A DNA stretch of 64,000 nt from Oscillospiraceae bacterium (lineage in GTDB: Bacteria > Bacillota > Clostridia > Oscillospirales > Acutalibacteraceae): the NCBI GenBank assembly GCA_015066445.1, contig SVOK01000006.1:4766-68765 (forward strand), written 5' to 3'. Shown here in pieces: positions 1 to 64,000 of this stretch; the first letter of the stretch is position 1, and each line of letters begins with the position of its first letter. A program made the position numbers and the translations under genes. Below the pieces are notes generated by a model. The model did no database searches. It saw only the letters and a program-made list of their open reading frames with translations, and was not told the DNA's origin.

Positions 1-3000
1 GCACAGAATTAGAAGACGCTTCGGGTCAGAAGAGAGTCAGAATTTTAAAGAGACTTGAAGTTCTCGAAGCTTTCAGACAGTCAGGCAACCGTCCCGAGTG
101 GATGATTCTTGACGTTATTCCGGTAATTCCTCCGGATCTTCGTCCTATGGTTCAACTTGATGGCGGACGTTTTGCTACAAGTGACCTTAATGACCTTTAC
201 AGACGTGTTATTAACCGTAACAACCGTCTTAAGAGACTTTTAGAGCTCCGTGCTCCTGATATAATTGTACGTAATGAAAAGCGTATGCTACAGGAAGCTG
301 TTGACGCTCTTATCGACAACGGTCGCCGTGGCAAGCCTGTTACAGGACCTAACAACAGAGCTCTTAAATCCCTTTCCGATATGCTTAAGGGTAAGCAGGG
401 ACGTTTCCGTCAGAACTTGCTTGGTAAGCGTGTTGACTATTCAGGACGTTCGGTTATCGTTGTAGGACCTGAGCTTAAGATGTATCAGTGCGGTCTTCCT
501 AAGGAAATGGCACTTGAGCTCTTCAAGCCATTTGTTATGAAGCGTCTTGTTGAGACAAAGGCTGTTGTTAACATTAAGTCTGCCCGCAAGATGGTTGAGC
601 GTGCTTCAACCGAAATCTGGGACGCACTTGAAACTGTTATTAAAGAACACCCCGTTCTTCTTAACCGTGCTCCTACACTTCACCGCTTAGGTATTCAGGC
701 ATTTGAGCCTGTTTTGGTTGAAGGTAAAGCATTAAAGCTTCATCCCCTTGTTTGTACAGCTTACAATGCCGACTTTGACGGTGACCAGATGGCTGTTCAC
801 GTTCCCCTTTCAGCAGAAGCTCAGGCAGAGGCTCGTTTCCTTATGCTTGCAGCAAACAACCTGCTTAAGCCTTCAGATGGTAAGCCTGTTGCTGTTCCTA
901 CACAGGATATGGTTCTCGGCTCTTACTATTTAACACTCGTTAAGGCTGACGAAAATGGTACTAACAAGATATTCCGCGATAAAAATGAAGCTATTATGGC
1001 TTATAACGACGGTGTTGTTGGACTTCACGCTCCTATCCGTGTTCGTATGACAAATGAAAACGGTGAAAGTCGCCTTGTTTGGTGTACAGTTGGATTCATT
1101 ATCTTTAATGAATCAATTCCTCAGGACTTAGGATTTGTAAACCGTGAAGACCCCGAGCACACATTCGACCTTGAATGGAGCTTTAAAGTTAAGGACCCTG
1201 CAAAGAATATTATTGAAAGCAATGACGATATTATTCAGAACAAGGTTGGTAAGAAACAGCTTGGTAAAATCATTGACCGTTGTATCACAAAGCACGGTAC
1301 AAGCGAATCTGCAATAGTTCTTGATAATATTAAGGCTACCGGCTTTAAATATTCAACCAAGGGCGCAGTTACCGTTGCCGTTATAGATGCTGTTATTCCT
1401 CCTGCAAAGAAAGAAATTCTTGCCGACGCTGAAAAGCAGATAGATATGGTAACCAGAGATTACCGCCGCGGTCTTATCAATAACGATGAGCGTAGCCGCC
1501 ATATAATCGAAATATGGAACAAGGCTACCGAAGATGTTGCTGATGCTCTTAAGGGCAACCTCGATGAGTTTAACCCAATCTTTATGATGGCTGACTCAGG
1601 TGCCCGTGGTTCTATGAGCCAGATCAGACAGCTTGCAGGTATGCGTGGACTTATCGCCAATACTGCAGGTAAGGTTATCGAAGTTCCTATCCGTGCTAAC
1701 TACCGTGAAGGTCTTAACGTACTTGAGTACTTTATCTCCTCTCGTGGTGCGCGTAAGGGTCTTGCCGATACAGCGCTTCGTACTGCTGACTCGGGTTATC
1801 TTACCCGCCGTCTTGTTGACGTTGCTCAGGACGTTATCGTTCGTGAGGACGACTGCGGTACAGAAGAAGGTCTTACCGTATTTGATATTAAAGACGGTAA
1901 CCACATCTTAGAGCCTTTAGCCGAGCGTCTTGAGGGTCGTTACCTGCTCCACGATGCAGTTCACCCCGAGACAGGCGAAATCATCTGGTCTAAGGACGAA
2001 ATGATTACAGGCGATGCTGCTCAGATGATGGTTGATGCAGGCATTGAGAAAATTGAAATACGCTCTGTGCTTACCTGTCACAGCCATCACGGTGTATGTA
2101 AAAAGTGTTACGGTCGTAACCTTGCTACCGCCAAGCCCGTTACCACAGGTGAAGCTGTTGGTATCGTAGCAGCTCAGTCCATCGGTGAGCCTGGTACACA
2201 GCTTACAATGCGTACCTTCCATACTGGTGGTATCGCTTCTACAGAAGATATTACACAGGGTCTTCCCCGTGTTGAAGAGCTTTTTGAAGCAAGACGACCC
2301 AAGCGTTGCGGTCTTATCGCTAAGATAGACGGTATTGCACGCATAGTTGAAGAAAAGAAGAGCATGGTTATTCATATCACTAACGATGAGCTCAAAACCG
2401 AAGAAAAGGTTACTATTCCTTACGGTATCCGTCCTCTCGTTAATGACGGTGACTATGTAAAAGCAGGCGATATGCTTATACCCGGCGCTAAGTATCCTCA
2501 GGATATTTTAGAGGCTCAGGGTCCCGAGGCTGTTCAGCAATATATCATAGCTGAAATCCAGAATGCTTACCGTACACAGGGTGTTGATATCAACGATAAG
2601 CACATTGAGGTTATTGTTCGTCAGATGATGAAGAAGCTTCGCATTGTTGATGCAGGCTCAACCGACCTTTTGCAGAATGTAAGCTATGAATATAAAGAAA
2701 TTGCAGATGCTAATGCCGCTGTTGAAGCTCGCATTGAAGCTGGTGAAGAAGGTCTTACCAAGGCTACCTATCAGGCAACCTTGCTTGGTATCACAAAGGC
2801 TTCCTTGGCTACCGAATCCTTCCTTTCTGCCGCTTCATTCCAGGAGACCACACGTGTTCTCACCGAAGCTGCTATCAAGGGTAAGGTTGACCCGCTCTTT
2901 GGTCTTAAGGAAAATGTTATCATCGGTAAGCTTGTACCCGCAGGTACAGGTATGAAGTGCGAGGAAATTAATCCCTCTGCTTACGATGAACCCGAAACCG

Positions 3001-3056
3001 AAGAAGCAACCGAAACTGCAACCGTTTCTGAAGAAACAGCAGCTGTAGCTGAATAA
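1..3056 (+). CDS. rpoC: DNA-directed RNA polymerase subunit beta' (C-terminal ~1018 codons; 5' end lies upstream of the window, frame starts at nt 3)
   Basis: Frame 3 is open from nt 3. The translation contains [64 protein letters not shown] and the catalytic [16 protein letters not shown] motif. Stop TAA at 3054-3056. Confidence 0.97.
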
Positions 3057-3063
3057 GATTTAA

Positions 3064-3102
3064 AAAAGAGATGTTTCATAAATTTGAAGCATCTCTTTTT
3101 TT
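3064..3102 (+). terminator. rho-independent terminator of rpoC
   Basis: Stem AGAGATGtTTCA (3067-3078) pairs with TGAAgCATCTCT (3085-3096) and is followed by a T-run at 3096-3102. Confidence 0.75.
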
Positions 3103-3247
3103 ATACTCATATTCAAATCTACAGCAAAAAATCTTATTTTTGCAGAGTGCCTTGGTGCTCGATACGTCACTGCTTTTATGTTTAGACTATGCTTTGACAT
3201 AAAATCCATCTGACTAACAGCTTAGAATAAACTAATTGAAATAACGG

Positions 3248-3505
3248 GTCAAGGGCAGAGCCCTTGTCGTTGAGGTGGTGTAGTGTTAGATATTAAAATC
3301 ATAAATAATAAGGGACTTGCCTTTTGCTTGGAAAATGCGGAGCGTTTTTTCATCGCAAAAGGCAATTTTATCAAATTTCAAACCAACACTTCAGGGGGAG
3401 AATTGAAACTCCCCCTTAAAGGTGAATCTTTCCGCCCTTTCTTATCGCCCACATAAGAAAGTGCGTGCCCGTCGTGGCACGAACGACAAAGCTGTAAATT
3501 TTGTC
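3248..3505. repeat. array of six consecutive stem-loops (REP-like palindromic elements or structured RNA)
   Basis: Hairpins at 3248-3268 (CAAGGG/CCCTTG), 3317-3365 (TTGCCTTTTGC/GCAAAAGGCAA), 3393-3416 (AGGGGGAG/CTCCCCCT), 3437-3461 (CTTTCTTAT/ATAAGAAAG), 3464-3481 (CGTGCC/GGCACG) and 3485-3505 (GACAAA/TTTGTC). Confidence 0.6.
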
Positions 3506-3585
3506 TCAACTATATTTTTATTTTAACGGACAGCTGAGGACACCTTTCCCACAAATACTAATCAACACATAATTATAGATTAATT

Positions 3586-4260
3586 TCAAGCATTATTCTT
3601 ATAAAAATCAATTTTTCTTCTGATATCCTGCATTCTAAGGTCAAGCTGACTTATTTCTTCAGCGCATTGCTTTAATTCCTTTGAAATTTCAGCATCGTTT
3701 TTCTCGGCTATTTCTTTTTTATATCTTACCTTGTGCTCAAGACTCGCCCAAAAATCCATGGCAATAGTGCGGAACTGAACTTCAACCCTCATCAACTTTT
3801 TCTCATTAAGTAAAAAGATAGGTATTTCAAGTATCAGATGCAGACTTCTGTAACCGTTTTCCTTGGGATTTTTTATGTAATCCTTCTTCTCTATAAGCGT
3901 TATATCGTCCTGCGAGCAAAGGCGGTTAGCAAGATTATAAATATCGTCAGGAAAAGAGCATATAACCCTTATGCCTGCAACATCACTAAGGTTTTGCTCA
4001 ATGCTTTCAACCGTAAGCGGATAACCCTTGCGCTTTAATTTTTCTATTATGCTTTTAGGACTTTTTATTCGGCAGCTTATTGATTCAAAAGGATTATTAT
4101 CATTTCCAAGGCTCAATTGGTTGTTGAGTACGTCAAGCTTTGTCTTAATTTCAAGCATAGCGCAGTTATAACGCATCATAAGCTCCGTGTAAGGATGGGT
4201 TTCGGTGAAAACCTCGTCGGTTATACTTGAAAGTATTTTAAGTGGGTGTAATTCTTCCAT
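3586..4260 (-). CDS. small alarmone synthetase (single-domain RelA/SpoT-type GTP pyrophosphokinase, RelQ/RelP class)
   Basis: 224 aa with synthetase-core motifs DVAGIRVICSF, GYRSLHLI and VEVQFRTIAMDFWASLEHKVRYK. No hydrolase, TGS or ACT regions. Confidence 0.85.
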   Translation of the reverse strand: MEELHPLKILSSITDEVFTETHPYTELMMRYNCAMLEIKTKLDVLNNQLSLGNDNNPFESISCRIKSPKSIIEKLKRKGYPLTVESIEQNLSDVAGIRVICSFPDDIYNLANRLCSQDDITLIEKKDYIKNPKENGYRSLHLILEIPIFLLNEKKLMRVEVQFRTIAMDFWASLEHKVRYKKEIAEKNDAEISKELKQCAEEISQLDLRMQDIRRKIDFYKNNA

Positions 4261-4360
4261 TGTTTCTCCTTAATTTTTAAAATCCATATTATTATATTTA
4301 CAGTTTAACACACCTGATTTTGCAAGTCAATAAATGGAAAGTTACTTTATTTTGAATGTG

Positions 4361-4389
4361 TTGTAAATTTTGGTATGATTTGGTATAAT
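4361..4389 (+). promoter_or_regulatory. sigma-A type promoter of rsmE operon
   Basis: -35 TTGTAA (4361-4366), 17-nt spacer, -10 TATAAT (4384-4389). Confidence 0.5.
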
Positions 4390-4396
4390 ATACACG

Positions 4397-5149
4397 GTGA
4401 TAAAAATGTTCAACTTTTTTTGCGATAATAAAAGCCGTGAGGGTGACTGTTATTTTATAACAGGAGCAGACTATAACCACATAAAAAATGTTTTGCGTAT
4501 GACTGTTGGAGATAGCTTTCTTGTAAGTAATGGTGACAGTAGTGATTTATGCGAAATAGTAAAGCTTGAAAACGAAACTGTAACCGCCAGAATAATTGAA
4601 GAAAACTATCAGAATACAAATCTTCCAATAAAAATATATCTTTTCCAAGGACTTCCTAAGGCCGATAAAATGGAGCTTATTATCCAAAAGGCTGTGGAAT
4701 TAAGGGTTACTGAAATAATCCCTACTGAAATGGAAAACTGCGTTGTAAAGCTTGAGGAAAAGAAAAAAGCCTCTAAGGTTGCACGTTGGCAGGCTATAGC
4801 CGAAAGTGCTGCAAAGCAGAGCAAACGCAACAGCATACCCACTGTATCCGAGGTTTTAAGCTATAAAGATGCGCTTAAAAAAGCCTTAGAGCTTGATGTA
4901 TTATTAGTTCCTTACGAAAATGAACGTGGTATGCAAGCCACAAAAGATGCTCTCAAAAAAATCGAAAGTGGAATGAGTGTCGGTATAATAATAGGTCCGG
5001 AGGGCGGCTTCAGCGAAAAAGAAATTACCGCCGCTAAGGAGCAAAACGGCAATATAATTTCACTTGGCAAAAGAATTCTGCGCACTGAAACCGCCGCTAT
5101 AACCGCAGTTAGTATGTGTATGCTATACAGCGAAATGAATTTGGAGTAA
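4397..5149 (+). CDS. rsmE: 16S rRNA (uracil1498-N3)-methyltransferase
   Basis: C-terminal SPOUT motifs GPEGGFSEKEI and LGKRILRTETAAI. GTG at 4397, alternative ATG at 4406. Confidence 0.88.
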   Translation: MIKMFNFFCDNKSREGDCYFITGADYNHIKNVLRMTVGDSFLVSNGDSSDLCEIVKLENETVTARIIEENYQNTNLPIKIYLFQGLPKADKMELIIQKAVELRVTEIIPTEMENCVVKLEEKKKASKVARWQAIAESAAKQSKRNSIPTVSEVLSYKDALKKALELDVLLVPYENERGMQATKDALKKIESGMSVGIIIGPEGGFSEKEITAAKEQNGNIISLGKRILRTETAAITAVSMCMLYSEMNLE

Positions 5150-5153
5150 ACCT

Positions 5154-6506
5154 ATGATACAGCTACCAACCGAATTTGAAGCCCGAATGAAAAAACTTTT
5201 GGGTGACGAATATACAAATTATCTTAATGCACTAAATGAGCCACCTGTTAAAGGCTTTCGGGTAAACACCGATAAAATTTCTTTAGAGGCTTTTGAAAAA
5301 ATAAATATTTTCGGCAAAGAAAAAATCCCTTATGTTAAAAACGGCTTTTACCTTGACTTTGATAAAGTAGGCAACCACCCCTACCACCACGCAGGTATGA
5401 TTTATGTTCAAGAGCCTGCTGCTATGGCGCCTGCCGAGTGTATTGATATTGACCCCGAGTGGAAAGTTTTAGATATGTGCTCCGCTCCCGGTGGAAAAAG
5501 CAGTCAGCTTAAAAATAAGCTTTTGAAAAACGGAGTTCTTGTTTCTAATGAGATTATCCCCTCTCGCTGCAAAATCCTCACAGGCAATATAGAAAGATTA
5601 GGCCTTAAAAATACTGTTACCACCTGTATGGACACAAAAAGGCTTGCAAAGGTATTCCTCCAAGTCTTTGATTTAATTATGGTAGATGCCCCATGCTCGG
5701 GTGAAGGTATGTTCAGAAAAGAGGAAATTGCTGTAAGCGAGTGGAGCTATGAAAATGTACTTAAATGCGCCGACCGTCAAGCAGAAATACTTGAAAACGC
5801 TGTAAAATGCCTTAAAGATGGCGGTTATATCATTTATGCCACCTGCACCTTTTCGTTAGAGGAAAACGAAATGACGGTTGATAATTTCCTTAAATCACAC
5901 CCCGATTTTGAGATTGTTGAGGTGAAAGATGCCGTAAAGCAAAATACCGTAGATGGTATTGCTTTTGATGGCTGTGAATGTGAAAACATTAATTTTGCCA
6001 GAAGATTTTATCCTCACAAAAATAAAGGCGAGGGTCAGTTTATGGCGGTGCTTCATAATAAAAATGAGAAAAAACCTGACTACCGCTCCCCTGCTAAAAC
6101 CGCTACACAGGACAAAGCTTTACTTGCTTTCCTTAATGATACTCTTACCGATTACGATGAAAGCAATTTAAGCCTCTATAACGGCACTCCGGTTTATTTC
6201 GCTCCCGATTTTGAGGCCCGAAATGCTACTGTTTTTTCTTACGGTGTAACAATAGGAGAATTAAAGAAGAATTATATTCTCCCCCACCATCAGTTTTTTA
6301 TGGCTTTAGGTAATAAATTCAAGCGCAAAATTGAGCTTTTGGTAGACAGCGAGGAAATTAAAAAATACCTTCACGGAGAGGAAATCCCTGCCGATACCGA
6401 AAACGGTTGGGCAGTAGTCACAGTAAACGGTGTGGCTATAGGCGGAGCTAAAGTGGTTAACGGAACAGCCAAAAACCATTATCCTAAAGGCTTGAGAATT
6501 AACTGA
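5154..6506 (+). CDS. RsmB/RsmF-family rRNA cytosine-C5 methyltransferase (NOL1/NOP2/Sun)
   Basis: Motifs DMCSAPGGKSSQL, DAPCSGEGMFRK and ATCTFSLEENE. Starts 5 nt after rsmE. Confidence 0.85.
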   Translation: MIQLPTEFEARMKKLLGDEYTNYLNALNEPPVKGFRVNTDKISLEAFEKINIFGKEKIPYVKNGFYLDFDKVGNHPYHHAGMIYVQEPAAMAPAECIDIDPEWKVLDMCSAPGGKSSQLKNKLLKNGVLVSNEIIPSRCKILTGNIERLGLKNTVTTCMDTKRLAKVFLQVFDLIMVDAPCSGEGMFRKEEIAVSEWSYENVLKCADRQAEILENAVKCLKDGGYIIYATCTFSLEENEMTVDNFLKSHPDFEIVEVKDAVKQNTVDGIAFDGCECENINFARRFYPHKNKGEGQFMAVLHNKNEKKPDYRSPAKTATQDKALLAFLNDTLTDYDESNLSLYNGTPVYFAPDFEARNATVFSYGVTIGELKKNYILPHHQFFMALGNKFKRKIELLVDSEEIKKYLHGEEIPADTENGWAVVTVNGVAIGGAKVVNGTAKNHYPKGLRIN

Positions 6507-6509
6507 AAT

Positions 6510-6540
6510 AAACTGACTGTAGATAATCTACAGTCAGTTT
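6510..6540. terminator. bidirectional terminator hairpin between convergent genes
   Basis: 14-bp perfect stem AAACTGACTGTAGA / TCTACAGTCAGTTT with a 3-nt loop. Confidence 0.6.
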
Positions 6541-6562
6541 AACATTTATACAGTTAATAGTC

Positions 6563-8386
6563 TTAATTCAAATCAAATGCAAAAATATGTGCCTGAGCGC
6601 TTCCATATGTAGTCCAAAGACTCTCAGAAAAATATGTTGTTTTTGGTATCAGCCTTACAGCAGTAGTGTCTGCGTCTATTTTTCCCTTTATCATACGCTG
6701 ATGATTTTTAGTTTCTGAATATACAGTTTCCCATTCACCTTTATCATTGAGTATTTCAATATCAAATGCTTTTAGCATACATTTCGGGAAACCAAATGAA
6801 GTGTGATTAAAATCTGCTCTTTTGAAAAGTGTAGTTGAAATATTAAGTACGTCGGGATTACCGTCTGTATATTCACGGTCAAGGTCGCTGTCTACTATAA
6901 GTCTGAAACCGTTTATATGTGTTTTTTCAGGAAATGTATAAGTGATAGCCCTCTCACAAATTCCGCAATATCCGTTATCGTTGCCCCATATTTTACGGTC
7001 GATACCGTTTGTGAGGTTTGAGGGGTCGCCATATTCGGCAGTAAGCTCGGCTTTTTTAGTAAGCTCGGGCATTTCTCTTTTAAATTTAGGCAAGAAGCAG
7101 TCGTCTTCAAGAAGAAGTTTCTGCAATTCGGTAATATACTCACCTACTGCTCTCGGCAAACAGTCTTTTTCTACCGCCAATGCCGCTGCAGTTCCAACTG
7201 CCTGACCGATAACACCGCAGGTAGCCATAACACGGGTTGTGGCAAAGGCAAGATGAGAAGTGCTGATATTTCTTCCCGCAAACATAAGGTTATCTATGTT
7301 TTTAGAATAAAGACTTCTATAAGGAATTCCGTATGGCTCTTTAAGTCTTAATTTCTGTAAATGATTTTCACTTTTACCGCTCATATTAAAGCCGCCCGGC
7401 AAGTGATTATCAATCTGCCAACCGCCGTATGCAACGGTATCATCAAAAATTTTGGCTTCTACAACATCATTCTGTGTCATTATATAGTCACCCACATATC
7501 GGCGGCTTTCTCTTTTACCAGGCAGGAAGCCTATCCAATCAAGTTCCCAATTATCTGCACCGTGGTCGCCTCTGTTTTTGATATGGTCCCATACGCCGAA
7601 AGCAATTTTTAAGAGTTCGTCTCTTATTTCCTCGGTATCGTGAATAGAATCCTGCTCGCCACCAAGCTCAATCCAATAAAAGTTAGTATTGATTTTATTA
7701 AGACAGTCATGCGGCTTGTTTTTCATATCTTCATCAGTTTCAAAGGTATAAGCCCACTCTGGCGGCATATAATCGATTTTGCGGTCGGTTTCGTGAGCCT
7801 GAATCATTAAAGACATACCCATAGTCTTTTTGTCTGCAACATCGAGTCCCATACTCTCGCCAAAGGTTTCTTTCGCCTCTCTACCCACCATATACTGGGC
7901 GCCTGTAAGCTCCGCTAAAATGCTGTCACCCGAACAATCAGCAAATATTTTTGCCTCAACAGTTTGCCAGGTATAAGTTGTGAGTTGGAAACCTGTAACC
8001 GATTTTATGGAATTTCCGTCCATTTCGGCATCGCAACAAGCACAGTTGAGCAACAAGGTTATATTTTCCTCAAACTTAACCTTTTCATAAAGTATAGAAT
8101 CCCAGATAGAAAAATTTCTTTCCGGATTACGGTGCATATTTTCGAGCAAAATTTCTTCTACCAGACCCGTTTCCTGCAAGTGACGCACACGGCTGCCCGC
8201 ACCCGAAACCCACATTCTGATTTCGCTCGAAGCATTACCACCAAGAACCGGTCTATCCTGCATAAGAACAACCTTTGCACCGTGACGGGCAGCAGAAATT
8301 GCAGTCATAATACCGCCCAAACCACCGCCTATAACACATAAATCTGCGATATGCTTTTTACTTCTTAAATTCAGTTTGTTTGACAT
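6563..8386 (-). CDS. FAD-dependent oxidoreductase of unknown specificity, with C-terminal beta-rich extension
   Basis: N-terminal dinucleotide-binding motif DLCVIGGGLGGIMTAISAARHGAKVVLMQDRPVLGGNASSE. No signal peptide. Clear paralogue of 31963-33879 (shared GREAK..FGES, GKRES.R..GD.I.TQND, PYR.LYSK.I.NL...GR..STSH.AF...RVM). Confidence 0.7.
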   Translation of the reverse strand: MSNKLNLRSKKHIADLCVIGGGLGGIMTAISAARHGAKVVLMQDRPVLGGNASSEIRMWVSGAGSRVRHLQETGLVEEILLENMHRNPERNFSIWDSILYEKVKFEENITLLLNCACCDAEMDGNSIKSVTGFQLTTYTWQTVEAKIFADCSGDSILAELTGAQYMVGREAKETFGESMGLDVADKKTMGMSLMIQAHETDRKIDYMPPEWAYTFETDEDMKNKPHDCLNKINTNFYWIELGGEQDSIHDTEEIRDELLKIAFGVWDHIKNRGDHGADNWELDWIGFLPGKRESRRYVGDYIMTQNDVVEAKIFDDTVAYGGWQIDNHLPGGFNMSGKSENHLQKLRLKEPYGIPYRSLYSKNIDNLMFAGRNISTSHLAFATTRVMATCGVIGQAVGTAAALAVEKDCLPRAVGEYITELQKLLLEDDCFLPKFKREMPELTKKAELTAEYGDPSNLTNGIDRKIWGNDNGYCGICERAITYTFPEKTHINGFRLIVDSDLDREYTDGNPDVLNISTTLFKRADFNHTSFGFPKCMLKAFDIEILNDKGEWETVYSETKNHQRMIKGKIDADTTAVRLIPKTTYFSESLWTTYGSAQAHIFAFDLN

Positions 8387-8436
8387 TTTTATTCTCCTTT
8401 TAAATACCGTTTATAAATATTGTGATTTAAAATTTG

Positions 8437-9735
8437 CTATATTTCATCTATAATCCCTAAATCCCAGCAAAGGCGAGGCAGAACATATTTATCCCTGATA
8501 TCCTTTGCAGATTTAAAGGTCATTGGCAAAAGTTTATCATCAATTCCTATTTCTTCCATGGTTTTTGGAAGACCCACCTTATCAAAAAGCTTTTCTAAAT
8601 CTGATAATACGGGCAGTTCTTCCTCAATGATTTTTAAAATTTCATCCCATTTTTCTATAATTATATCAAGTCTCTTTTTGTGGCTTTCTATGTTATATTT
8701 CTGTTCCTTTTCTTCAAGTGCAATCATACTCTCAGCACCCTTACCTAAAAAACCTCTTAGTTCCGCACTCCACTCAGAAAAATTAAAATTATTTACATAA
8801 TTTAATGCTTTTTGTCGGTCTGGGGTTATTTTTTTAATTTTCTCATAGAGTTTTACTGCTATTAAAGTGCCTACTGCACACTGAATACCGTGAAATTCTA
8901 CGGGTGTGCCAAACTCGGCACCACGCATATCCCATATATGTGATAAATAATGCTCAATACCGGAAGCAGGACGGGAAAGACCTGCAAGCTTCATAGCCGC
9001 GCCGCAGATTATAAGTCCCTCAAAAACCGCTTTTACAGCGTTTTCGTCTCTTTTTAAAAGTCCATCTGCATTGTCTACGCATTTTTTAAGAGAGCCCCTT
9101 ACAAGGCTTGCTATTTCTTCGCAGTAATATTCGCCGTTTATAAGGTTTGAAATCCGCCATTCGCAAATTGAGACGTATTTTGCAAGCATATCCCCAAGCC
9201 CCGATATCATCATTTTTATCGGCGCATTACAAAGAACATCTATATCTCCCACAATAACATCGGCGCACTTGCTGTTAAGCGAAATTTTAAGCCCTTCCAT
9301 AGTCATAGACGAAGTCGCAGAGGCATAGCCATCCATTGACGGCGCTGTACCGACAATTATGTATTTTTTTCCCGATACATTTGCAACTATCTTGCTAATA
9401 TCGTTTATAACTCCTGAACCCACACCTATAACAACATCGCACTGTGGTTTAAAATTCATAACTGCTAACCCTACATTTGATTCATCAGGTTCAACTATAT
9501 CTTCCATAAAAATATAATTCTGGGTTTTGATTCCGCTTTTCTCAAGTGTTTCAATTACTTTTTCGCCTGCCGCAGAATATGTATTTTTATCGGCAATTAT
9601 GAAAGCGCTTTTTAAACCCATTTCTTCCATAATTGAAGGAATATTATTTATTGCACCTTTTTCAATTATTACTTTTGAAGTAAAAATATGCTCCTTACCG
9701 CAAGGACAATTAGAGCTATTAAAAATATCAAGCAT
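8437..9735 (-). CDS. iron-type alcohol dehydrogenase fold protein, sn-glycerol-1-phosphate dehydrogenase-like (AraM/EgsA family)
   Basis: Motifs VIGVGSGVINDISK, APSMDGYAS and a His-rich metal region (HYLSHIWD, HGIQCAVG). The family assignment is from remembered motifs, not a search. Confidence 0.55.
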   Translation of the reverse strand: MLDIFNSSNCPCGKEHIFTSKVIIEKGAINNIPSIMEEMGLKSAFIIADKNTYSAAGEKVIETLEKSGIKTQNYIFMEDIVEPDESNVGLAVMNFKPQCDVVIGVGSGVINDISKIVANVSGKKYIIVGTAPSMDGYASATSSMTMEGLKISLNSKCADVIVGDIDVLCNAPIKMMISGLGDMLAKYVSICEWRISNLINGEYYCEEIASLVRGSLKKCVDNADGLLKRDENAVKAVFEGLIICGAAMKLAGLSRPASGIEHYLSHIWDMRGAEFGTPVEFHGIQCAVGTLIAVKLYEKIKKITPDRQKALNYVNNFNFSEWSAELRGFLGKGAESMIALEEKEQKYNIESHKKRLDIIIEKWDEILKIIEEELPVLSDLEKLFDKVGLPKTMEEIGIDDKLLPMTFKSAKDIRDKYVLPRLCWDLGIIDEI

Positions 9736-9877
9736 TAAACTGTTTCACTCCTTTATTTCAAATTATACAGCGTGCTCAAACAATAATCAATAGATAATAA
9801 AGTTATTGACAGTTCACTCATAAATTGATTATAATTATGATTAAGTTGATTTAATTTTGATTAAAAGAGGTGCGCAA

Positions 9878-10576
9878 ATGTCCTTATATTCCCGAGAGAG
9901 TCAATACATAAATATTTTAGCAAACAGCCCGCACACCGTAAAAGAGCTTTCCGAAAAGCTCTTTATAAGCGAGCCAACAGTCAGGCGGGATATTATTTTA
10001 TTGCAAAAAAAAGAGCTCCTGACCTGCAAACGGGGATTAGTAACCCTTAAAAGTAACTCACCCGACAGACGTATTCCGCTATTCATAAGAAACCTTGAAC
10101 AGAATGAAGAAAAGAAAGCTATAGCAATAAAGGCTGTTTCGCATATTAAAGACGGTTTTACAATTATGTTGGACGCCTCAACAACAGCCCTACATATAAT
10201 TCCTTATTTAACAAACTTTAAGAATATATTAGTAATAACCAACGGTGCTAAAACCGCTTTAGAAGCAGCATCAATGGGAATTAAAACTATTTCAACGGGT
10301 GGCGAAATGACTCTCGAATCCTTTTGTTATGTAGGCGCAGATGCCGAATCGCTTTTGCAGCAGTATAATGCTGATATTGCTTTTTTCTCCTGTCGTGGCC
10401 TTACAAGTGACGGGTTAGCCACCGATACCTCGGTTTTAGAAAATTCCATTCGTAAAATTATGATACGCAACTCTTCACATAGCTTTTTGTTATGCGATAA
10501 AAGCAAGCTTGGAAATCGCTACCTCAATACCCTTTGTGATGTAAAACAATTAGACGGCGTTATAACCAATGTATAA
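9878..10576 (+). CDS. DeoR-family transcriptional regulator
   Basis: N-terminal wHTH VKELSEKLFISEPTVRRDIILLQKKELL plus a DeoR-type C-terminal sensor region. ATG 9878 is preceded by AAAAGAGGTG. The track ORF starts at an upstream TTG (9857) that overlaps the RBS. Confidence 0.85.
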   Translation: MSLYSRESQYINILANSPHTVKELSEKLFISEPTVRRDIILLQKKELLTCKRGLVTLKSNSPDRRIPLFIRNLEQNEEKKAIAIKAVSHIKDGFTIMLDASTTALHIIPYLTNFKNILVITNGAKTALEAASMGIKTISTGGEMTLESFCYVGADAESLLQQYNADIAFFSCRGLTSDGLATDTSVLENSIRKIMIRNSSHSFLLCDKSKLGNRYLNTLCDVKQLDGVITNV

Positions 10577-10580
10577 ATTA

Positions 10581-10617
10581 AAGGTATGGCTTAATTTAAT
10601 ACGCCATACCTTTTTTA
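10581..10617. terminator. terminator hairpin between convergent genes
   Basis: AAGGTATGGC (10581-10590) pairs with GCCATACCTT (10603-10612), then a T-run. Confidence 0.7.
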
Positions 10618-10627
10618 CTTTCAAGCT

Positions 10628-11428
10628 TTAAATATAATCCTTAACAAACTCATTGTTATATAATGTGTAAACAAACTCGAAACCTATGTCCTTTAAAAGC
10701 TTTTTTGCATCACTGAAACCGAAATCAAGTGTATCTGCGCTATGGCTGTCAGAGGATAAAATAACCCTGCCGCCCTCTTTTTTAATCAAATGAAGCAGAT
10801 TTTCATTCGGATATGGTGTTGTTCTGTAACCCCTTGAAATAGCACCTGTGTTAACTTCAAAAAGAACATCTGCCTTTAAGGCTTGTTTTAAATACTTTTC
10901 TGAAATTTGTATGTAGCCTTTATCCTCTAAAAATAGGGATTTATCTAACTCATCAAACTTTGTTATCAAATCGAAGTGACCTATAATATCAGGCTTTCTT
11001 TTGTTGATATAATCGCAAAAACGGCTGTAATAATCGTTAGCTAAGGTATGAATATCACCGCCGTAGACTTTAAGACATTCTTTAAAATAATCATAATCAG
11101 AATCAATAGGATAATATTTATCCCCGATATTAAAATAATGCGAGGAGCCGATAATATAATCAAAATCGGCTCTGTTTACATGGCAAAAGGCGTCTTCCTC
11201 GATGCCTAAATAAACCTGAATTTTATTTTTGTATTCTTCCCTAAGCCGCCTGATTTCGGCTATGTAACCGTCAGTATTTTTCATACAGTAGCGCAAATCG
11301 AAGTCAGTATACCCGTGACCCGAAAATCCAACCGACGAAAAGCCTCTTTCTACCGCACTTTTAACTATTTCTTCAGGTGTATTTACACCGTCGCAAAAGG
11401 CAGAATGTGTATGTAAATTGCTAAGCAT
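10628..11428 (-). CDS. PHP-family histidinol-phosphatase (HisJ/HisK type)
   Basis: N-terminal LHTHSAFCDG plus downstream GHFDL and SDSHS metal-ligand motifs. 266 aa. Confidence 0.82.
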   Translation of the reverse strand: MLSNLHTHSAFCDGVNTPEEIVKSAVERGFSSVGFSGHGYTDFDLRYCMKNTDGYIAEIRRLREEYKNKIQVYLGIEEDAFCHVNRADFDYIIGSSHYFNIGDKYYPIDSDYDYFKECLKVYGGDIHTLANDYYSRFCDYINKRKPDIIGHFDLITKFDELDKSLFLEDKGYIQISEKYLKQALKADVLFEVNTGAISRGYRTTPYPNENLLHLIKKEGGRVILSSDSHSADTLDFGFSDAKKLLKDIGFEFVYTLYNNEFVKDYI

Positions 11429-12065
11429 TTTTATTCATCCTTTTAATACAAAAAATAACTAAATCTATTCCTAAGGTTTTTATAAGTAAGCCTATAACCG
11501 AGCTTACAGCAATTGTAAGTCCCGATAAAACACCGCCTACAATAACTATTAGTATATCTGTAATAAGCAGCGCTTTTCCAATATTTATATTAGAAAACTT
11601 TCTTACAATAAGGGCAATAACATCTGTACCGCCCGAGCTTGAATTACAGTAAAACATAATACCGCTTGCCACTGCTATTATTGCCGCTCCAACAATAGCA
11701 GATATATAAGGATTAGGGATAACTGGTGATTTTAAGATAATTACTTTCTCTATTACCGCTACTGAAGCAGTAGTAAGCACAGAGCCCACAAGTGTTTTTA
11801 CCGCCATTTCCTTACCAAGAACAATAAACGCCAATACTATAAGCGCAGTATTTATCACAGTTAAAATCATTCCGGGAGAAAAATCAATAAATGAATTAAG
11901 TATTACCGAAATTCCGCTCGTGCCGCCTAATAGCAGCGAGTTTGGGAATATGAACAAAACTGTGCTTAAGGCATAAAGAATACTTCCTATAAGTATAAAT
12001 AGATAGCTTATTATTTCCTTAATAAGCCGATTTTCGCATTTTGTTTTCAATTCTAATCGCTCCAA
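11421..12065 (-). CDS. YitT-family integral membrane protein
   Basis: Hydrophobic throughout. Contains the LLLGGTSGISVILN and SSGGTDVIALI motifs typical of YitT. Overlaps the downstream gene by 8 nt. Confidence 0.72.
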   Translation of the reverse strand: MERLELKTKCENRLIKEIISYLFILIGSILYALSTVLFIFPNSLLLGGTSGISVILNSFIDFSPGMILTVINTALIVLAFIVLGKEMAVKTLVGSVLTTASVAVIEKVIILKSPVIPNPYISAIVGAAIIAVASGIMFYCNSSSGGTDVIALIVRKFSNINIGKALLITDILIVIVGGVLSGLTIAVSSVIGLLIKTLGIDLVIFCIKRMNKNA

Positions 12066-12080
12066 AGTATAGCCGCAATC

Positions 12081-13367
12081 TTATGTTTTATTTTTAGAGC
12101 TAAAGCTCCTAATTATAAACGGAAGCGTAAATATAACCGCAACTGCAGCGGCTAAAAATATATTTTTATCAGGCACAAAGGATGTTGTACCGTCATTATT
12201 AATAATAACCTCTGCATTTTCGAGCACCTTTTTGCCTATCATAGGTCCTACCACTCCGGGGATTAGCACCTGAGAAAAAATTCTTATTCCCTGAAGTCTT
12301 CCAGCCTTGCCCGCAGGGGTATTATCTCTTATTGCTGCACCAAAAACCGCCATTGATGAAAGATAACCGCTCATCATCAAAAGAGAGCCCACAAACACCG
12401 GCAATGTGGCTTTTGTGAAATAAAGCAAGATATATCCTAAAAGTAAAACCGTTATTGATATGGCTGCGGAAAAGCTAAAGCCCTTTTTATCGTAAACCTT
12501 GCCCCATACAGCCGTTACAACCGATGCAATAATTATTGCAGGCGCCATTATAAGTACGTAATTGCTCATTTTTAGGGTAACTTCATAATAAATTATGAGA
12601 TAGGGCATAAAAATCTGAATAGAAATATTAAATATTATAAAGCAGGCTAAATATATGTAAAGCTTTAGATTTTCTTTTATGGTTTTTGGTCTGAAGCCAT
12701 AAATAATTCCGCCTATATATGAGTCTTTTACAGGTTTTACATCTGGCTCCTTTATTATGAAAAAGCCTAAAATACCAACAGCGGTTACAACTCCTCCGAT
12801 AATAGCAAAAATAAGACTCCAGCTTGATGCTTTTTCTAAATCAAAAAACATAAAACCTCCAAACACTACAAGAATGCTGACAAGCGGCATCATAGCATTT
12901 ATACCCTCTGCCGCTCCCCTGTTAGAGGAATCGGTAGAATCGGTAAGCCAAGCGTTAAACGCCGCATCGTTAGCAGTAGAGCCGAAAAAGGTCATAACAC
13001 AGTCGAGAATAATAGTAAGGCTTACTCCCACCGTCATAGCAGAAACCGTTAAACCCAAAGTCTTGCTTATTAAATCCTCACGTAAGAATATAAAGCTTAA
13101 TATGGATATTCCCCAAAGAATATAACCGCCGCAAATAAACAGCTTCCGCTTTCCTATTTTATCAGATAAAGCGCCCATAAATATTGTTGTTACTGTAGCT
13201 GTAACAGCAGAAGCTGCAACCATATTGGAAATATCCGCCGCAGTAGCGCTGAACATTTTATATATAAAAACATTAAAATACATATTCTCAACCACCCAGG
13301 CTATCTGCCCCATAAGGCTGAAAATAGTAAGACTGAGCCAAAAACGGCCTCCAAGCTTAGCTTTCAT
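12081..13367 (-). CDS. MFS-type transporter
   Basis: 428 aa with about a dozen hydrophobic segments and a central basic loop. RBS AAGAGGAGAAG lies upstream of the ATG. Confidence 0.78.
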   Translation of the reverse strand: MKAKLGGRFWLSLTIFSLMGQIAWVVENMYFNVFIYKMFSATAADISNMVAASAVTATVTTIFMGALSDKIGKRKLFICGGYILWGISILSFIFLREDLISKTLGLTVSAMTVGVSLTIILDCVMTFFGSTANDAAFNAWLTDSTDSSNRGAAEGINAMMPLVSILVVFGGFMFFDLEKASSWSLIFAIIGGVVTAVGILGFFIIKEPDVKPVKDSYIGGIIYGFRPKTIKENLKLYIYLACFIIFNISIQIFMPYLIIYYEVTLKMSNYVLIMAPAIIIASVVTAVWGKVYDKKGFSFSAAISITVLLLGYILLYFTKATLPVFVGSLLMMSGYLSSMAVFGAAIRDNTPAGKAGRLQGIRIFSQVLIPGVVGPMIGKKVLENAEVIINNDGTTSFVPDKNIFLAAAVAVIFTLPFIIRSFSSKNKT

Positions 13368-13384
13368 TACTTCTCCTCTTTTCG

Positions 13385-13462
13385 TTCATTGCAATGAAAA
13401 TTTGTGACCAAATCCAAGATTTGGTGTCGAAATAGTGTAAATCCACACTATTTCGACTTTTT
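13385..13462 (-). promoter_or_regulatory. structured 5' leader of the MFS operon (three stem-loops including a 14-nt perfect palindrome)
   Basis: TTCATTGCAATGAA (13385-13398). ACCAAATC/GATTTGGT (13407-13425). 13-bp stem GTCGAAATAGTGT/ACACTATTTCGAC (13426-13457). Confidence 0.4.
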
Positions 13463-13468
13463 ATAACC

Positions 13469-13497
13469 ATTATACCACATTAAAACCCGATAGTAAA
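13469..13497 (-). promoter_or_regulatory. candidate promoter of MFS operon
   Basis: Read on the minus strand: TTTACT, 17 nt, TATAAT, with an upstream TG. Confidence 0.4.
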
Positions 13498-13522
13498 ACA
13501 TTTTATCTCAATAAAAAATTTG

Positions 13523-13551
13523 TTGAAAAGAATATAATATAATGCTATAAT
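13523..13551 (+). promoter_or_regulatory. candidate promoter of 13576 gene
   Basis: -35 TTGAAA (13523-13528), 17-nt spacer, TGcTATAAT (13543-13551). Confidence 0.5.
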
Positions 13552-13575
13552 ATAAAAAAATGTTGGAGGTTTGCT

Positions 13576-14310
13576 ATGTACTGTCCTTATTGTAATTCTA
13601 CACTTCCTGAAAATGCCACTTTCTGCTCAGTATGCGGCAAAAATGTTACATATTCTCAAAACTACCAATCCGCATTACAGCAACAGCAGGAGCAAAATAA
13701 CGCTATTCGCCAAGGCGAAATCAGTAAGCTCAGCTCATTAATGCAGCATTTTTCAGCAAAGCAGGCTCAGTTTGATGCTTATGATGACCTTTGCCGAAAA
13801 ATTAATCATTATGCAAAGGGAGCTAAAAGCGCATTGCTTGTTTGGGGCTGTATAATAACCACCTTCAGCCTTATTATGTTAGCGGCTCTCACAAGCGATT
13901 CATCATTTGATACAGCCGAGGATTTTGCAGTATTTTTTGCTATTTTCCTATTGCCTGGCATACTTATGATAATCGGTGGAATTCTTATGAAGGTACTAAA
14001 CCGCAAGCATCTACACCGCTTTGAGGAAGAATATATGTATCTTTCGGTTGAGCTTTATACCCATTATGTGGCCTATCCCAATTGTCCTATTAGCGCCGAA
14101 TATACTAACCCCCGTGTTATTGCAGCAATGCTCAGGATATTGCAGTCAGGTTGCTGTAACACCTTACAGGAAAGTATGAGCCTTATGTTGGCAAATACCA
14201 ATCATAACGCCCTTAACCGTTATCTAAGCATTACTCAGCAGAACACTGCTTCAATTAATATGCAAACCCGTGTGCCTGTTTTGTTTATGCCCTCCTATCT
14301 TTTTAAATAA
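13576..14310 (+). CDS. zinc-ribbon membrane protein, function unknown
   Basis: N-terminal CPYC..x..CSVC ribbon, a Q-rich linker, and two hydrophobic segments. RBS GGAGG at 13565-13569. Confidence 0.6.
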   Translation: MYCPYCNSTLPENATFCSVCGKNVTYSQNYQSALQQQQEQNNAIRQGEISKLSSLMQHFSAKQAQFDAYDDLCRKINHYAKGAKSALLVWGCIITTFSLIMLAALTSDSSFDTAEDFAVFFAIFLLPGILMIIGGILMKVLNRKHLHRFEEEYMYLSVELYTHYVAYPNCPISAEYTNPRVIAAMLRILQSGCCNTLQESMSLMLANTNHNALNRYLSITQQNTASINMQTRVPVLFMPSYLFK

Positions 14311-14328
14311 TCGTTTCTTATAACATAA

Positions 14329-14366
14329 AAGCTACGGCAATAAGTTTCATCTTATTGCCGTAGCTT
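14329..14366. terminator. bidirectional terminator hairpin
   Basis: 16-bp perfect stem AAGCTACGGCAATAAG / CTTATTGCCGTAGCTT with a 6-nt loop. Confidence 0.75.
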
Positions 14367-14369
14367 ATT

Positions 14370-16031
14370 TTAAATTTCTTTTTCTATATGTAAAATTTTA
14401 TCGCAAACCTTAAGGCTTGTATTTCTGTGGGTTACAAAAAGAATGGTTTTACCTTCCATTTCCTTTATATTATTAAGAACCTTGGTTTCGGTAGCCTCGT
14501 CCAAAGCAGAGGTAGCCTCGTCCAACAAGAGAACAGGCGCATCTGTAAGAAGCGCACGGGCTATAGAAATTCTTTGAAGCTGACCCTCGGATAAACCGCC
14601 GCCACGCTCCGAAAGCTCGGTTTCAAAGCCATCGGGTAAAGCAGATATAATATCATAAATCTCAGCCGCCTTGGTAGCCTTGATTATTTCTTCCTCGCTG
14701 ACATTATCGTTGCAAATAGTGAGGTTTTCTCTTACAGTTCCCGAAAGAATCATATTTCCCTGCGGAACATAAGCAAATATACCCCTTAGTGAAGTATCAA
14801 GCGGAATGCTTCCGTTTACGGTGATACTGCCGCTTTGCGCCTCATAAAGACCAAGCAAAAGCTTAAATATTGTGCTTTTGCCGCTACCCGATTCACCTGT
14901 AACAGCGGTGATTTTTGCCTTTTCAACCGACAAATTCAAATTTTTTAAAATAATTTCGTCCTTATAAGCAAAGGTAATATTATTAAGCTCTATACCGCAG
15001 AAGTTCTTTTTGATTTCCGTAAGAGTTTCATTTTTGGTTGCTTTATCCATAGTTCCGTTTTCTATTTCCATAAGCCGCTCTGCGGAAGCTAATGCAGAAT
15101 AATATTGCGGAAGTATTGCTGAAACATTCTGAAGAGGTGCTCTTAGCTGTTGGAACAATTGCAAAAACGCCGTAAGCATACCAAAGGTGAAAGCAGCTCC
15201 CGAATGAATTTGAGTTGCGCCCCAAAGCAGAACAGCATAATATCCGAGAGTAAAAAAGGTATACATACCCATATGCATCACAACAGAGACTCTGCAACGC
15301 TTCATTTTGGCACGGTAACTGGAATTTAAATATTGACCGAGTTTGCGTGTAAACGGGGCTTCTCCTTCAAATGCTTTTAAAACCACTATATTCTCAAAGC
15401 ATTCCTGCATAAAGGATCTTGCCTTACCCTCAGCTTTTTGAACATCTTTATGAAGCTTTTTAAATCTTTTGCTTAATGTTCTTCCAAGAGCAGGAACCGC
15501 AATGCCAAAAACCAGCACCAACAAGGCTATTCGCTTATCTAAAACAATAAGTGCTGCCATACCGCCTATAATTTTAGCGCCCATAGATGCAATATTAGGT
15601 AGGATATTAACCACCGCTCCGGTCACAACATCAACGTCCGATGTCAGACGATTCAACAAATCTCCCGAATGGTATTCCGATATTTCTGAATATTTTCTCC
15701 TGCTTATAGCTGTAAAAAGCTTATTTCTTATTGATATATTTATTTTTATATCGGTATAGCATTTAATCAAAGTATCTGCTATATGTAACACTATCTGTAT
15801 AACTATTACAGAAACAAGTAATATTCCGTAATGAAGCAAGCTTCCCTCTCGGTCATTAGTTGCAATTTCCAAAACATTCTTTGATATCATTGCCAATGCT
15901 ACAGCTAACACGGAAATTGCCGCCGAAACAAAACTTATTGTAACAACTGCAGGAATATGTCTTTTGCAGGTTCTGTATATCCACAAAAGCGAGCTTTTGT
16001 TATTATCTCTTTTTTTATTCGATGATACCAT
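14370..16031 (-). CDS. fused TMD-NBD ABC exporter (type I exporter half-transporter)
   Basis: Walker A GESGSGKST, signature LSEGQLQR, Walker B LLLDEATSALD. N-terminal multi-TM domain with no C39 peptidase domain. Confidence 0.9.
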   Translation of the reverse strand: MVSSNKKRDNNKSSLLWIYRTCKRHIPAVVTISFVSAAISVLAVALAMISKNVLEIATNDREGSLLHYGILLVSVIVIQIVLHIADTLIKCYTDIKINISIRNKLFTAISRRKYSEISEYHSGDLLNRLTSDVDVVTGAVVNILPNIASMGAKIIGGMAALIVLDKRIALLVLVFGIAVPALGRTLSKRFKKLHKDVQKAEGKARSFMQECFENIVVLKAFEGEAPFTRKLGQYLNSSYRAKMKRCRVSVVMHMGMYTFFTLGYYAVLLWGATQIHSGAAFTFGMLTAFLQLFQQLRAPLQNVSAILPQYYSALASAERLMEIENGTMDKATKNETLTEIKKNFCGIELNNITFAYKDEIILKNLNLSVEKAKITAVTGESGSGKSTIFKLLLGLYEAQSGSITVNGSIPLDTSLRGIFAYVPQGNMILSGTVRENLTICNDNVSEEEIIKATKAAEIYDIISALPDGFETELSERGGGLSEGQLQRISIARALLTDAPVLLLDEATSALDEATETKVLNNIKEMEGKTILFVTHRNTSLKVCDKILHIEKEI

Positions 16032-16281
16032 TTTCTTTCATCGTGCGTACAAACACATCAATATTGCCAAGCGCAAGAACGGTAGAAATATCAAAATTTT
16101 CTATTAAAGCGTTCAGCATTTCAGTTTTTGTAACGTCCTTCTCCTTTAATAAATTCCATAAAAACACAGCGGTATCGGCAAGAATGATAGAATTATCAAG
16201 TCTGCCCGATTCCTTACCGCCCAAGGTGACAATATACTGACCTGACTTGCATTTAAGCTCATAACCGCTTTTTATCCTCAA
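16015..16281 (-). CDS. PqqD-family protein (RiPP recognition element-like peptide chaperone)
   Basis: 88 aa. The pattern ILADTAVFLWNLLKEKDVTKTEMLNALIENFDIS...DVFVRTMKENGIIE matches the PqqD winged-helix pattern. TTG start is preceded by GAGGTG. The 3' end overlaps the ABC start by 17 nt. Confidence 0.68.
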   Translation of the reverse strand: MRIKSGYELKCKSGQYIVTLGGKESGRLDNSIILADTAVFLWNLLKEKDVTKTEMLNALIENFDISTVLALGNIDVFVRTMKENGIIE

Positions 16282-16348
16282 AATAACACCTCATTATCTT
16301 CTTTTTATTAACAAAGGGTAAAATTATTATATAACAAAAAAATTTATA

Positions 16349-16378
16349 TTGCAAGTACAACCGCTTTTGTTGTATAAT
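16349..16378 (+). promoter_or_regulatory. candidate promoter
   Basis: -35 TTGCAA (16349-16354), 18-nt spacer, -10 TATAAT (16373-16378). Confidence 0.45.
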
Positions 16379-16447
16379 ACCATTAATGAATAAAGCTTTT
16401 GCTATATTTTACCTTTTTATTATATGTTTTATTTGAGGAGTTATGAC

Positions 16448-16963
16448 ATGGATACTTTTTTTGAACAAATTATTCCAATTAAAAAAACAGGAGCTACCAT
16501 TGCTTCTATTATAGGCATTTGGTTTGCCGCATTAATTCTTTGCGCAGCTTTATATATTTTCGGCTTCTATTTTTTAGGTTCATTAACGCTTTTGCTTATT
16601 GTAGGAATCCTTTACGGTGCATTCAAGCTTTCCACTCTTTTTAATGTGGAGTATGAATATATTGTAACAAACGGCACGATGGATATTGACAAGATAACAA
16701 ACAAAAGCTCACGCAAAAGAATGTTATCCTTTGAGCTTCCAAATGTTACAAGACTCGAAAAATATAATGCTTCAGCTCTTAATAACGTTAACGCCAAATC
16801 GGTTGTTTTTGCCTGCAACGCTACTGACCCAAACGCTTATTTTATGGTTGCTGAAAAAGAGGGCAAGGGAGCATCTTATCTAGTTTTCTCACCTGACGAA
16901 CGTATTAAAGAGGCTTGCATAAAATTCATTCCTAAATTTATTGTAAACAGTGCTTTTAAATAA
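16448..16963 (+). CDS. membrane protein of unknown function
   Basis: ATG 16448 lies 7 nt after GAGGAG. Two N-terminal hydrophobic helices are followed by a soluble domain. Confidence 0.6.
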   Translation: MDTFFEQIIPIKKTGATIASIIGIWFAALILCAALYIFGFYFLGSLTLLLIVGILYGAFKLSTLFNVEYEYIVTNGTMDIDKITNKSSRKRMLSFELPNVTRLEKYNASALNNVNAKSVVFACNATDPNAYFMVAEKEGKGASYLVFSPDERIKEACIKFIPKFIVNSAFK

Positions 16964-16999
16964 TCATTTCAAAATAAAATTTATCCGAGGTGTCGCTCT

Positions 17000-18445
17000 A
17001 TGTCGGTACTGACCGCTGATTTAATAAGAAGGTCGGAGGAAAACGCCGTGACGAGCGGCGCCTTTTCTTTTAAAGAATTAATGCTTACAGCAGGTGAAGC
17101 TGTAGCAAAAATTATTGACAGCAGATATAACTGTCAAAACAAAAAAATCGCCGTTATATGCGGCAACGGTAATAACGGTGGGGACGGCTTTGTTGCCGCA
17201 CGCTGGCTTTACGAACATGGCGCCACGGTTACTGTAATAACACCTATGGGTGAGCCTAAAACCCAAAACGCAATTTATTACTATAACCGTTTAGGTGAAA
17301 TCAAAACATCAGATACCATTACCGACGATTTTGATATTATAATAGATGCTGTTTTCGGCATCGGCCTAAACCGTGCTCCAAGCAAAGAACTGACAGCGCT
17401 TTTTAAAAAAATCAATTCCTCAGCTGCTGTAAAAATAGCGATAGATATTCCCAGCGGCATCGAGGCTGACACAGGCAAAATTTTTGAAACCTGTGTTGAT
17501 GCCGATTTAACTGTTACCTTCATAGCTTTAAAGCCCTGCTTTGTACTGCCTTACGGCTCTGATTATTGCGGAGAGGTGATTGTTGCCGATATAGGCGTAA
17601 AGCCTTGTGGAGAAAGCTTTAAAACAATAAATAAGCCTGTTTTTCCAAAACGCAGGCATAATTCTCACAAAGGAACTTTCGGCACATCACTTTTAATATG
17701 CGGAAGCTACGGTATGGCAGGAGCCGCTATTCTCGCCACACGTGCGGCGTTAAGAAGCGGTGTCGGTATTGCCAAGTGTGTTTTGTGTGACGGGATATAC
17801 TCTGCTTTCACCTCTGCTGTGCCTGAAGCTGTTTGTATTCCTCAAAAACAGAATTCACTCGGCACATTAACAGAGAAAACCGATATATCCGCCCTTTTAA
17901 GTAATTCTTCTGCGCTATTGTTCGGTTGCGGCGTTGGTCAAAGCGAGGATACTTTTAAAATTTTGTCTGATATTATAGAAAAAAGCAATATTCCTACTGT
18001 TATTGATGCGGACGGAATAAATCTGCTTTGCTCTGACATAGAATTATTAAAGAAAAGTAAAGCTCCGTTAATACTTACTCCCCACCCCGGCGAAATGGCT
18101 CGGCTTTGTGGCTGTTCGGTAAAAGATATTGAGACTAACCGAATAGACATAGCAAAAAGCTTTGCAGAGGAATACGGCTGTATACTCGTGCTTAAAGGCG
18201 CAAACACTATTGTCGCTTTACCGCAAGGCGATATATACGTTAACATTAACGGCAACCCCGGCATGGCAACTGGTGGCAGCGGAGATGTTCTGGCAGGCAT
18301 CTTGGTTTCACTTTTAGCGCAAGGATTTGCCCCTGCAAAAGCGGCTTTAGCCGCAGTTTTTCTGCATGGCGAAGCAGGCGATAAGGCGGCTATACGCAAG
18401 GGAGAGAGAGCCATGCTGCCAAGTGATATTATCGAGGAGCTTTAA
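17000..18445 (+). CDS. nnr: bifunctional NAD(P)H-hydrate repair enzyme (epimerase / ADP-dependent dehydratase)
   Basis: YjeF N-terminal motif CGNGNNGGDGFVAA and C-terminal carbohydrate-kinase-like motif GNPGMATGGSGDVLAG. Confidence 0.9.
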   Translation: MSVLTADLIRRSEENAVTSGAFSFKELMLTAGEAVAKIIDSRYNCQNKKIAVICGNGNNGGDGFVAARWLYEHGATVTVITPMGEPKTQNAIYYYNRLGEIKTSDTITDDFDIIIDAVFGIGLNRAPSKELTALFKKINSSAAVKIAIDIPSGIEADTGKIFETCVDADLTVTFIALKPCFVLPYGSDYCGEVIVADIGVKPCGESFKTINKPVFPKRRHNSHKGTFGTSLLICGSYGMAGAAILATRAALRSGVGIAKCVLCDGIYSAFTSAVPEAVCIPQKQNSLGTLTEKTDISALLSNSSALLFGCGVGQSEDTFKILSDIIEKSNIPTVIDADGINLLCSDIELLKKSKAPLILTPHPGEMARLCGCSVKDIETNRIDIAKSFAEEYGCILVLKGANTIVALPQGDIYVNINGNPGMATGGSGDVLAGILVSLLAQGFAPAKAALAAVFLHGEAGDKAAIRKGERAMLPSDIIEEL

Positions 18446-18472
18446 TCTTACTTTTTTAAAGGGAAGCTCTGT

Positions 18473-18979
18473 GTGAAAAAATTTATATACATTTTATTAT
18501 GCCTGTCACTTTTTTTAACAGGCTGTTCAGGAAATAGAAAAAGCTCCGCTGTGACCGCTGTCACCACGGGGCTTTCTTTTACTGCCGAAATAAGTATTTC
18601 CAATACCACTTTTTCCTATTTTGTTGAAATAGCTAAAAGTGGCTCCGTTTCTATGAAAAGTGCAACCGATAACGAAACCTGTGTTGATTATCTTTTTGAA
18701 AACGGAAAAATTATCTATAAATACAATGAACTTGAATATATTGCGGATATATCCTCATTGCCAGAAAGCAATTTTGCAGACTTTATACCCTCAGTATTTG
18801 GTCGTTTAAAGCACATATCCGATAATGTGACTTATAAAAATAATCAGTACTGCATAACCGATAAAACCGGAAAATACGAATTTACTGTATATTTAGGTCA
18901 GACAGGGCTTCCTATTAAAATAACCGATAAAAAGAACAGCATTGTGACAATAATTAAAAACCCCACCCTTATTTCCTGA
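18473..18979 (+). CDS. lipoprotein, function unknown
   Basis: GTG start. Signal peptide with lipobox LFLTGC. Confidence 0.6.
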   Translation: MKKFIYILLCLSLFLTGCSGNRKSSAVTAVTTGLSFTAEISISNTTFSYFVEIAKSGSVSMKSATDNETCVDYLFENGKIIYKYNELEYIADISSLPESNFADFIPSVFGRLKHISDNVTYKNNQYCITDKTGKYEFTVYLGQTGLPIKITDKKNSIVTIIKNPTLIS

Positions 18980-19373
18980 CCTTTACGGTAAATTCTTTGC
19001 CGCATCTTGGGCATACTGTTTTATGAACGCCTAATCTGTGCGGAAGTCTTAGTATTGCCTTGCAGAAAGGACATTTTTTATATATGTGCAGGCTGTCAGC
19101 CTTTTTGCGTCTGTTAAAATCTCGTTGCTTTTTAAAAAAATTCACCTTATTATAAAACCAATTATTTTCTCTCCGCCTTGCCTCAATGTTGCGTGACATC
19201 ATTCTGAATACAGCATAAAAAAGCAGACCGTAAACCAAAAGCTGCACAACATAAGAACGGATTACTAAATTCAAAAAAGAGATGCCTGCGGCAGTACCGA
19301 TTATAACATAAAACAACATATCAGTACCGTATCTTCCGCTCATAAACTGCATTAGTCTGTATCTGAAATTCAT
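18969..19373 (-). CDS. membrane protein with C-terminal zinc ribbon, function unknown
   Basis: ATG 19373 lies 7 nt after AAGAGG. Two TM helices and CPFC..x..CPRC. The 3' end overlaps the convergent 18473 gene by 11 nt. Confidence 0.55.
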   Translation of the reverse strand: MNFRYRLMQFMSGRYGTDMLFYVIIGTAAGISFLNLVIRSYVVQLLVYGLLFYAVFRMMSRNIEARRRENNWFYNKVNFFKKQRDFNRRKKADSLHIYKKCPFCKAILRLPHRLGVHKTVCPRCGKEFTVKVRK

Positions 19374-19528
19374 AAAATAACCTCTTTTCACAAATTATTA
19401 TATACAATATTAAGTGCCCAATTGTTAAGAAAGGTTAAATTATTTATTTGATTTCCGAAAAATTGCATAATTTTCTTTTAGATTTTGAGTGAAATAATAT
19501 TCAAATATCAAATTTTTAGCAAAACGTA

Positions 19529-19558
19529 TTGACAAAAAAATAACATTTGTATTATTAT
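19529..19558 (+). promoter_or_regulatory. candidate promoter of hppA
   Basis: -35 TTGACA (19529-19534), 18-nt spacer, TATTAT (19553-19558). Confidence 0.4.
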
Positions 19559-19590
19559 ATTATTATCATTCTGAAAAAGGAGCTACTTTT

Positions 19591-21702
19591 ATGGACAAAT
19601 TGTTAGTCTTATTTACGTTTTTGGGCTCAATAGCGGCTCTGCTTTTTGCAGTATTCACCGCTAAAAAGGTGCTTAAATTTTCCGAAGGCACCGATACTAT
19701 GAAAAAAATATCAAGCTGGATCAAAAAGGGCGCAAATGCCTATCTTAAGAGACAGTATGTTGTAGTAGCAATTTTCTTTGCTGTTATGTTTATTGTTCTT
19801 ATGGTTATGGCATTATTAGGTCTATTAACCTTCTTCGTTCCCTTCGCATTTGTAACAGGCGGATTTTTCTCAGCGCTTTCAGGCTTTATCGGTATGAAGA
19901 TAGCCACCGCCGCAAACTGCAGAACTGCAAACGCCTGCCAGCAGGGTCTTAACCGAGGACTCCGTGTTGCTTTCTCGGCAGGCTCTGTAATGGGCTTTAC
20001 GGTTGTAGGTCTTGGTCTTCTTGATATTTCGGTATGGTTTTTCCTTTTAAACAATGTGTTTAAGCTTGACCCTACCCAAATCACAAGCGCAATGCTCACC
20101 TTTGGTATGGGAGCTTCCTCTATGGCGCTCTTTGCCCGTGTGGGCGGCGGTATCTTTACAAAGGCTGCTGACGTTGGCGCAGACCTTGTTGGTAAGGTTG
20201 AAGCAGGTATACCTGAAGATGACCCCCGTAACCCTGCTGTTATTGCCGATAATGTTGGTGATAACGTTGGTGACGTTGCAGGCATGGGCGCCGACCTTTA
20301 CGAATCTTATGTGGGCTCGGTAATTTCTGCTTCAGCACTGGGTGTTGCCGCATTTTCTTCTGAGAAAGAGGTTAACGACCTTAACGCTATGGCAGTTCCT
20401 ATGCTTTTGGCCGCTCTTGGTATCATTTGCTCAATTTTAGGCACATTCCTTGTAAGAACAAAAGAAAACGCAAGCCAAAAGGATTTGCTCCGCTCTCTCA
20501 GCAGAGGTACCAATTTCAGCGCAATAGTAATTGCTGTGGTTGCATTCCCACTTGTTTGGTTCTGCCTTGAAGGTGCAAAATCTATCGGCATTTACTTTGC
20601 AATTTTAGCAGGTCTTATATCGGGCGTGCTTATCGGTCAGTCGACAGAGTATTTCACATCTGATACCTACCGTCCTACCAAGCATTTAGCCGCAAAATCC
20701 GAAACCGGCTCTGCCACAATTATTATAGGCGGACTCGGTCTTGGTATGCTTTCAACCCTGCTTCCAATTATAATCGTTGCTGTTTGTATTCTCGTAGCTT
20801 ACTTTGCCGCAGGCGGTAAAGGAGATCCTAACCTCGGTCTTTACGGTATTGCCCTTTCGGCTGTTGGTATGCTTTCTACCTTAGGCATAACACTTGCTAC
20901 TGACGCTTACGGTCCTGTTGCTGACAATGCCGGCGGTATTGCTGAAATGGCAGGACTTGATCCATCTGTAAGACAGCGCACAGACGCCCTTGACGCTTTG
21001 GGCAACACCACCGCTGCTACAGGTAAAGGCTTTGCTATAGGCTCTGCCGCACTTACCGCATTAGCACTTATGGCATCTTATGTTAACAAGGTTGACGAGG
21101 TTGCTACTAATGCTGGCATAGAAATCGACCTTACCTTTGACCTTACAACCCCGACCGTTCTCGTAGGCTTATTTATCGGTGCTTGCTTACCATTTGTTTT
21201 CGCAGCACTCACAATGGAATCTGTTGGCAAGGCTGCCCAGTCTATTGTTGTTGAAGTTCGCCGTCAGTTTAAAGAAATAACAGGCCTTATGGAGGGCAAG
21301 GCTGAAGCTGATTACGCTTCCTGCGTTGACCTTTGCACAAAGGCAAGTCTCAAAGAAATGGTTCTCCCCACAGTTGTTGCAATAGTAGCCCCCATTGTTA
21401 CAGGCTTGGTGCTTGGTTATCACGGTGTTGTAGGTATGCTTGCAGGCGCTACAGCAAGCGGCTTCCTGCTTGCAATATTTATGTCTAACTCGGGCGGTGC
21501 TTGGGATAACGCAAAGAAATATATTGAAAGCGGAGTTCACGGCGGCAAGGGCAGCAGTCAGCATAAAGCCGCAGTTGTTGGCGATACTGTAGGTGACCCG
21601 TTTAAGGATACCTCCGGTCCTGCTATTAATATTCTTATAAAGCTGCTTTCAATGGTTTCCATCGTATTTGCAGCCGTTGTAGTAAAATACAGTATTCTTT
21701 AG
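19591..21702 (+). CDS. hppA: membrane-bound ion-translocating inorganic pyrophosphatase
   Basis: 703 aa, polytopic. Contains hallmark motifs [46 protein letters not shown] and [15 protein letters not shown]. Confidence 0.95.
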
Positions 21703-21719
21703 TAATTTTAAAAATCAGA

Positions 21720-21749
21720 AAAAAAGCGAGCAATATGCTCGCTTTTTTA
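21720..21749 (+). terminator. rho-independent terminator of hppA
   Basis: AGCGAGC / GCTCGCT stem (21725-21743) followed by TTTTT. Confidence 0.8.
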
Positions 21750-21798
21750 ATTTTTAATTAATTTTTAGTCAAAACAGCGGTATAAACTAAGAATTATC

Positions 21799-21827
21799 TT
21801 GCTATAACCCTATTTTTATGCTATACT
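21799..21827 (+). promoter_or_regulatory. candidate promoter of glycopolymer cluster
   Basis: -35 TTGCTA (21799-21804), 17-nt spacer, extended -10 TGcTATACT (21819-21827). Confidence 0.5.
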
Positions 21828-21876
21828 GTAGAAGTGTACGGATACACAAAATTCCTTTAAATTAAAAGGTGGTTAA

Positions 21877-22671
21877 ATGCAAGTGTTTAACAATATTAAA
21901 TATGTTTGGAAAAAGTATAATTTTTTACTTCGTCAGCTTGTTTCACGTGATTTTAAGGTTAAATACAAGCGTAGCGTTTTAGGTGTTTTATGGAGTCTTT
22001 TATATCCCCTGCTCACAATGGCAGTTATGGCGATAGTTTTCACTAATGTCTTCAAATTTACCACTCCTGGAGTCAACTATCTTTCCTATCTTATGAGTGG
22101 TCTTGTAATCTTCAATTACTTCAGTGAAGCTTCAAACCTTGCAATGAGCAGTGTGGTTGCAAACTTCAGCCTTATTAACAAGGTTTATATGCCGAAATAT
22201 ATTTTCCCGCTTTCAAAATGCGTATTTGTGGGTATAAACTTTTTGCTCAGCCAGATACCGTTATATGTAATACTTATTGCCACTGGCACCGGTATAAATT
22301 GGTATCATATTTTTCTGCCATACGCATATTTGTGTTTATTCCTGTTTACCTTAGGCTTCGGACTTATCCTTTCAACAGTATCTGTATTTTTGCGTGATAT
22401 GTTCTATATTTACGGTGTTGTAATTTCACTTTGGACATATATGACACCTATAATGTATGATATTGCTATTATAGACAAGCCTGCGTTACTATTAGTTTTT
22501 AAATGTAACCCTCTTTATTGGATAATTTACTTTGCAAGAAGAATAATGCTCTATAATACCATTCCTGAAATCAATTCCTGGATATACTGTATGGTATTTG
22601 GTCTTGGAACATTACTTATAGGTATATTTGTTTTCAAGAAGAATCAGGATAAATTTATTTACTATGTATAA
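21877..22671 (+). CDS. ABC-2 type polysaccharide/teichoic-acid export permease (TagG/Wzm-like)
   Basis: 264 aa with six hydrophobic segments. N-terminal LVSRDFKVKYKRSVLGVLWSLL motif typical of ABC-2 permeases. Confidence 0.85.
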   Translation: MQVFNNIKYVWKKYNFLLRQLVSRDFKVKYKRSVLGVLWSLLYPLLTMAVMAIVFTNVFKFTTPGVNYLSYLMSGLVIFNYFSEASNLAMSSVVANFSLINKVYMPKYIFPLSKCVFVGINFLLSQIPLYVILIATGTGINWYHIFLPYAYLCLFLFTLGFGLILSTVSVFLRDMFYIYGVVISLWTYMTPIMYDIAIIDKPALLLVFKCNPLYWIIYFARRIMLYNTIPEINSWIYCMVFGLGTLLIGIFVFKKNQDKFIYYV

Positions 22672-22683
22672 GGAGACAGAAGT

Positions 22684-23430
22684 ATGGATAACACCCCAAA
22701 TATGATTGAAGTTGAAAATGTCTCTATGCGTTTTAATTTAGGCATTGAAAAAGGCTTTTCATTAAAGCAATGGTTTGTTGATGTTGGCAAGGGTAAAAAA
22801 CACGAGAAAAAAGATTTCTGGGCACTTACTGATGTTAGCTTTAATGTTAAAAAAGGCGAGGTTATCGGCTTTTTGGGTTCAAACGGCGCAGGCAAATCTA
22901 CCCTTTTAAAAGTTGTTGCAGGTGTTATGAAGCCTACTAAGGGTGAGGTTAAGGCTTATGGTAATATCTGCCCTATGATAGAGCTTGGTGCAGGCTTTGA
23001 CCCTCAGCTTACTGCAAGAGAAAATATTTATCTTAATGGTTCAATAATGGGTTATTCAAAAGAGCTTATAGACGCCAAATTTCAGGAAATAGTTGATTTT
23101 TCTGAGCTACACGATTTCCTTGAAGTTCCCGTTCAGAACTTTTCTTCAGGTATGACTGCAAGACTGGCATTTAGTGTTGCTACAATAGTTGACCCTGAAA
23201 TACTTATTGTTGATGAAATTTTGTCAGTTGGTGATATTGCGTTTCAGGCAAAAAGTGAAGCTAAAATGCTATCGATGATAGGCGGCGGTACTACTGTTCT
23301 GTTTGTATCTCACTCAATAGAACAAATCAAAAAAATGTGCGATACAGTAGTGTGGATTGAACATGGTGTGGTTCAGAAAATAGGTGGCAAGGAAGTTTGC
23401 GAAGAATATAAAAAATATCTGGGATTATAA
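22684..23430 (+). CDS. polysaccharide/teichoic-acid export ATP-binding protein (TagH/Wzt-like, no C-terminal extension)
   Basis: Walker A GSNGAGKST, signature FSSGMTARLAF, Walker B ILIVDEILSVGD. Confidence 0.85.
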   Translation: MDNTPNMIEVENVSMRFNLGIEKGFSLKQWFVDVGKGKKHEKKDFWALTDVSFNVKKGEVIGFLGSNGAGKSTLLKVVAGVMKPTKGEVKAYGNICPMIELGAGFDPQLTARENIYLNGSIMGYSKELIDAKFQEIVDFSELHDFLEVPVQNFSSGMTARLAFSVATIVDPEILIVDEILSVGDIAFQAKSEAKMLSMIGGGTTVLFVSHSIEQIKKMCDTVVWIEHGVVQKIGGKEVCEEYKKYLGL

Positions 23431-23443
23431 AGGAGTCTTTATC

Positions 23444-26029
23444 TTGAATTTAATAAATAAAAAACTTGTCAAATTTAAAAATAATGGTATAAAAATCATT
23501 CGTGAAAAAAACGCCATAAGGCTGATTAATAATACTGATTCTCATGGATTTGTTGTGTACCCTAAGCTTTTTAGCGGCAAAAAAATTAAATCGGTTTTTG
23601 TGAAATTCAACGGTCAGCTCATACAAGGCAACGGAGCAATACTTCAGATACTAAATACCAGCAGACAAATTTTATCTGAGACCTCCTTTAATTCAGCTTC
23701 TACTTATTCCGTTAACTCAAAGAATTTTTTGTTCACCATTAAAATCAACCGTAATTCTGAAGTACTCATAACCGACGCAGAAATCAGCACTTCTAATACC
23801 TCTGTAGATGCTTTTGAAGATTTATTTAAAAATATAATAGATAGTGATAACAAAATACTGATTATAACCCCCAGTTATCCCACAGAAGAAAATAAATATT
23901 TCGGCGGATTCGTTCATTCGAGAGTTAAGGCTTATAAACAGTCCGGAATTAAATTTGATTTAGTTTGCGCGCACGAATATCCTAATACTTGTACCTACAA
24001 TTTTGAGGGTGTCGATGTAACCAGAACCAATTTTTACGGTTTACGTCAGATTTTAAGTAAAAAGAAATACAAAACCATACTTTTGCATTTCTTCGACGAA
24101 AAATATGCTCAAATTCTTGATGCCTGCGATATGTCGGAAACCAATCTTTATTTCTGGGTACACGGTCCTGAAACACTTTATTGGGATTGGGCAAAAATGA
24201 CCGATGCATATTTCACCCCCGAAACCAAGCTTTCCGAATTATCTGTACAGACTTTTAAAAATAATGACAAACTTATAGAGAGATACAATAATTATCCTAA
24301 TGTTCACTGGGTATTTGTTTCCGAATGGATAAAAAATCACAGTGAAAAATTAATCGGTTTAAAATTCAATAACAGCGTAGTTATACCGAATTTCGTTGAT
24401 GAGGATAATTTTGACTTTGTAGAAAAATCTCCAGAACTGCGTAAAAAAGTATTCTTTGTCAGAAGATTTGAAAATATAAGCAAATATGCAATAGATATTA
24501 ATGTGAGAACTATTTTGGAATTGAGCCGCCGTGATTTCTTTAATGAAATGGAATTCAATATTTACGGCACAGGCGATTATTACGATACTATTATTGCGCC
24601 CATTAAAGATTTTCCAAATGTTAAATTACACAAGAAATTCCTTACTCATACTGACATTTCAAAGGTTCATAAAGAAAACGGCATTGGTTTATTTGCAACC
24701 CGTTACGATGCTCAAGGCGTTTCTATGTGTGAAGCAGCTATGTCAGGTCTGGCAATTGTTTCTTCTCAAAACGATGCTATCGCCGAATTCTTACCCTACG
24801 AAAAAGGCATTCTATGTGATACAGAGGATTATATTGCTTATGCAGACCTGATTGAAAAAATGTACCGCGATCCGGATTATTTCTGCGAAGCTGCAAAAGC
24901 TTGCCATGATAAGGTTTACTCAAAATGCTGCTTTAACGAAACAATACAAAAGGAAATCGATATGATTCAGTCGGTGTCGGATTATTGTGCTAAAACACTC
25001 TGTCCTGACACCAAGGTAGATGACAAAATTTTAAGTATTATAATCCCCTCTTACAATGTTTCAACCTATCTTTTCCACGGTGTTTACACTATGTTGGAGC
25101 ATAAAAACGGCAATAAAATAGAAATTATAATAGTTAATGACGGTTCAAAGGATAATACTTTAGAAATCGCCCAAAAACTTAAAGAACGGTATTCTGAGAA
25201 CAATATAATTATTCTTGATAAGCCTAACGGAGGCCACGGTTCAACTATAAATGAGGGTCTTAAGCTTTGTAACGGTAAATATATACGAATTATTGACGGT
25301 GACGACTGGGTTAACAGCGAAGCTATGTGTGAACTTATAGACATTCTATCACAGGAAACTGCTGATATTATCGTTACCGACTATTCTGAAGACCGTGCTG
25401 TGGAAAATATAAGTATTGAACGTAAACAATATCCTTTTATGATTCCGTCAAAGCATTATAATTTTGATGATTTATGCTATGAAGGCTACGGTTTCGTTCA
25501 ATGGGGTCCAATCTTAGCCACCGCAAACTTTAGAAAAGAAGTTTTGAAAGACTGCTTCAAGCTTACCGAAAAAAGCTTTTATATTGATATGGAATTTGAT
25601 GCATACTCAATAATAAAAGCTGAAACTATTGCCTACTATCCATTAGATATATACAGATATTTTATCGGTAGAGTCGATCAGTCAATAAGTGAAAATTCCT
25701 ATAAGCGTAATTATGCACAACACGAGAATGTTATTTTCAATCTCATTGATTTTTATTATAATTCTGATGTATCTGCGCAAAAGAAATCCTATATTTTAAA
25801 CAAGCTTATACTGCCAATGATTGTGGCTAATTATGTCATTTTAATTCAATTTTTGGTATCAGGTAAAAAGTATTATTCATTTGAAAAACGCCTTTCAAAA
25901 TATCCTGAAATCTACAACAATCCGCTTATCGCAACAAGAATGAAACGCTTGCACCGAAAAACCCACGGCATTTTTGTTAAATCTGAAAGATTAATTAAGC
26001 GTATTGTGAACATAATATTGAAAAAATAA
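23444..26029 (+). CDS. multidomain glycosyltransferase (unknown N-terminal ~150 aa + GT4-like + C-terminal GT2)
   Basis: TTG 23444 follows AAAGGAG. The central region carries a GT-B type motif (GLFATRYDAQGVSMCEAAMSGLAIV). The C-terminal region has the GT2 motif LSIIIPSYNV...IIVNDGSKDNT...IDGDD. Confidence 0.72.
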   Translation: MNLINKKLVKFKNNGIKIIREKNAIRLINNTDSHGFVVYPKLFSGKKIKSVFVKFNGQLIQGNGAILQILNTSRQILSETSFNSASTYSVNSKNFLFTIKINRNSEVLITDAEISTSNTSVDAFEDLFKNIIDSDNKILIITPSYPTEENKYFGGFVHSRVKAYKQSGIKFDLVCAHEYPNTCTYNFEGVDVTRTNFYGLRQILSKKKYKTILLHFFDEKYAQILDACDMSETNLYFWVHGPETLYWDWAKMTDAYFTPETKLSELSVQTFKNNDKLIERYNNYPNVHWVFVSEWIKNHSEKLIGLKFNNSVVIPNFVDEDNFDFVEKSPELRKKVFFVRRFENISKYAIDINVRTILELSRRDFFNEMEFNIYGTGDYYDTIIAPIKDFPNVKLHKKFLTHTDISKVHKENGIGLFATRYDAQGVSMCEAAMSGLAIVSSQNDAIAEFLPYEKGILCDTEDYIAYADLIEKMYRDPDYFCEAAKACHDKVYSKCCFNETIQKEIDMIQSVSDYCAKTLCPDTKVDDKILSIIIPSYNVSTYLFHGVYTMLEHKNGNKIEIIIVNDGSKDNTLEIAQKLKERYSENNIIILDKPNGGHGSTINEGLKLCNGKYIRIIDGDDWVNSEAMCELIDILSQETADIIVTDYSEDRAVENISIERKQYPFMIPSKHYNFDDLCYEGYGFVQWGPILATANFRKEVLKDCFKLTEKSFYIDMEFDAYSIIKAETIAYYPLDIYRYFIGRVDQSISENSYKRNYAQHENVIFNLIDFYYNSDVSAQKKSYILNKLILPMIVANYVILIQFLVSGKKYYSFEKRLSKYPEIYNNPLIATRMKRLHRKTHGIFVKSERLIKRIVNIILKK

Positions 26030-26055
26030 CAATATTATCCCTAAGGAGAGAATTT

Positions 26056-27330
26056 ATGAGAAATGTTCATATTAAGCACCTTATAATCGGTGCCGGAATT
26101 TCCGGTCTTACCTTTGCGAATTACTGTAAGGGTGACTATCTTATTGTCGAAAAAGAAAATGAGGTAGGTGGTTATTGCAGAACTATTAAAAAAGGCGAAT
26201 ACGTTTGGGACTATGCCGGTCATTTTTTTCACTTTAATACTGAGGAATTTAAAAGCAAATTCCTTGATAAAATGCCTGCTGAGGATATCATCTATAATGA
26301 TAAATGCACCAAAATAGTTCACGGTGACAGATTTATTGACTTCCCTTTCCAAACTAATATTCACCAGCTTCCAAAAGAGGAGTTTATTGATTGCCTTTAT
26401 GATCTTTTTAATAAGGAAGAAAAGGAAAACTACGATAATTTCCTCGATATGCTTTACGGCAAATTTGGAAAAAGCATTGTTGAAAAATTCTTAAAGCCCT
26501 ACAACGAAAAGCTTTATGCTATAGACCTTAAAGAACTTGACGTTGATGCTATGGGCAGATTTTTCCCTTACGCTGACAAAGAGGCTATTATCCGAAATAT
26601 GAAAAATAGCACTGTGAATTCATATAATGCTTCTTTTCTCTATCCTAAAAATGGTGCAGGAAGCTTTATTGAAATCCTTTATAACGCACTTGACAAGGAA
26701 AAGGTTCTGCTTAATACTGAAGTGAAATCCATTGATTTTAATGCAAAAACCGCCACCCTATCTAACGGGGATACTGTAGAATATGACTATCTTATAAATA
26801 CGATACCTCTGAACAAGTTCTTAGAGCTTCCCGGTGGTTATTCTGAGCTTATAGATGAAATGTCATACAACAAGGTTTTAGTATTCAACCTCGGTTTTAA
26901 TAAGCGTTCAGAGCTTTGTACCAAAGAGCATTGGCTCTATGTTGCAGATAAAGAATGTAATTTTTACCGTTGCGGTTTTTACAATAATATCTTGGGTGCC
27001 GAAAACCTAAGTATGTATATTGAAATAGGCTACAGCAAAAAAACCAAAATCACAAAGGCAGATATTGACGAACAATTAAAGCTCACTTTGGAAAACCTGA
27101 AAAAATTAGGTATTACCGATAATGAAACCGAATTGGTAGAATATTGCTCTATAATTATGGATCCTGCATATGTTCATATAAACACCGAAACTAACAAAAA
27201 ATTGGACGAGCTCAAAAACAGTCTCGGACAGCAGAATGTTTATACCATCGGTCGTTACGGCGCTTGGATATATAATTCTATGGAGGATTCCATGCTTAAA
27301 GCAAAAGAATTAGCTGAGAAAATAGGTTAA
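26056..27330 (+). CDS. FAD-binding UDP-galactopyranose-mutase-like flavoenzyme
   Basis: N-terminal LIIGAGISGLTFA...VEKENEVGGYCRT...YAGHFFHF parallels Glf motifs. The assignment is tentative. Confidence 0.5.
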   Translation: MRNVHIKHLIIGAGISGLTFANYCKGDYLIVEKENEVGGYCRTIKKGEYVWDYAGHFFHFNTEEFKSKFLDKMPAEDIIYNDKCTKIVHGDRFIDFPFQTNIHQLPKEEFIDCLYDLFNKEEKENYDNFLDMLYGKFGKSIVEKFLKPYNEKLYAIDLKELDVDAMGRFFPYADKEAIIRNMKNSTVNSYNASFLYPKNGAGSFIEILYNALDKEKVLLNTEVKSIDFNAKTATLSNGDTVEYDYLINTIPLNKFLELPGGYSELIDEMSYNKVLVFNLGFNKRSELCTKEHWLYVADKECNFYRCGFYNNILGAENLSMYIEIGYSKKTKITKADIDEQLKLTLENLKKLGITDNETELVEYCSIIMDPAYVHINTETNKKLDELKNSLGQQNVYTIGRYGAWIYNSMEDSMLKAKELAEKIG

Positions 27331-27350
27331 AGAAACAGAGGATGTTAATT

Positions 27351-28457
27351 ATGAAAATTAAAGTAATGAGTATTTTCGGTACCAGACCCGAAGCTATTAA
27401 AATGGCTCCCCTTGTAAAGGAGCTTGAAAGCCGTGAGGAAATTGAAAGCATCGTTTGCGTTACTGCACAGCATAGAGAGATGCTTGATCAGGTTCTTGAA
27501 ACCTTTAAAATCAAACCCGATTACGACCTTAATATGATGAAGCAGGGTCAGACTCTTATTGATATTACTACAGGAGCGCTCACAGGGGTAGATGCAGTTA
27601 TTAAGGAAGCTAAGCCTGACATTGTTTTAGTTCACGGTGACACTTCTACCACCTTTGCAGGCGGTCTTGCAGCCTTTTACAATCAAGTTGCTGTAGGTCA
27701 CGTTGAGGCAGGTCTTCGCACCTATAACAAATATTCTCCCTACCCTGAAGAAATGAACCGTCAGATGGTTGACTGCTTTACCGATATGTATTTTGCTCCC
27801 ACAAATTTAAGCCGTGACAATCTGCTCAAAGAGAATGTTGACGATGCTAAAATTTATGTAACAGGCAATACCGCAATCGATGCTATGAGCACTACTGTTG
27901 ATGATAACTATACCCACCCTGAGCTCGAATGGCTCCAAGGTGACAAAATGATTCTCCTTACCGCCCACCGCAGAGAAAATTTAGGCGAACCCATGCGCAA
28001 TATTTTCAGAGGTATCAGACGTGTGCTTGATGAGGTTGACGGTATTAAGGTTATTTACCCCATTCACAAAAACCCGCTTGTACGTGCTGCTGCTGACGAA
28101 ATTTTTGGAGACTGCGACCGTGTAAAGCTCATTGAGCCTTTAGAGGTTTTTGATTTCCATAACTTCCAGAATCTTGCACATATTATTCTTACCGATAGCG
28201 GCGGTATTCAGGAGGAAGCTCCCTCTCTTGGCAAGCCTGTACTAGTTCTTCGTGATACTACCGAGCGCCCAGAAGGAATTGATGCCGGAACACTGAAGCT
28301 TGTTGGCACAAATAGTGATGTTATCTATAACGAAACTATGCGTTTGTTAAACGATAAAGAAGAATACGACCGTATGAGCAAAGCTTCTAACCCTTATGGT
28401 GACGGTCACGCCAGCGAACATATTGTTGACGCTATTATTGAAAAATTCAGTAAATAA
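27351..28457 (+). CDS. mnaA: UDP-N-acetylglucosamine 2-epimerase (non-hydrolysing)
   Basis: MKIKVMSIFGTRPEAIKMAP..., VHGDTSTT, HVEAGLRT, LTDSGGIQEEAPSLGKPVLVLRDTTERPE. ATG 27351 lies 8 nt after AGAGGA. Confidence 0.92.
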   Translation: MKIKVMSIFGTRPEAIKMAPLVKELESREEIESIVCVTAQHREMLDQVLETFKIKPDYDLNMMKQGQTLIDITTGALTGVDAVIKEAKPDIVLVHGDTSTTFAGGLAAFYNQVAVGHVEAGLRTYNKYSPYPEEMNRQMVDCFTDMYFAPTNLSRDNLLKENVDDAKIYVTGNTAIDAMSTTVDDNYTHPELEWLQGDKMILLTAHRRENLGEPMRNIFRGIRRVLDEVDGIKVIYPIHKNPLVRAAADEIFGDCDRVKLIEPLEVFDFHNFQNLAHIILTDSGGIQEEAPSLGKPVLVLRDTTERPEGIDAGTLKLVGTNSDVIYNETMRLLNDKEEYDRMSKASNPYGDGHASEHIVDAIIEKFSK

Positions 28458-28523
28458 TCAGGTATTAAGCAGTTGCTATATTAAATTTTCCTGATACCTG
28501 ATCCACTCAAAAGGAGCTACTAT

Positions 28524-29795
28524 ATGAAAGAAAAATTTTCCAAGCTTATAAATGTATATAAAAAATATGGTTTTTTAGGCTTTATGAAAAAATTATATGC
28601 CTATATAGTGGCTAACTATTTCAACAAAATAAGCTTTGCGGTTTTCTTTAATCCTAATAAGTACCGCAAAATTATCCGAGAAATATTAACCGAAAATGAT
28701 TTTGAACGCATTGTGTTATGGCGTTCAAGCTTCGGCTATAATGTTCCGCTTTTCCAAAGACCTCAGCACATAGCAAATAACCTTGTAAAAAACGGTTGCT
28801 TGGTGCTTTATGAGGTTACAACTATGACCGATAAGGTTAAAACTGTAAAACCGTTCAGCGATAATCTATATCTCATAAATTATAATAATATTTTGCTCAA
28901 CCGCCTTTTAATGGACGAGCTCAAAAAGATAAACTGCCCCAAATATATTCAGCTCTACTCTACCGACTGGAAGCTTTCTGTGGAGAATATCGAGAATTAC
29001 ATAAAAGAGGGCTTCGGCTTTATTTATGAGTATATTGATGATATAAGCCCCGAGCTTGCAGGCACAAAGAATATTCCGCAGAATATAATCGATAAATACG
29101 AATTTGCAATGTCGCATAAAGAGGTTTATGTTGTGGTTACTGCCGACCTTTTAAAAGAGGACGTAATTGCACACAGAGGCGAAGAAAATCTTATCTACTC
29201 ATCTAACGGTGTTGACTATTCTTTCTTCCAAAGCTTTGATGAAAATTATGAGTTTGAACCCGAATTTGAGGAAATAGTAAATAAGGGAAAGCCTATCGTT
29301 TGTTATTACGGCGCACTCGCCAAATGGTTTGACTATGAGCTTATTAAAAAAATAGCCGCAACGGATGAATATTCTGTAGTGCTTTTCGGTATTAAATATG
29401 ACGAATCTTATGACGAGAATATGAACGGCGAAGATAATATTTATTTCTTAGGCCCACGTGACTATAAGGTGCTAAAGAATTACTCTAAACGTTGTGATAT
29501 TTTAACCATTCCTTTTAAAATCAATAATATCACAAGAGCTACAAGCCCCGTTAAGGTATTTGAATATATGGCACTTAACAAGCCTATAGTTACTACCGAT
29601 ATGAATGAGTGCCGTAAATATGAAAGTATTCTTATAGGTGACAGCCATGATGATTTCATTTTAAAGCTTAAAAAGGCTTTAACTCTTAAAAATGACAGCG
29701 ATTATATCGCTCTCCTTGATAAAGAAGCCAAGGAAAATGACTGGTCAATGAAAGCTAAGGCTATAACCGACCATATCTCTCAATTTGAAAAATAA
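28524..29795 (+). CDS. putative GT-B fold glycosyltransferase
   Basis: C-terminal E-x7-E-like region SPVKVFEYMALNKPIVTT. The N-terminal half is unrecognised. Confidence 0.5.
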   Translation: MKEKFSKLINVYKKYGFLGFMKKLYAYIVANYFNKISFAVFFNPNKYRKIIREILTENDFERIVLWRSSFGYNVPLFQRPQHIANNLVKNGCLVLYEVTTMTDKVKTVKPFSDNLYLINYNNILLNRLLMDELKKINCPKYIQLYSTDWKLSVENIENYIKEGFGFIYEYIDDISPELAGTKNIPQNIIDKYEFAMSHKEVYVVVTADLLKEDVIAHRGEENLIYSSNGVDYSFFQSFDENYEFEPEFEEIVNKGKPIVCYYGALAKWFDYELIKKIAATDEYSVVLFGIKYDESYDENMNGEDNIYFLGPRDYKVLKNYSKRCDILTIPFKINNITRATSPVKVFEYMALNKPIVTTDMNECRKYESILIGDSHDDFILKLKKALTLKNDSDYIALLDKEAKENDWSMKAKAITDHISQFEK

Positions 29796-29808
29796 TAAAG
29801 GAGCTGCT

Positions 29809-30537
29809 ATGGAAGCTTTTTTTGAAAAATTATATAAGGGCACGCTTAAAGATTTTTTCGCCTTTACAGCAGAAGCTTTAGCCCATAATAAAAAGCAGTT
29901 TATTGTAACCGCTAATCCCGAAGCTTTTATCTTAGGAGCTAAGGACTGCGACTTAGAAAAGCTCCTGCTCGATAAAGAAACGGTTGTCATAGCTGACGGT
30001 ATTGGTGTTATAAAGGGCGCTGATATACTCGGTATATCCGTTCCCGAAAGAATACCCGGTGTAGAACTGGCCGAGCATCTTTTAAGCTGTGGCAATAAGC
30101 TTCAAAAAAACATTTACCTCTTAGGAGCCAAAAAAGAGGTTTTGGAAGCGCTTTGTGAAAAAATTAAAAGCCAATACAAAAATCTATCTATAGCAGGCTG
30201 TTGTGACGGCTATGTGGAAGACAAAGATGCGGTTTTTGAAGAAATTAAAAAGCTCTCTCCTGATATAATTTTGGTAGCATTGGGTATGCCTTTTCAGGAA
30301 AAGCTTATTTACAAACATTTAAACGGCTTTGATAAAGGGATTTTTGTAGGTGTTGGCGGCAGCTTTGACGTATTAAGCGGCTGTAAAAAACGGGCGCCGC
30401 AGTTCTTTATTAAGCACAATATAGAATGGCTTTACAGAATCCTTAAAGAGCCTAAACGCATTAAACGTTTTTATAACAATAATATTAAGTTTTTGTTTGA
30501 GGTTAAAAAGTTAAAATCTCAAAAAAGCGGCAAATGA
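29809..30537 (+). CDS. tagA: WecB/TagA/CpsF-family (GT26) N-acetylmannosaminyltransferase
   Basis: ATG 29809 follows AAAGGAG. Motifs ADGIGV, YLLGAK, GMPFQEKLI and GVGGSFDVLSG. Confidence 0.82.
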   Translation: MEAFFEKLYKGTLKDFFAFTAEALAHNKKQFIVTANPEAFILGAKDCDLEKLLLDKETVVIADGIGVIKGADILGISVPERIPGVELAEHLLSCGNKLQKNIYLLGAKKEVLEALCEKIKSQYKNLSIAGCCDGYVEDKDAVFEEIKKLSPDIILVALGMPFQEKLIYKHLNGFDKGIFVGVGGSFDVLSGCKKRAPQFFIKHNIEWLYRILKEPKRIKRFYNNNIKFLFEVKKLKSQKSGK

Positions 30538-31931
30538 GTGTACTTGGAAGTGATGTTTTGAAAAACAAGAAAGAGCAATTTAAAAATATATTGCGCACAC
30601 TTTTGAAAATTGCATTAATACTGTCTCAAACTGCTGTTTTCGCCCACGTCTGGCTTAATGAATACAATAATTATATTGTAGTCCCCTTTGTTCAAAAGGG
30701 TAACTGGTTTTTCTATGCAGTTTATGTTATCCTTTTAGCAATATTCTTAAGATGCTTTGACGGTCTTAAATACGGAATGTACCGCAAGACAAATCTTATA
30801 ACTGCTCAAATATTAGCTTCATTTGCAACAGCTTTCATTATATATCTGCAGATAGTTTTGCTTGCGGCCAGATTTGTAACGGTTGTACCGCTTATTTATA
30901 TGTTCCTTGGTGATGTGGCAATAATTTTTATTGTGACTGTTATAGGAACATTTCTTCTTAAAAAGCTTTTCCCCGCCAAGAAAACCGTTGTTATTTACGA
31001 CAATTATTCGCCTGACGTGTTTATCGAAAAGCTTTCCCACCGTAAGGACAAGTTTTTAGTTACAGATATTATAAATGTTTCCGAAGGAATAGAAGCGATT
31101 GAAAAGCTGATTAACGCTTCTGAAACAGTTCTTATTTACGATGTTCACTCCGAAATGCGGAATAAAATTTTAAAGCTTTGCTTTGAAAATAACGTGAGAA
31201 CCTATACCACAACCAAGGTTTCTGATATTCTAGTGCGAGGCGCAGAAAGTCTTCATATGTTTGATACTCCGCTCCTTTTATACCGTAATATTGGTCTTAC
31301 CTTTGAACAGCGTTTCTTAAAGCGGACTTTGGATATAGTTGTATCCCTTATTATGCTTATAATAACAAGCCCTATATTATTGCTTTGCGCAATAGCTATT
31401 AAGCTTTATGACGGTGGCCCTGTATTTTTCCGTCAGGACAGAGGCACTATGAACGGCAAAATTTTCCGAATACACAAATTCAGAAGCATGATAATTGATG
31501 CCGAAAAGGACGGTGCCCCCCGCCCTGCTGAGAATAAGGACCCAAGAATAACACCAATCGGCAAATTTTTGCGAGCTTCACGTCTTGATGAATTACCCCA
31601 GCTTATTGATATTTTGATGGGTAATATGAGCCTTGTGGGCCCCAGACCCGAAAGAGTTGAGCATATAAGACAGTACACTGAGGAAATCCCCGAATTCCAA
31701 TACAGACTAAAGGTTCGTGGCGGTCTCACAGGCTATGCACAGCTTTACGGTAAATACAATACCACTCCCTATGATAAGCTTCAATTAGACCTTATGTATA
31801 TACAGAATTATTCTTTTTTCCTTGATATAAAGCTTATTCTTATGACCGTTAAGATAATGTTTATGAAAGAAAGTACCGAGGGCTTTACCGAGGAAAACAG
31901 CAAAAAAATCAGAGATAAAAATAGTGATTAA
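30534..31931 (+). CDS. polyprenyl-phosphate sugar-1-phosphate transferase (large WbaP/EpsL-type initiating enzyme)
   Basis: N-terminal TM bundle plus a C-terminal bacterial sugar-transferase domain (DELPQLIDILMGNMSLVGPRP). The ATGA overlap with the tagA stop indicates translational coupling. Confidence 0.85.
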   Translation: MSVLGSDVLKNKKEQFKNILRTLLKIALILSQTAVFAHVWLNEYNNYIVVPFVQKGNWFFYAVYVILLAIFLRCFDGLKYGMYRKTNLITAQILASFATAFIIYLQIVLLAARFVTVVPLIYMFLGDVAIIFIVTVIGTFLLKKLFPAKKTVVIYDNYSPDVFIEKLSHRKDKFLVTDIINVSEGIEAIEKLINASETVLIYDVHSEMRNKILKLCFENNVRTYTTTKVSDILVRGAESLHMFDTPLLLYRNIGLTFEQRFLKRTLDIVVSLIMLIITSPILLLCAIAIKLYDGGPVFFRQDRGTMNGKIFRIHKFRSMIIDAEKDGAPRPAENKDPRITPIGKFLRASRLDELPQLIDILMGNMSLVGPRPERVEHIRQYTEEIPEFQYRLKVRGGLTGYAQLYGKYNTTPYDKLQLDLMYIQNYSFFLDIKLILMTVKIMFMKESTEGFTEENSKKIRDKNSD

Positions 31932-31965
31932 AAAAATGGCACTTCAAACGAAGTGCCGTTTTTTA
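31931..31965. terminator. bidirectional terminator
   Basis: GGCACTTC (31938-31945) pairs with GAAGTGCC (31950-31957). Flanked by an A-run on the left and a T-run on the right. Confidence 0.75.
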
Positions 31966-33879
31966 TTTGAAATCATCAGGTAAAGGGTATTTGTGGGAAA
32001 GGTTTAAAAATTCTATTCCTCGCTTAAATTTTTGCCTTTTCGTCTCATCCTCAACCTTGATATAAGGGTGCAGGTTAAGCCAGCCTATATCCTTAAAATG
32101 ATATTGCTCCTCACTGCCTACCGCACATTCAAAGGCGGCTGGCATATCAGCGCCTTTTTTAAGCGCTTCGGTAAACTCGTTAAGATAATTTGTATAAATT
32201 TCTCTCGGAGTGCAGCTATGCTTTTTGCAAATACCTGCCGCCAGACCTACAACCTCGCCAAGCTCACCTAATGTGCGCATAACTCTTACAGCTGAGAATG
32301 CAACATGACTTGTACTGACAAGTCTTCCACCCAAAAACAGGTTACTTATATCCTTAGAATAAAGGCATCTGTAAGGCACAGGGTAAGGCTCAACAATGCC
32401 TCTGTGATACGCATAGGAACGAAAAGCCTCGCCAAACTGACTTAAATTTGTAGGCTCGGGGAAGTGCATATCAATACTCCATGTGATGCAGGCTGTACAG
32501 TCCTCATAATAAGTATGATTTTCAATATCGTTCTGGGTTAAAATCAAATCTCCTTTTACACGGTAGCTCTCACGCTTTCCGCCTAATGCAGATACCCATT
32601 TAAGACCCCAATTTGCAAAGCGCTCTTTTTGTGGGTAGTGATTTTTCTGATAAGACCAGTTAGAATATATTGCTCTTAGTCCATAATCCCTGATATACTC
32701 TATTTCACTTACCATATCCCTTGTAAATCCTGTTTCCTGCTCCCAGTCACCCGAATAGCAGTTAAGAAAGCTTTGCTCATCAAATTTTAAATTCCAATCA
32801 ATATCGGTAAACTTAGCTTCGGTCTCACCCTCTTCAGAATACCAACGTATAGAATGACCCATAACAAGCTTTTCGTAGCTTTCGGCTGCCAGACTCTCAC
32901 CAAATTCAGATTTAGCCTCTCTGCCATACATCACCTCTGCTCCGCCAAGGCGAGCCAAAACTGCATCTCCGCTGCAGTCAGAGAAAAGTTGCGCTCTGTG
33001 CATACTCTTTTTGCCACTTAAGGTATTAGTACACACAACCGCCGTAATTCTGTCATTTTCCTTTACGATTTCAGTAACGCACTCATTAAGCAATATTTTA
33101 TATTTCCCATGGCAATCTCTTCTGTTTTCAAAACTTAAAAGCTTGCGGTTATCCTCAAAATATTCCTCTTTGAATATTGCTGGGTCGCCCATAATAGGAC
33201 CGATTTCTCTTACAATGTTGCCTATGTTTTCGTATGGCGGCAAATTTATCATACCGCCCATACAAACCCTTATTTCCGAGCTGTTACAGCCTCCAAGCAC
33301 GCCACGGTCGTTTATAAGGCAGGTGTTAACACCGCATCTAACAGCCGCAAGTGCTGTGCATATACCTGCGATACCGCCGCCCACAACAATAAGGTCAAAT
33401 TGCTCATCACTATCAGTTATTTCTTTCCAATTAAGCCTTTTTCTTAAATTCTCTGTAGAATCAGGCGCACCGTCATCAGTAGTGAAATATACTGCATCGC
33501 ATCTGCCATTAAAGCCTGTGAGGTCATGAAGCAATATTTGGTTTTCACCCTTTTTAAGCACCGTTTTGCCTGCTTTTTGCCACGCCCAGTCCTTACCGTT
33601 TGTTCCAAGGATATCGGGTAACTCCTCACCGTTTATGCTTATCTTGAATTTGCCAGCAGAATTTTCAACTCCCCAGACAGCTGTCCAATCACGGGTTAAT
33701 GCCCAGACATTATATTCTCCAGCTTCATCAGCGTAAAAATCGGTTATAGCATCCTTCACCGGAACACCCATTCCGTGTGCCATAATATAAGAAGAATGTA
33801 TCGTCTCCATAGACTGCTGGTCTACAACCCAACCGCCTAAATCCTTAAAGCTTTCTGCCTCGATAAAAATTTCAGGCAT
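31963..33879 (-). CDS. FAD-dependent oxidoreductase of unknown specificity, with N-terminal ~150-aa beta-rich extension
   Basis: ATG 33879 lies 5 nt after GAGGTGG. Rossmann motif DLIVVGGGIAGICTALAAVRCGVNTCLINDRGVLGGCNSSE. Paralogue of 6563-8386. Confidence 0.7.
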   Translation of the reverse strand: MPEIFIEAESFKDLGGWVVDQQSMETIHSSYIMAHGMGVPVKDAITDFYADEAGEYNVWALTRDWTAVWGVENSAGKFKISINGEELPDILGTNGKDWAWQKAGKTVLKKGENQILLHDLTGFNGRCDAVYFTTDDGAPDSTENLRKRLNWKEITDSDEQFDLIVVGGGIAGICTALAAVRCGVNTCLINDRGVLGGCNSSEIRVCMGGMINLPPYENIGNIVREIGPIMGDPAIFKEEYFEDNRKLLSFENRRDCHGKYKILLNECVTEIVKENDRITAVVCTNTLSGKKSMHRAQLFSDCSGDAVLARLGGAEVMYGREAKSEFGESLAAESYEKLVMGHSIRWYSEEGETEAKFTDIDWNLKFDEQSFLNCYSGDWEQETGFTRDMVSEIEYIRDYGLRAIYSNWSYQKNHYPQKERFANWGLKWVSALGGKRESYRVKGDLILTQNDIENHTYYEDCTACITWSIDMHFPEPTNLSQFGEAFRSYAYHRGIVEPYPVPYRCLYSKDISNLFLGGRLVSTSHVAFSAVRVMRTLGELGEVVGLAAGICKKHSCTPREIYTNYLNEFTEALKKGADMPAAFECAVGSEEQYHFKDIGWLNLHPYIKVEDETKRQKFKRGIEFLNLSHKYPLPDDFK

Positions 33880-33892
33880 TATTACCACCTCT

Positions 33893-34717
33893 TTATGTTT
33901 TTATAGGAATTCTGATTTCCCACAAAAATCCGTCGTCCTCCATTAAGACAGGATATATCTCAATATTAGGCAAATCATAGTTTCGCTCATAGCCTCCGCT
34001 ATTCAACCATTGCATTAATATATCCTTATAAAATCCATTTACAGCGCTGTCCTCTGTGGTGTTCATTTGAAAGCTCACCCAACGGGAGGGCGGTATTGTT
34101 ATACTTTCCTTGGCGCCATCTTCATTATCACGTCTACCCAAAACGCATTTTACAGAATTTTCTCCGTTTATATAGCAAGCATATATCTTTTCGTTTTCGG
34201 GCAAACTCTCTGCATAATCAGTATCATAAAAATCCTGCCATACACCTTCACAGCATTCAGTATCTGTAATATCCGAACAGCCGCAAACACCGCATACACG
34301 AAATTCACCGTCATCAATTATTTTATAGCTTATATCCTTGCCGCCTGTGGTTATAATATCCGCTCCCACCTTTGAAAGCAGCTTTATTGAAGCACTTTTC
34401 TCTTTCGCTTCGGTTGGTGATATTCCGTGGTACTCCTTAAATGCCCTTGAAAAGGACGAAGCCGTATCGTATCCATATTTCAGAGCTACGTCGGAAACCG
34501 AACAATTCCCCTGATTAAGCTCTGCCGCCGCTAAGGATAATCTTCGTTTTCTTATATACTCATTTATCGGAATTCTGGCTATAAAAGTAAAAATTCGCCT
34601 GAACTCATAAACCGATAAATTTGCCTTTTGGGCAAGCACTGAAATATTTATATTCCCAGTAAGACCCTGCTCGATTTCCTCGATAATATCTTCAAAAAAA
34701 TACATATTACTGTTCAT
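33893..34717 (-). CDS. AraC-family regulator with GyrI-like effector-binding domain
   Basis: N-terminal double HTH (ISVLAQKANLSVYEFRRIF...; VSDVALKYGYDTASSFSRAFKEYHGISP) plus a ~150-aa C-terminal domain. Confidence 0.8.
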   Translation of the reverse strand: MNSNMYFFEDIIEEIEQGLTGNINISVLAQKANLSVYEFRRIFTFIARIPINEYIRKRRLSLAAAELNQGNCSVSDVALKYGYDTASSFSRAFKEYHGISPTEAKEKSASIKLLSKVGADIITTGGKDISYKIIDDGEFRVCGVCGCSDITDTECCEGVWQDFYDTDYAESLPENEKIYACYINGENSVKCVLGRRDNEDGAKESITIPPSRWVSFQMNTTEDSAVNGFYKDILMQWLNSGGYERNYDLPNIEIYPVLMEDDGFLWEIRIPIKT

Positions 34718-34721
34718 TGCA

Positions 34722-35426
34722 TTAAAGAGGCTGTACGTCCTGTGAAGTTCCCCAAACAGTTATCTCTTCCACAACAACACCCTTGGGCTGATTAGCGGCG
34801 TAAACTATCGCATTTGCAATGTCCTCAGCAGTAAGTGTCTGATTTTCCTCGCCTATACCTGCATTGCTCTGGAAGCCTGTACTTGCAGCTGCAGGAATAA
34901 CGCAGGTTACTCTTACTCCGTAAGGACGCATTTCAACATAATGGCCCTTGCTGAAATTAAGTACACCGGCTTTTGCGGCAGCATAAACCGACCAAGCACC
35001 CCAGCAATGCCTTGCGCAAACAGAAGAAAGATTTATAATACTACCGTCTCTTTGCTCCTTCATAACACTTCCTATAACCTTTGAACCGTAAATAACACTC
35101 GAAAGGTTAAGAGAAATTGCCTTGTCAATATTTTCAAAGCTCTGCTCGGTCACTTCTTCAATACAAACTCCGCCGCCCGCATTGTTCACGAGCACATCTA
35201 TTCTGCCGTATTTTTCCAAACAATAATCTCTTAAAGCCTCCCACTCTGCACTGTTGGTAACATCAATTTTAAACCCATCTGCAAAGCCGAATTCTTCCAC
35301 AACAGCATTCACCTTTTGGGCATTACGAGAAGCTATAATAACTGTATCTCCCTCTGCCTTAAATTTCTTTGCGGTTGCGAGACCGTAACCATTAGTAGCA
35401 CCTGTTACAATAACAATTCTGTTCAT
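34722..35426 (-). CDS. short-chain dehydrogenase/reductase
   Basis: TGATNGYG cofactor motif, NNAG, catalytic YAAAKAG. Confidence 0.85.
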   Translation of the reverse strand: MNRIVIVTGATNGYGLATAKKFKAEGDTVIIASRNAQKVNAVVEEFGFADGFKIDVTNSAEWEALRDYCLEKYGRIDVLVNNAGGGVCIEEVTEQSFENIDKAISLNLSSVIYGSKVIGSVMKEQRDGSIINLSSVCARHCWGAWSVYAAAKAGVLNFSKGHYVEMRPYGVRVTCVIPAAASTGFQSNAGIGEENQTLTAEDIANAIVYAANQPKGVVVEEITVWGTSQDVQPL

Positions 35427-35480
35427 AATTAAAACCTCCGCTTAATTCTATTTCAATTTTATTAAATTCAAAAAAGCATA

Positions 35481-36398
35481 TCAATACATTTCTTGTATTT
35501 TATTGTAAAAATCCGGTATATAGCTTTTATCGGCGCTTGATTTTTCCTGAATGAAAATATTCCTGAAATCAAAGCCTAAAATATAGTCAATTACCTTATC
35601 GTATTCTCTGTTAGTCACCTTGCGGTTAATTACAGGCATTTTTTCGGCCTCATTAAGTGGCAAATACTGACTCATAAAGCTAAAATAAGCGTTAGGGGTA
35701 TTATCCCTCACCCAATCAAATACCTCCATAGCCTCTTTAGTAGCCTGCGGCAATAAAAGATGCCTTATTATTACTCCATTTTGCATAATTCCGTTTCTTA
35801 AAACACACTGGCTCTGCTGTCGGTAGACTTCAAGTATCGCATTTTTAGCTACAGTAGGATAATTTTCTGCTTCTGAGTAAAGCTTGGCTCTTTGGTCAGA
35901 CAGATATTTTAAATCCATCAAAAATATGTCTATATACCCGTCAAGGCTTTTAAGCGTTTCAACGCTGTCATAACCGCCTGAATTGTAAACGATGGGGATT
36001 TCAGGTTTATAAATATCGAGCGCTTTTTTTATTGCAAGTACATAATGAGTGGGGCTTACAAGATTAATATTATGCGCCCCCTGCTGTTCCAAAGCTTTAA
36101 AAATATCAGCAAGCTTTTCATAAGAAATTATCTCGCCCTTGCCCAGGTGGGATATTTCATAATTCTGACAATAAACGCAAGCGAGCGAGCAACCACTGAA
36201 AAACACCGTACCTGACCCATTTACACCGCTAATGCAGGGCTCTTCCCAAAAATGCAAAGCAGCCCTTGCTACTTTAGGTAACAAAGGCATTTTGCAAAAT
36301 CCGTTTATATTTTCTTTTTCTGTTCTAATTGCTTTGCACTGTCTCGGGCACAGATTGCATATCATTATTATTGTTCCTCTTTCGTGGTCTATACTCAC
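35481..36398 (-). CDS. radical SAM protein (PflX-like activase family)
   Basis: CSLACVYCQN CxxxCxxC cluster motif preceded by CNLCPRQC. The start is uncertain (36398 or ATG at 36365). Confidence 0.78.
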   Translation of the reverse strand: MSIDHERGTIIMICNLCPRQCKAIRTEKENINGFCKMPLLPKVARAALHFWEEPCISGVNGSGTVFFSGCSLACVYCQNYEISHLGKGEIISYEKLADIFKALEQQGAHNINLVSPTHYVLAIKKALDIYKPEIPIVYNSGGYDSVETLKSLDGYIDIFLMDLKYLSDQRAKLYSEAENYPTVAKNAILEVYRQQSQCVLRNGIMQNGVIIRHLLLPQATKEAMEVFDWVRDNTPNAYFSFMSQYLPLNEAEKMPVINRKVTNREYDKVIDYILGFDFRNIFIQEKSSADKSYIPDFYNKIQEMY

Positions 36399-37233
36399 AA
36401 ACCTTATGCTTTACCTGCAAATCATCAAAGGTCTTTTTAAAGGACACCCTGCCGTTAAATTTATAACCGCAGTTTTTACACTCAAAATCAGCAATAAACC
36501 AACGGTTGCAATATTTCCAATTCCGTAATCTTCTTGTTTGCCCTTTACATTCAGGGCATTGAAACTTTAACTGTGCAGGATTGATATTACTGTCCTTGAT
36601 ATTAGAAATCGGATAAGCCTTAAATCTTAGCCTTGCGTAAAAATCGGGTTTTTTAGTATCTCTGATAAGGCTTTCAAATTTTTGCTGTTCATAACATATT
36701 TTTAAAAGCTGTGCTGCAAGGCGACAGTCATCAAGCGCATTATGCAGCTCAAAGCTCTCAGTCTCAACACCTAAAAATTCTGCTGCCGCTTCTAAAGATA
36801 TCTGATTTTTACTTTCGTATCCACGGTTATATAAATCACCCTGCACCAGCTTTTGCAAATCAAGATAACCGTTTATATTAAATTTCAATCGGTTTTTAAG
36901 CAAAAGCTCCTCATTCTCTATAATAGTGTATAAATCCGAGTTGCTCCAGGTCATTGTAACCGCTGCAGAAGCAGAAAAGGAATTGTATTCCTCGAGTGCT
37001 TCTTCGAAAGGCACTCCGTTACGCATTATTTCCGATGTGATACCCGTAAGCTTTGCAAAGCGGCTTGACACACGTTTTGAAACCGACGAACAAATAACCC
37101 TGTTAAAGGTATCTATCACATTAAAATCTTCATCAAGCTTTACAGCGCCAATTTGAAGTATCTGGTTTATAAACCGCTTTTCGGGTGGAAAATAAGCACT
37201 GTCCCACTCCAAGTCAAGAATAATATATTCCAT
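36325..37233 (-). CDS. DEDDh 3'-5' exonuclease with C-terminal zinc ribbon
   Basis: ILDLEWD (ExoI), TWSNSD (ExoII), HNALDDC (ExoIII), then CPEC..x..CKNC. Confidence 0.68.
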   Translation of the reverse strand: MEYIILDLEWDSAYFPPEKRFINQILQIGAVKLDEDFNVIDTFNRVICSSVSKRVSSRFAKLTGITSEIMRNGVPFEEALEEYNSFSASAAVTMTWSNSDLYTIIENEELLLKNRLKFNINGYLDLQKLVQGDLYNRGYESKNQISLEAAAEFLGVETESFELHNALDDCRLAAQLLKICYEQQKFESLIRDTKKPDFYARLRFKAYPISNIKDSNINPAQLKFQCPECKGQTRRLRNWKYCNRWFIADFECKNCGYKFNGRVSFKKTFDDLQVKHKVCEYRPRKRNNNNDMQSVPETVQSN

Positions 37234-39056
37234 TATTTTTTCTTCGACTCCGCTTTCATTCTTTCTTCCTTGTTAAGAATACGCTTTCTAAGTCTGATAT
37301 TATTAGGTGTTATCTCCACCAATTCATCATTCTTTATAAATTCAAGTGACTGCTCAAGACTCAGCTTTGAAGGGGGAACTAATCTTAAAGCATCATCCGA
37401 GCCGGAAGCACGGGTATTTGTCATCTGTTTTTTCTTACAAACATTGCAGACAATATCCTCGCTCTTAGGATTTTCGCCCACTATCATACCCTCATAAACA
37501 GGCACACCCGGTCCTATAAAGAGTCTGCCTCGGCTTTGGGTGTTAAAGAGTCCGTAGCCTGTAGCCTCGCCCTGCTCGTGAGCAATAATCGAGCCTGTCG
37601 AACGCTGGTCAATATCGCCCTTATATTCCTGATAGCTGTCAAACACGTGGTTCATTATACCGTTACCGTTAGTATCGGTCATAAACTGTGAACGGTAACC
37701 CAAAAGTCCACGGGCAGGAATTAAAAACTCAAGATGAGATGTACCGCCCTCACGGGTGCCCATATTTTTAATTTCAGCCTTGCGGTTGCCGAGACGCTCC
37801 ATAACAGTACCCACATACTCCTCAGGTACTTCTATCATAAGAAGCTCAATAGGCTCTAAAAGAGTGCCATTCTCGTCTCTCTTATAAATAACTTCAGGGG
37901 GTGAAACCTGAAATTCATAGCCCTGACGGCGCATAGTCTCAATAAGAATCGATAAATGCAACTCACCTCTGCCCGAAACCTTAAAGGTATCAGCCGAATC
38001 GGTTTCCTCAACACGAAGACTTACATTTGTCATAACCTCTTTGAAAAGACGGTCACGAAGATTTCTTGAGGTTACAAACTTACCGTCCTTACCTGCAAAG
38101 GGTGAATTGTTTACCATAAAGTTCATAGCCAATGTCGGCTCATCTATTTTAACAAAGGGTAAAGCCTCAATATTATCAACAGCACAGGCAGTTTCGCCGA
38201 TTTCAAGCTCGGAAATACCCGCAACCTGAATAATATCACCCACCGTAGCTGCTTCAGCTTCCATTCTTTTAAGTCCCTGATACATAAACAGCTTGGCTAT
38301 CTTAACGTTAGAGGAAGTGCCGTCCTTATGGCAAAGGGCAACAGTCTGTCCCGCCTTAACATTGCCTCTTATAACTCGGCCTACACCTATTCTGCCGAGG
38401 TAATCATCATATTCAATATTAGTGAAAAGTATCTGCAAAGGACCGTCAGTATCACCCTCGGGCGGATCGATTTCTTTTACTATAGCATCAAATAAAGGCT
38501 TCATATCTGTTCCTGGAACATCGGGGGAATAGGTTGCGTAACCGTCCCTTCCGCTTGCAAATATTACAGGGAATTCTATCTGATCCTCGTCAGCGCCAAG
38601 CTCAATGAATAAATCGAGTACCTCGTCCACAACCTCGTGAGGGCGAGCCATCGGTCTATCAATTTTATTTACCACAACAACCGCTTTTTTGCCGAGCGCC
38701 AAGGCTTTTTTAAGCACAAAGCGAGTCTGAGGCATACAGCCCTCAAATGCATCAACAAGCAGTAAAACGCCGTCAACCATCTGCAAAATACGCTCAACCT
38801 CACCGCCAAAATCGGCGTGGCCGGGAGTATCAACGATATTAATTTTAATATCGCCATACATAACGCTTGTATTTTTAGAAAGTATCGTTATGCCCCTCTC
38901 CCTTTCAAGGTCGTTAGAGTCCATAACTCTGTCATTAACATTCTCATTTACTCTGAAAGTACCGCTCTGCTTTAAAAGCTGGTCAACAAGGGTAGTTTTA
39001 CCGTGGTCAACGTGAGCAATTATTGCAACATTTCTTAAATTTTCGATTTTCGACAT
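37233..39056 (-). CDS. typA: translational GTPase TypA/BipA
   Basis: AIIAHVDHGKTTLVD, DTPGHADFGGEV, NKIDR. 607 aa. Confidence 0.95.
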   Translation of the reverse strand: MSKIENLRNVAIIAHVDHGKTTLVDQLLKQSGTFRVNENVNDRVMDSNDLERERGITILSKNTSVMYGDIKINIVDTPGHADFGGEVERILQMVDGVLLLVDAFEGCMPQTRFVLKKALALGKKAVVVVNKIDRPMARPHEVVDEVLDLFIELGADEDQIEFPVIFASGRDGYATYSPDVPGTDMKPLFDAIVKEIDPPEGDTDGPLQILFTNIEYDDYLGRIGVGRVIRGNVKAGQTVALCHKDGTSSNVKIAKLFMYQGLKRMEAEAATVGDIIQVAGISELEIGETACAVDNIEALPFVKIDEPTLAMNFMVNNSPFAGKDGKFVTSRNLRDRLFKEVMTNVSLRVEETDSADTFKVSGRGELHLSILIETMRRQGYEFQVSPPEVIYKRDENGTLLEPIELLMIEVPEEYVGTVMERLGNRKAEIKNMGTREGGTSHLEFLIPARGLLGYRSQFMTDTNGNGIMNHVFDSYQEYKGDIDQRSTGSIIAHEQGEATGYGLFNTQSRGRLFIGPGVPVYEGMIVGENPKSEDIVCNVCKKKQMTNTRASGSDDALRLVPPSKLSLEQSLEFIKNDELVEITPNNIRLRKRILNKEERMKAESKKK

Positions 39057-39151
39057 ATTTTTTCACACCTTATCTTTCAACTAATAATTATACCTCTATT
39101 ACGCATTATTGTCAATACAGCCAAAAGGTTAATTAAAGTTTTAAAGGGCAG

Positions 39152-39190
39152 AACAAACAAAAACTGCTGTGCCGAAGCACAGCAGTTTTA
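39152..39190 (-). terminator. rho-independent terminator of the giant-protein operon
   Basis: 12-bp stem AAACTGCTGTGC / GCACAGCAGTTT (39161-39188), followed on the minus strand by TTTTGTTTGTT. Confidence 0.75.
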
Positions 39191-39209
39191 TATTTAAGAC
39201 TTATAAAGC

Positions 39210-42200
39210 TTATTCAAAAACCTGACCTTCCCATTTAAGGGCACGTGAACGAACAAGGTCTGCAAAGCTTGTGTAGAAGCTTATATCATCGATATGGAGA
39301 GACTTGCCTGTAAGCTCACCGTTTCTGTTGTAGAAGGTAACCTTAATGCTGATAATCTGATTATAATCAAGCTCAGCATTGTCAATTGTGTAACCGTCTT
39401 TTTCAACAATGAACATATTTTCCTTAGGAATTACAACCCAACCACGGAAACCGTCAGGAACAACAAGCACACCTGTCTTCTTGGAGATAACGCCGTACTT
39501 ATCTATAAGATAGTACCACTTATCGCCGTACTCCCAATACTCTGTTGCAGTGCCTGCAGAATCAAGCACAGAAAGGTCGAGCTCAGTGTCCCCAGCTCCC
39601 TTAGGAGTCTCAACCCAGAAAGCAGTACCTGCACCGATAACAAGCTCGGGATCTGCACTAGTAGCAGCAAAATTAATGAAGCTTTCGCCCTCAGGCATTG
39701 TAAGCTTTAAGTTGCGCTCGTCGAATGAATAGTCAGTACGCTCAATAACAAGGTTTTCTGAGAAGTCTGTAAGACCTGCATTCTTCTTGTAGCCAGAACA
39801 GTCATTTGCAACTATCATATTTGTGTTCTCAAATGAGCCTGCATCATAGGTTGCAAGAAGTCCTTCAAGACCGATATCCTCGAACAACTTGTCGGTATCA
39901 TAAATAAGTGAGAAATCGTCAATAACGAAAGTGTGGTCAAACTTCTCGCCTATATCTTCATTACACTTACTACGTGTGAAGTAGAAACCAAAACCTGTGA
40001 GGCTATTAGCTTTAATGAACTTAAACCAGTCGGTCTTAACAGAACCGTAGGACTGACCAACAGCATTTGTATCATTGAATATCATATAAACAGTACCTGA
40101 GAAAGCTTTGCTGAAACTAATGCCGTCTTTACTCTGAATAATAGTTTCGCCGTCATCGCTGATAGCATAAACCTTACCGTAAAGGTAGTTGGTAGCACCA
40201 TTTACACGTGAACCAAAACCAATTTTGTGAGCCTCGGTAGGCATATCAGGAACTGTTACGTGATAGCTGTAGCCCTTAACGTTGTGTATCTGCTCAACAC
40301 CTGTGATATCTACCTTGTAGGTAATTTCCTGAGCAGGAAGGTTAGCCTTCTTTATTGTAAGTGCCATACCCTTACCGTCGGGTGAATCATTATCAACAAT
40401 TTCCTTGTCGAAATTTGCGGTATTGTGCCAGCTATATGTATTTGTGCCTTCGCCTGTACCGTTGTTTACAACAACAACATTGGGGCCGTCATAAGGCTCT
40501 TCAATTGTGTATTCGTGAACAGCTATACCGCTGACAATACCCTCAGTGCTTACAGCAATAGCCTTAATTGTGGTAGCCTTTTTAAGCTCTATGTAGGAAG
40601 CATCTTCCTGACCGTTACCCATACTGTAGGTCTCGTAAAGAGTACCGTTTGTGCACTCGCCATTTTCATAAGTGGGGTCAGTGCCGTCAGTTGTGTAGTA
40701 GATTGCGCAGCCATCGCCTGCATAAAGGAATATCTGAGTATCCATTCTAACAGCATCTGCGCCGGGGTCAGCAGTAGGAGCCATCGGACGCTTAGGCTCT
40801 TTATTCATATCTTCAACAAACTTATTAAGATCTGCAATAGCTATAACGTTATCTACGACAAAGCTCTTGTTATACATAGCAGAGTGGCTCTGATAGAAGC
40901 ATATCTGCTTAAAACCGTTTGTCTGAACAAATTCACGGAAGTTATAACGGAAGGTATCTCCCCAGTCACCACGAACACATTCGCCCTCTAAGGAGAATAT
41001 AAGATAACCTTCAAAACCGCTAAGTTTGGGATATTTACCAACATCGTACTCTGTAAAGTCTTGAGTTGAGGTGTTATAAGAATAGCTCTTGCCCTTGAAA
41101 GCATACTTTTCTCCGTTGATACAGGGAGAAAATGTGAGATTCATACCCTCAGGTACGCTTACCCAAAAAGCAAATGCCTGATGAGCTGCCCAGGTTGCAT
41201 TGTCAAGATTGTTGGCAAACTTAACATTCCACATACTCTGTCCTGTACCGCCAAGACCTAAATACTTAACAGCGGTACCGTAAGGAGACATATTCTCAAC
41301 AAGAGTCTTTGTTGATGTCATACCGTCATTAGAACCGTCACTCTTAACAGTTGAGGTATCCTCACAAGGGTTAAGAACAGTAACATTAGGCTGTGTATCG
41401 GGTAAGAAATCGTATTTATAGGTTGTTACAAGTGACTGCTTACCATCCTTATAAGCAATGGCTTTCAAGGTTGCAGGAGCAGTTGTAATAACAGGCTTAT
41501 TGTTAGCATCATATTTTGCGCTGGTATTATCAGGAGCTGTGCCGTCTAAGGTGTAGAAAATCTCTGTACCCTCTTCAGCAGAAAGATCAACCTTCTGGTT
41601 TTTAGCAACCAAACCTGAAGTAATCTTAGAAGTAGGGGCTGCAACAGCGAGATTAAATCTGTCAGCAAGACCTGCCGCATCGTCAAAATAGCAGGTGATA
41701 TCGTCAACAACAATTGCCTTACCTGTTTCCTGACCGAAAACATAAGCCTTTAAACCTTTAAGACCGCCGAATTCGTCCATAAATGCGTCCCAGGTCCATC
41801 TTGTATTAATACCTGTTCCCCAAAGCTTCTTAACAGCATTTGCATCGTCTGCAGGGAGGATATAAACGAAATAACCCTTAAAGCCGCCTACAAATGAGGT
41901 CTTGTTCTTGCTAACGAATTCGCCATCCTTGCTGATAGCGTAAAAATCGCCGCCTTCCCAGCCATAAACATATTCGTTGATACGTAAATGCCATTGAACT
42001 GCTCCGCCTGAAGAAAGTTCAGGAAGTTCAACATACATTGAGATAGCTGTAATATCCTTAGGATTATCAATAGTATTAATTCTAAGGTTAGCTTCTCTTG
42101 CTGGAGTAGCAGTCTGTGTGCTGGTCATATTTATTGCTTTACTGCCTGTAACCTCATTATCCACATAGGTAGATGTATACGTATATATACTACCTATATT

Positions 42201-42350
42201 ATTACCGGTACCGTCACCGTTGTTTAAAACAACAGGATCGGGAGCTGTGTCGGCAAAGACAAACATACCGATACCGCAGGATGTTAATACTACGGCAATA
42301 ACAGTAAGTATTGCGATAAAACGCAGCTTAGAGTTTTTCATAGTTTTCAT
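39210..42350 (-). CDS. secreted 1046-aa protein: four copies of an unrecognised ~190-aa module plus two chitobiase/Fn3-associated-like linkers
   Basis: N-terminal signal/anchor KLRFIAILTVIAVVLTSCGIGMFVFA. IFYTLDGTAPD and IYYTTDGTDPT motifs. Module signatures are listed in the findings. Confidence 0.7.
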   Translation of the reverse strand: MKTMKNSKLRFIAILTVIAVVLTSCGIGMFVFADTAPDPVVLNNGDGTGNNIGSIYTYTSTYVDNEVTGSKAINMTSTQTATPAREANLRINTIDNPKDITAISMYVELPELSSGGAVQWHLRINEYVYGWEGGDFYAISKDGEFVSKNKTSFVGGFKGYFVYILPADDANAVKKLWGTGINTRWTWDAFMDEFGGLKGLKAYVFGQETGKAIVVDDITCYFDDAAGLADRFNLAVAAPTSKITSGLVAKNQKVDLSAEEGTEIFYTLDGTAPDNTSAKYDANNKPVITTAPATLKAIAYKDGKQSLVTTYKYDFLPDTQPNVTVLNPCEDTSTVKSDGSNDGMTSTKTLVENMSPYGTAVKYLGLGGTGQSMWNVKFANNLDNATWAAHQAFAFWVSVPEGMNLTFSPCINGEKYAFKGKSYSYNTSTQDFTEYDVGKYPKLSGFEGYLIFSLEGECVRGDWGDTFRYNFREFVQTNGFKQICFYQSHSAMYNKSFVVDNVIAIADLNKFVEDMNKEPKRPMAPTADPGADAVRMDTQIFLYAGDGCAIYYTTDGTDPTYENGECTNGTLYETYSMGNGQEDASYIELKKATTIKAIAVSTEGIVSGIAVHEYTIEEPYDGPNVVVVNNGTGEGTNTYSWHNTANFDKEIVDNDSPDGKGMALTIKKANLPAQEITYKVDITGVEQIHNVKGYSYHVTVPDMPTEAHKIGFGSRVNGATNYLYGKVYAISDDGETIIQSKDGISFSKAFSGTVYMIFNDTNAVGQSYGSVKTDWFKFIKANSLTGFGFYFTRSKCNEDIGEKFDHTFVIDDFSLIYDTDKLFEDIGLEGLLATYDAGSFENTNMIVANDCSGYKKNAGLTDFSENLVIERTDYSFDERNLKLTMPEGESFINFAATSADPELVIGAGTAFWVETPKGAGDTELDLSVLDSAGTATEYWEYGDKWYYLIDKYGVISKKTGVLVVPDGFRGWVVIPKENMFIVEKDGYTIDNAELDYNQIISIKVTFYNRNGELTGKSLHIDDISFYTSFADLVRSRALKWEGQVFE

Positions 42351-42433
42351 TTCTCCTTTTTAAAATTTATATGATTTTATATTTAATAAATTAAATAACG
42401 AAATTTTGGTGTACAAATTCACATTGTACTGTT

Positions 42434-42552
42434 CTGTCATTACGAGCGATAGCGTGGTAATCCGTCGCTCCTGTCATTACGAGCGAAGCGTGGTAAGCCG
42501 TTTCCCTTTTGAGATTACGGATTGCTTCGTTGCTTTGCTCCTCGCAATGACG
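42434..42552. repeat. composite palindromic element: two direct copies plus one inverted copy
   Basis: CTGTCATTACGAGCGAtAGCGTGGTAAtCCGT (42434-) and CTGTCATTACGAGCGAAGCGTGGTAAgCCGT (42471-). Inverted relative ACGGATTGCTTCGTTGCTTTGCTCCTCGCAATGACG (42517-42552). Confidence 0.7.
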
Positions 42553-42757
42553 ATATTGGGGTGATCCGTTTTTCTGTTAGTATCGTAAAACTCATACAAC
42601 CCCGAATCTGTAATTCCGCAGAGCCGAATTATAAATTCCGAACTATATAATGCAACAATTTATCAAAAAAAGGATACAAAATGACAATTGAATATTTAAA
42701 TAAAGACGGCTTCGCCGCCACTTTCTCCTCAAGGAAAAAGCTTTTTTCTTCTCCACG

Positions 42758-42781
42758 GGGATTCCGCCGAAGCGGAATCCC
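42758..42781. repeat. GC-rich hairpin element
   Basis: GGGATTCCGC cgaa GCGGAATCCC, a 10-bp perfect stem. Confidence 0.55.
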
Positions 42782-42839
42782 AATGGAAAGGTTTGTTAAT
42801 TGAAATCAAAAACAATTAACGTTAAAAGAAAGGTCAAAA

Positions 42840-45800
42840 TTATTTAACGTACTTAGCAGCCATGTCTGCGATAGCTTTAGCAGTTAATGTGTAATTATAC
42901 TCGCTCATAAGCTTATCAAGACCGAAGCTACCGAAGTTACCAGCTGATACAGGATAATCATAACCGCCGTCATAGAAGGTGCGGAATGTATAGAACAATA
43001 TACCGCCACGCTGTGACTCGGGGATTAAGTCTGTATTAGCAAAGAAATCATCGAACCAAGCAATCTCTTCTGCGATGCTTGCGTCTGTACGAGCAGGAGT
43101 ACCTTCAGCAGTCTTACCGCAGTAAGTTGTGGGTAATACCCAGTACTTAACGTCTGCTCTGTTGCCGGTATTTTCCTTCATTGCATTAAATGTGTTTGTA
43201 AATGCAGTCTTCTCATCGTCTGTATCTATACCATACTTATCGAAGCCGATATCGGTAACATAAGCATAGGTTTCAGGAGTAGCTGCAGGAATAGGGCCTG
43301 CTTCGAAGTCAGGATTACCTACAACTTCATAAACAGAAAGAACAGCGAGTACACGCTTGCCATAGGTATCACGGAGATACTTGGTCATAGTAGCGTACTG
43401 AGACTGTGACATATACTTGGATGCGGTCATAAGGACTTCTTCGGTATGGAAGCCAACAACCTGATTCCAAACGCCCTGAGCCTTATACTCATTGATAGCA
43501 TCGTCAAGAGCTGTCTTCCAAGCCTCGTTAATCTCGGTAGCAGCATTATCATAGCCGCCGTCCTTAGTACCGAATACAGGCTCGCCTGCGAATGTCTTAG
43601 AAATATACATCCAGCCTGTGCCGCCGTTTTGCTTCATCTGTGAGAGTGCGTACATATCAAGGCTTGTGTAAGCATTAAGAACATTGGATTCAGCTGCAAC
43701 ATCAGATGCATAGTAATCCCAAACACCATAATCACCGTGGTAGAAGCCTACCATAACGTCAGGATATTTTGCAAGTGAATAATCAAGCTCGGGAGCTTCA
43801 AACTTAACGCCCAAATTCTGCTTTCTACTTGCGATAAGCTCAGCGGCTGTATCAATAAAGCCATTATTGTCAATGTCAGCATTATGATAAGCTAAAAGAG
43901 TTTTAGCATCAGCATTAAACTTCTTAAGACGAACCATATCACGAACATCTACAACAGTATCGTTATTTGCGTCACCAGGTGTGGTTTCTGCACCGATTTC
44001 TGCCATAAAGACTGAAAGACTGTCAACAAACTGATGTCCACCGAAAACAAATTCTGTGGCCTTAACACTTGTACCCCACATATAGTAATACAAGCCCTTG
44101 AAGCCAACATTGTTAATATAATCTGCAAAGGACATTTCAGCGCCGTCTTTACCAACAATTGCATTCTTAAGAGGAATAATAATATAACCCTCGAAACCGT
44201 CACCTAAGGTTTTGCTGCCTGTAAGAAGCATAGATTCCTTAGTATTGATATCATAAGCTATATATGAGGTTTTAACCGGATAAGCTGAACCGAAGTTTGC
44301 TGAAAGCGGAACATTACCGCCCTCTATCTTAACATAATATACTAAAGCTTCTTTAGCGTTGATTTCATCAGCAGTTAATGTCGAAGCATTAGCAATATTA
44401 AATTCATAAGCACCATCAGTTCTGTGTTCAACACCATTATCTGTAAATTTGAATGCAGGAGCACCGTTAGATGTTGTAGTCATAGAAGCAGTATAAACAC
44501 CGCCAGTACCATATTTGCCAGCATAATCTGCAACTAATGATGAATATTGACCGAATGCCTTGCTGTTAGGAGCGGCATAATTAGCAAAATATTTATCAGT
44601 ATCTAATTGGTCATTAATAGTCTTGATAATAGGATTATCACCATAAACTACAGCAATATCATCAAAATCAAAATATGTGCCCTCATAATCTGCAACAGCA
44701 CCTGAATAGGTTACCCAGAAGTTGAAGCGATCAATAACACTTGTTTTTGAGGAATAAAGCTCCAAGAACTCAGTCCATGAATGCTCACCCGCAGTGCTGC
44801 CCCAAGTAGCATTTACAGCAAGATCTCTATCAATCATTACAACAACAGTACCTGTGAAATTCTGGTTGAAGCCAGTACTTGAGTTGTATTTGGTGATTTC
44901 ACCGCTATCCGAAACGAGATATATACCAGTTGCTCTTAATCCGTTTTGCTGTGCATTCAACTGATATGTAATATAGAAAGGCTTATTGTTAGGAGTAACA
45001 ATGTTTGCTCTGTAGGTAAATGCAACTACATTACGTAAATCCAAGCCAGCAGTATTAACAACATTGTAAACCTGTGGATTAGAGTCGGCTGTAGTTCCAT
45101 CTTCTTTTTCATAATTTGCAAGAGCAAAAGTCATTCTTGCGGCATAGCCGTCTTCAGAGTCGTTAGCTACATATTCAATGGCAGACTTATAATTAGTGCC
45201 AGTGCTGGATGTATTACCATTAGCACCGCTTAAATTGCTTATAATATGGGTACCGGTGAGCATTTCTTCTCTTTCAGCCAATGCTGCAGCCTTATCAGCC
45301 TCCGCCTTAGCAGCCGCACGCTTAGAAATGTTTATATCCGAAGAATAATCTGCTACATAAGTATCAATATCATCATAAATAAGTCTGAAAGTATCATAAG
45401 TAACTTTTACATCAGGAAGATTATTGGTATATAAAGCTCCACCTGTACTAGTGTAGAAACCACCAATATCGGACATACTCTTAATTACACCGCTATTAAC
45501 TGATGTAATGTATTCCTCAAAGCTATATACCTTATCGCCTGCGCTAGCGCCATAAGAATCAACAACCAAAGCATCGTTGTCAAATTCCATTATGATTATA
45601 CCCTCAAAGCCATTAGGAACCATTAATGAAGATTTTTGATTTTTCGATTCAAGTGTTCCGCCTGCTGTTTCAGGATCATCATCAACTCTTACAGCGGTAG
45701 TTTCATAAGTAGCAACTACTGTACCGTCATAGCTGATAGCCTTCATTGAGCCTAAGAAACCGGGTTTATTAGAACCAACCAAATGAGGAGTTATTGCCTT

Positions 45801-47429
45801 AAATGCACCATCAGGAAGTCCCTCAACCTTAATTTCAAAGCTTATACCATTAACATTTTCAGGATTTGCAACAGTGTAATTACCGTCTTTGGTAGCATTG
45901 CCTGATGTGAAATACAAATAATCGCTGTTCTGCTCAACAGCAGTTAATCCTTTTGGAGCCATTGTGAAAACAAACTTATCATTAATGCGCTCGCTTGTCA
46001 TACGGGAATACTGAGTTGCAGTTGTTGTATATCCATTTTTGGGTCTGAACCAACCTGTATAATCACGGGTACCGTCTATAAATACAGGGTTCTTTGGATT
46101 CATAATTTCATCTATAGCAGTAGTATCATAAATAAAGCTAAAGCTACCGAAGGTGATAGAATCGCCTACCGCACCGCCAGCTCCAGAATAAGTGCTTAAA
46201 TTATAATCACCTGTTTTTGAATTGATGTATTCTTCCCAGGTTACTGCATTGTCTGCAGATTTACCAACCATTACAGCTTTTTCATCAAATACCAAATAAG
46301 CTGTACCGCAGAAATTAGCAGGAACAGTAGCAGCTGTAGAAACCACACCACTGTCACTTACCAAATAATATGTACCGGCAAATGTATCTTTATTACTGTT
46401 AAATGCAAGGAAGAAGCCTACATCACCTGTCTTCTTGAGCTCAATACGTATACCTTTTGCTTTTTCAATAGCAAACGGTAAACCGCTTCCTCTTGTTTGA
46501 ACAAAATCGTTTCTAATAGCAACCTTACCATCATTTGCTGCAACTTTAGCAATGGTGAATTTTGAACCCTTGCCCTCTAAACCGTCAAAGTCAACTATTT
46601 CTGCATGACCGTTGGAAGTAGTATCAAATTTACCGTTGCCGTTCCAATAGTTCATTGCTTCGTCCAACTCATAAGAACGAACCGATGCAGTATTGAAGTT
46701 ATAAGAAATAACATCTGCGCCTGAAACATATTTAGCGAAATCTTCAACAGTTTTTGTAGAAACAGTTAAATCGCCAACATACCAAGCTTTTCCGATCATA
46801 TCCTCGGTATAATTTGCGCGAAGCATCAAGGGCTTAAAGCAGTTATCCTTGAAAGCATCTACTGACTTAACGGGATTACCCTCAGCGTCTTCCCAGTCAC
46901 CAACGCCGTAATTATCAGCATTGGAAATATCATAAATAATATAACCCTTAACGCCTGCAGGGATTCTGTAATAGCCGTTATTAGACTTAATTGGTAAAAT
47001 ATCGCCGTTATCAGCATCTAAGAAATAGATATAACCTGCACCTAAGAAAGCGTTATAGGTACCGTTGGAACCATAATACTGGAATCCGAGCTCTAAATCC
47101 GAACCGATTTCATTGGCTACATAATAAGCCACCGTATTAACAGATGCTGCCTGCTCAGCAGTAAGCTCTACCTTACTTGAAAAAGGTAACAAGCCTGCTT
47201 TTGCCTTTTGCGGAGCAATACGATATACGGTTTTACCGTCATAATTAGCAAGAGCCATATTCTCATGGTCTGCTCGCCAAGATTTCATGGCTGTATCATT
47301 AACTATACAGTAGCTAAGATCAACCTCTGCGGTTTCGGCACTAACAGCAAAGCCTGTTAAGCAAACGGAAAGAACCATTGCTAAAGACAATACTAATGCC
47401 AAAACCTTTTTGAAATTAAAATTTTTCAA
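42840..47429 (-). CDS. secreted ~1529-aa protein: five copies of the unrecognised module + dockerin + C-terminal TIM-barrel-like domain
   Basis: TTG 47429 lies 6 nt after AAGGAGAGG and gives the signal peptide MKNFNFKKVLALVLSLAMVLSVCLTGFAVSA. The track ORF extends to ATG 47504. Confidence 0.72.
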   Translation of the reverse strand: MKNFNFKKVLALVLSLAMVLSVCLTGFAVSAETAEVDLSYCIVNDTAMKSWRADHENMALANYDGKTVYRIAPQKAKAGLLPFSSKVELTAEQAASVNTVAYYVANEIGSDLELGFQYYGSNGTYNAFLGAGYIYFLDADNGDILPIKSNNGYYRIPAGVKGYIIYDISNADNYGVGDWEDAEGNPVKSVDAFKDNCFKPLMLRANYTEDMIGKAWYVGDLTVSTKTVEDFAKYVSGADVISYNFNTASVRSYELDEAMNYWNGNGKFDTTSNGHAEIVDFDGLEGKGSKFTIAKVAANDGKVAIRNDFVQTRGSGLPFAIEKAKGIRIELKKTGDVGFFLAFNSNKDTFAGTYYLVSDSGVVSTAATVPANFCGTAYLVFDEKAVMVGKSADNAVTWEEYINSKTGDYNLSTYSGAGGAVGDSITFGSFSFIYDTTAIDEIMNPKNPVFIDGTRDYTGWFRPKNGYTTTATQYSRMTSERINDKFVFTMAPKGLTAVEQNSDYLYFTSGNATKDGNYTVANPENVNGISFEIKVEGLPDGAFKAITPHLVGSNKPGFLGSMKAISYDGTVVATYETTAVRVDDDPETAGGTLESKNQKSSLMVPNGFEGIIIMEFDNDALVVDSYGASAGDKVYSFEEYITSVNSGVIKSMSDIGGFYTSTGGALYTNNLPDVKVTYDTFRLIYDDIDTYVADYSSDINISKRAAAKAEADKAAALAEREEMLTGTHIISNLSGANGNTSSTGTNYKSAIEYVANDSEDGYAARMTFALANYEKEDGTTADSNPQVYNVVNTAGLDLRNVVAFTYRANIVTPNNKPFYITYQLNAQQNGLRATGIYLVSDSGEITKYNSSTGFNQNFTGTVVVMIDRDLAVNATWGSTAGEHSWTEFLELYSSKTSVIDRFNFWVTYSGAVADYEGTYFDFDDIAVVYGDNPIIKTINDQLDTDKYFANYAAPNSKAFGQYSSLVADYAGKYGTGGVYTASMTTTSNGAPAFKFTDNGVEHRTDGAYEFNIANASTLTADEINAKEALVYYVKIEGGNVPLSANFGSAYPVKTSYIAYDINTKESMLLTGSKTLGDGFEGYIIIPLKNAIVGKDGAEMSFADYINNVGFKGLYYYMWGTSVKATEFVFGGHQFVDSLSVFMAEIGAETTPGDANNDTVVDVRDMVRLKKFNADAKTLLAYHNADIDNNGFIDTAAELIASRKQNLGVKFEAPELDYSLAKYPDVMVGFYHGDYGVWDYYASDVAAESNVLNAYTSLDMYALSQMKQNGGTGWMYISKTFAGEPVFGTKDGGYDNAATEINEAWKTALDDAINEYKAQGVWNQVVGFHTEEVLMTASKYMSQSQYATMTKYLRDTYGKRVLAVLSVYEVVGNPDFEAGPIPAATPETYAYVTDIGFDKYGIDTDDEKTAFTNTFNAMKENTGNRADVKYWVLPTTYCGKTAEGTPARTDASIAEEIAWFDDFFANTDLIPESQRGGILFYTFRTFYDGGYDYPVSAGNFGSFGLDKLMSEYNYTLTAKAIADMAAKYVK
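42843..43802 (-). other. conserved uncharacterised ~320-aa domain (copy 1), putative glycoside-hydrolase-like barrel
   Basis: Shares EYKAQGVWNQVVGFHTEEV, LSVYEVVG, YAYVTDIGFDKY and VKYWVLPTTY with the 49542-50681 protein. Confidence 0.6.
43812..43979 (-). other. dockerin module (type I-like, two EF-hand-like Ca loops)
   Basis: GDANNDTVVDVRDMVRLKKF ... NADIDNNGFIDTAAELIASRK. The first loop fits the D-x-N-x-D-x3-D-x2-D pattern exactly. Confidence 0.7.
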
Positions 47430-47600
47430 GATTTTCCTCTCCTTTATAAATTTTTTTATATTTAATGCAAATACTTCGGTTGCCCGATTACGTTCCTTTT
47501 GCATTTAATACCAGAATTTATTGGTCTTACGACCGTTTTTATCCGTCCCCCGATTTAGGAGAAGATTTGCTACGGGTGCGGATAAAATTTTGTTTTTTTC

Positions 47601-47622
47601 GGGCGGGCACTAAGACCCGCCC
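47601..47622. repeat. GC-rich hairpin element
   Basis: GGGCGGG cactaaga CCCGCCC. Confidence 0.5.
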
Positions 47623-47725
47623 TGCAATATTCAATTGTGTTTTGGTAATTGAAATTACTTTTGTTTAATCATCCAAAAAGATAACCCATACTTTCTTTAT
47701 ACGAGAGAAAGCACTTTGTTACGCA

Positions 47726-49438
47726 TTATTTTTTGGGGTTGCAACGATCGTAATATTTCTGGAGTTCTGCAACATACTTATTGATGCCCTTAGACTTCAT
47801 TTCGTTGATAAGTGTAGTCCAGTCAGCACCCATATTCTTCTTACCTTGGACAAAATTCCACCATTCACCGCTTACCTGATTCCAGTAAGTGGTATAAAGC
47901 TTTTCAGCGTTAATTTCAGACTGGGTCTTCCAAGTGGTAGGTAAGAACTTCTGCTTGGTTTCCACCATAGTTTTTGCGCACCAGTCATCAATTGCATAAC
48001 GGCGCTCATACATAGGAGATATAACTTCATTTGTAATCTTAGAATCTGCAAGATAGTTACGTGCACGGAGTGACCATTTAGGACCAGCGTCAGGAGAAGC
48101 CTCAGTACCTGTGAATTCATAAGTAGTAGCAGAGGTCTTCTTATAAGCCTTGCCGGGAGTACCGTACTGCTTTAACATATAACCGTCATCAGTGAAGAGG
48201 TAATCCAACCAACGAAGAGCAGCAGTAACGTTCTTACACTTAGAAGAAATATAGAAAGAACCACGGCTTACCTTGGGGTTAACGGTAATAGCCTGTGCAG
48301 GGAATGTACCGTTGTTGCCTGCGGTAGGATATTCAAGAGTCTCATACTCTTTCATAAGATTATCTTCAAGGTTGGGCCAACCATACCAGAAGCAGCCAAC
48401 CTTACCGGTGTTGATAAGGGTCATAAATGCAGCATTGTTACCTGCCCAGTTATTAATTTCCTTCTTGGAAACGAGGTCTTCCTTGTAAACCTTTGCCCAA
48501 TATGTAACAGCGTTCTTCATATTAGAAGTGGTGTACATATTATAAACTTTACCGTTGGTATCAACGTCGATAGAGCTGTTGAAGCCCCAAGGAGCGAAGA
48601 TGAAACCGCCGTTTGACCAAGTTGCAAGAGGGACTTCGTCAGCCTGACCGTTACCGTTGGGGTCGCCGTTCTTGAATGCGTTGAGCATCTCATAGAACTG
48701 ATCCATTGTCTTAGGCTTGGAGAGACCTAACTTCTTGAGCCATGTGGTACGAACGAACCAATAGTGCTGTGCAAAGTTAAAGTCCTCGGTAAGACCTGCT
48801 AAGGAGTACATTTTACCGTCAGCAGATTTCATATTTGTCCAAGCTTCGGGGTTGTCATTATAAGTCTTGTAAATGTTGGGAGCCCACTCTTTAAGAAGAT
48901 CCTTAGTGATCTCAACGAATGCGCCTTCTTTGCTGTACTGAAGCATTTCGCCATCGGTCATACCGGTTGCAAAAATGTCAGGCATATTTCCTGACTGTAA
49001 TGCCAATACCTTTGCACCGTTGATAGCGGATTCACTTGAAATCTGCCATTCAACGTCAATATTGGTCATTTTTTCATACTCAGCATCGAATTCAGAATTA
49101 GCTATATCACCCAAGTCTGCACGGGTTACGCACATAATGGTGAGCTTTTCCTTTTCTTTTACAATGGGGAAGCCTGTTTTATTTGTATTGCTGTTTGCAG
49201 TAGTAGTGCTGCCGCCATTGTTTTTGTCCTTGTCTTTTCCTGTGTCCTTATCCTTACTTGTAGAGTCCTTATCTTCAGAAGAAGCATCAGTATCGCCTTC
49301 TTCTGCTTCACCGTCTACATACTCGTACTCGATTTCCCACTCGATAGACTCATTATCGTCTTTCTTGCCTTTACAGCCTGCGAAAAGAGTAGCAGTAAGA
49401 AGAACAGCCATTAAAAGAGCTAAAATTCTTTTTGTCAT
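47726..49438 (-). CDS. ABC-transporter extracellular solute-binding lipoprotein (large family-1 type)
   Basis: ATG 49438 lies 7 nt after AAAGGTG. Lipobox LFAGC, a ~65-aa acidic linker, then a typical sugar-SBP body (NGDPNGNGQADEVPL, WAP/WGF motifs). Confidence 0.82.
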   Translation of the reverse strand: MTKRILALLMAVLLTATLFAGCKGKKDDNESIEWEIEYEYVDGEAEEGDTDASSEDKDSTSKDKDTGKDKDKNNGGSTTTANSNTNKTGFPIVKEKEKLTIMCVTRADLGDIANSEFDAEYEKMTNIDVEWQISSESAINGAKVLALQSGNMPDIFATGMTDGEMLQYSKEGAFVEITKDLLKEWAPNIYKTYNDNPEAWTNMKSADGKMYSLAGLTEDFNFAQHYWFVRTTWLKKLGLSKPKTMDQFYEMLNAFKNGDPNGNGQADEVPLATWSNGGFIFAPWGFNSSIDVDTNGKVYNMYTTSNMKNAVTYWAKVYKEDLVSKKEINNWAGNNAAFMTLINTGKVGCFWYGWPNLEDNLMKEYETLEYPTAGNNGTFPAQAITVNPKVSRGSFYISSKCKNVTAALRWLDYLFTDDGYMLKQYGTPGKAYKKTSATTYEFTGTEASPDAGPKWSLRARNYLADSKITNEVISPMYERRYAIDDWCAKTMVETKQKFLPTTWKTQSEINAEKLYTTYWNQVSGEWWNFVQGKKNMGADWTTLINEMKSKGINKYVAELQKYYDRCNPKK

Positions 49439-49507
49439 TTCTTTCACCTTTCTTTATTTTAATTATAAACTGCTGATTTTACTCAACAGATAATTACTAA
49501 TTTGTAG

Positions 49508-49529
49508 GGACAGACGTCCTCGGCTGTCC
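49508..49529. repeat. GC-rich hairpin element
   Basis: GGACAG acgtcctcgg CTGTCC, within TTTGTAGGGACAGACGTCCTCGGCTGTCCGTTTGC. Confidence 0.5.
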
Positions 49530-49541
49530 GTTTGCAGCAAA

Positions 49542-50681
49542 TTAATTATATAAGGAGTAATCGTAACGGTAGCTGCTTGCACGCATTTCCTTACCAATTT
49601 CAATTATTCTTCTGCCCCAGTTATTCCACTGGTAACCAAGATTAGGATCAAGCAAGCTTGCTATACCTGTAGGAAAGTCCATCCATGTGTAAAGGTAAAG
49701 ACCACCAGGATTTTTCTGATCAAGAAGAATATCATACATCATATTAAGATGGGTTGTAACAAATGCTTCGTCAGTAGCAGTGCTGAATTTATAAGATGTG
49801 GGGAAGAACCAAACACGAACGTTGTTTCTGCGTCCCATATTAGAAAGCATCAATTCAACCGCATCACGGTACTGCTTTTCATCAAGGTGGCTATACCAGT
49901 CATAACCGATATCGGTAATATAGCCGTATGTATCATAGCTCATAGGAGCAATGGTGAAGCCTGCAGGAGCGGTACCTCTAACCTCATACATTGAAAGGCA
50001 GGCGAAAATACGCTTTTCAGGGAAGTTATCACGAAGCCAGCGTGTAAGAGTCTTGAACTGTTCCTGAGTAACAGCCATACAGATTTCCTCGGTTTCAAAG
50101 CCTGCTAACTGATCCCAAACGCCTGCGTCCTTATAAGCTTTGGCCTGTCTTAAAATGCTATCAGTCCAACCGTCCTTGAATTCGGTGGTATTTCTATTGG
50201 GGAAAGGATTACCGATAAGCCACCAACCAAGACCGTTCTTCTCCTTGAGGGCGCGAAGATCAGCGATATCTTTAATACGATAATATGTAAGGAATTCAGC
50301 TTCCTTTGTGCCGAAAGTATCAGCAAGCAGATTATCCCACTCACCTTGATAGAAGTGGTAGATAGCCATACCCATTTGCTCGTTAAGAGGATTGAAGACT
50401 TTTTCTTCAAGGTCTACCTCATAAAGAGACTTGGGTTTTTCCTCTTCAACTACTTCCTCCTCTTCCTCTTCCTCATACTCGTAATCGTCCTCCTCGGTTT
50501 CTTCCTCAGAAGATGTATCATCAGTTTGAGAAGATGAAGGTTTTTTAACTATTACAACTTTTTTCTTTTTTCTTCTTACAGTTGTTTCGCCGCCCTTACA
50601 AGCGCAAAGACCCAAAACCATAACCATGCTCAAAACGATGCTCACAATAGCGAGTAGAAGTTTTAAACGCTTATTCATCAA
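49542..50681 (-). CDS. membrane-anchored/lipoprotein with charged linker and conserved uncharacterised domain (copy 2)
   Basis: Signal/anchor LLLAIVSIVLSMVMVLGLCAC. Linker RRKKKKVV...EEETEEDDYEYEEEEEEEVVEEE. The domain is homologous to the C-terminus of the dockerin protein (AYKDAGVWDQLAGFETEEI, LSMYEVRG, YGYITDIGYDWY, VRVWFFPTSY). Confidence 0.65.
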   Translation of the reverse strand: MMNKRLKLLLAIVSIVLSMVMVLGLCACKGGETTVRRKKKKVVIVKKPSSSQTDDTSSEEETEEDDYEYEEEEEEEVVEEEKPKSLYEVDLEEKVFNPLNEQMGMAIYHFYQGEWDNLLADTFGTKEAEFLTYYRIKDIADLRALKEKNGLGWWLIGNPFPNRNTTEFKDGWTDSILRQAKAYKDAGVWDQLAGFETEEICMAVTQEQFKTLTRWLRDNFPEKRIFACLSMYEVRGTAPAGFTIAPMSYDTYGYITDIGYDWYSHLDEKQYRDAVELMLSNMGRRNNVRVWFFPTSYKFSTATDEAFVTTHLNMMYDILLDQKNPGGLYLYTWMDFPTGIASLLDPNLGYQWNNWGRRIIEIGKEMRASSYRYDYSLYN

Positions 50682-50983
50682 AAGTCCTCCTTAGCAAAAA
50701 TTATAATTTTTTACGTTATAATTTTATCATTTTTTTATCAAAGTAACAATATCATTATGTTTCAGGTTTTTTGCAAGATGTTGCACGATTATCCGTAAAA
50801 AAACACAAGACTATCGGCGAAATGTCAAAATGTACTAATCAAGTCTGTCGCTTTTTGATAAAATGCACAAAAGGAAGTGTGATTTTATCAATTTTATAAA
50901 GAAAGTCAAGAAAACTGTTATCAACATAAAAACAACCCTTAGTGTCAGTTGTTGCACATAATTTGCTATATGTTGCATGTTGC

Positions 50984-51011
50984 TTGACTTTTTGTGTTTT
51001 TTTGCTATAAT
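50984..51011 (+). promoter_or_regulatory. candidate promoter of AraC gene 51178
   Basis: -35 TTGACT (50984-50989), 16-nt spacer, extended -10 TGcTATAAT (51003-51011). Confidence 0.45.
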
Positions 51012-51177
51012 CATAATTAATCAAAAAACAATTTTGATTGTTTTTGACAAACCATTTTTCTGCCTTTCAATAGTAATGATAGGCACCTGTGATTGCATTA
51101 AGGTTGAAATTTGAAGAATCATCATTTGCCGACACATTATATATTATATATGTGGCATTTTCGGAGGAAATTGTGCT

Positions 51178-52029
51178 ATGTTTATTTTAAAACATTCCAT
51201 AAATACCAGCTTCAATGTTAATACTTCCTTTTTTGTGACTCAATGCGGTTATGAGGACTGCAAGCCCTCTCACAGCTACGGTCCTACAGCAAGGGATTAT
51301 TATTTAGTGCATTTCATCTTTTCAGGTAAAGGCACTCTGGAAATTTACGGAAAGACCCATGAGCTTTCCGCGGGTCAGGGCTTTTTTATCCCTTTAGGCA
51401 CTCCTACCACCTACACCGCCGATGAAAAAGACCCTTGGTTTTACGGCTGGGTTGGCTTTTCCGGCGAGCATTCCAACCAGCAGATAGCCTTAAGAGGTCT
51501 CTCCAATGATAAATTTATTTTCAACTTTGCCGATTGCGATCAGGTTCTCGAGTCTTTAAAGAGACTTGTTGCAAGCTGCGGTAAAGAAGGTAACGGTTTT
51601 ACCGCAATTTCAAAGCTTTTTGAGCTTTTCAGCTTTATAAATCCCGAGCACGATTCTTCGCTTTTACAGTCGGGTGTTATAAACGAGGTTATTCTTGATA
51701 TTGAGAAGAACTACGCTAAAGATGTTTCGGTTGAGGATCTTTCTAAAAGATATAACATCAGCCGAAGTCAGCTTTTCAGACTGTTTAAAACCAAGCTTGA
51801 TATATCTCCTCAGCAGTATATCAAGCATTACCGCATAAATCACGCGGCTGACCTATTACGAAGAACAGACCTTACCATAGGTCAGGTTATGGAACAGTCA
51901 GGCTTTTCAAACATTTCCAATTTTTCCCGTCAATTCAAGTCGGTTTACGGCAGAAGCCCCAAGGATTTTAGAGAATATATTGCTAATCATATCAAATCCT
52001 TAGAGGGCACAAACTCTTCAGAAAATTAA
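51178..52029 (+). CDS. AraC-family transcriptional regulator (cupin sensor + double HTH)
   Basis: C-terminal VEDLSKRYNISRSQLFRLFK and IGQVMEQSGFSNISNFSRQFKSVYGRSP. Confidence 0.85.
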   Translation: MFILKHSINTSFNVNTSFFVTQCGYEDCKPSHSYGPTARDYYLVHFIFSGKGTLEIYGKTHELSAGQGFFIPLGTPTTYTADEKDPWFYGWVGFSGEHSNQQIALRGLSNDKFIFNFADCDQVLESLKRLVASCGKEGNGFTAISKLFELFSFINPEHDSSLLQSGVINEVILDIEKNYAKDVSVEDLSKRYNISRSQLFRLFKTKLDISPQQYIKHYRINHAADLLRRTDLTIGQVMEQSGFSNISNFSRQFKSVYGRSPKDFREYIANHIKSLEGTNSSEN

Positions 52030-52085
52030 TTGTATACTATATGTGTACAAAGGCTTAAGAAGAACAGAAATTCTTGTTTATATTA

Positions 52086-52120
52086 AAAAGGGTAGTAACT
52101 TAACCGTTACTACCCTTTTA
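52086..52120. terminator. bidirectional terminator
   Basis: 13-bp stem AAAGGGTAGTAAC / GTTACTACCCTTT with a 6-nt loop. Confidence 0.75.
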
Positions 52121-52155
52121 AGTTATTATTTCTTATTTTTAGCACCAAGTGTTAA

Positions 52156-53436
52156 TTATCTTTTACCCTCTAAAACTGCGTTCTGATACTCCATATAATC
52201 GTTGTATTGTTTAACAGCAGCTGTTCCGCCGGGCTTAACCCTGGCATCAGGAGTTGTGAAAAAGCCCGAGAACATAAAGTTCATAATTTTTTCAACATAG
52301 GGCCTTACCGTTTCCATCTGTTGAATAAAGCCTTCTTCACCGTCCATTCCGCCGTTTTTATAACGTGGAACAAGCAGACTGATAGCTCCGTTTCCCGCAA
52401 GATTAACATTAGCACCCGTAAAGTTAAACGCCTCGCAGTTTGCCCACAAATGCTTATTACTCTTTTGGCAATAATCAAGCAGCGTGATATTTTGTTGACG
52501 GCTGTCAGCCAATGTAAATCTGTTCTGGCCAACAAAATCCTGCGGCATCATAATATCGAACAAATCGTGCTTTTCGATGTATTCGATAAATTCTTTACCT
52601 GGTTGACAGTATGGTGACATCAAAATAGGCTTTGCAGGAGAAAGCTCTCTTGCCTTCAGGGTGTTGCGATTGAGCTTATCCCAATATTCGGGTCTGAATT
52701 TTTCCATATTAAGTTCGCAGGCAAAATACCAGCCATAGAAGGATTTGTGAGAATGATATCTCTCAAAAAGTTCTTCTAAATCCTCGGGCTCACCGGTTCT
52801 TCCGTAGTTGTTACCAACTCCTATAAAAACATTCTGACCGTTTTTCTCTGCAGCAGATAAAATAGCTTCAATAGGGTCCTTTGCAAGAATATCTGACTTA
52901 GGATATAATTTCGAGCCATCATAGTGGGCAGTAACCTTTAATTTATCAACGTTATAAAGGCGGTCATATTGATGTGAAACCATAATAATTATACCGGTCT
53001 GACGCATATTATGAAGGTCGTTAATATAGTCAGTCCAGTCCTGGTCTAACATCGCTTTAACTTCGGGTGTGTAAGTTATGCAGCATTTTCTGTCATTCGG
53101 TGGTCCCAACATAACAAAGCCGCCATCAAGAAGAACAGGATGTTCCTTTACAACCTCAAATTCAACAATCTCACCGTTTATATCAAGGGTATTTTTTCCG
53201 ATTTTGCCCTTTATATCGGGGAAATACTTAACAAAACCATACTCACCTTTTTTAACAAAAACCTTTTGGTTGAAAGTGACCTCTCCATTAAGGTGAATGC
53301 GAAGCTCCATCTCGCCGTCCTCATCGCCCGTGTTTTTAAACTGAACACGAACTTCGAGTGGATCTCTTTCCTGAATGGGCGAATATGGAAGAAGCTTTAT
53401 ATCAAAATCTTTATCAATCTTAAAACAGGCGCTCAT
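52156..53436 (-). CDS. DUF4434-like putative glycoside-hydrolase-fold protein with N-terminal beta-sandwich
   Basis: ATG 53436 follows GGAAG. The core has the FYGWYFACELN motif that I associate with DUF4434 barrels. No signal peptide. Confidence 0.45.
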   Translation of the reverse strand: MSACFKIDKDFDIKLLPYSPIQERDPLEVRVQFKNTGDEDGEMELRIHLNGEVTFNQKVFVKKGEYGFVKYFPDIKGKIGKNTLDINGEIVEFEVVKEHPVLLDGGFVMLGPPNDRKCCITYTPEVKAMLDQDWTDYINDLHNMRQTGIIIMVSHQYDRLYNVDKLKVTAHYDGSKLYPKSDILAKDPIEAILSAAEKNGQNVFIGVGNNYGRTGEPEDLEELFERYHSHKSFYGWYFACELNMEKFRPEYWDKLNRNTLKARELSPAKPILMSPYCQPGKEFIEYIEKHDLFDIMMPQDFVGQNRFTLADSRQQNITLLDYCQKSNKHLWANCEAFNFTGANVNLAGNGAISLLVPRYKNGGMDGEEGFIQQMETVRPYVEKIMNFMFSGFFTTPDARVKPGGTAAVKQYNDYMEYQNAVLEGKR

Positions 53437-54703
53437 AAAGCTCAACTTCCTTTGGTGTATGAATTTCTCCGTTCCATTGAACGAGAGCTGAATACATAGC
53501 GCTGGGGAATGCTGTTTCGGGTCTGTGCCAGGTTGTCTGAACAATGCCGAGACTACCCTTTCTTCTGCACAATTTAACCATATTTTCGGTTCCCTTTCTG
53601 TTTATAAAGGGAGAATAAACCGTCTGGTATCCGCGTGACTCAAAGAAGTCAACGTCTGCCCAATAATCGCCGATATCGTTATGTGTCCAAACATTGATAA
53701 GAATGTTCTTAGGTAACATATCTGCAATAATGGGGTTGGGCTTCCATGTAAGAGAATCCATAGAAGAATAGAGCATATCGCCCCACATAACCATTCTGGT
53801 GCCCTTTTCCTGGAGATAGGTGTTGAGTCGGCAAATATGATTTGCAAAAAGGATATCCGCAGGCTTTGTTCTGTCCTCTTCGGTTGAACCAAAACCGAAG
53901 CATTTATCACAGGAAGTGTGGAAATAAGGTGGATTTCTGAATGTTTCAAGAAGGTCATCCATAATATCACGCAGATATTCCTGTGTATCAGGATTCTCGG
54001 TTGCAAAGCACCAGCCGCCAGGCACCCACATATCAGAAAGGTCGGGTCTCTGGTCTAAGACAACGTGCTTTCTTGATGCGATTCTGCTCCAACCTGCATG
54101 GCTTGTAAGGTTTTGGCAAGGCAGGGGAGTGATATGTAATTTATCAATAGCAAGGCTGATGATTTCCTCAACTGCTTCTCTTGTATATGCCTTGGGCCAA
54201 GCTGCATAAGGGCGCTTTTTATACGGGAACATACCCCAGAATTCCATAAAGATATAATTGTAGCCGGCAAGGGCTGCCTTTATAATTCTTCTTTTGATAT
54301 CCTCGGGATTAGTATCTTCTTTTTCTGTTCCGTCGTCAGGATTAAATATGCAAAGGTGCATACCACGGAATTTAATATCGGGCTCATCAATGATTTTCAT
54401 ACAAGGAATAGCATCGCCGTGCTTTTCCTTTAAAACTGCGAGCATTTTAAGAGCATTTGAAAGCCCCTCCTCACATTTAACGCAAACAGAAATACCGTCA
54501 TTTGCAATATCGAGAACATAACCGTCTTCCCCGATATCGCAGCAGCATTTCTTCTCCTCGATTTCGAGACTGTCAAATCCGCAAAGCGAAAGAAGATAGG
54601 AATAATCTCTCTCTACGGGAGCGAAATTTGAAACAAGCTTACCGCCGCTAAAAGTGCCTTCTTTAAGTTCGAATTTTTTAGGATTTCTAATCATATTGTT
54701 CAA
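53420..54703 (-). CDS. divergent GH20-like (beta-N-acetylhexosaminidase fold) protein
   Basis: IIDEPDIKFRGMHLC parallels the GH20 catalytic-domain entry motif. NYIFMEFWGMF, ITPLPCQNLTSHAGW, YFHTSCDKC and MVMWGDM parallel successive GH20 beta-strand motifs. No signal peptide. Confidence 0.45.
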   Translation of the reverse strand: MNNMIRNPKKFELKEGTFSGGKLVSNFAPVERDYSYLLSLCGFDSLEIEEKKCCCDIGEDGYVLDIANDGISVCVKCEEGLSNALKMLAVLKEKHGDAIPCMKIIDEPDIKFRGMHLCIFNPDDGTEKEDTNPEDIKRRIIKAALAGYNYIFMEFWGMFPYKKRPYAAWPKAYTREAVEEIISLAIDKLHITPLPCQNLTSHAGWSRIASRKHVVLDQRPDLSDMWVPGGWCFATENPDTQEYLRDIMDDLLETFRNPPYFHTSCDKCFGFGSTEEDRTKPADILFANHICRLNTYLQEKGTRMVMWGDMLYSSMDSLTWKPNPIIADMLPKNILINVWTHNDIGDYWADVDFFESRGYQTVYSPFINRKGTENMVKLCRRKGSLGIVQTTWHRPETAFPSAMYSALVQWNGEIHTPKEVELYERLF

Positions 54704-54709
54704 CCTCTT

Positions 54710-55459
54710 TTATAGCATTTTAATTCTGGGTTTATATTTTTCTAAATATGCCGCATTCTTCTCGTCACCACCGGGTGTGTTTGCGCTTGACCATACAGGT
54801 GGTGTAATTCCTCTGTCGATACACTGCTTAACACACTCGATTTCCAAGAGATGCGCAATATAGAAATCGATTATATTTGATACGGGAGCTATGGGAGTAT
54901 CAAGTCCCGGTACGGTTACTACCGCATCGCCTACGGGGTTGAAATCCTCAATGCAAACGTCTGCATAATCATTAAGATTAGTTTTATTGGGGTGACGGAT
55001 AAAATGGTCAAGCGGCATTTCCTTCTGCCACGCCTCACTCGAAACCGCAATAATCTTAACTCCGTTTTTCTTGGCCTCCATAGCAGCATCAATAGTTGCA
55101 GGATTGATACCTATATTATGGAAAATAATCAGCACATCATCTTTTTTAAGGTCATAATATTTTACGATAGATGCGCCGTAATTAACCGTTCTTTCAAGCT
55201 CCAAATATTTAAGCGCCTGATTAAATACCGAAAGTCCTGTTTCCATTAAAGGATTAATGCAGGAAAGTCCGCCTGCTCTGAAAAACATTTCGCCCACAGG
55301 AAGTGTTGTGTGACCACCGCCGCCGTAAACATTTATAAGGCGGTCATTTTCAATTGCATCTGCCATTAAAGATGCCGCTTTTCTGATGTTTTCACTTTGG
55401 GTGTCATTAACTTTTTTGAAATTTTCCATTAAACTTTCAAAATAGCCAAAATCATTCAT
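54710..55459 (-). CDS. single-domain SIS (phosphosugar-binding/isomerase) protein
   Basis: LINVYGGGGHTTLPVGEMFFRAGGL and VLIIFHNIGINP follow the SIS pattern. Paralogue of 56334-57056. Confidence 0.65.
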   Translation of the reverse strand: MNDFGYFESLMENFKKVNDTQSENIRKAASLMADAIENDRLINVYGGGGHTTLPVGEMFFRAGGLSCINPLMETGLSVFNQALKYLELERTVNYGASIVKYYDLKKDDVLIIFHNIGINPATIDAAMEAKKNGVKIIAVSSEAWQKEMPLDHFIRHPNKTNLNDYADVCIEDFNPVGDAVVTVPGLDTPIAPVSNIIDFYIAHLLEIECVKQCIDRGITPPVWSSANTPGGDEKNAAYLEKYKPRIKML

Positions 55460-55477
55460 TTTTTAGTCCCCTTTCTA

Positions 55478-56323
55478 TTATTCAGATAATAATTTTTCTT
55501 CTATTTCATTTTTTTGAGGTATTGAATTTAAAACATAAGGCTTTGTAACGCTAAGTCCCGATGCTGTAACAGCGTATTTACAAGCGCTTTCTAAATCCAT
55601 TCCATCGGCTAAGCAGACCGCTAAAACGCCGTTAAAGGTATCTCCCGCCCCCGTAGTATCTACAGCTTTAACTTTAAGGGCTGGTATAAAAGTTTCTTCG
55701 TTTACCATACAACCCTTATCCCCCAAAGTTGTAACAACATTTGCAAAACGTTTAGGGTTTATTGCTGTTTTTTCTTGCTCATTAGGGGTTACAATATATA
55801 CATTTTCCGCGATACTGTCGCTGATTTCCCTGATAGGTGCAGGATTAAGTATAACCTTAACATTATGCCTTTTTGCGATTTCCACCGCCGCTTCGTTTAC
55901 TTCATCAGGCACTTCGTGTTGAAGAAGTAAAAAATCGCTGTTTGCAATTTCTTTCTGGAAGGCTAAAACATCCTCTACTTCAAGCTCGGCACCAACATAT
56001 TCTGTAACACGGTTTTCACCGTTTTTATCGGTAAGAATAAAAGCAAAAGTAGTTCTTTTACCCTTTTTAGCAACCAAAAAATCCTTTAAATTGTTTTCCT
56101 TTGCGGTGTTGCGGCATTTTTCGCCATCAGAATCGTCACCTATAGCACCCAAAAAGGAGACTTCCGCTCCCATTCGTGCGCAGGCTATTGCCTGATTAAT
56201 GCCCTTGCCGCCAATTTCTTCAAAGCATTCTTCTGCTACAAGTGTTTCGCCTTTCGAGTGAAAATGGTCTGCATACATAAATACCGAATTTCCGCAAATT
56301 CCTATAACTGCAATTTTAGCCAT
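55478..56323 (-). CDS. PfkB-family sugar kinase (ribokinase-like)
   Basis: GGKGINQAIACARMG (PfkB signature 1) and DTTGAGDTFNGVLA (signature 2). Confidence 0.85.
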   Translation of the reverse strand: MAKIAVIGICGNSVFMYADHFHSKGETLVAEECFEEIGGKGINQAIACARMGAEVSFLGAIGDDSDGEKCRNTAKENNLKDFLVAKKGKRTTFAFILTDKNGENRVTEYVGAELEVEDVLAFQKEIANSDFLLLQHEVPDEVNEAAVEIAKRHNVKVILNPAPIREISDSIAENVYIVTPNEQEKTAINPKRFANVVTTLGDKGCMVNEETFIPALKVKAVDTTGAGDTFNGVLAVCLADGMDLESACKYAVTASGLSVTKPYVLNSIPQKNEIEEKLLSE

Positions 56324-56333
56324 TTTTTATACC

Positions 56334-57056
56334 TCACAGGTGCTTTATGCGTGGCATATATTCTTTAATAAGCGCTTTGTTATAGTCCGCACCGCCCTCG
56401 ATATTGCCGCTCATATAAATAGGTACTTTTTTGCCGCTTTTAGCCGCATTTTCTGCCGCCTCTAACAAAACCGCCTGCAAAATAAAGGAGCTGGCAGCCG
56501 TAGAAACACTGCCCATTTTAACATCTGTACCTGTAATATCCATAACCGCATCGCCGTGGGGCACGCAGTTATCAATATAAATATCGGATATTTCGTATAG
56601 CTTTTCACCCTCGGTTTTATCCTCAAAATAAGCACTAGAGACTACCGATATGTTTTTTATACCGTTTTTAGCAGCCACCTTTGCCATCTCAACCGGAACG
56701 GCATTTTTACCGCTTGTTGATACAACAATAAGGGTATCATTTTCGGTAAGGCAGTATCTTTCAAAAACGCTTTCGGCAATACCGCTCATTTTCTCCATTT
56801 TACTGCTTTTTGCTGCACCGTTATGAAGCATTAAATCGGTATCGAGCATAGCGCTTACATTAACAAGACCGCCTGCTCTGTAAAAACAGTCAAGCCCTAT
56901 TAAATGCGAGTGTCCGCAGCCGAATATGTAAATAATACCGTCGTTTTTTATGGTTTCAGCAACAAGCTCTGCCACCGCCATAATTTTTTCTCCCTGAGTA
57001 TTTTTTACATCCTCAAGAATATCGGTTAATTTCCCATAATACTCTTCAAAAATCAT
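56334..57056 (-). CDS. single-domain SIS (phosphosugar-binding/isomerase) protein
   Basis: IIYIFGCGHSHLIGLDCFYRAGGL and TLIVVSTSGKNAVPVE. Confidence 0.65.
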   Translation of the reverse strand: MIFEEYYGKLTDILEDVKNTQGEKIMAVAELVAETIKNDGIIYIFGCGHSHLIGLDCFYRAGGLVNVSAMLDTDLMLHNGAAKSSKMEKMSGIAESVFERYCLTENDTLIVVSTSGKNAVPVEMAKVAAKNGIKNISVVSSAYFEDKTEGEKLYEISDIYIDNCVPHGDAVMDITGTDVKMGSVSTAASSFILQAVLLEAAENAAKSGKKVPIYMSGNIEGGADYNKALIKEYMPRIKHL

Positions 57057-58084
57057 TTTTTAAGCACTCTTTTATAATTTCTGCCTATATTATCCCAAAG
57101 CTCAAGCGGGTCTTTAGCCGCTACAGAAGTACCATAACCACCACGGTATGTCCAGGTAGCAAGACGGTCAACTCCTAATTCTTCGTACATATCGACAACC
57201 TTATCTATCTGACTGAAATCATCAGGGCGCTTATTGTAGCCCATAAGCCAACGTTCACTCTGCTTGCCGTACTTCTTAGCCATAGCAACTGTTCTTTCTG
57301 TGATTTCACGGAAGAAGCTCTCTGGCAATGTCCAGTTAATAATTGTGGTTGAGAATACATCGAAATAAGGGCAAGCGGCTACCATTTCCCAGTTATCATA
57401 ACCTCTTAGCTCTGTTACATAATAGCTGTTAAGTGTTGCGTGAACACAGCAGGTAATTTCAAGGTTGGGGTTATACTCTTTAAGAGCTTTTGAAGTATCC
57501 TCAAGAGTATAAAGTGCTTCTCTCCAACGGAACTGCTTAACATCATCGTTCATAAACTTAGGCATTTCATAGCCATAGTATTCTTCAAACTTTTTCATAC
57601 ACTCAGGACATCTGCAAGCCCAGTCATCACCTGCACCGCCTGTAATAGAAGCGTAAGCCTTAGGATAAGCATAATGCGGCTCATCCCAGAAGAATCCGTC
57701 AACCTCGGTATTCTTAGCAAGCTTGAGGCAAATATTCTTGAAATAATCTCTGAAAGAATTTGTATTAAAGCAAGCAGCATTCAATACCTCGCCTGTGTAT
57801 GCCGATACCTGACGGTGATGAATATTGTTCTGTAAGAATAAACTTACCTGCTCACCGCCGAAGTATTTGCCAATACCCCAAGTATCTGCAAGCACTCTAA
57901 GACCTAACTCGTGAGCCGCTTTAACTATGTTGTTGATATTCGGGAACCAGAAATCCATATCAAACTCTGTGATAGCCAAAATTACTGTATCACAGCCGTG
58001 TTCCTTCATTTCCTTAAAATCCTCAATTGCGTGCTCAACATAACCGAGTCCATAATAGCTTACCGCTGTATGTTTAATTGACAT
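57053..58084 (-). CDS. cytoplasmic protein of unknown function, TIM-barrel/glycoside-hydrolase-like by pattern
   Basis: Alternating beta/alpha pattern with DTVILAITEF, LRVLADTWGIG and GFFWDEPHY. ATGA overlap with the downstream SIS gene. Confidence 0.35.
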   Translation of the reverse strand: MSIKHTAVSYYGLGYVEHAIEDFKEMKEHGCDTVILAITEFDMDFWFPNINNIVKAAHELGLRVLADTWGIGKYFGGEQVSLFLQNNIHHRQVSAYTGEVLNAACFNTNSFRDYFKNICLKLAKNTEVDGFFWDEPHYAYPKAYASITGGAGDDWACRCPECMKKFEEYYGYEMPKFMNDDVKQFRWREALYTLEDTSKALKEYNPNLEITCCVHATLNSYYVTELRGYDNWEMVAACPYFDVFSTTIINWTLPESFFREITERTVAMAKKYGKQSERWLMGYNKRPDDFSQIDKVVDMYEELGVDRLATWTYRGGYGTSVAAKDPLELWDNIGRNYKRVLKK

Positions 58085-58120
58085 ATCGAAACCTCCAAAT
58101 TTTCTTTTAATTTTATTATA

Positions 58121-58150
58121 TACCTATTATCCCGATAGGTAAACCTATTA
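58121..58150. promoter_or_regulatory. candidate operator: inverted plus direct ACCTATTA repeats in divergent promoter region
   Basis: TACCTAT tatcccg ATAGGTA (58121-58141), with ACCTATTA at 58122-58129 and again at 58143-58150. Confidence 0.35.
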
Positions 58151-58238
58151 ATCGTTCAAAAAAGTGGACAAATCAAAACTTGACATTGTCTTGATTTCAA
58201 TGTATAAATTAATTAATAACTATTGGAAGTGAATATCT

Positions 58239-59057
58239 ATGTTTTTCGGAGAAAATGAAATTTCCTTAGAATTATTAGGCGTTTTTAAAATCAAGCGTGA
58301 AGCCTTTAATCACAGAAGCTTTACCTCTCGCAGTTATGACAGCCTCAGCATAAGACTAAGCGGAAGCGGAAAATTTGAAACTAAAACCAAAACCGTTAGC
58401 ACACAAAAGGGTGACATTCTTTACATACCGAAAAATGCCGATTACATACAGTCTACATTGGGCGAAGATATTATTGCCATACATTTTATTAATTACAGCT
58501 TTACAAAAAATGATGAAATTGAATGTATGTCAGTAGAAGATTCACATTTTTTGGAAGAAACCTTCCGTCAGATGTATGACGTATGGAAAGAAAAAAAGCA
58601 AGGACACCGTTACCTTTGTATGTCCCTGCTATACAATATTTTATATTTTTTAAACTGTCAGAAAACAGAAAGCATTATAGACTCTATAACTCACGACAGC
58701 AAAATCAATACCGTTATGGATTATATACACACCAATTACCGAAATGGCGAAATCTCTGTTTCACAGCTTGCTGATATGTGCGCAGTTTCCGAAACCTATT
58801 TCCGAAAGCTGTTTAAAAAAATCCACGGTGTTTCTCCACAGCAATATATAATAAACCTGAAACTCGAATTTGCGTCTCACCTGCTTGGCAGTAATCTATA
58901 TACTGTTTCTGAAGTGAGCCGCAAATCGGGCTTTAACGATTCTAAATATTTCTGCCGTTTGTTTAAAAACCGTTTTGGTACAACACCAAAAAAATATCAA
59001 ACCCTATTCCAACTCAATTCCCCGCCTATCAGAGAAAACAAAAAAGCGCTTCAGTAG
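58239..59057 (+). CDS. AraC-family transcriptional regulator
   Basis: C-terminal VSQLADMCAVSETYFRKLFK and VSEVSRKSGFNDSKYFCRLFKNRFGTTP. Upstream TTGACA (58180-58185), 17 nt, TATAAA (58203-58208). Confidence 0.85.
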   Translation: MFFGENEISLELLGVFKIKREAFNHRSFTSRSYDSLSIRLSGSGKFETKTKTVSTQKGDILYIPKNADYIQSTLGEDIIAIHFINYSFTKNDEIECMSVEDSHFLEETFRQMYDVWKEKKQGHRYLCMSLLYNILYFLNCQKTESIIDSITHDSKINTVMDYIHTNYRNGEISVSQLADMCAVSETYFRKLFKKIHGVSPQQYIINLKLEFASHLLGSNLYTVSEVSRKSGFNDSKYFCRLFKNRFGTTPKKYQTLFQLNSPPIRENKKALQ

Positions 59058-59077
59058 AATTACTGAAGCGTTTTTTA
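59043..59077. terminator. bidirectional terminator overlapping the AraC stop codon
   Basis: AAGCGCTTCAGTA gaat TACTGAAGCGTT, then TTTTT. Confidence 0.75.
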
Positions 59078-59083
59078 AGCTTG

Positions 59084-60358
59084 TTAAAGTCCTATATAAG
59101 GAGCAGGATTCACACGTGTTCCGTTTACAATAACCTCAAAATGGAGATGGTTACCTGTTGAATAGCCTGTGCTTCCAACAGCAGCTATCATATCTCCCTG
59201 AGAAACAACCTGCCCTTTACTTACAGTAAGATAGCTTGCGTGAGCGTATCTTGTTTTAATACCGTTACCGTGATCAATAACCACATTGTAGCCATAGTCA
59301 CCGTCATATCCGGCATAAGTTACAGTGCCGCCGGCAGCTGCAAAAATAGCAACGCCTCTGTTAGCAGCAAGGTCAATAGCTTTATGGTTTCTACCATCAC
59401 CGTAATAAGCGGAAACCACAAATTTGCCTCTTTCAAGCGGACAAATAAAGCCCGATGAAGTAACATTTGCTTTTTCGCTTGAAGAAACCTTAACCACAGC
59501 TGTACCTATTGTTATAACACGGTTTACGGGCTCGGAAATAACCTGAGCAGAAATTTCCTGACGGCTTGTTTCCTCACCGTTTATGCTTTCTACTACCAAG
59601 GATTTGCGTTTTATACCCTTTTTACCTGCAGTAGTAACCTCATAATAGCCCATAGGCTTTGTGTCGGTTTTGATTTTGGTGGTTCCATAAGGAATACTTA
59701 CGTCGGTATTATACTTTGAAACTGTTTTTACCTGCAAAGCATCTACAATAGTTTCCAAAGACATAATATCGGTTAAATCTTCTCTTAAATAATAGCCTGT
59801 TTCAAAGGTTACATTATCTACAAACTGTGCCTCATTTTCAGCACCTTCTACATAGTAAGACATAAGTCTTGCGTCCAAAAGCTTGTCCAGACCCGAAGCC
59901 TGAACACAAGCGACGGTTTCGCCGTTAACGATAAGGGCAGAGCCGCTTACAACATCATCGCTGTTTTCAATAATAGCCGTTGCAACCTTATCAGCATCAT
60001 CAAGATTATTTTTAACAGTGAGTGTGAGTGCTAATTTAGGAGTACAAACAGCACCGTCTGCATTTTCGCTGCTGACGTTTTCTACAGCGATTTTGCGTGC
60101 ATCAACGCAAACAGAACGGCTTCCTACAGTACCTATAACTCTGCCTGAATACTTAACGTTAAAACCTAATCTGATACCTGCCGAAGCAGTAGCAATAGCA
60201 ACAACGCTGACACCTACAACCGCAATAGATGCGATTTTAACAGCAATTTTATTGCTTTTTACAAAGTCAACAATCTTCTTTACATATTTATTATTATTAA
60301 TTTTTTCAATAAGCTGTTGTGGATCCAAATCCGTAAAAATGACATTCACCGCTTTCAA
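59084..60358 (-). CDS. M23-family (LytM) peptidoglycan endopeptidase with N-terminal membrane anchor
   Basis: C-terminal HKAIDL...GYNVVIDHGNGIKTRYAH...GSTGYSTGNHLHFEV. The TTG start at 60358 has no clear RBS, so the start is uncertain. Confidence 0.82.
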   Translation of the reverse strand: MKAVNVIFTDLDPQQLIEKINNNKYVKKIVDFVKSNKIAVKIASIAVVGVSVVAIATASAGIRLGFNVKYSGRVIGTVGSRSVCVDARKIAVENVSSENADGAVCTPKLALTLTVKNNLDDADKVATAIIENSDDVVSGSALIVNGETVACVQASGLDKLLDARLMSYYVEGAENEAQFVDNVTFETGYYLREDLTDIMSLETIVDALQVKTVSKYNTDVSIPYGTTKIKTDTKPMGYYEVTTAGKKGIKRKSLVVESINGEETSRQEISAQVISEPVNRVITIGTAVVKVSSSEKANVTSSGFICPLERGKFVVSAYYGDGRNHKAIDLAANRGVAIFAAAGGTVTYAGYDGDYGYNVVIDHGNGIKTRYAHASYLTVSKGQVVSQGDMIAAVGSTGYSTGNHLHFEVIVNGTRVNPAPYIGL

Positions 60359-60390
60359 AAAAGTTACAATTTGTAATATTTACAAGTGCT

Positions 60391-60419
60391 ATTATAGCAA
60401 AAAGGTTACAAAATTGCAA
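60391..60419 (-). promoter_or_regulatory. candidate promoter of M23 peptidase gene
   Basis: On the minus strand: TTGCAA (60414-60419), 17-nt spacer, TATAAT (60391-60396). Confidence 0.5.
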
Positions 60420-60683
60420 CCTTTTTTGTAATATTTTTTAACTTTTTACGAATTCTATGCAAAATTCCTATAAAACCCAATAAAAAATACCATTTATAGT
60501 ACAAATTAATGTTTGCCGAGTGTCTCGGCGGTCGATTCGTGGAGGTTTGGTGTTTAGCCAACTCCCCACCCCGACAAGGTAAATTAAATCTGCATGTCTA
60601 AACTTTAATTCCCGTTATTTACAATTTTTTAATAATATTATAAAATATAAACTGTATAATTCAGTAATAAAAGAGGTGTACTT

Positions 60684-61364
60684 ATGAACAATAAAAAAAT
60701 ACTTATTGCCGACGATGAGGAGCGCATTGTACAGCTTTTGACCGACTTTTTGACAGCGGCAGGCTTTAAAACTGTTGCTGCTTTTGACGGAAAACAGGCT
60801 TTCGATATTTTCACTACCCAAAAGGACGACATAAGCCTTGCAGTAATCGATATAATGATGCCCGAAATTGACGGTTGGGAGCTTACCCGCAGAATAAGAC
60901 AAAATTCTGATATTCCAATAATTATGCTCTCTGCCAGAGCCGAAGAATTTGATTTGCTTGAAGGCTTTGATTCAGGAATCGACGAATATGTAACAAAGCC
61001 CTTCTCGCCTGCCGTGCTTGTGAAGCGAATAGAAGCGCTTCTCAAACGAAGCAGTGGCGCAAAAGCACCGGTGAGCAGCGAAAAATCAGGCCTTTTAATT
61101 AATAATGATGCTTTTACCGCCTTTATAGACGGTAAACCATTAGAGCTTACATTAAAGGAATTCGAGCTACTTTCGTATCTAAAAGAAAATTCAGGAAGAG
61201 TCCTCACACGAGAACAGCTACTGAATGCCATTTGGGGCTATGATTATATGGGCGATACCAGAACTGTGGATTCACATATAGCCCGACTTCGCACCAAGCT
61301 TGGCGATTACGGTGTATCCCATCTTAAAACAATATACGGAATGGGGTATAAATTTGAAAATTAA
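60684..61364 (+). CDS. OmpR-family response regulator
   Basis: Receiver domain (ILIADDE, VIDIMMPEIDG, KPF) plus winged helix (LTLKEFELLSYL...TVDSHIARLRTKLG). RBS AAAGAGGTG. Confidence 0.92.
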   Translation: MNNKKILIADDEERIVQLLTDFLTAAGFKTVAAFDGKQAFDIFTTQKDDISLAVIDIMMPEIDGWELTRRIRQNSDIPIIMLSARAEEFDLLEGFDSGIDEYVTKPFSPAVLVKRIEALLKRSSGAKAPVSSEKSGLLINNDAFTAFIDGKPLELTLKEFELLSYLKENSGRVLTREQLLNAIWGYDYMGDTRTVDSHIARLRTKLGDYGVSHLKTIYGMGYKFEN

Positions 61365-62826
61365 AGCGCTTAAAAATAAGCTGTGGTTTAACATTTTTAT
61401 ACGCATTGCTGTTATTTTTGTAGTTTTCGTTCTGGTTCTCACAATTTCAAATGTAACTTTTTTAGTAAACTTTTTTATTTCCAAAGAAAAAACCGCTTTG
61501 AAAGAACAACTGATTACCGTAAGCGAGTTGGATTTTTCTCAAACGAGGCAGGTTATAAACACTCTTACCGAAATCAATGAAAAATATAATTTCGATGTGG
61601 AGATTTATAACAGCCAAGGCGCAATAAAATTTACCACTCACGGCGGACAGATGTTAGACTTTTTTGAACAGAACAACGGCAGGTTTGCAATGTCTCACGA
61701 GGAAATGCGGGTTTTGGAAAGTGAAATTCTTAGTGACGGTATAATTTTTCAATCCGCAGTACGCCGATTTGACAAAAACGAATATCTGCTTTGCAAAAAA
61801 CAAATTTCAGCCGATTTGTTTGCCGAAGTAAGGGTGCAAAAACAGCTGATTGCCAACTCTGCCGCTATTGCAAATGAATTTATAATCATAATTTCTGTTA
61901 TCTGCTTTGTTATTTCTATTGTCTGGGTACTTATTTTTGCTCGAAAATTCTCAAAACCCATAGCTACTATGAACGAAATAACCAAGGATATGGCAAAGCT
62001 TAATTTTGAAAGAAGAATACAAGTTAAGCGTACCGATGAAATAGGTCAGCTCGCAGGCTCTGTAAACGAGCTTTCGGCTTCACTTTCAGCGGCACTTGAG
62101 GATTTACATACCACAAACGCAAAGCTTAAAAGCGATATTGAGCTTGAGCGTCAGCTTGATGTTATGCGCAGGGGCTTTGTTGCAAATGTTTCACACGAGC
62201 TCAAAACCCCCATTTCTATTATAAGCGGCTATGCCGAGGGACTAAAGCTTAATATTAATCCCGAATCAAAGGAAAGCTACTGCAACACAATTATTGAGGA
62301 AAGCCAACGTATGAACAAGCTTGTTCTGAGTATTCTGGAGCTTTCCCGTTATGAATCGGGGCAAATTCCGCTTAACAGACAGATTTTTGATATATCTGAG
62401 CTGTGTTCAGATATGCTCACAAGAATTTTTGCCGGCAAAGATATAAATACAGAAAATTTAATCCCGCAAAAAACTCTTGCCTTTGCCGATGAATTACAAA
62501 TAGAACAAGTGCTCAAATCCTTGCTCGAAAATGCTGCCGCACACACAAATAAGGGTGGTACTGTTACAACCGACTCTTTGCTAACTGATGACAAGCTAAG
62601 AATTTTAGTGACTAACACAGGTGAAAATTTAAGCGAAGAGCTTATGCCGCAAATCTGGCAAAGCTTTTTCAGAGGAGACAAATCCCACAAGCGAGATAGC
62701 AGCCGCTTTGGACTTGGTCTTTCAATAGTAACAGCTGTTATGAAAATGCACGGCACAAGCTGTGGCGTTTATAACACTGCAAACGGTGTTTGCTTTTGGT
62801 TTGAGCTCGAGCTTCCAAAAAAATAA
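61354..62826 (+). CDS. sensor histidine kinase (2 TM, HAMP, HisKA, HATPase)
   Basis: H-box VANVSHELKTPISII and G-box GLGLSIV. TTG 61354 overlaps the regulator stop. The track ORF begins at ATG 61300 inside the regulator gene. Confidence 0.88.
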   Translation: MKIKALKNKLWFNIFIRIAVIFVVFVLVLTISNVTFLVNFFISKEKTALKEQLITVSELDFSQTRQVINTLTEINEKYNFDVEIYNSQGAIKFTTHGGQMLDFFEQNNGRFAMSHEEMRVLESEILSDGIIFQSAVRRFDKNEYLLCKKQISADLFAEVRVQKQLIANSAAIANEFIIIISVICFVISIVWVLIFARKFSKPIATMNEITKDMAKLNFERRIQVKRTDEIGQLAGSVNELSASLSAALEDLHTTNAKLKSDIELERQLDVMRRGFVANVSHELKTPISIISGYAEGLKLNINPESKESYCNTIIEESQRMNKLVLSILELSRYESGQIPLNRQIFDISELCSDMLTRIFAGKDINTENLIPQKTLAFADELQIEQVLKSLLENAAAHTNKGGTVTTDSLLTDDKLRILVTNTGENLSEELMPQIWQSFFRGDKSHKRDSSRFGLGLSIVTAVMKMHGTSCGVYNTANGVCFWFELELPKK

Positions 62827-62837
62827 AATCACGCAAA

Positions 62838-62873
62838 AAAGCCTTGAAGCTAAAAACTGCTTCAAGGCTTTTG
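62838..62873. terminator. bidirectional terminator
   Basis: AAAGCCTTGAAGC taaaaact GCTTCAAGGCTTT. Confidence 0.75.
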
Positions 62874-62908
62874 AAATATACATTTTAAAATAAATGCAAT
62901 TTTAAAAA

Positions 62909-63136
62909 TTACATATTATTTTGAATATATTCAGTAAGGTCTCCGATTGTTTTGATGTTTTCGATTTCCTCGTCGGGGATTTCAACCTCAAACTCATCTT
63001 CAATAGACATAAGGAGTTCAACAACATCAAGACTGTCAGCACCTAAATCTCTTGCGATGTTTGTATCCATTGTCATTTCATCTGCATCAGCATCAAGCTG
63101 TTCAGCTAATATCTCTTTTATCTTTTCAAATACCAT
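62909..63136 (-). CDS. acpP: acyl carrier protein
   Basis: 75 aa, acidic, with the phosphopantetheine site LGADSLDVVELLM. RBS GGAGGA. Confidence 0.9.
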   Translation of the reverse strand: MVFEKIKEILAEQLDADADEMTMDTNIARDLGADSLDVVELLMSIEDEFEVEIPDEEIENIKTIGDLTEYIQNNM

Positions 63137-63277
63137 AAATATATCCTCCTGAGAAAAATATAGCCCTCAAACCAAGGGTACTAAAGAAATAATATGTTTT
63201 ATTTGCGCATTTGTCAATAGATTTTTTAAAATTTTATATAAGTTTATAATTTTAAGGCAATTATAACATAAAAAATG

Positions 63278-64000
<723 letters not shown>

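Follow-up and report, generated by a model that had tools for sequence, protein, structure and literature searches.

A rumen bacterial locus of two adjacent, probably separable sugar-utilisation operons rich in unstudied protein families

Layout and control regions of the locus

The locus covers ~20 kb of the window (the whole 64-kb stretch of DNA analysed) from an uncultured rumen Ruminococcaceae/Acutalibacteraceae bacterium; all source sequences were metagenome-assembled genomes. A sequence-only reading had described a surface tier of four co-directional genes, six cytoplasmic enzymes and two AraC sensors, and all of these genes were recovered where it had placed them. The transcription units and control elements are as follows.

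50681 to 39210, minus strand: surface operon, four co-directional genes
58084 to 52156, minus strand: cytoplasmic operon, six enzyme genes
58239..59057, plus strand: 272-aa regulator of the AraC family, transcribed divergently from the cytoplasmic operon (Pfam HTH_AraC, HTH_18)
58164..58185, minus strand: candidate operator TGTCAAG-N7-TTGTCCAC, which precedes the cytoplasmic-operon -35 by about 20 bp
58115..58143, minus strand: promoter-like site TTTACC-17-TATAAT upstream of g343 (10/12 positions; consensus match only)
52086..52119, no strand: bidirectional terminator, a symmetric hairpin with a 14-bp stem and flanking A and T runs, ending the AraC283 gene and the cytoplasmic operon
51178..52029, plus strand: AraC283, a 283-aa regulator of the AraC family that has a cupin sensor domain and is transcribed divergently from the surface operon (PF02311, PF12833)
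50984-51011: AraC283 promoter (11/12 positions match)
50962..50977, minus strand: second TGCAACATNNNGCAAA element, adjoining the AraC283 promoter
50757..50785, minus strand: candidate AraC283 operator, half-sites TGCAACAT and TGAAACAT 21 bp apart, abutting the surface-operon promoter -35
39160..39189, minus strand: strong intrinsic terminator with a stem of 13 bp at the end of the surface operon

The two regulators share 26 % identity and, as had been anticipated, possess distinct candidate operators that are conserved across species. TGTCAAG-N7-TTGTCCAC is unique in the window (chance expectation 0 matches) and is kept in three species, while the candidate AraC283 operator is kept in five; exact matches to the 16-mer TGCAACATNNNGCAAA occur in the window only at the latter site and at 50962-50977. 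Each motif is absent from the control region of the other operon. The operons are kept apart by the bidirectional terminator, separate promoters and two distinct conserved operator motifs. The importer had been reported missing, and indeed no ABC permease homologue was found in the 64-kb window; nor was a cohesin seen there. The same window holds a cell-wall glycopolymer biosynthesis cluster at 21.9-31.9 kb.

A new barrel family and tandem modules in the surface proteins

The surface operon encodes the following proteins and domains.

49542..50681, minus strand: lipoprotein with a lipobox, a Lys-rich then acidic linker and a (beta/alpha)8 barrel
about 49545-50390, minus strand: the lipoprotein (beta/alpha)8 barrel (AF2 model)
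47726..49447, minus strand: family-1 solute-binding lipoprotein (AlgQ2/LplA-like; PDB AlgQ2, E 2.5e-32), without cognate permease genes
42840..47504, minus strand: secreted giant g1554 (1554-aa ORF; 1529 aa in public records), with five modules, a dockerin-like segment and a C-terminal barrel
43809-43979, minus strand: dockerin-like segment of g1554
42843-43790, minus strand: C-terminal barrel of g1554
39210..42350, minus strand: secreted 1046-aa protein g1046, with four modules and two CHB_HEX_C_1/Fn3_assoc domains
41649-42260, 40797-41414, 39864-40508 and 39234-39848, minus strand: g1046 modules
41412-41621 and about 40515-40763, minus strand: g1046 CHB_HEX_C_1/Fn3_assoc domains

The lipoprotein barrel was modelled as eight strand-helix units (pLDDT 88, pTM 0.87) and is homologous to the C-terminal barrel of g1554 (30 % identity, E 2e-30). 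Two copies of a barrel-like domain had been placed in the giants; two copies exist, but one belongs to the lipoprotein and the other to the g1554 C-terminus. The lipoprotein barrel gave zero Pfam matches even at E<=1, and its best PDB matches (TM about 0.5) were to GH18, GH2, GH53, GH72 and GH10 structures, headed by a GH18 endo-beta-N-acetylglucosaminidase; non-glycosidase TIM barrels were also among the matches. The family, which has neither a Pfam model nor a close solved structure, is new; it includes cytoplasmic members, and others in which the barrel is joined to a dockerin, Big_2 or ricin domain. Across 109 barrel domains G114, [D/E]118-E119, T176-D177, Y183, W211 and G247 are invariant and sit at the C-terminal ends of strands 4, 6, 7 and 8, with the [D/E]-E pair after strand 4. 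Fold and conserved acidic residues together point to a putative glycosidase, and the position of the pair suggests GH18/GH20-style substrate-assisted chemistry.

The second recurrent element is a module of ~200 aa. A single-sequence phmmer search connected five copies (E 1.7e-12 to 2.7e-3), whilst an HMM trained solely on copies from other loci detected exactly nine in the window (domain E-values 2.6e-10 to 3.5e-52), with no match in the ten remaining proteins, confirming the count of nine first proposed for the two giants. These comprise residues 31-234, 313-518, 615-829 and 835-1039 of g1046, and 58-262, 267-468, 465-723, 743-966 and 968-1173 of g1554; orthologous giants hold 51 further copies. 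The module model was a beta-sandwich of moderate confidence (pLDDT 67) with best Foldseek matches to CBM11, CBM27 and CBM22, and the predicted fold weakly resembles carbohydrate-binding modules (CBM matches TM 0.3-0.47). The two small repeats within g1046 belong to the known Pfam families CHB_HEX_C_1 and Fn3_assoc. A dockerin had also been assigned to the ~1529-aa protein; PF00404 does match at E 2e-4, but the match is borderline, its 21.9 bits falling slightly below the 22.9 cut-off, and orthologues of g1554 give a similar score at an unchanged position.

Enzymes of the cytoplasmic operon

All six enzymes of the cytoplasmic operon lack signal peptides, as their proposed location required.

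57053..58084, minus strand: g343, cytoplasmic protein of 343 aa that carries WDEPH and CxCxxC motifs and is a candidate for a distant GH-like TIM barrel
56334..57056, minus strand: SIS240, SIS protein of the UPF0309/NagS family whose phosphosugar site is intact (NF002805, 268 bits)
55478..56323, minus strand: PfkB-family (ribokinase-like) sugar kinase (PF00294, 174.7 bits)
54710..55459, minus strand: SIS249, SIS protein of the UPF0309/NagS family whose anion site has changed from S-x-S to H-N-I (NF002805, 227 bits)
53420..54703, minus strand: GH20-like protein in which the catalytic Asp-Glu pair is Asp-Lys (codons 53903-53908; PF00728, 39.7 bits)
52156..53544, minus strand: DUF4434 protein (PF14488, 93 bits), called as 426 aa with a start near 53436 and overlapping the GH20 stop

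The g343 protein has 494 homologues, the 120 listed being 74-95 % identical and spread across Clostridia. In a 26-member family set, 10 members weakly matched DUF4434 (best E 4.3e-4) and others matched GHL6, GH53 and GH42. SIS240 and SIS249 are two separate paralogues, split by the anion-site motif. SIS240 matched PDB entries 3cvj (E 2e-45) and NagS 9eol (E 7e-35), and in other loci it is always accompanied by a PfkB partner. SIS249 matched NagS at E 1.2e-30, retaining the five catalytic residues with the changes S54T, S91L, S119H and S121I, and the H-[NT]-I-G motif is kept in 58 orthologues. The kinase scored 239.7 against the ribokinase equivalog TIGR02152, under the cut-off of 299.65.

NagS (SCO4393) is a GlcNAc-6P dehydratase and MurQ an etherase, with a kinase providing the sugar 6-phosphate (PMC12680351). 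The two SIS proteins are likewise UPF0309 members with an adjacent kinase gene, and SIS240 retains 9/9 NagS active-site residues. However, identity is only about 30 %, the phosphate-binding serines are gone from SIS249, the kinase is PfkB-type rather than ROK/BadF-type, and a NagS homologue from Clostridium hardly dehydrated GlcNAc-6P (PMC12680351).

The GH20-like protein matches the Pfam GH20 catalytic domain above threshold and is alignable to solved GH20 structures, its 'CDKC' lying opposite their 'GDEC'. Unlike in GH20 beta-N-acetylhexosaminidases, the general acid/base Glu is Lys throughout the orthogroup (D-K pair kept in 9 loci at 51-100 % identity). Clusters related to the cytoplasmic tier encode GH20, GH89, MurQ, a BadF-type kinase and an N-acylglucosamine 2-epimerase-family protein. 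Because of family membership, NagS/MurQ-like SIS enzymes among it, and these neighbours the operon leans towards amino sugars, and the hexosamine-containing substrate suggested for the whole locus is reasonable for this tier only.

Most parts of the locus are unstudied protein families, labelled 'hypothetical protein' in public records, and were rightly described as uncharacterised. That almost every component defied assignment was an overstatement: it applies to the lipoprotein barrel and to the module and g343 (no Pfam match above threshold), but a family can be named for the binding protein, the kinase, both SIS proteins, the GH20-like and DUF4434 proteins, the CHB_HEX_C domains and the dockerin.

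Distribution across genomes and functional interpretation

Uncultured Acutalibacteraceae and Ruminococcaceae carry the surface cassette (AraC, lipoprotein, binding protein and two giants) at about 14 loci (L005-L013, L027, L028, L114, L115 and L117), with AraC283 adjoining it in all of them. The cytoplasmic tier adjoins the cassette only in the present species and one other lineage (L007), which amounts to one of the six other-species loci that extend 4 kb or more upstream, and it is also missing beside a paralogous cassette in the same genome (L028). A cytoplasmic GH4 and a barrel without a signal peptide are encoded within the operon of that paralogous cassette, and another cassette locus has an MGH1/trehalase-like glycosidase beside the AraC gene. 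The cytoplasmic core (g343, UPF0309/NagS-like SIS proteins and PfkB kinase) is widespread in Clostridia, and the cassette was absent from 80/80 metagenome loci carrying it; g343 modules elsewhere adjoin ABC importers whose large binding proteins are broadly of the same class. The proposal of one 20-kb system was not supported, given a cassette that stands alone in most of the informative loci, a core that occurs without it and largely unconserved co-localisation across genomes, to which the separate promoters, intervening terminator and different operator motifs may be added.

We therefore favour, with a probability of roughly 0.6, two neighbouring, separable sugar-utilisation operons, each under its own AraC regulator; glycan acquisition as such remains the most economical role. 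For operon 1, folds, repeat count, conserved residues and cassette conservation are shown by the analysis. It would act as a surface 'capture and cleave' cassette, in which the membrane-anchored lipoprotein would cleave glycan with its new-family barrel. The g1554 protein, with a second barrel copy and five CBM-like modules, carries a dockerin and is therefore probably held on a cohesin scaffold, g1046 is a further secreted protein with four such modules, and the modules of both giants would bind glycan. The AlgQ-like lipoprotein probably delivers the oligosaccharides so released to an ABC permease whose genes lie elsewhere. Operon 2 is a local version of a Clostridia-wide module, and its enzymatic steps are all putative: the Glu-to-Lys GH20-like protein and DUF4434 barrel would trim the imported oligosaccharide, the PfkB kinase would phosphorylate the released sugar, SIS240, whose NagS-like site is complete, would convert the phosphorylated sugar through chemistry of the dehydratase/etherase type, and g343 would act together with SIS249.

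A single integrated pathway for one hexosamine glycan, running from surface release to cytoplasmic trimming, phosphorylation and conversion, is a less probable alternative. The tiers are adjacent in both the present species and L007, where the 272-aa regulator is 74 % identical, and because this adjacency and the flanking M23 peptidase are shared the arrangement is inherited; adjacency in two diverged lineages may reflect functional coupling. The cytoplasmic glycosidases within or beside other cassettes, the importers and binding proteins neighbouring g343 elsewhere, the GH18 top match of the barrel and its [D/E]-E pair, which fits HexNAc-type chemistry, also favour integration. Against it stand the 1/6 and L028 results, the 0/80 g343 loci with a cassette, and the terminator, separate regulators and unexchanged operator motifs between the operons. 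A non-nutritional cassette that remodels or anchors the glycopolymer of the cell's own envelope or an extracellular matrix, or mediates adhesion, its barrel acting on self polysaccharide, would suit the lack of a permease, the usual lack of adjacent catabolic enzymes, the fast-diverging surface proteins (31-65 % identity, compared with 84-99 % for the genes around them) and the glycopolymer cluster at 21.9-31.9 kb, but is improbable given that a cupin-sensor AraC and sugar-binding lipoproteins of the AlgQ type usually mark catabolic loci, that the paralogous operon holds a cytoplasmic GH4 and barrel, and that dockerin-linked multi-CBM enzymes typify substrate-degrading complexes.

The two-operon arrangement has partial counterparts among known systems. 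In the Gram-positive polysaccharide utilisation loci (gpPULs) defined for Roseburia and Eubacterium, enzymes that process glycans outside and inside the cell are encoded together with a regulator responding to sugar and a lipoprotein that binds carbohydrate. The same elements are co-localised here, and in both cases a genome holds several paralogous loci, but the present locus has no permease or ATPase genes, its extracellular enzyme and binding modules are families without CAZy or Pfam assignment, and it consists of two independently distributed units. The Ruminococcus bromii amylosome is a cellulosome-type complex for a non-cellulosic glycan, based on GH13. The Limousia 'mucinolysome' is built of known GH families including GH20, GH84, GH89 and GH101 (PMC12997984). 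Both share with our locus a host in the same bacterial family or neighbourhood and a dockerin-bearing secreted enzyme with tandem binding modules; here, however, the dockerin is borderline, no cohesin accompanies it in the window, and its protein carries the new barrel and modules in place of known GH families. Bacteroidota Sus-like PULs likewise combine external binding and cleavage, import and internal finishing with a dedicated regulator and variable enzyme sets beside a conserved surface core. The SusC/SusD pair and outer membrane are absent here, and the conserved core instead pairs a lipoprotein enzyme with a binding lipoprotein and adds two giant proteins of several modules each.

Gene arrangement and control regions

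The locus comprises two operons, a surface cassette and a cytoplasmic tier, each accompanied by a divergent AraC-type regulator gene, and the gene anatomy described in the sequence-only reading was confirmed:

57053-58084, minus strand: g343
56334-57056, minus strand: SIS240
55478-56323, minus strand: PfkB kinase (PfkB281)
54710-55459, minus strand: SIS249
53420-54703, minus strand: GH20-like protein
52156-53544, minus strand: DUF4434 protein
49542-50681, minus strand: barrel lipoprotein, set off from the cytoplasmic genes by a gap holding AraC283
47726-49447, minus strand: binding lipoprotein (SBP)
42840-47504, minus strand: 1554-aa ORF, called as 1529 aa in public records (the dockerin giant, g1554)
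39210-42350, minus strand: 1046-aa protein (the CHB_HEX giant)
51178-52029, plus strand: AraC283, divergent from the surface operon
58239-59057, plus strand: AraC272, divergent from the cytoplasmic operon

These proteins correspond to MBE6808424-35 of a MAG filed as 'Ruminococcaceae bacterium', with every surface protein and g343 labelled hypothetical in public records. Contigs near-identical to the window were obtained from ruminant gut metagenomes, and MAGs of its relatives are filed under Acutalibacteraceae, Ruminococcus or Oscillospiraceae. Direct reading of the six cytoplasmic enzymes revealed no signal peptide. The absence of an importer, also pointed out from sequence, was borne out by four ABC permease queries that found no match in a tblastn search of the 64-kb window (E<=0.01), and gene calls, where available for cassette loci, included no permease in the sequence covered.

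Two hairpins delimit the operons:

52086-52119: symmetric hairpin with a 14-bp stem, ending both AraC283 and the cytoplasmic operon
39189-39160, minus strand: terminator with a 13-bp stem, ending the surface operon

The spacer between AraC283 and the lipoprotein gene contains two copies of a candidate element, TGCAACATNNNGCAAA, and a candidate half-site, TGAAACAT, that lies 21 bp from one TGCAACATNNNGCAAA copy and abuts the -35 region; both elements were conserved in five species. The AraC272-g343 spacer carries a candidate operator, TGTCAAG-N7-TTGTCCAC, that was kept in three species and is unique in the window. Neither operator motif was found in the control region of the opposite operon, and cross-regulation of the two operons was rejected on the grounds that their control regions share no operator motif.

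Separate distribution of the cassette and the cytoplasmic tier

The complete surface cassette (AraC283, lipoprotein, SBP, dockerin giant and CHB_HEX giant), or a version cut by a contig end, recurred in comparison loci L005-L013, L027, L114, L115 and L117, the lipoprotein falling to ~35-38% identity across these loci and L115 deriving from the human gut. In six loci from other species the sequence extended 4 kb or more beyond the AraC gene on its upstream side, and the cytoplasmic tier occupied that position in L007 only. Housekeeping genes were found there in L027, L114 and L117, together with an MGH1/trehalase-like glycosidase in L027, and the upstream sequence of L012 and L013 contained no tier homologues. 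The genome of the window's own species also harbours a rearranged paralogous cassette (L028) with its own AraC gene, from which the tier is absent; a gene for a cytoplasmic GH4 and one for a barrel copy lacking a signal peptide form part of this paralogue's operon. L028 belongs to the same genome as L002 (GCA_052831925.1) and encodes, at 5160-18748, AraC, GH4, the lipoprotein barrel, a 1211-aa dockerin giant, a 1287-aa CHB_HEX giant, a 306-aa cytoplasmic barrel copy and an SBP that is 57% identical to that of the window; a GH3 gene lies upstream.

The distribution of the tier was approached through g343, which had 494 detectable homologues; the 120 of these that were listed were 74-95% identical and spread across Clostridia. 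In gut metagenomes the g343/SIS/PfkB module occurs very commonly, a single 90%-identity g343 cluster counting 3307 members. The genes found beside g343 were as follows.

Neighbours of g343 in 80 metagenome loci
SIS249: 53
238-aa protein: 50
GFO/IDH/MocA oxidoreductase: 48
SIS240 and PfkB pair: 27
GH20-like protein: 24
ABC permeases: about 20
DUF4434 protein: 1
Surface cassette: 0

A larger g343 cluster in Ruthenibacterium (L029) contained permeases, MurQ, a BadF-type kinase, GH20, GH89, an N-acylglucosamine 2-epimerase-family protein and a PF12831 oxidoreductase, whilst a Thermoanaerobacteraceae g343 locus carried a 536-aa SBP and two permeases. L004 (ENA TONG22-1 scaffold_8, 10001-11797) encodes a g343 that is 100% identical to that of the window and a SIS249 that is 95% identical, in a context of AraC, GH89, canonical GH20, a 230-aa protein and a GFO/IDH/MocA oxidoreductase; the g343-SIS249 pair thus seems to have moved recently by horizontal transfer among rumen bacteria.

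The 20 kb is thus two units rather than one system, given the separate distribution of the operons, the terminator between them and their distinct operator motifs without cross-occurrence. The proposal of a single ~20-kb glycan-acquisition system was not upheld, since the tier accompanied the cassette in one of the six informative loci from other species and the cassette was found at none of the 80 g343 metagenome loci; adjacency in a single genome had overstated the unity of the locus. The glycan-system logic of the same interpretation, akin to that of Gram-positive PULs, was retained. A functional coupling of the two operons would be favoured by their inherited juxtaposition in two lineages, the window species and that of L007, which follows from the retention in L007 of the flanking M23 peptidase (39% identity to that of the window) and from tier proteins that are 71-99% and surface proteins that are 31-65% identical. 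Set beside the distribution across the other loci and the private operator motifs, such coupling appears rather unlikely, and we continue to treat the operons as two units. Divergence between L007 and the window is itself a mosaic, with g343, SIS249 and the GH20-like and DUF4434 proteins at 92-99%, SIS240 at 83%, AraC272 at 74% and PfkB at 71%, a pattern that could reflect recombination or, alternatively, selective constraint of very unequal strength.

Domains of the surface proteins

The lipoprotein and the dockerin giant share a domain, with residues 105-373 of the former aligning to 1252-1538 of the latter (30% identity, E 2e-30). Its family is a small one, with 31 clusters in a word-indexed search and 266 representatives at E<=1e-3 out of 1.84 billion, in four architectures: lipoproteins of ~400 aa, signal-less proteins of ~300 aa, the C-terminal domain of proteins of 1100-1700 aa, and fusions to dockerin, Big_2 or ricin-type lectin. 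The lipoprotein domain was confidently modelled as eight strand-helix units forming a (beta/alpha)8 fold (pLDDT 88, pTM 0.87). Foldseek returned generic TIM-barrel similarity only (TM up to 0.56), the top match being the GH18 Endo T at a TM of only 0.51, then GH2, GH53, GH72 and GH10, and the matches included KDO8P synthase and PrpB beside prominent glycosidases. No sequence relation was evident in Pfam, NCBIfam or the PDB: a Pfam scan of 26 family members at E<=1 yielded linker and transmembrane noise only, PDB sequence and profile searches with the family gave nothing meaningful, and the NCBIfam scan left the lipoprotein without a match.

Across 109 full-length domains the invariant positions were G114, [D/E]118, E119, T176, D177, Y183, W211 and G247, all at the C-terminal ends of strands 4, 6, 7 and 8. 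The [D/E]118-E119 pair after strand 4 was present in 109/109 domains, as were D177, Y183 and W211. In glycosidases of clan GH-A, which are (beta/alpha)8 proteins, strand 4 is followed by a Glu and strand 7 by the nucleophile Glu. The barrel has the fold and the strand-4 Glu but departs from this arrangement because no carboxylate is conserved on strand 7 across the 109 domains, W211 being the sole invariant residue there, and a classical clan GH-A mechanism was therefore rejected. Substrate-assisted enzymes of the GH18/GH20/GH84 type use two carboxylates next or close to each other after strand 4, along with an aromatic/Asp cluster on strands 6-8, and the invariant pair of the barrel provides a lead towards chemistry of that kind. 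N-terminally, the lipoprotein bears a long low-complexity tether after the lipobox, a Lys-rich run then an acidic run, in a pattern conserved throughout its family; the SBP likewise has a long low-complexity tether after its lipobox, rich in Ser, Thr, Asp and Lys. Both tethers are probably spacers through the cell wall.

That the two giants hold nine copies of one module was corroborated with copies from outside the window. With one module as phmmer query, five copies were linked across both giants (E 1.7e-12 to 2.7e-3), and an HMM derived from the nine copies in the window detected 51 more in giant proteins of other loci. An HMM built from external copies only returned exactly nine in the window (domain E 2.6e-10 to 3.5e-52), with no match to the ten remaining proteins, which makes the count of nine (4 + 5) solid. 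With only nine sequences in the alignment, AlphaFold gave an all-beta sandwich model (pLDDT 67, pTM 0.70), and its best PDB matches were all carbohydrate-binding modules, namely CBM11, CBM27 and CBM22, then CBM4/16 and an alginate CBM, with E-values of 4e-5 to 1e-3 yet low TM scores of 0.3-0.47. The module had no match in a Pfam scan, and a word-indexed search for homologues, run with the profile of the nine modules, found three proteins only. From the model we take the module to be a CBM-like jelly roll that represents a new sequence family, and infer that it binds carbohydrate. The 1046-aa protein additionally contains two domains assigned to the established Pfam families CHB_HEX_C_1/Fn3_assoc; neither giant matched in the NCBIfam scan.

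The binding lipoprotein is by sequence a family-1 SBP of AlgQ2/LplA type, matched by AlgQ2, AlgQ1 and other family-1 SBPs at E 2.5e-32 to 4.4e-24, with orthologues carrying SBP_bac_1 and SBP_bac_8; permease genes are not adjacent. The dockerin-like segment of g1554 (residues ~1176-1232) scored 21.9 bits against PF00404, just under the cut-off of 22.9 (E 2e-4). Type I dockerins have a pair of Ca-binding loop-helix repeats; the sequence of the segment shows two D-x-[DN]-x-[DN] loops, and homologues gave up to 24.2 bits or weak matches at the same position.

Cytoplasmic enzymes and comparison with known systems

SIS240 and SIS249 both belong to UPF0309 (NF002805; 268 and 227 bits, cut-off 135). 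NagS, the MurQ-related GlcNAc-6P dehydratase, is its sole characterized member, and a 33%-identical Clostridium homologue displayed negligible GlcNAc-6P dehydratase activity in the same study (PMC12680351). A literature search for UPF0309 retrieved nothing relevant. All five NagS catalytic residues (H53, R64, E94, D179 and N228) occur in both proteins. SIS240, in other loci always found with the PfkB kinase, keeps 9/9 NagS active-site residues including the S-x-S phosphate site. SIS249, which travels with g343, has H-N-I instead of the phosphate-binding S-x-S, losing S119 and S121, and H-[NT]-I-G was present in all 58 orthologues examined. This replacement hints that its substrate may be non-phosphorylated or differently charged. 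PfkB281 is a PfkB superfamily member (PF00294, 174.7 bits); identity as a true ribokinase was rejected at 239.7 bits against the TIGR02152 equivalog cut-off of 299.65.

The GH20-like protein matched PF00728 at 39.7 bits (cut-off 22.3) and solved GH20 chains at E 3.5e-12 to 4.8e-8, and is the only above-threshold CAZy-type match in the locus. The GH20 catalytic pair is an adjacent Asp-Glu after strand 4 (H-x-G-x-D-E). Here, HTSCDKC aligns opposite HVGGDEC and HVGLDEV of GH20 structures, so that the catalytic Glu is a Lys. The resulting D-K pair (53903-53908, residues 266-267) was found in nine orthologous loci at 51-100% identity (e.g. L007, L038, L079, L082, L092 and L101), and a second GH20 group near g343 keeps D-E. 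A functional canonical hexosaminidase was rejected given the D-K pair, and conservation of the substitution across the orthogroup suggests a new function rather than decay.

The g343 protein contains WDEPH and CxCxxC motifs and is probably a distant glycosidase-like TIM barrel, as its family gave weak recurrent matches to DUF4434 (10/26 members), GHL6, GH53 and GH42. PDB sequence and profile searches with the DUF4434 protein, g343 and the g343 family returned nothing meaningful, neither protein matched in NCBIfam, and profile-profile comparison of the barrel family, the g343 family and the DUF4434 protein indicated no relation (probability <1%). Literature on DUF4434 likewise gave nothing relevant. 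Family links and neighbouring genes elsewhere lead us to a tentative reading of the cytoplasmic operon (operon 2) as amino-sugar catabolism. Solving the g343/SIS/PfkB module would fill a gap in the catabolism of amino sugars or related sugars and provide the first UPF0309 function outside Streptomyces.

Gram-positive PULs (gpPULs) bring together a regulator, a transport system and one or more glycan-degrading enzymes; the logic of the locus resembles theirs, with regulators and a binding protein present and permeases absent. Bacteroidota PULs have a SusC/SusD pair, which the locus lacks, none of its 12 proteins matching SusC or SusD in Pfam. Cellulosome-type complexes (the amylosome, and the Limousia mucinolysome recently proposed in PMC12997984) follow a matching logic, whereas key surface parts here come from unassigned families and the locus encodes no transporter. 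The suggestion that almost every component is unassignable held for the barrel and the module but not for the SBP, the SIS proteins and the CHB_HEX_C_1/Fn3_assoc domains, which are of known families.

The most far-reaching reading, to which we assign a probability of only about 0.2, is that the five-gene cassette represents a new, self-contained Gram-positive class of surface glycan capture and operon 2 an undescribed amino-sugar route. The cassette would exist as paralogous copies in uncultured Acutalibacteraceae of the rumen and human gut, its barrel being a new glycoside hydrolase family with a [D/E]-E substrate-assisted mechanism and its modules, arrayed in fours and fives, a new CBM family. 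The operon 2 route would be widespread in gut Clostridia, the NagS-like SIS enzymes would act catabolically, and the Glu-to-Lys GH20 variant might perform non-hydrolytic chemistry such as phosphorolysis. Should the barrel prove to be a glycosidase and the modules to bind glycan, the cassette would add one new GH and one new CBM family and constitute a recurrent transporter-less surface system in abundant uncultured gut and rumen Firmicutes.

Elsewhere in the window, translations read at 21877-31931 point to a cluster for biosynthesis and export of a cell-envelope glycopolymer, comprising an ABC-2 permease and ATPase, an 881-aa multi-glycosyltransferase, a UDP-galactopyranose-mutase-like flavoprotein, a UDP-GlcNAc 2-epimerase, a WecG/TagA-like transferase and an initiating sugar transferase. 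Two PF12831 FAD-dependent oxidoreductases lie at 31963-35426 and 6563-8386, a family also present in the Ruthenibacterium g343 cluster; one of them is extended at its N-terminus by a CBM-like stretch, and its neighbours are an AraC/GyrI-type regulator and a short-chain dehydrogenase.
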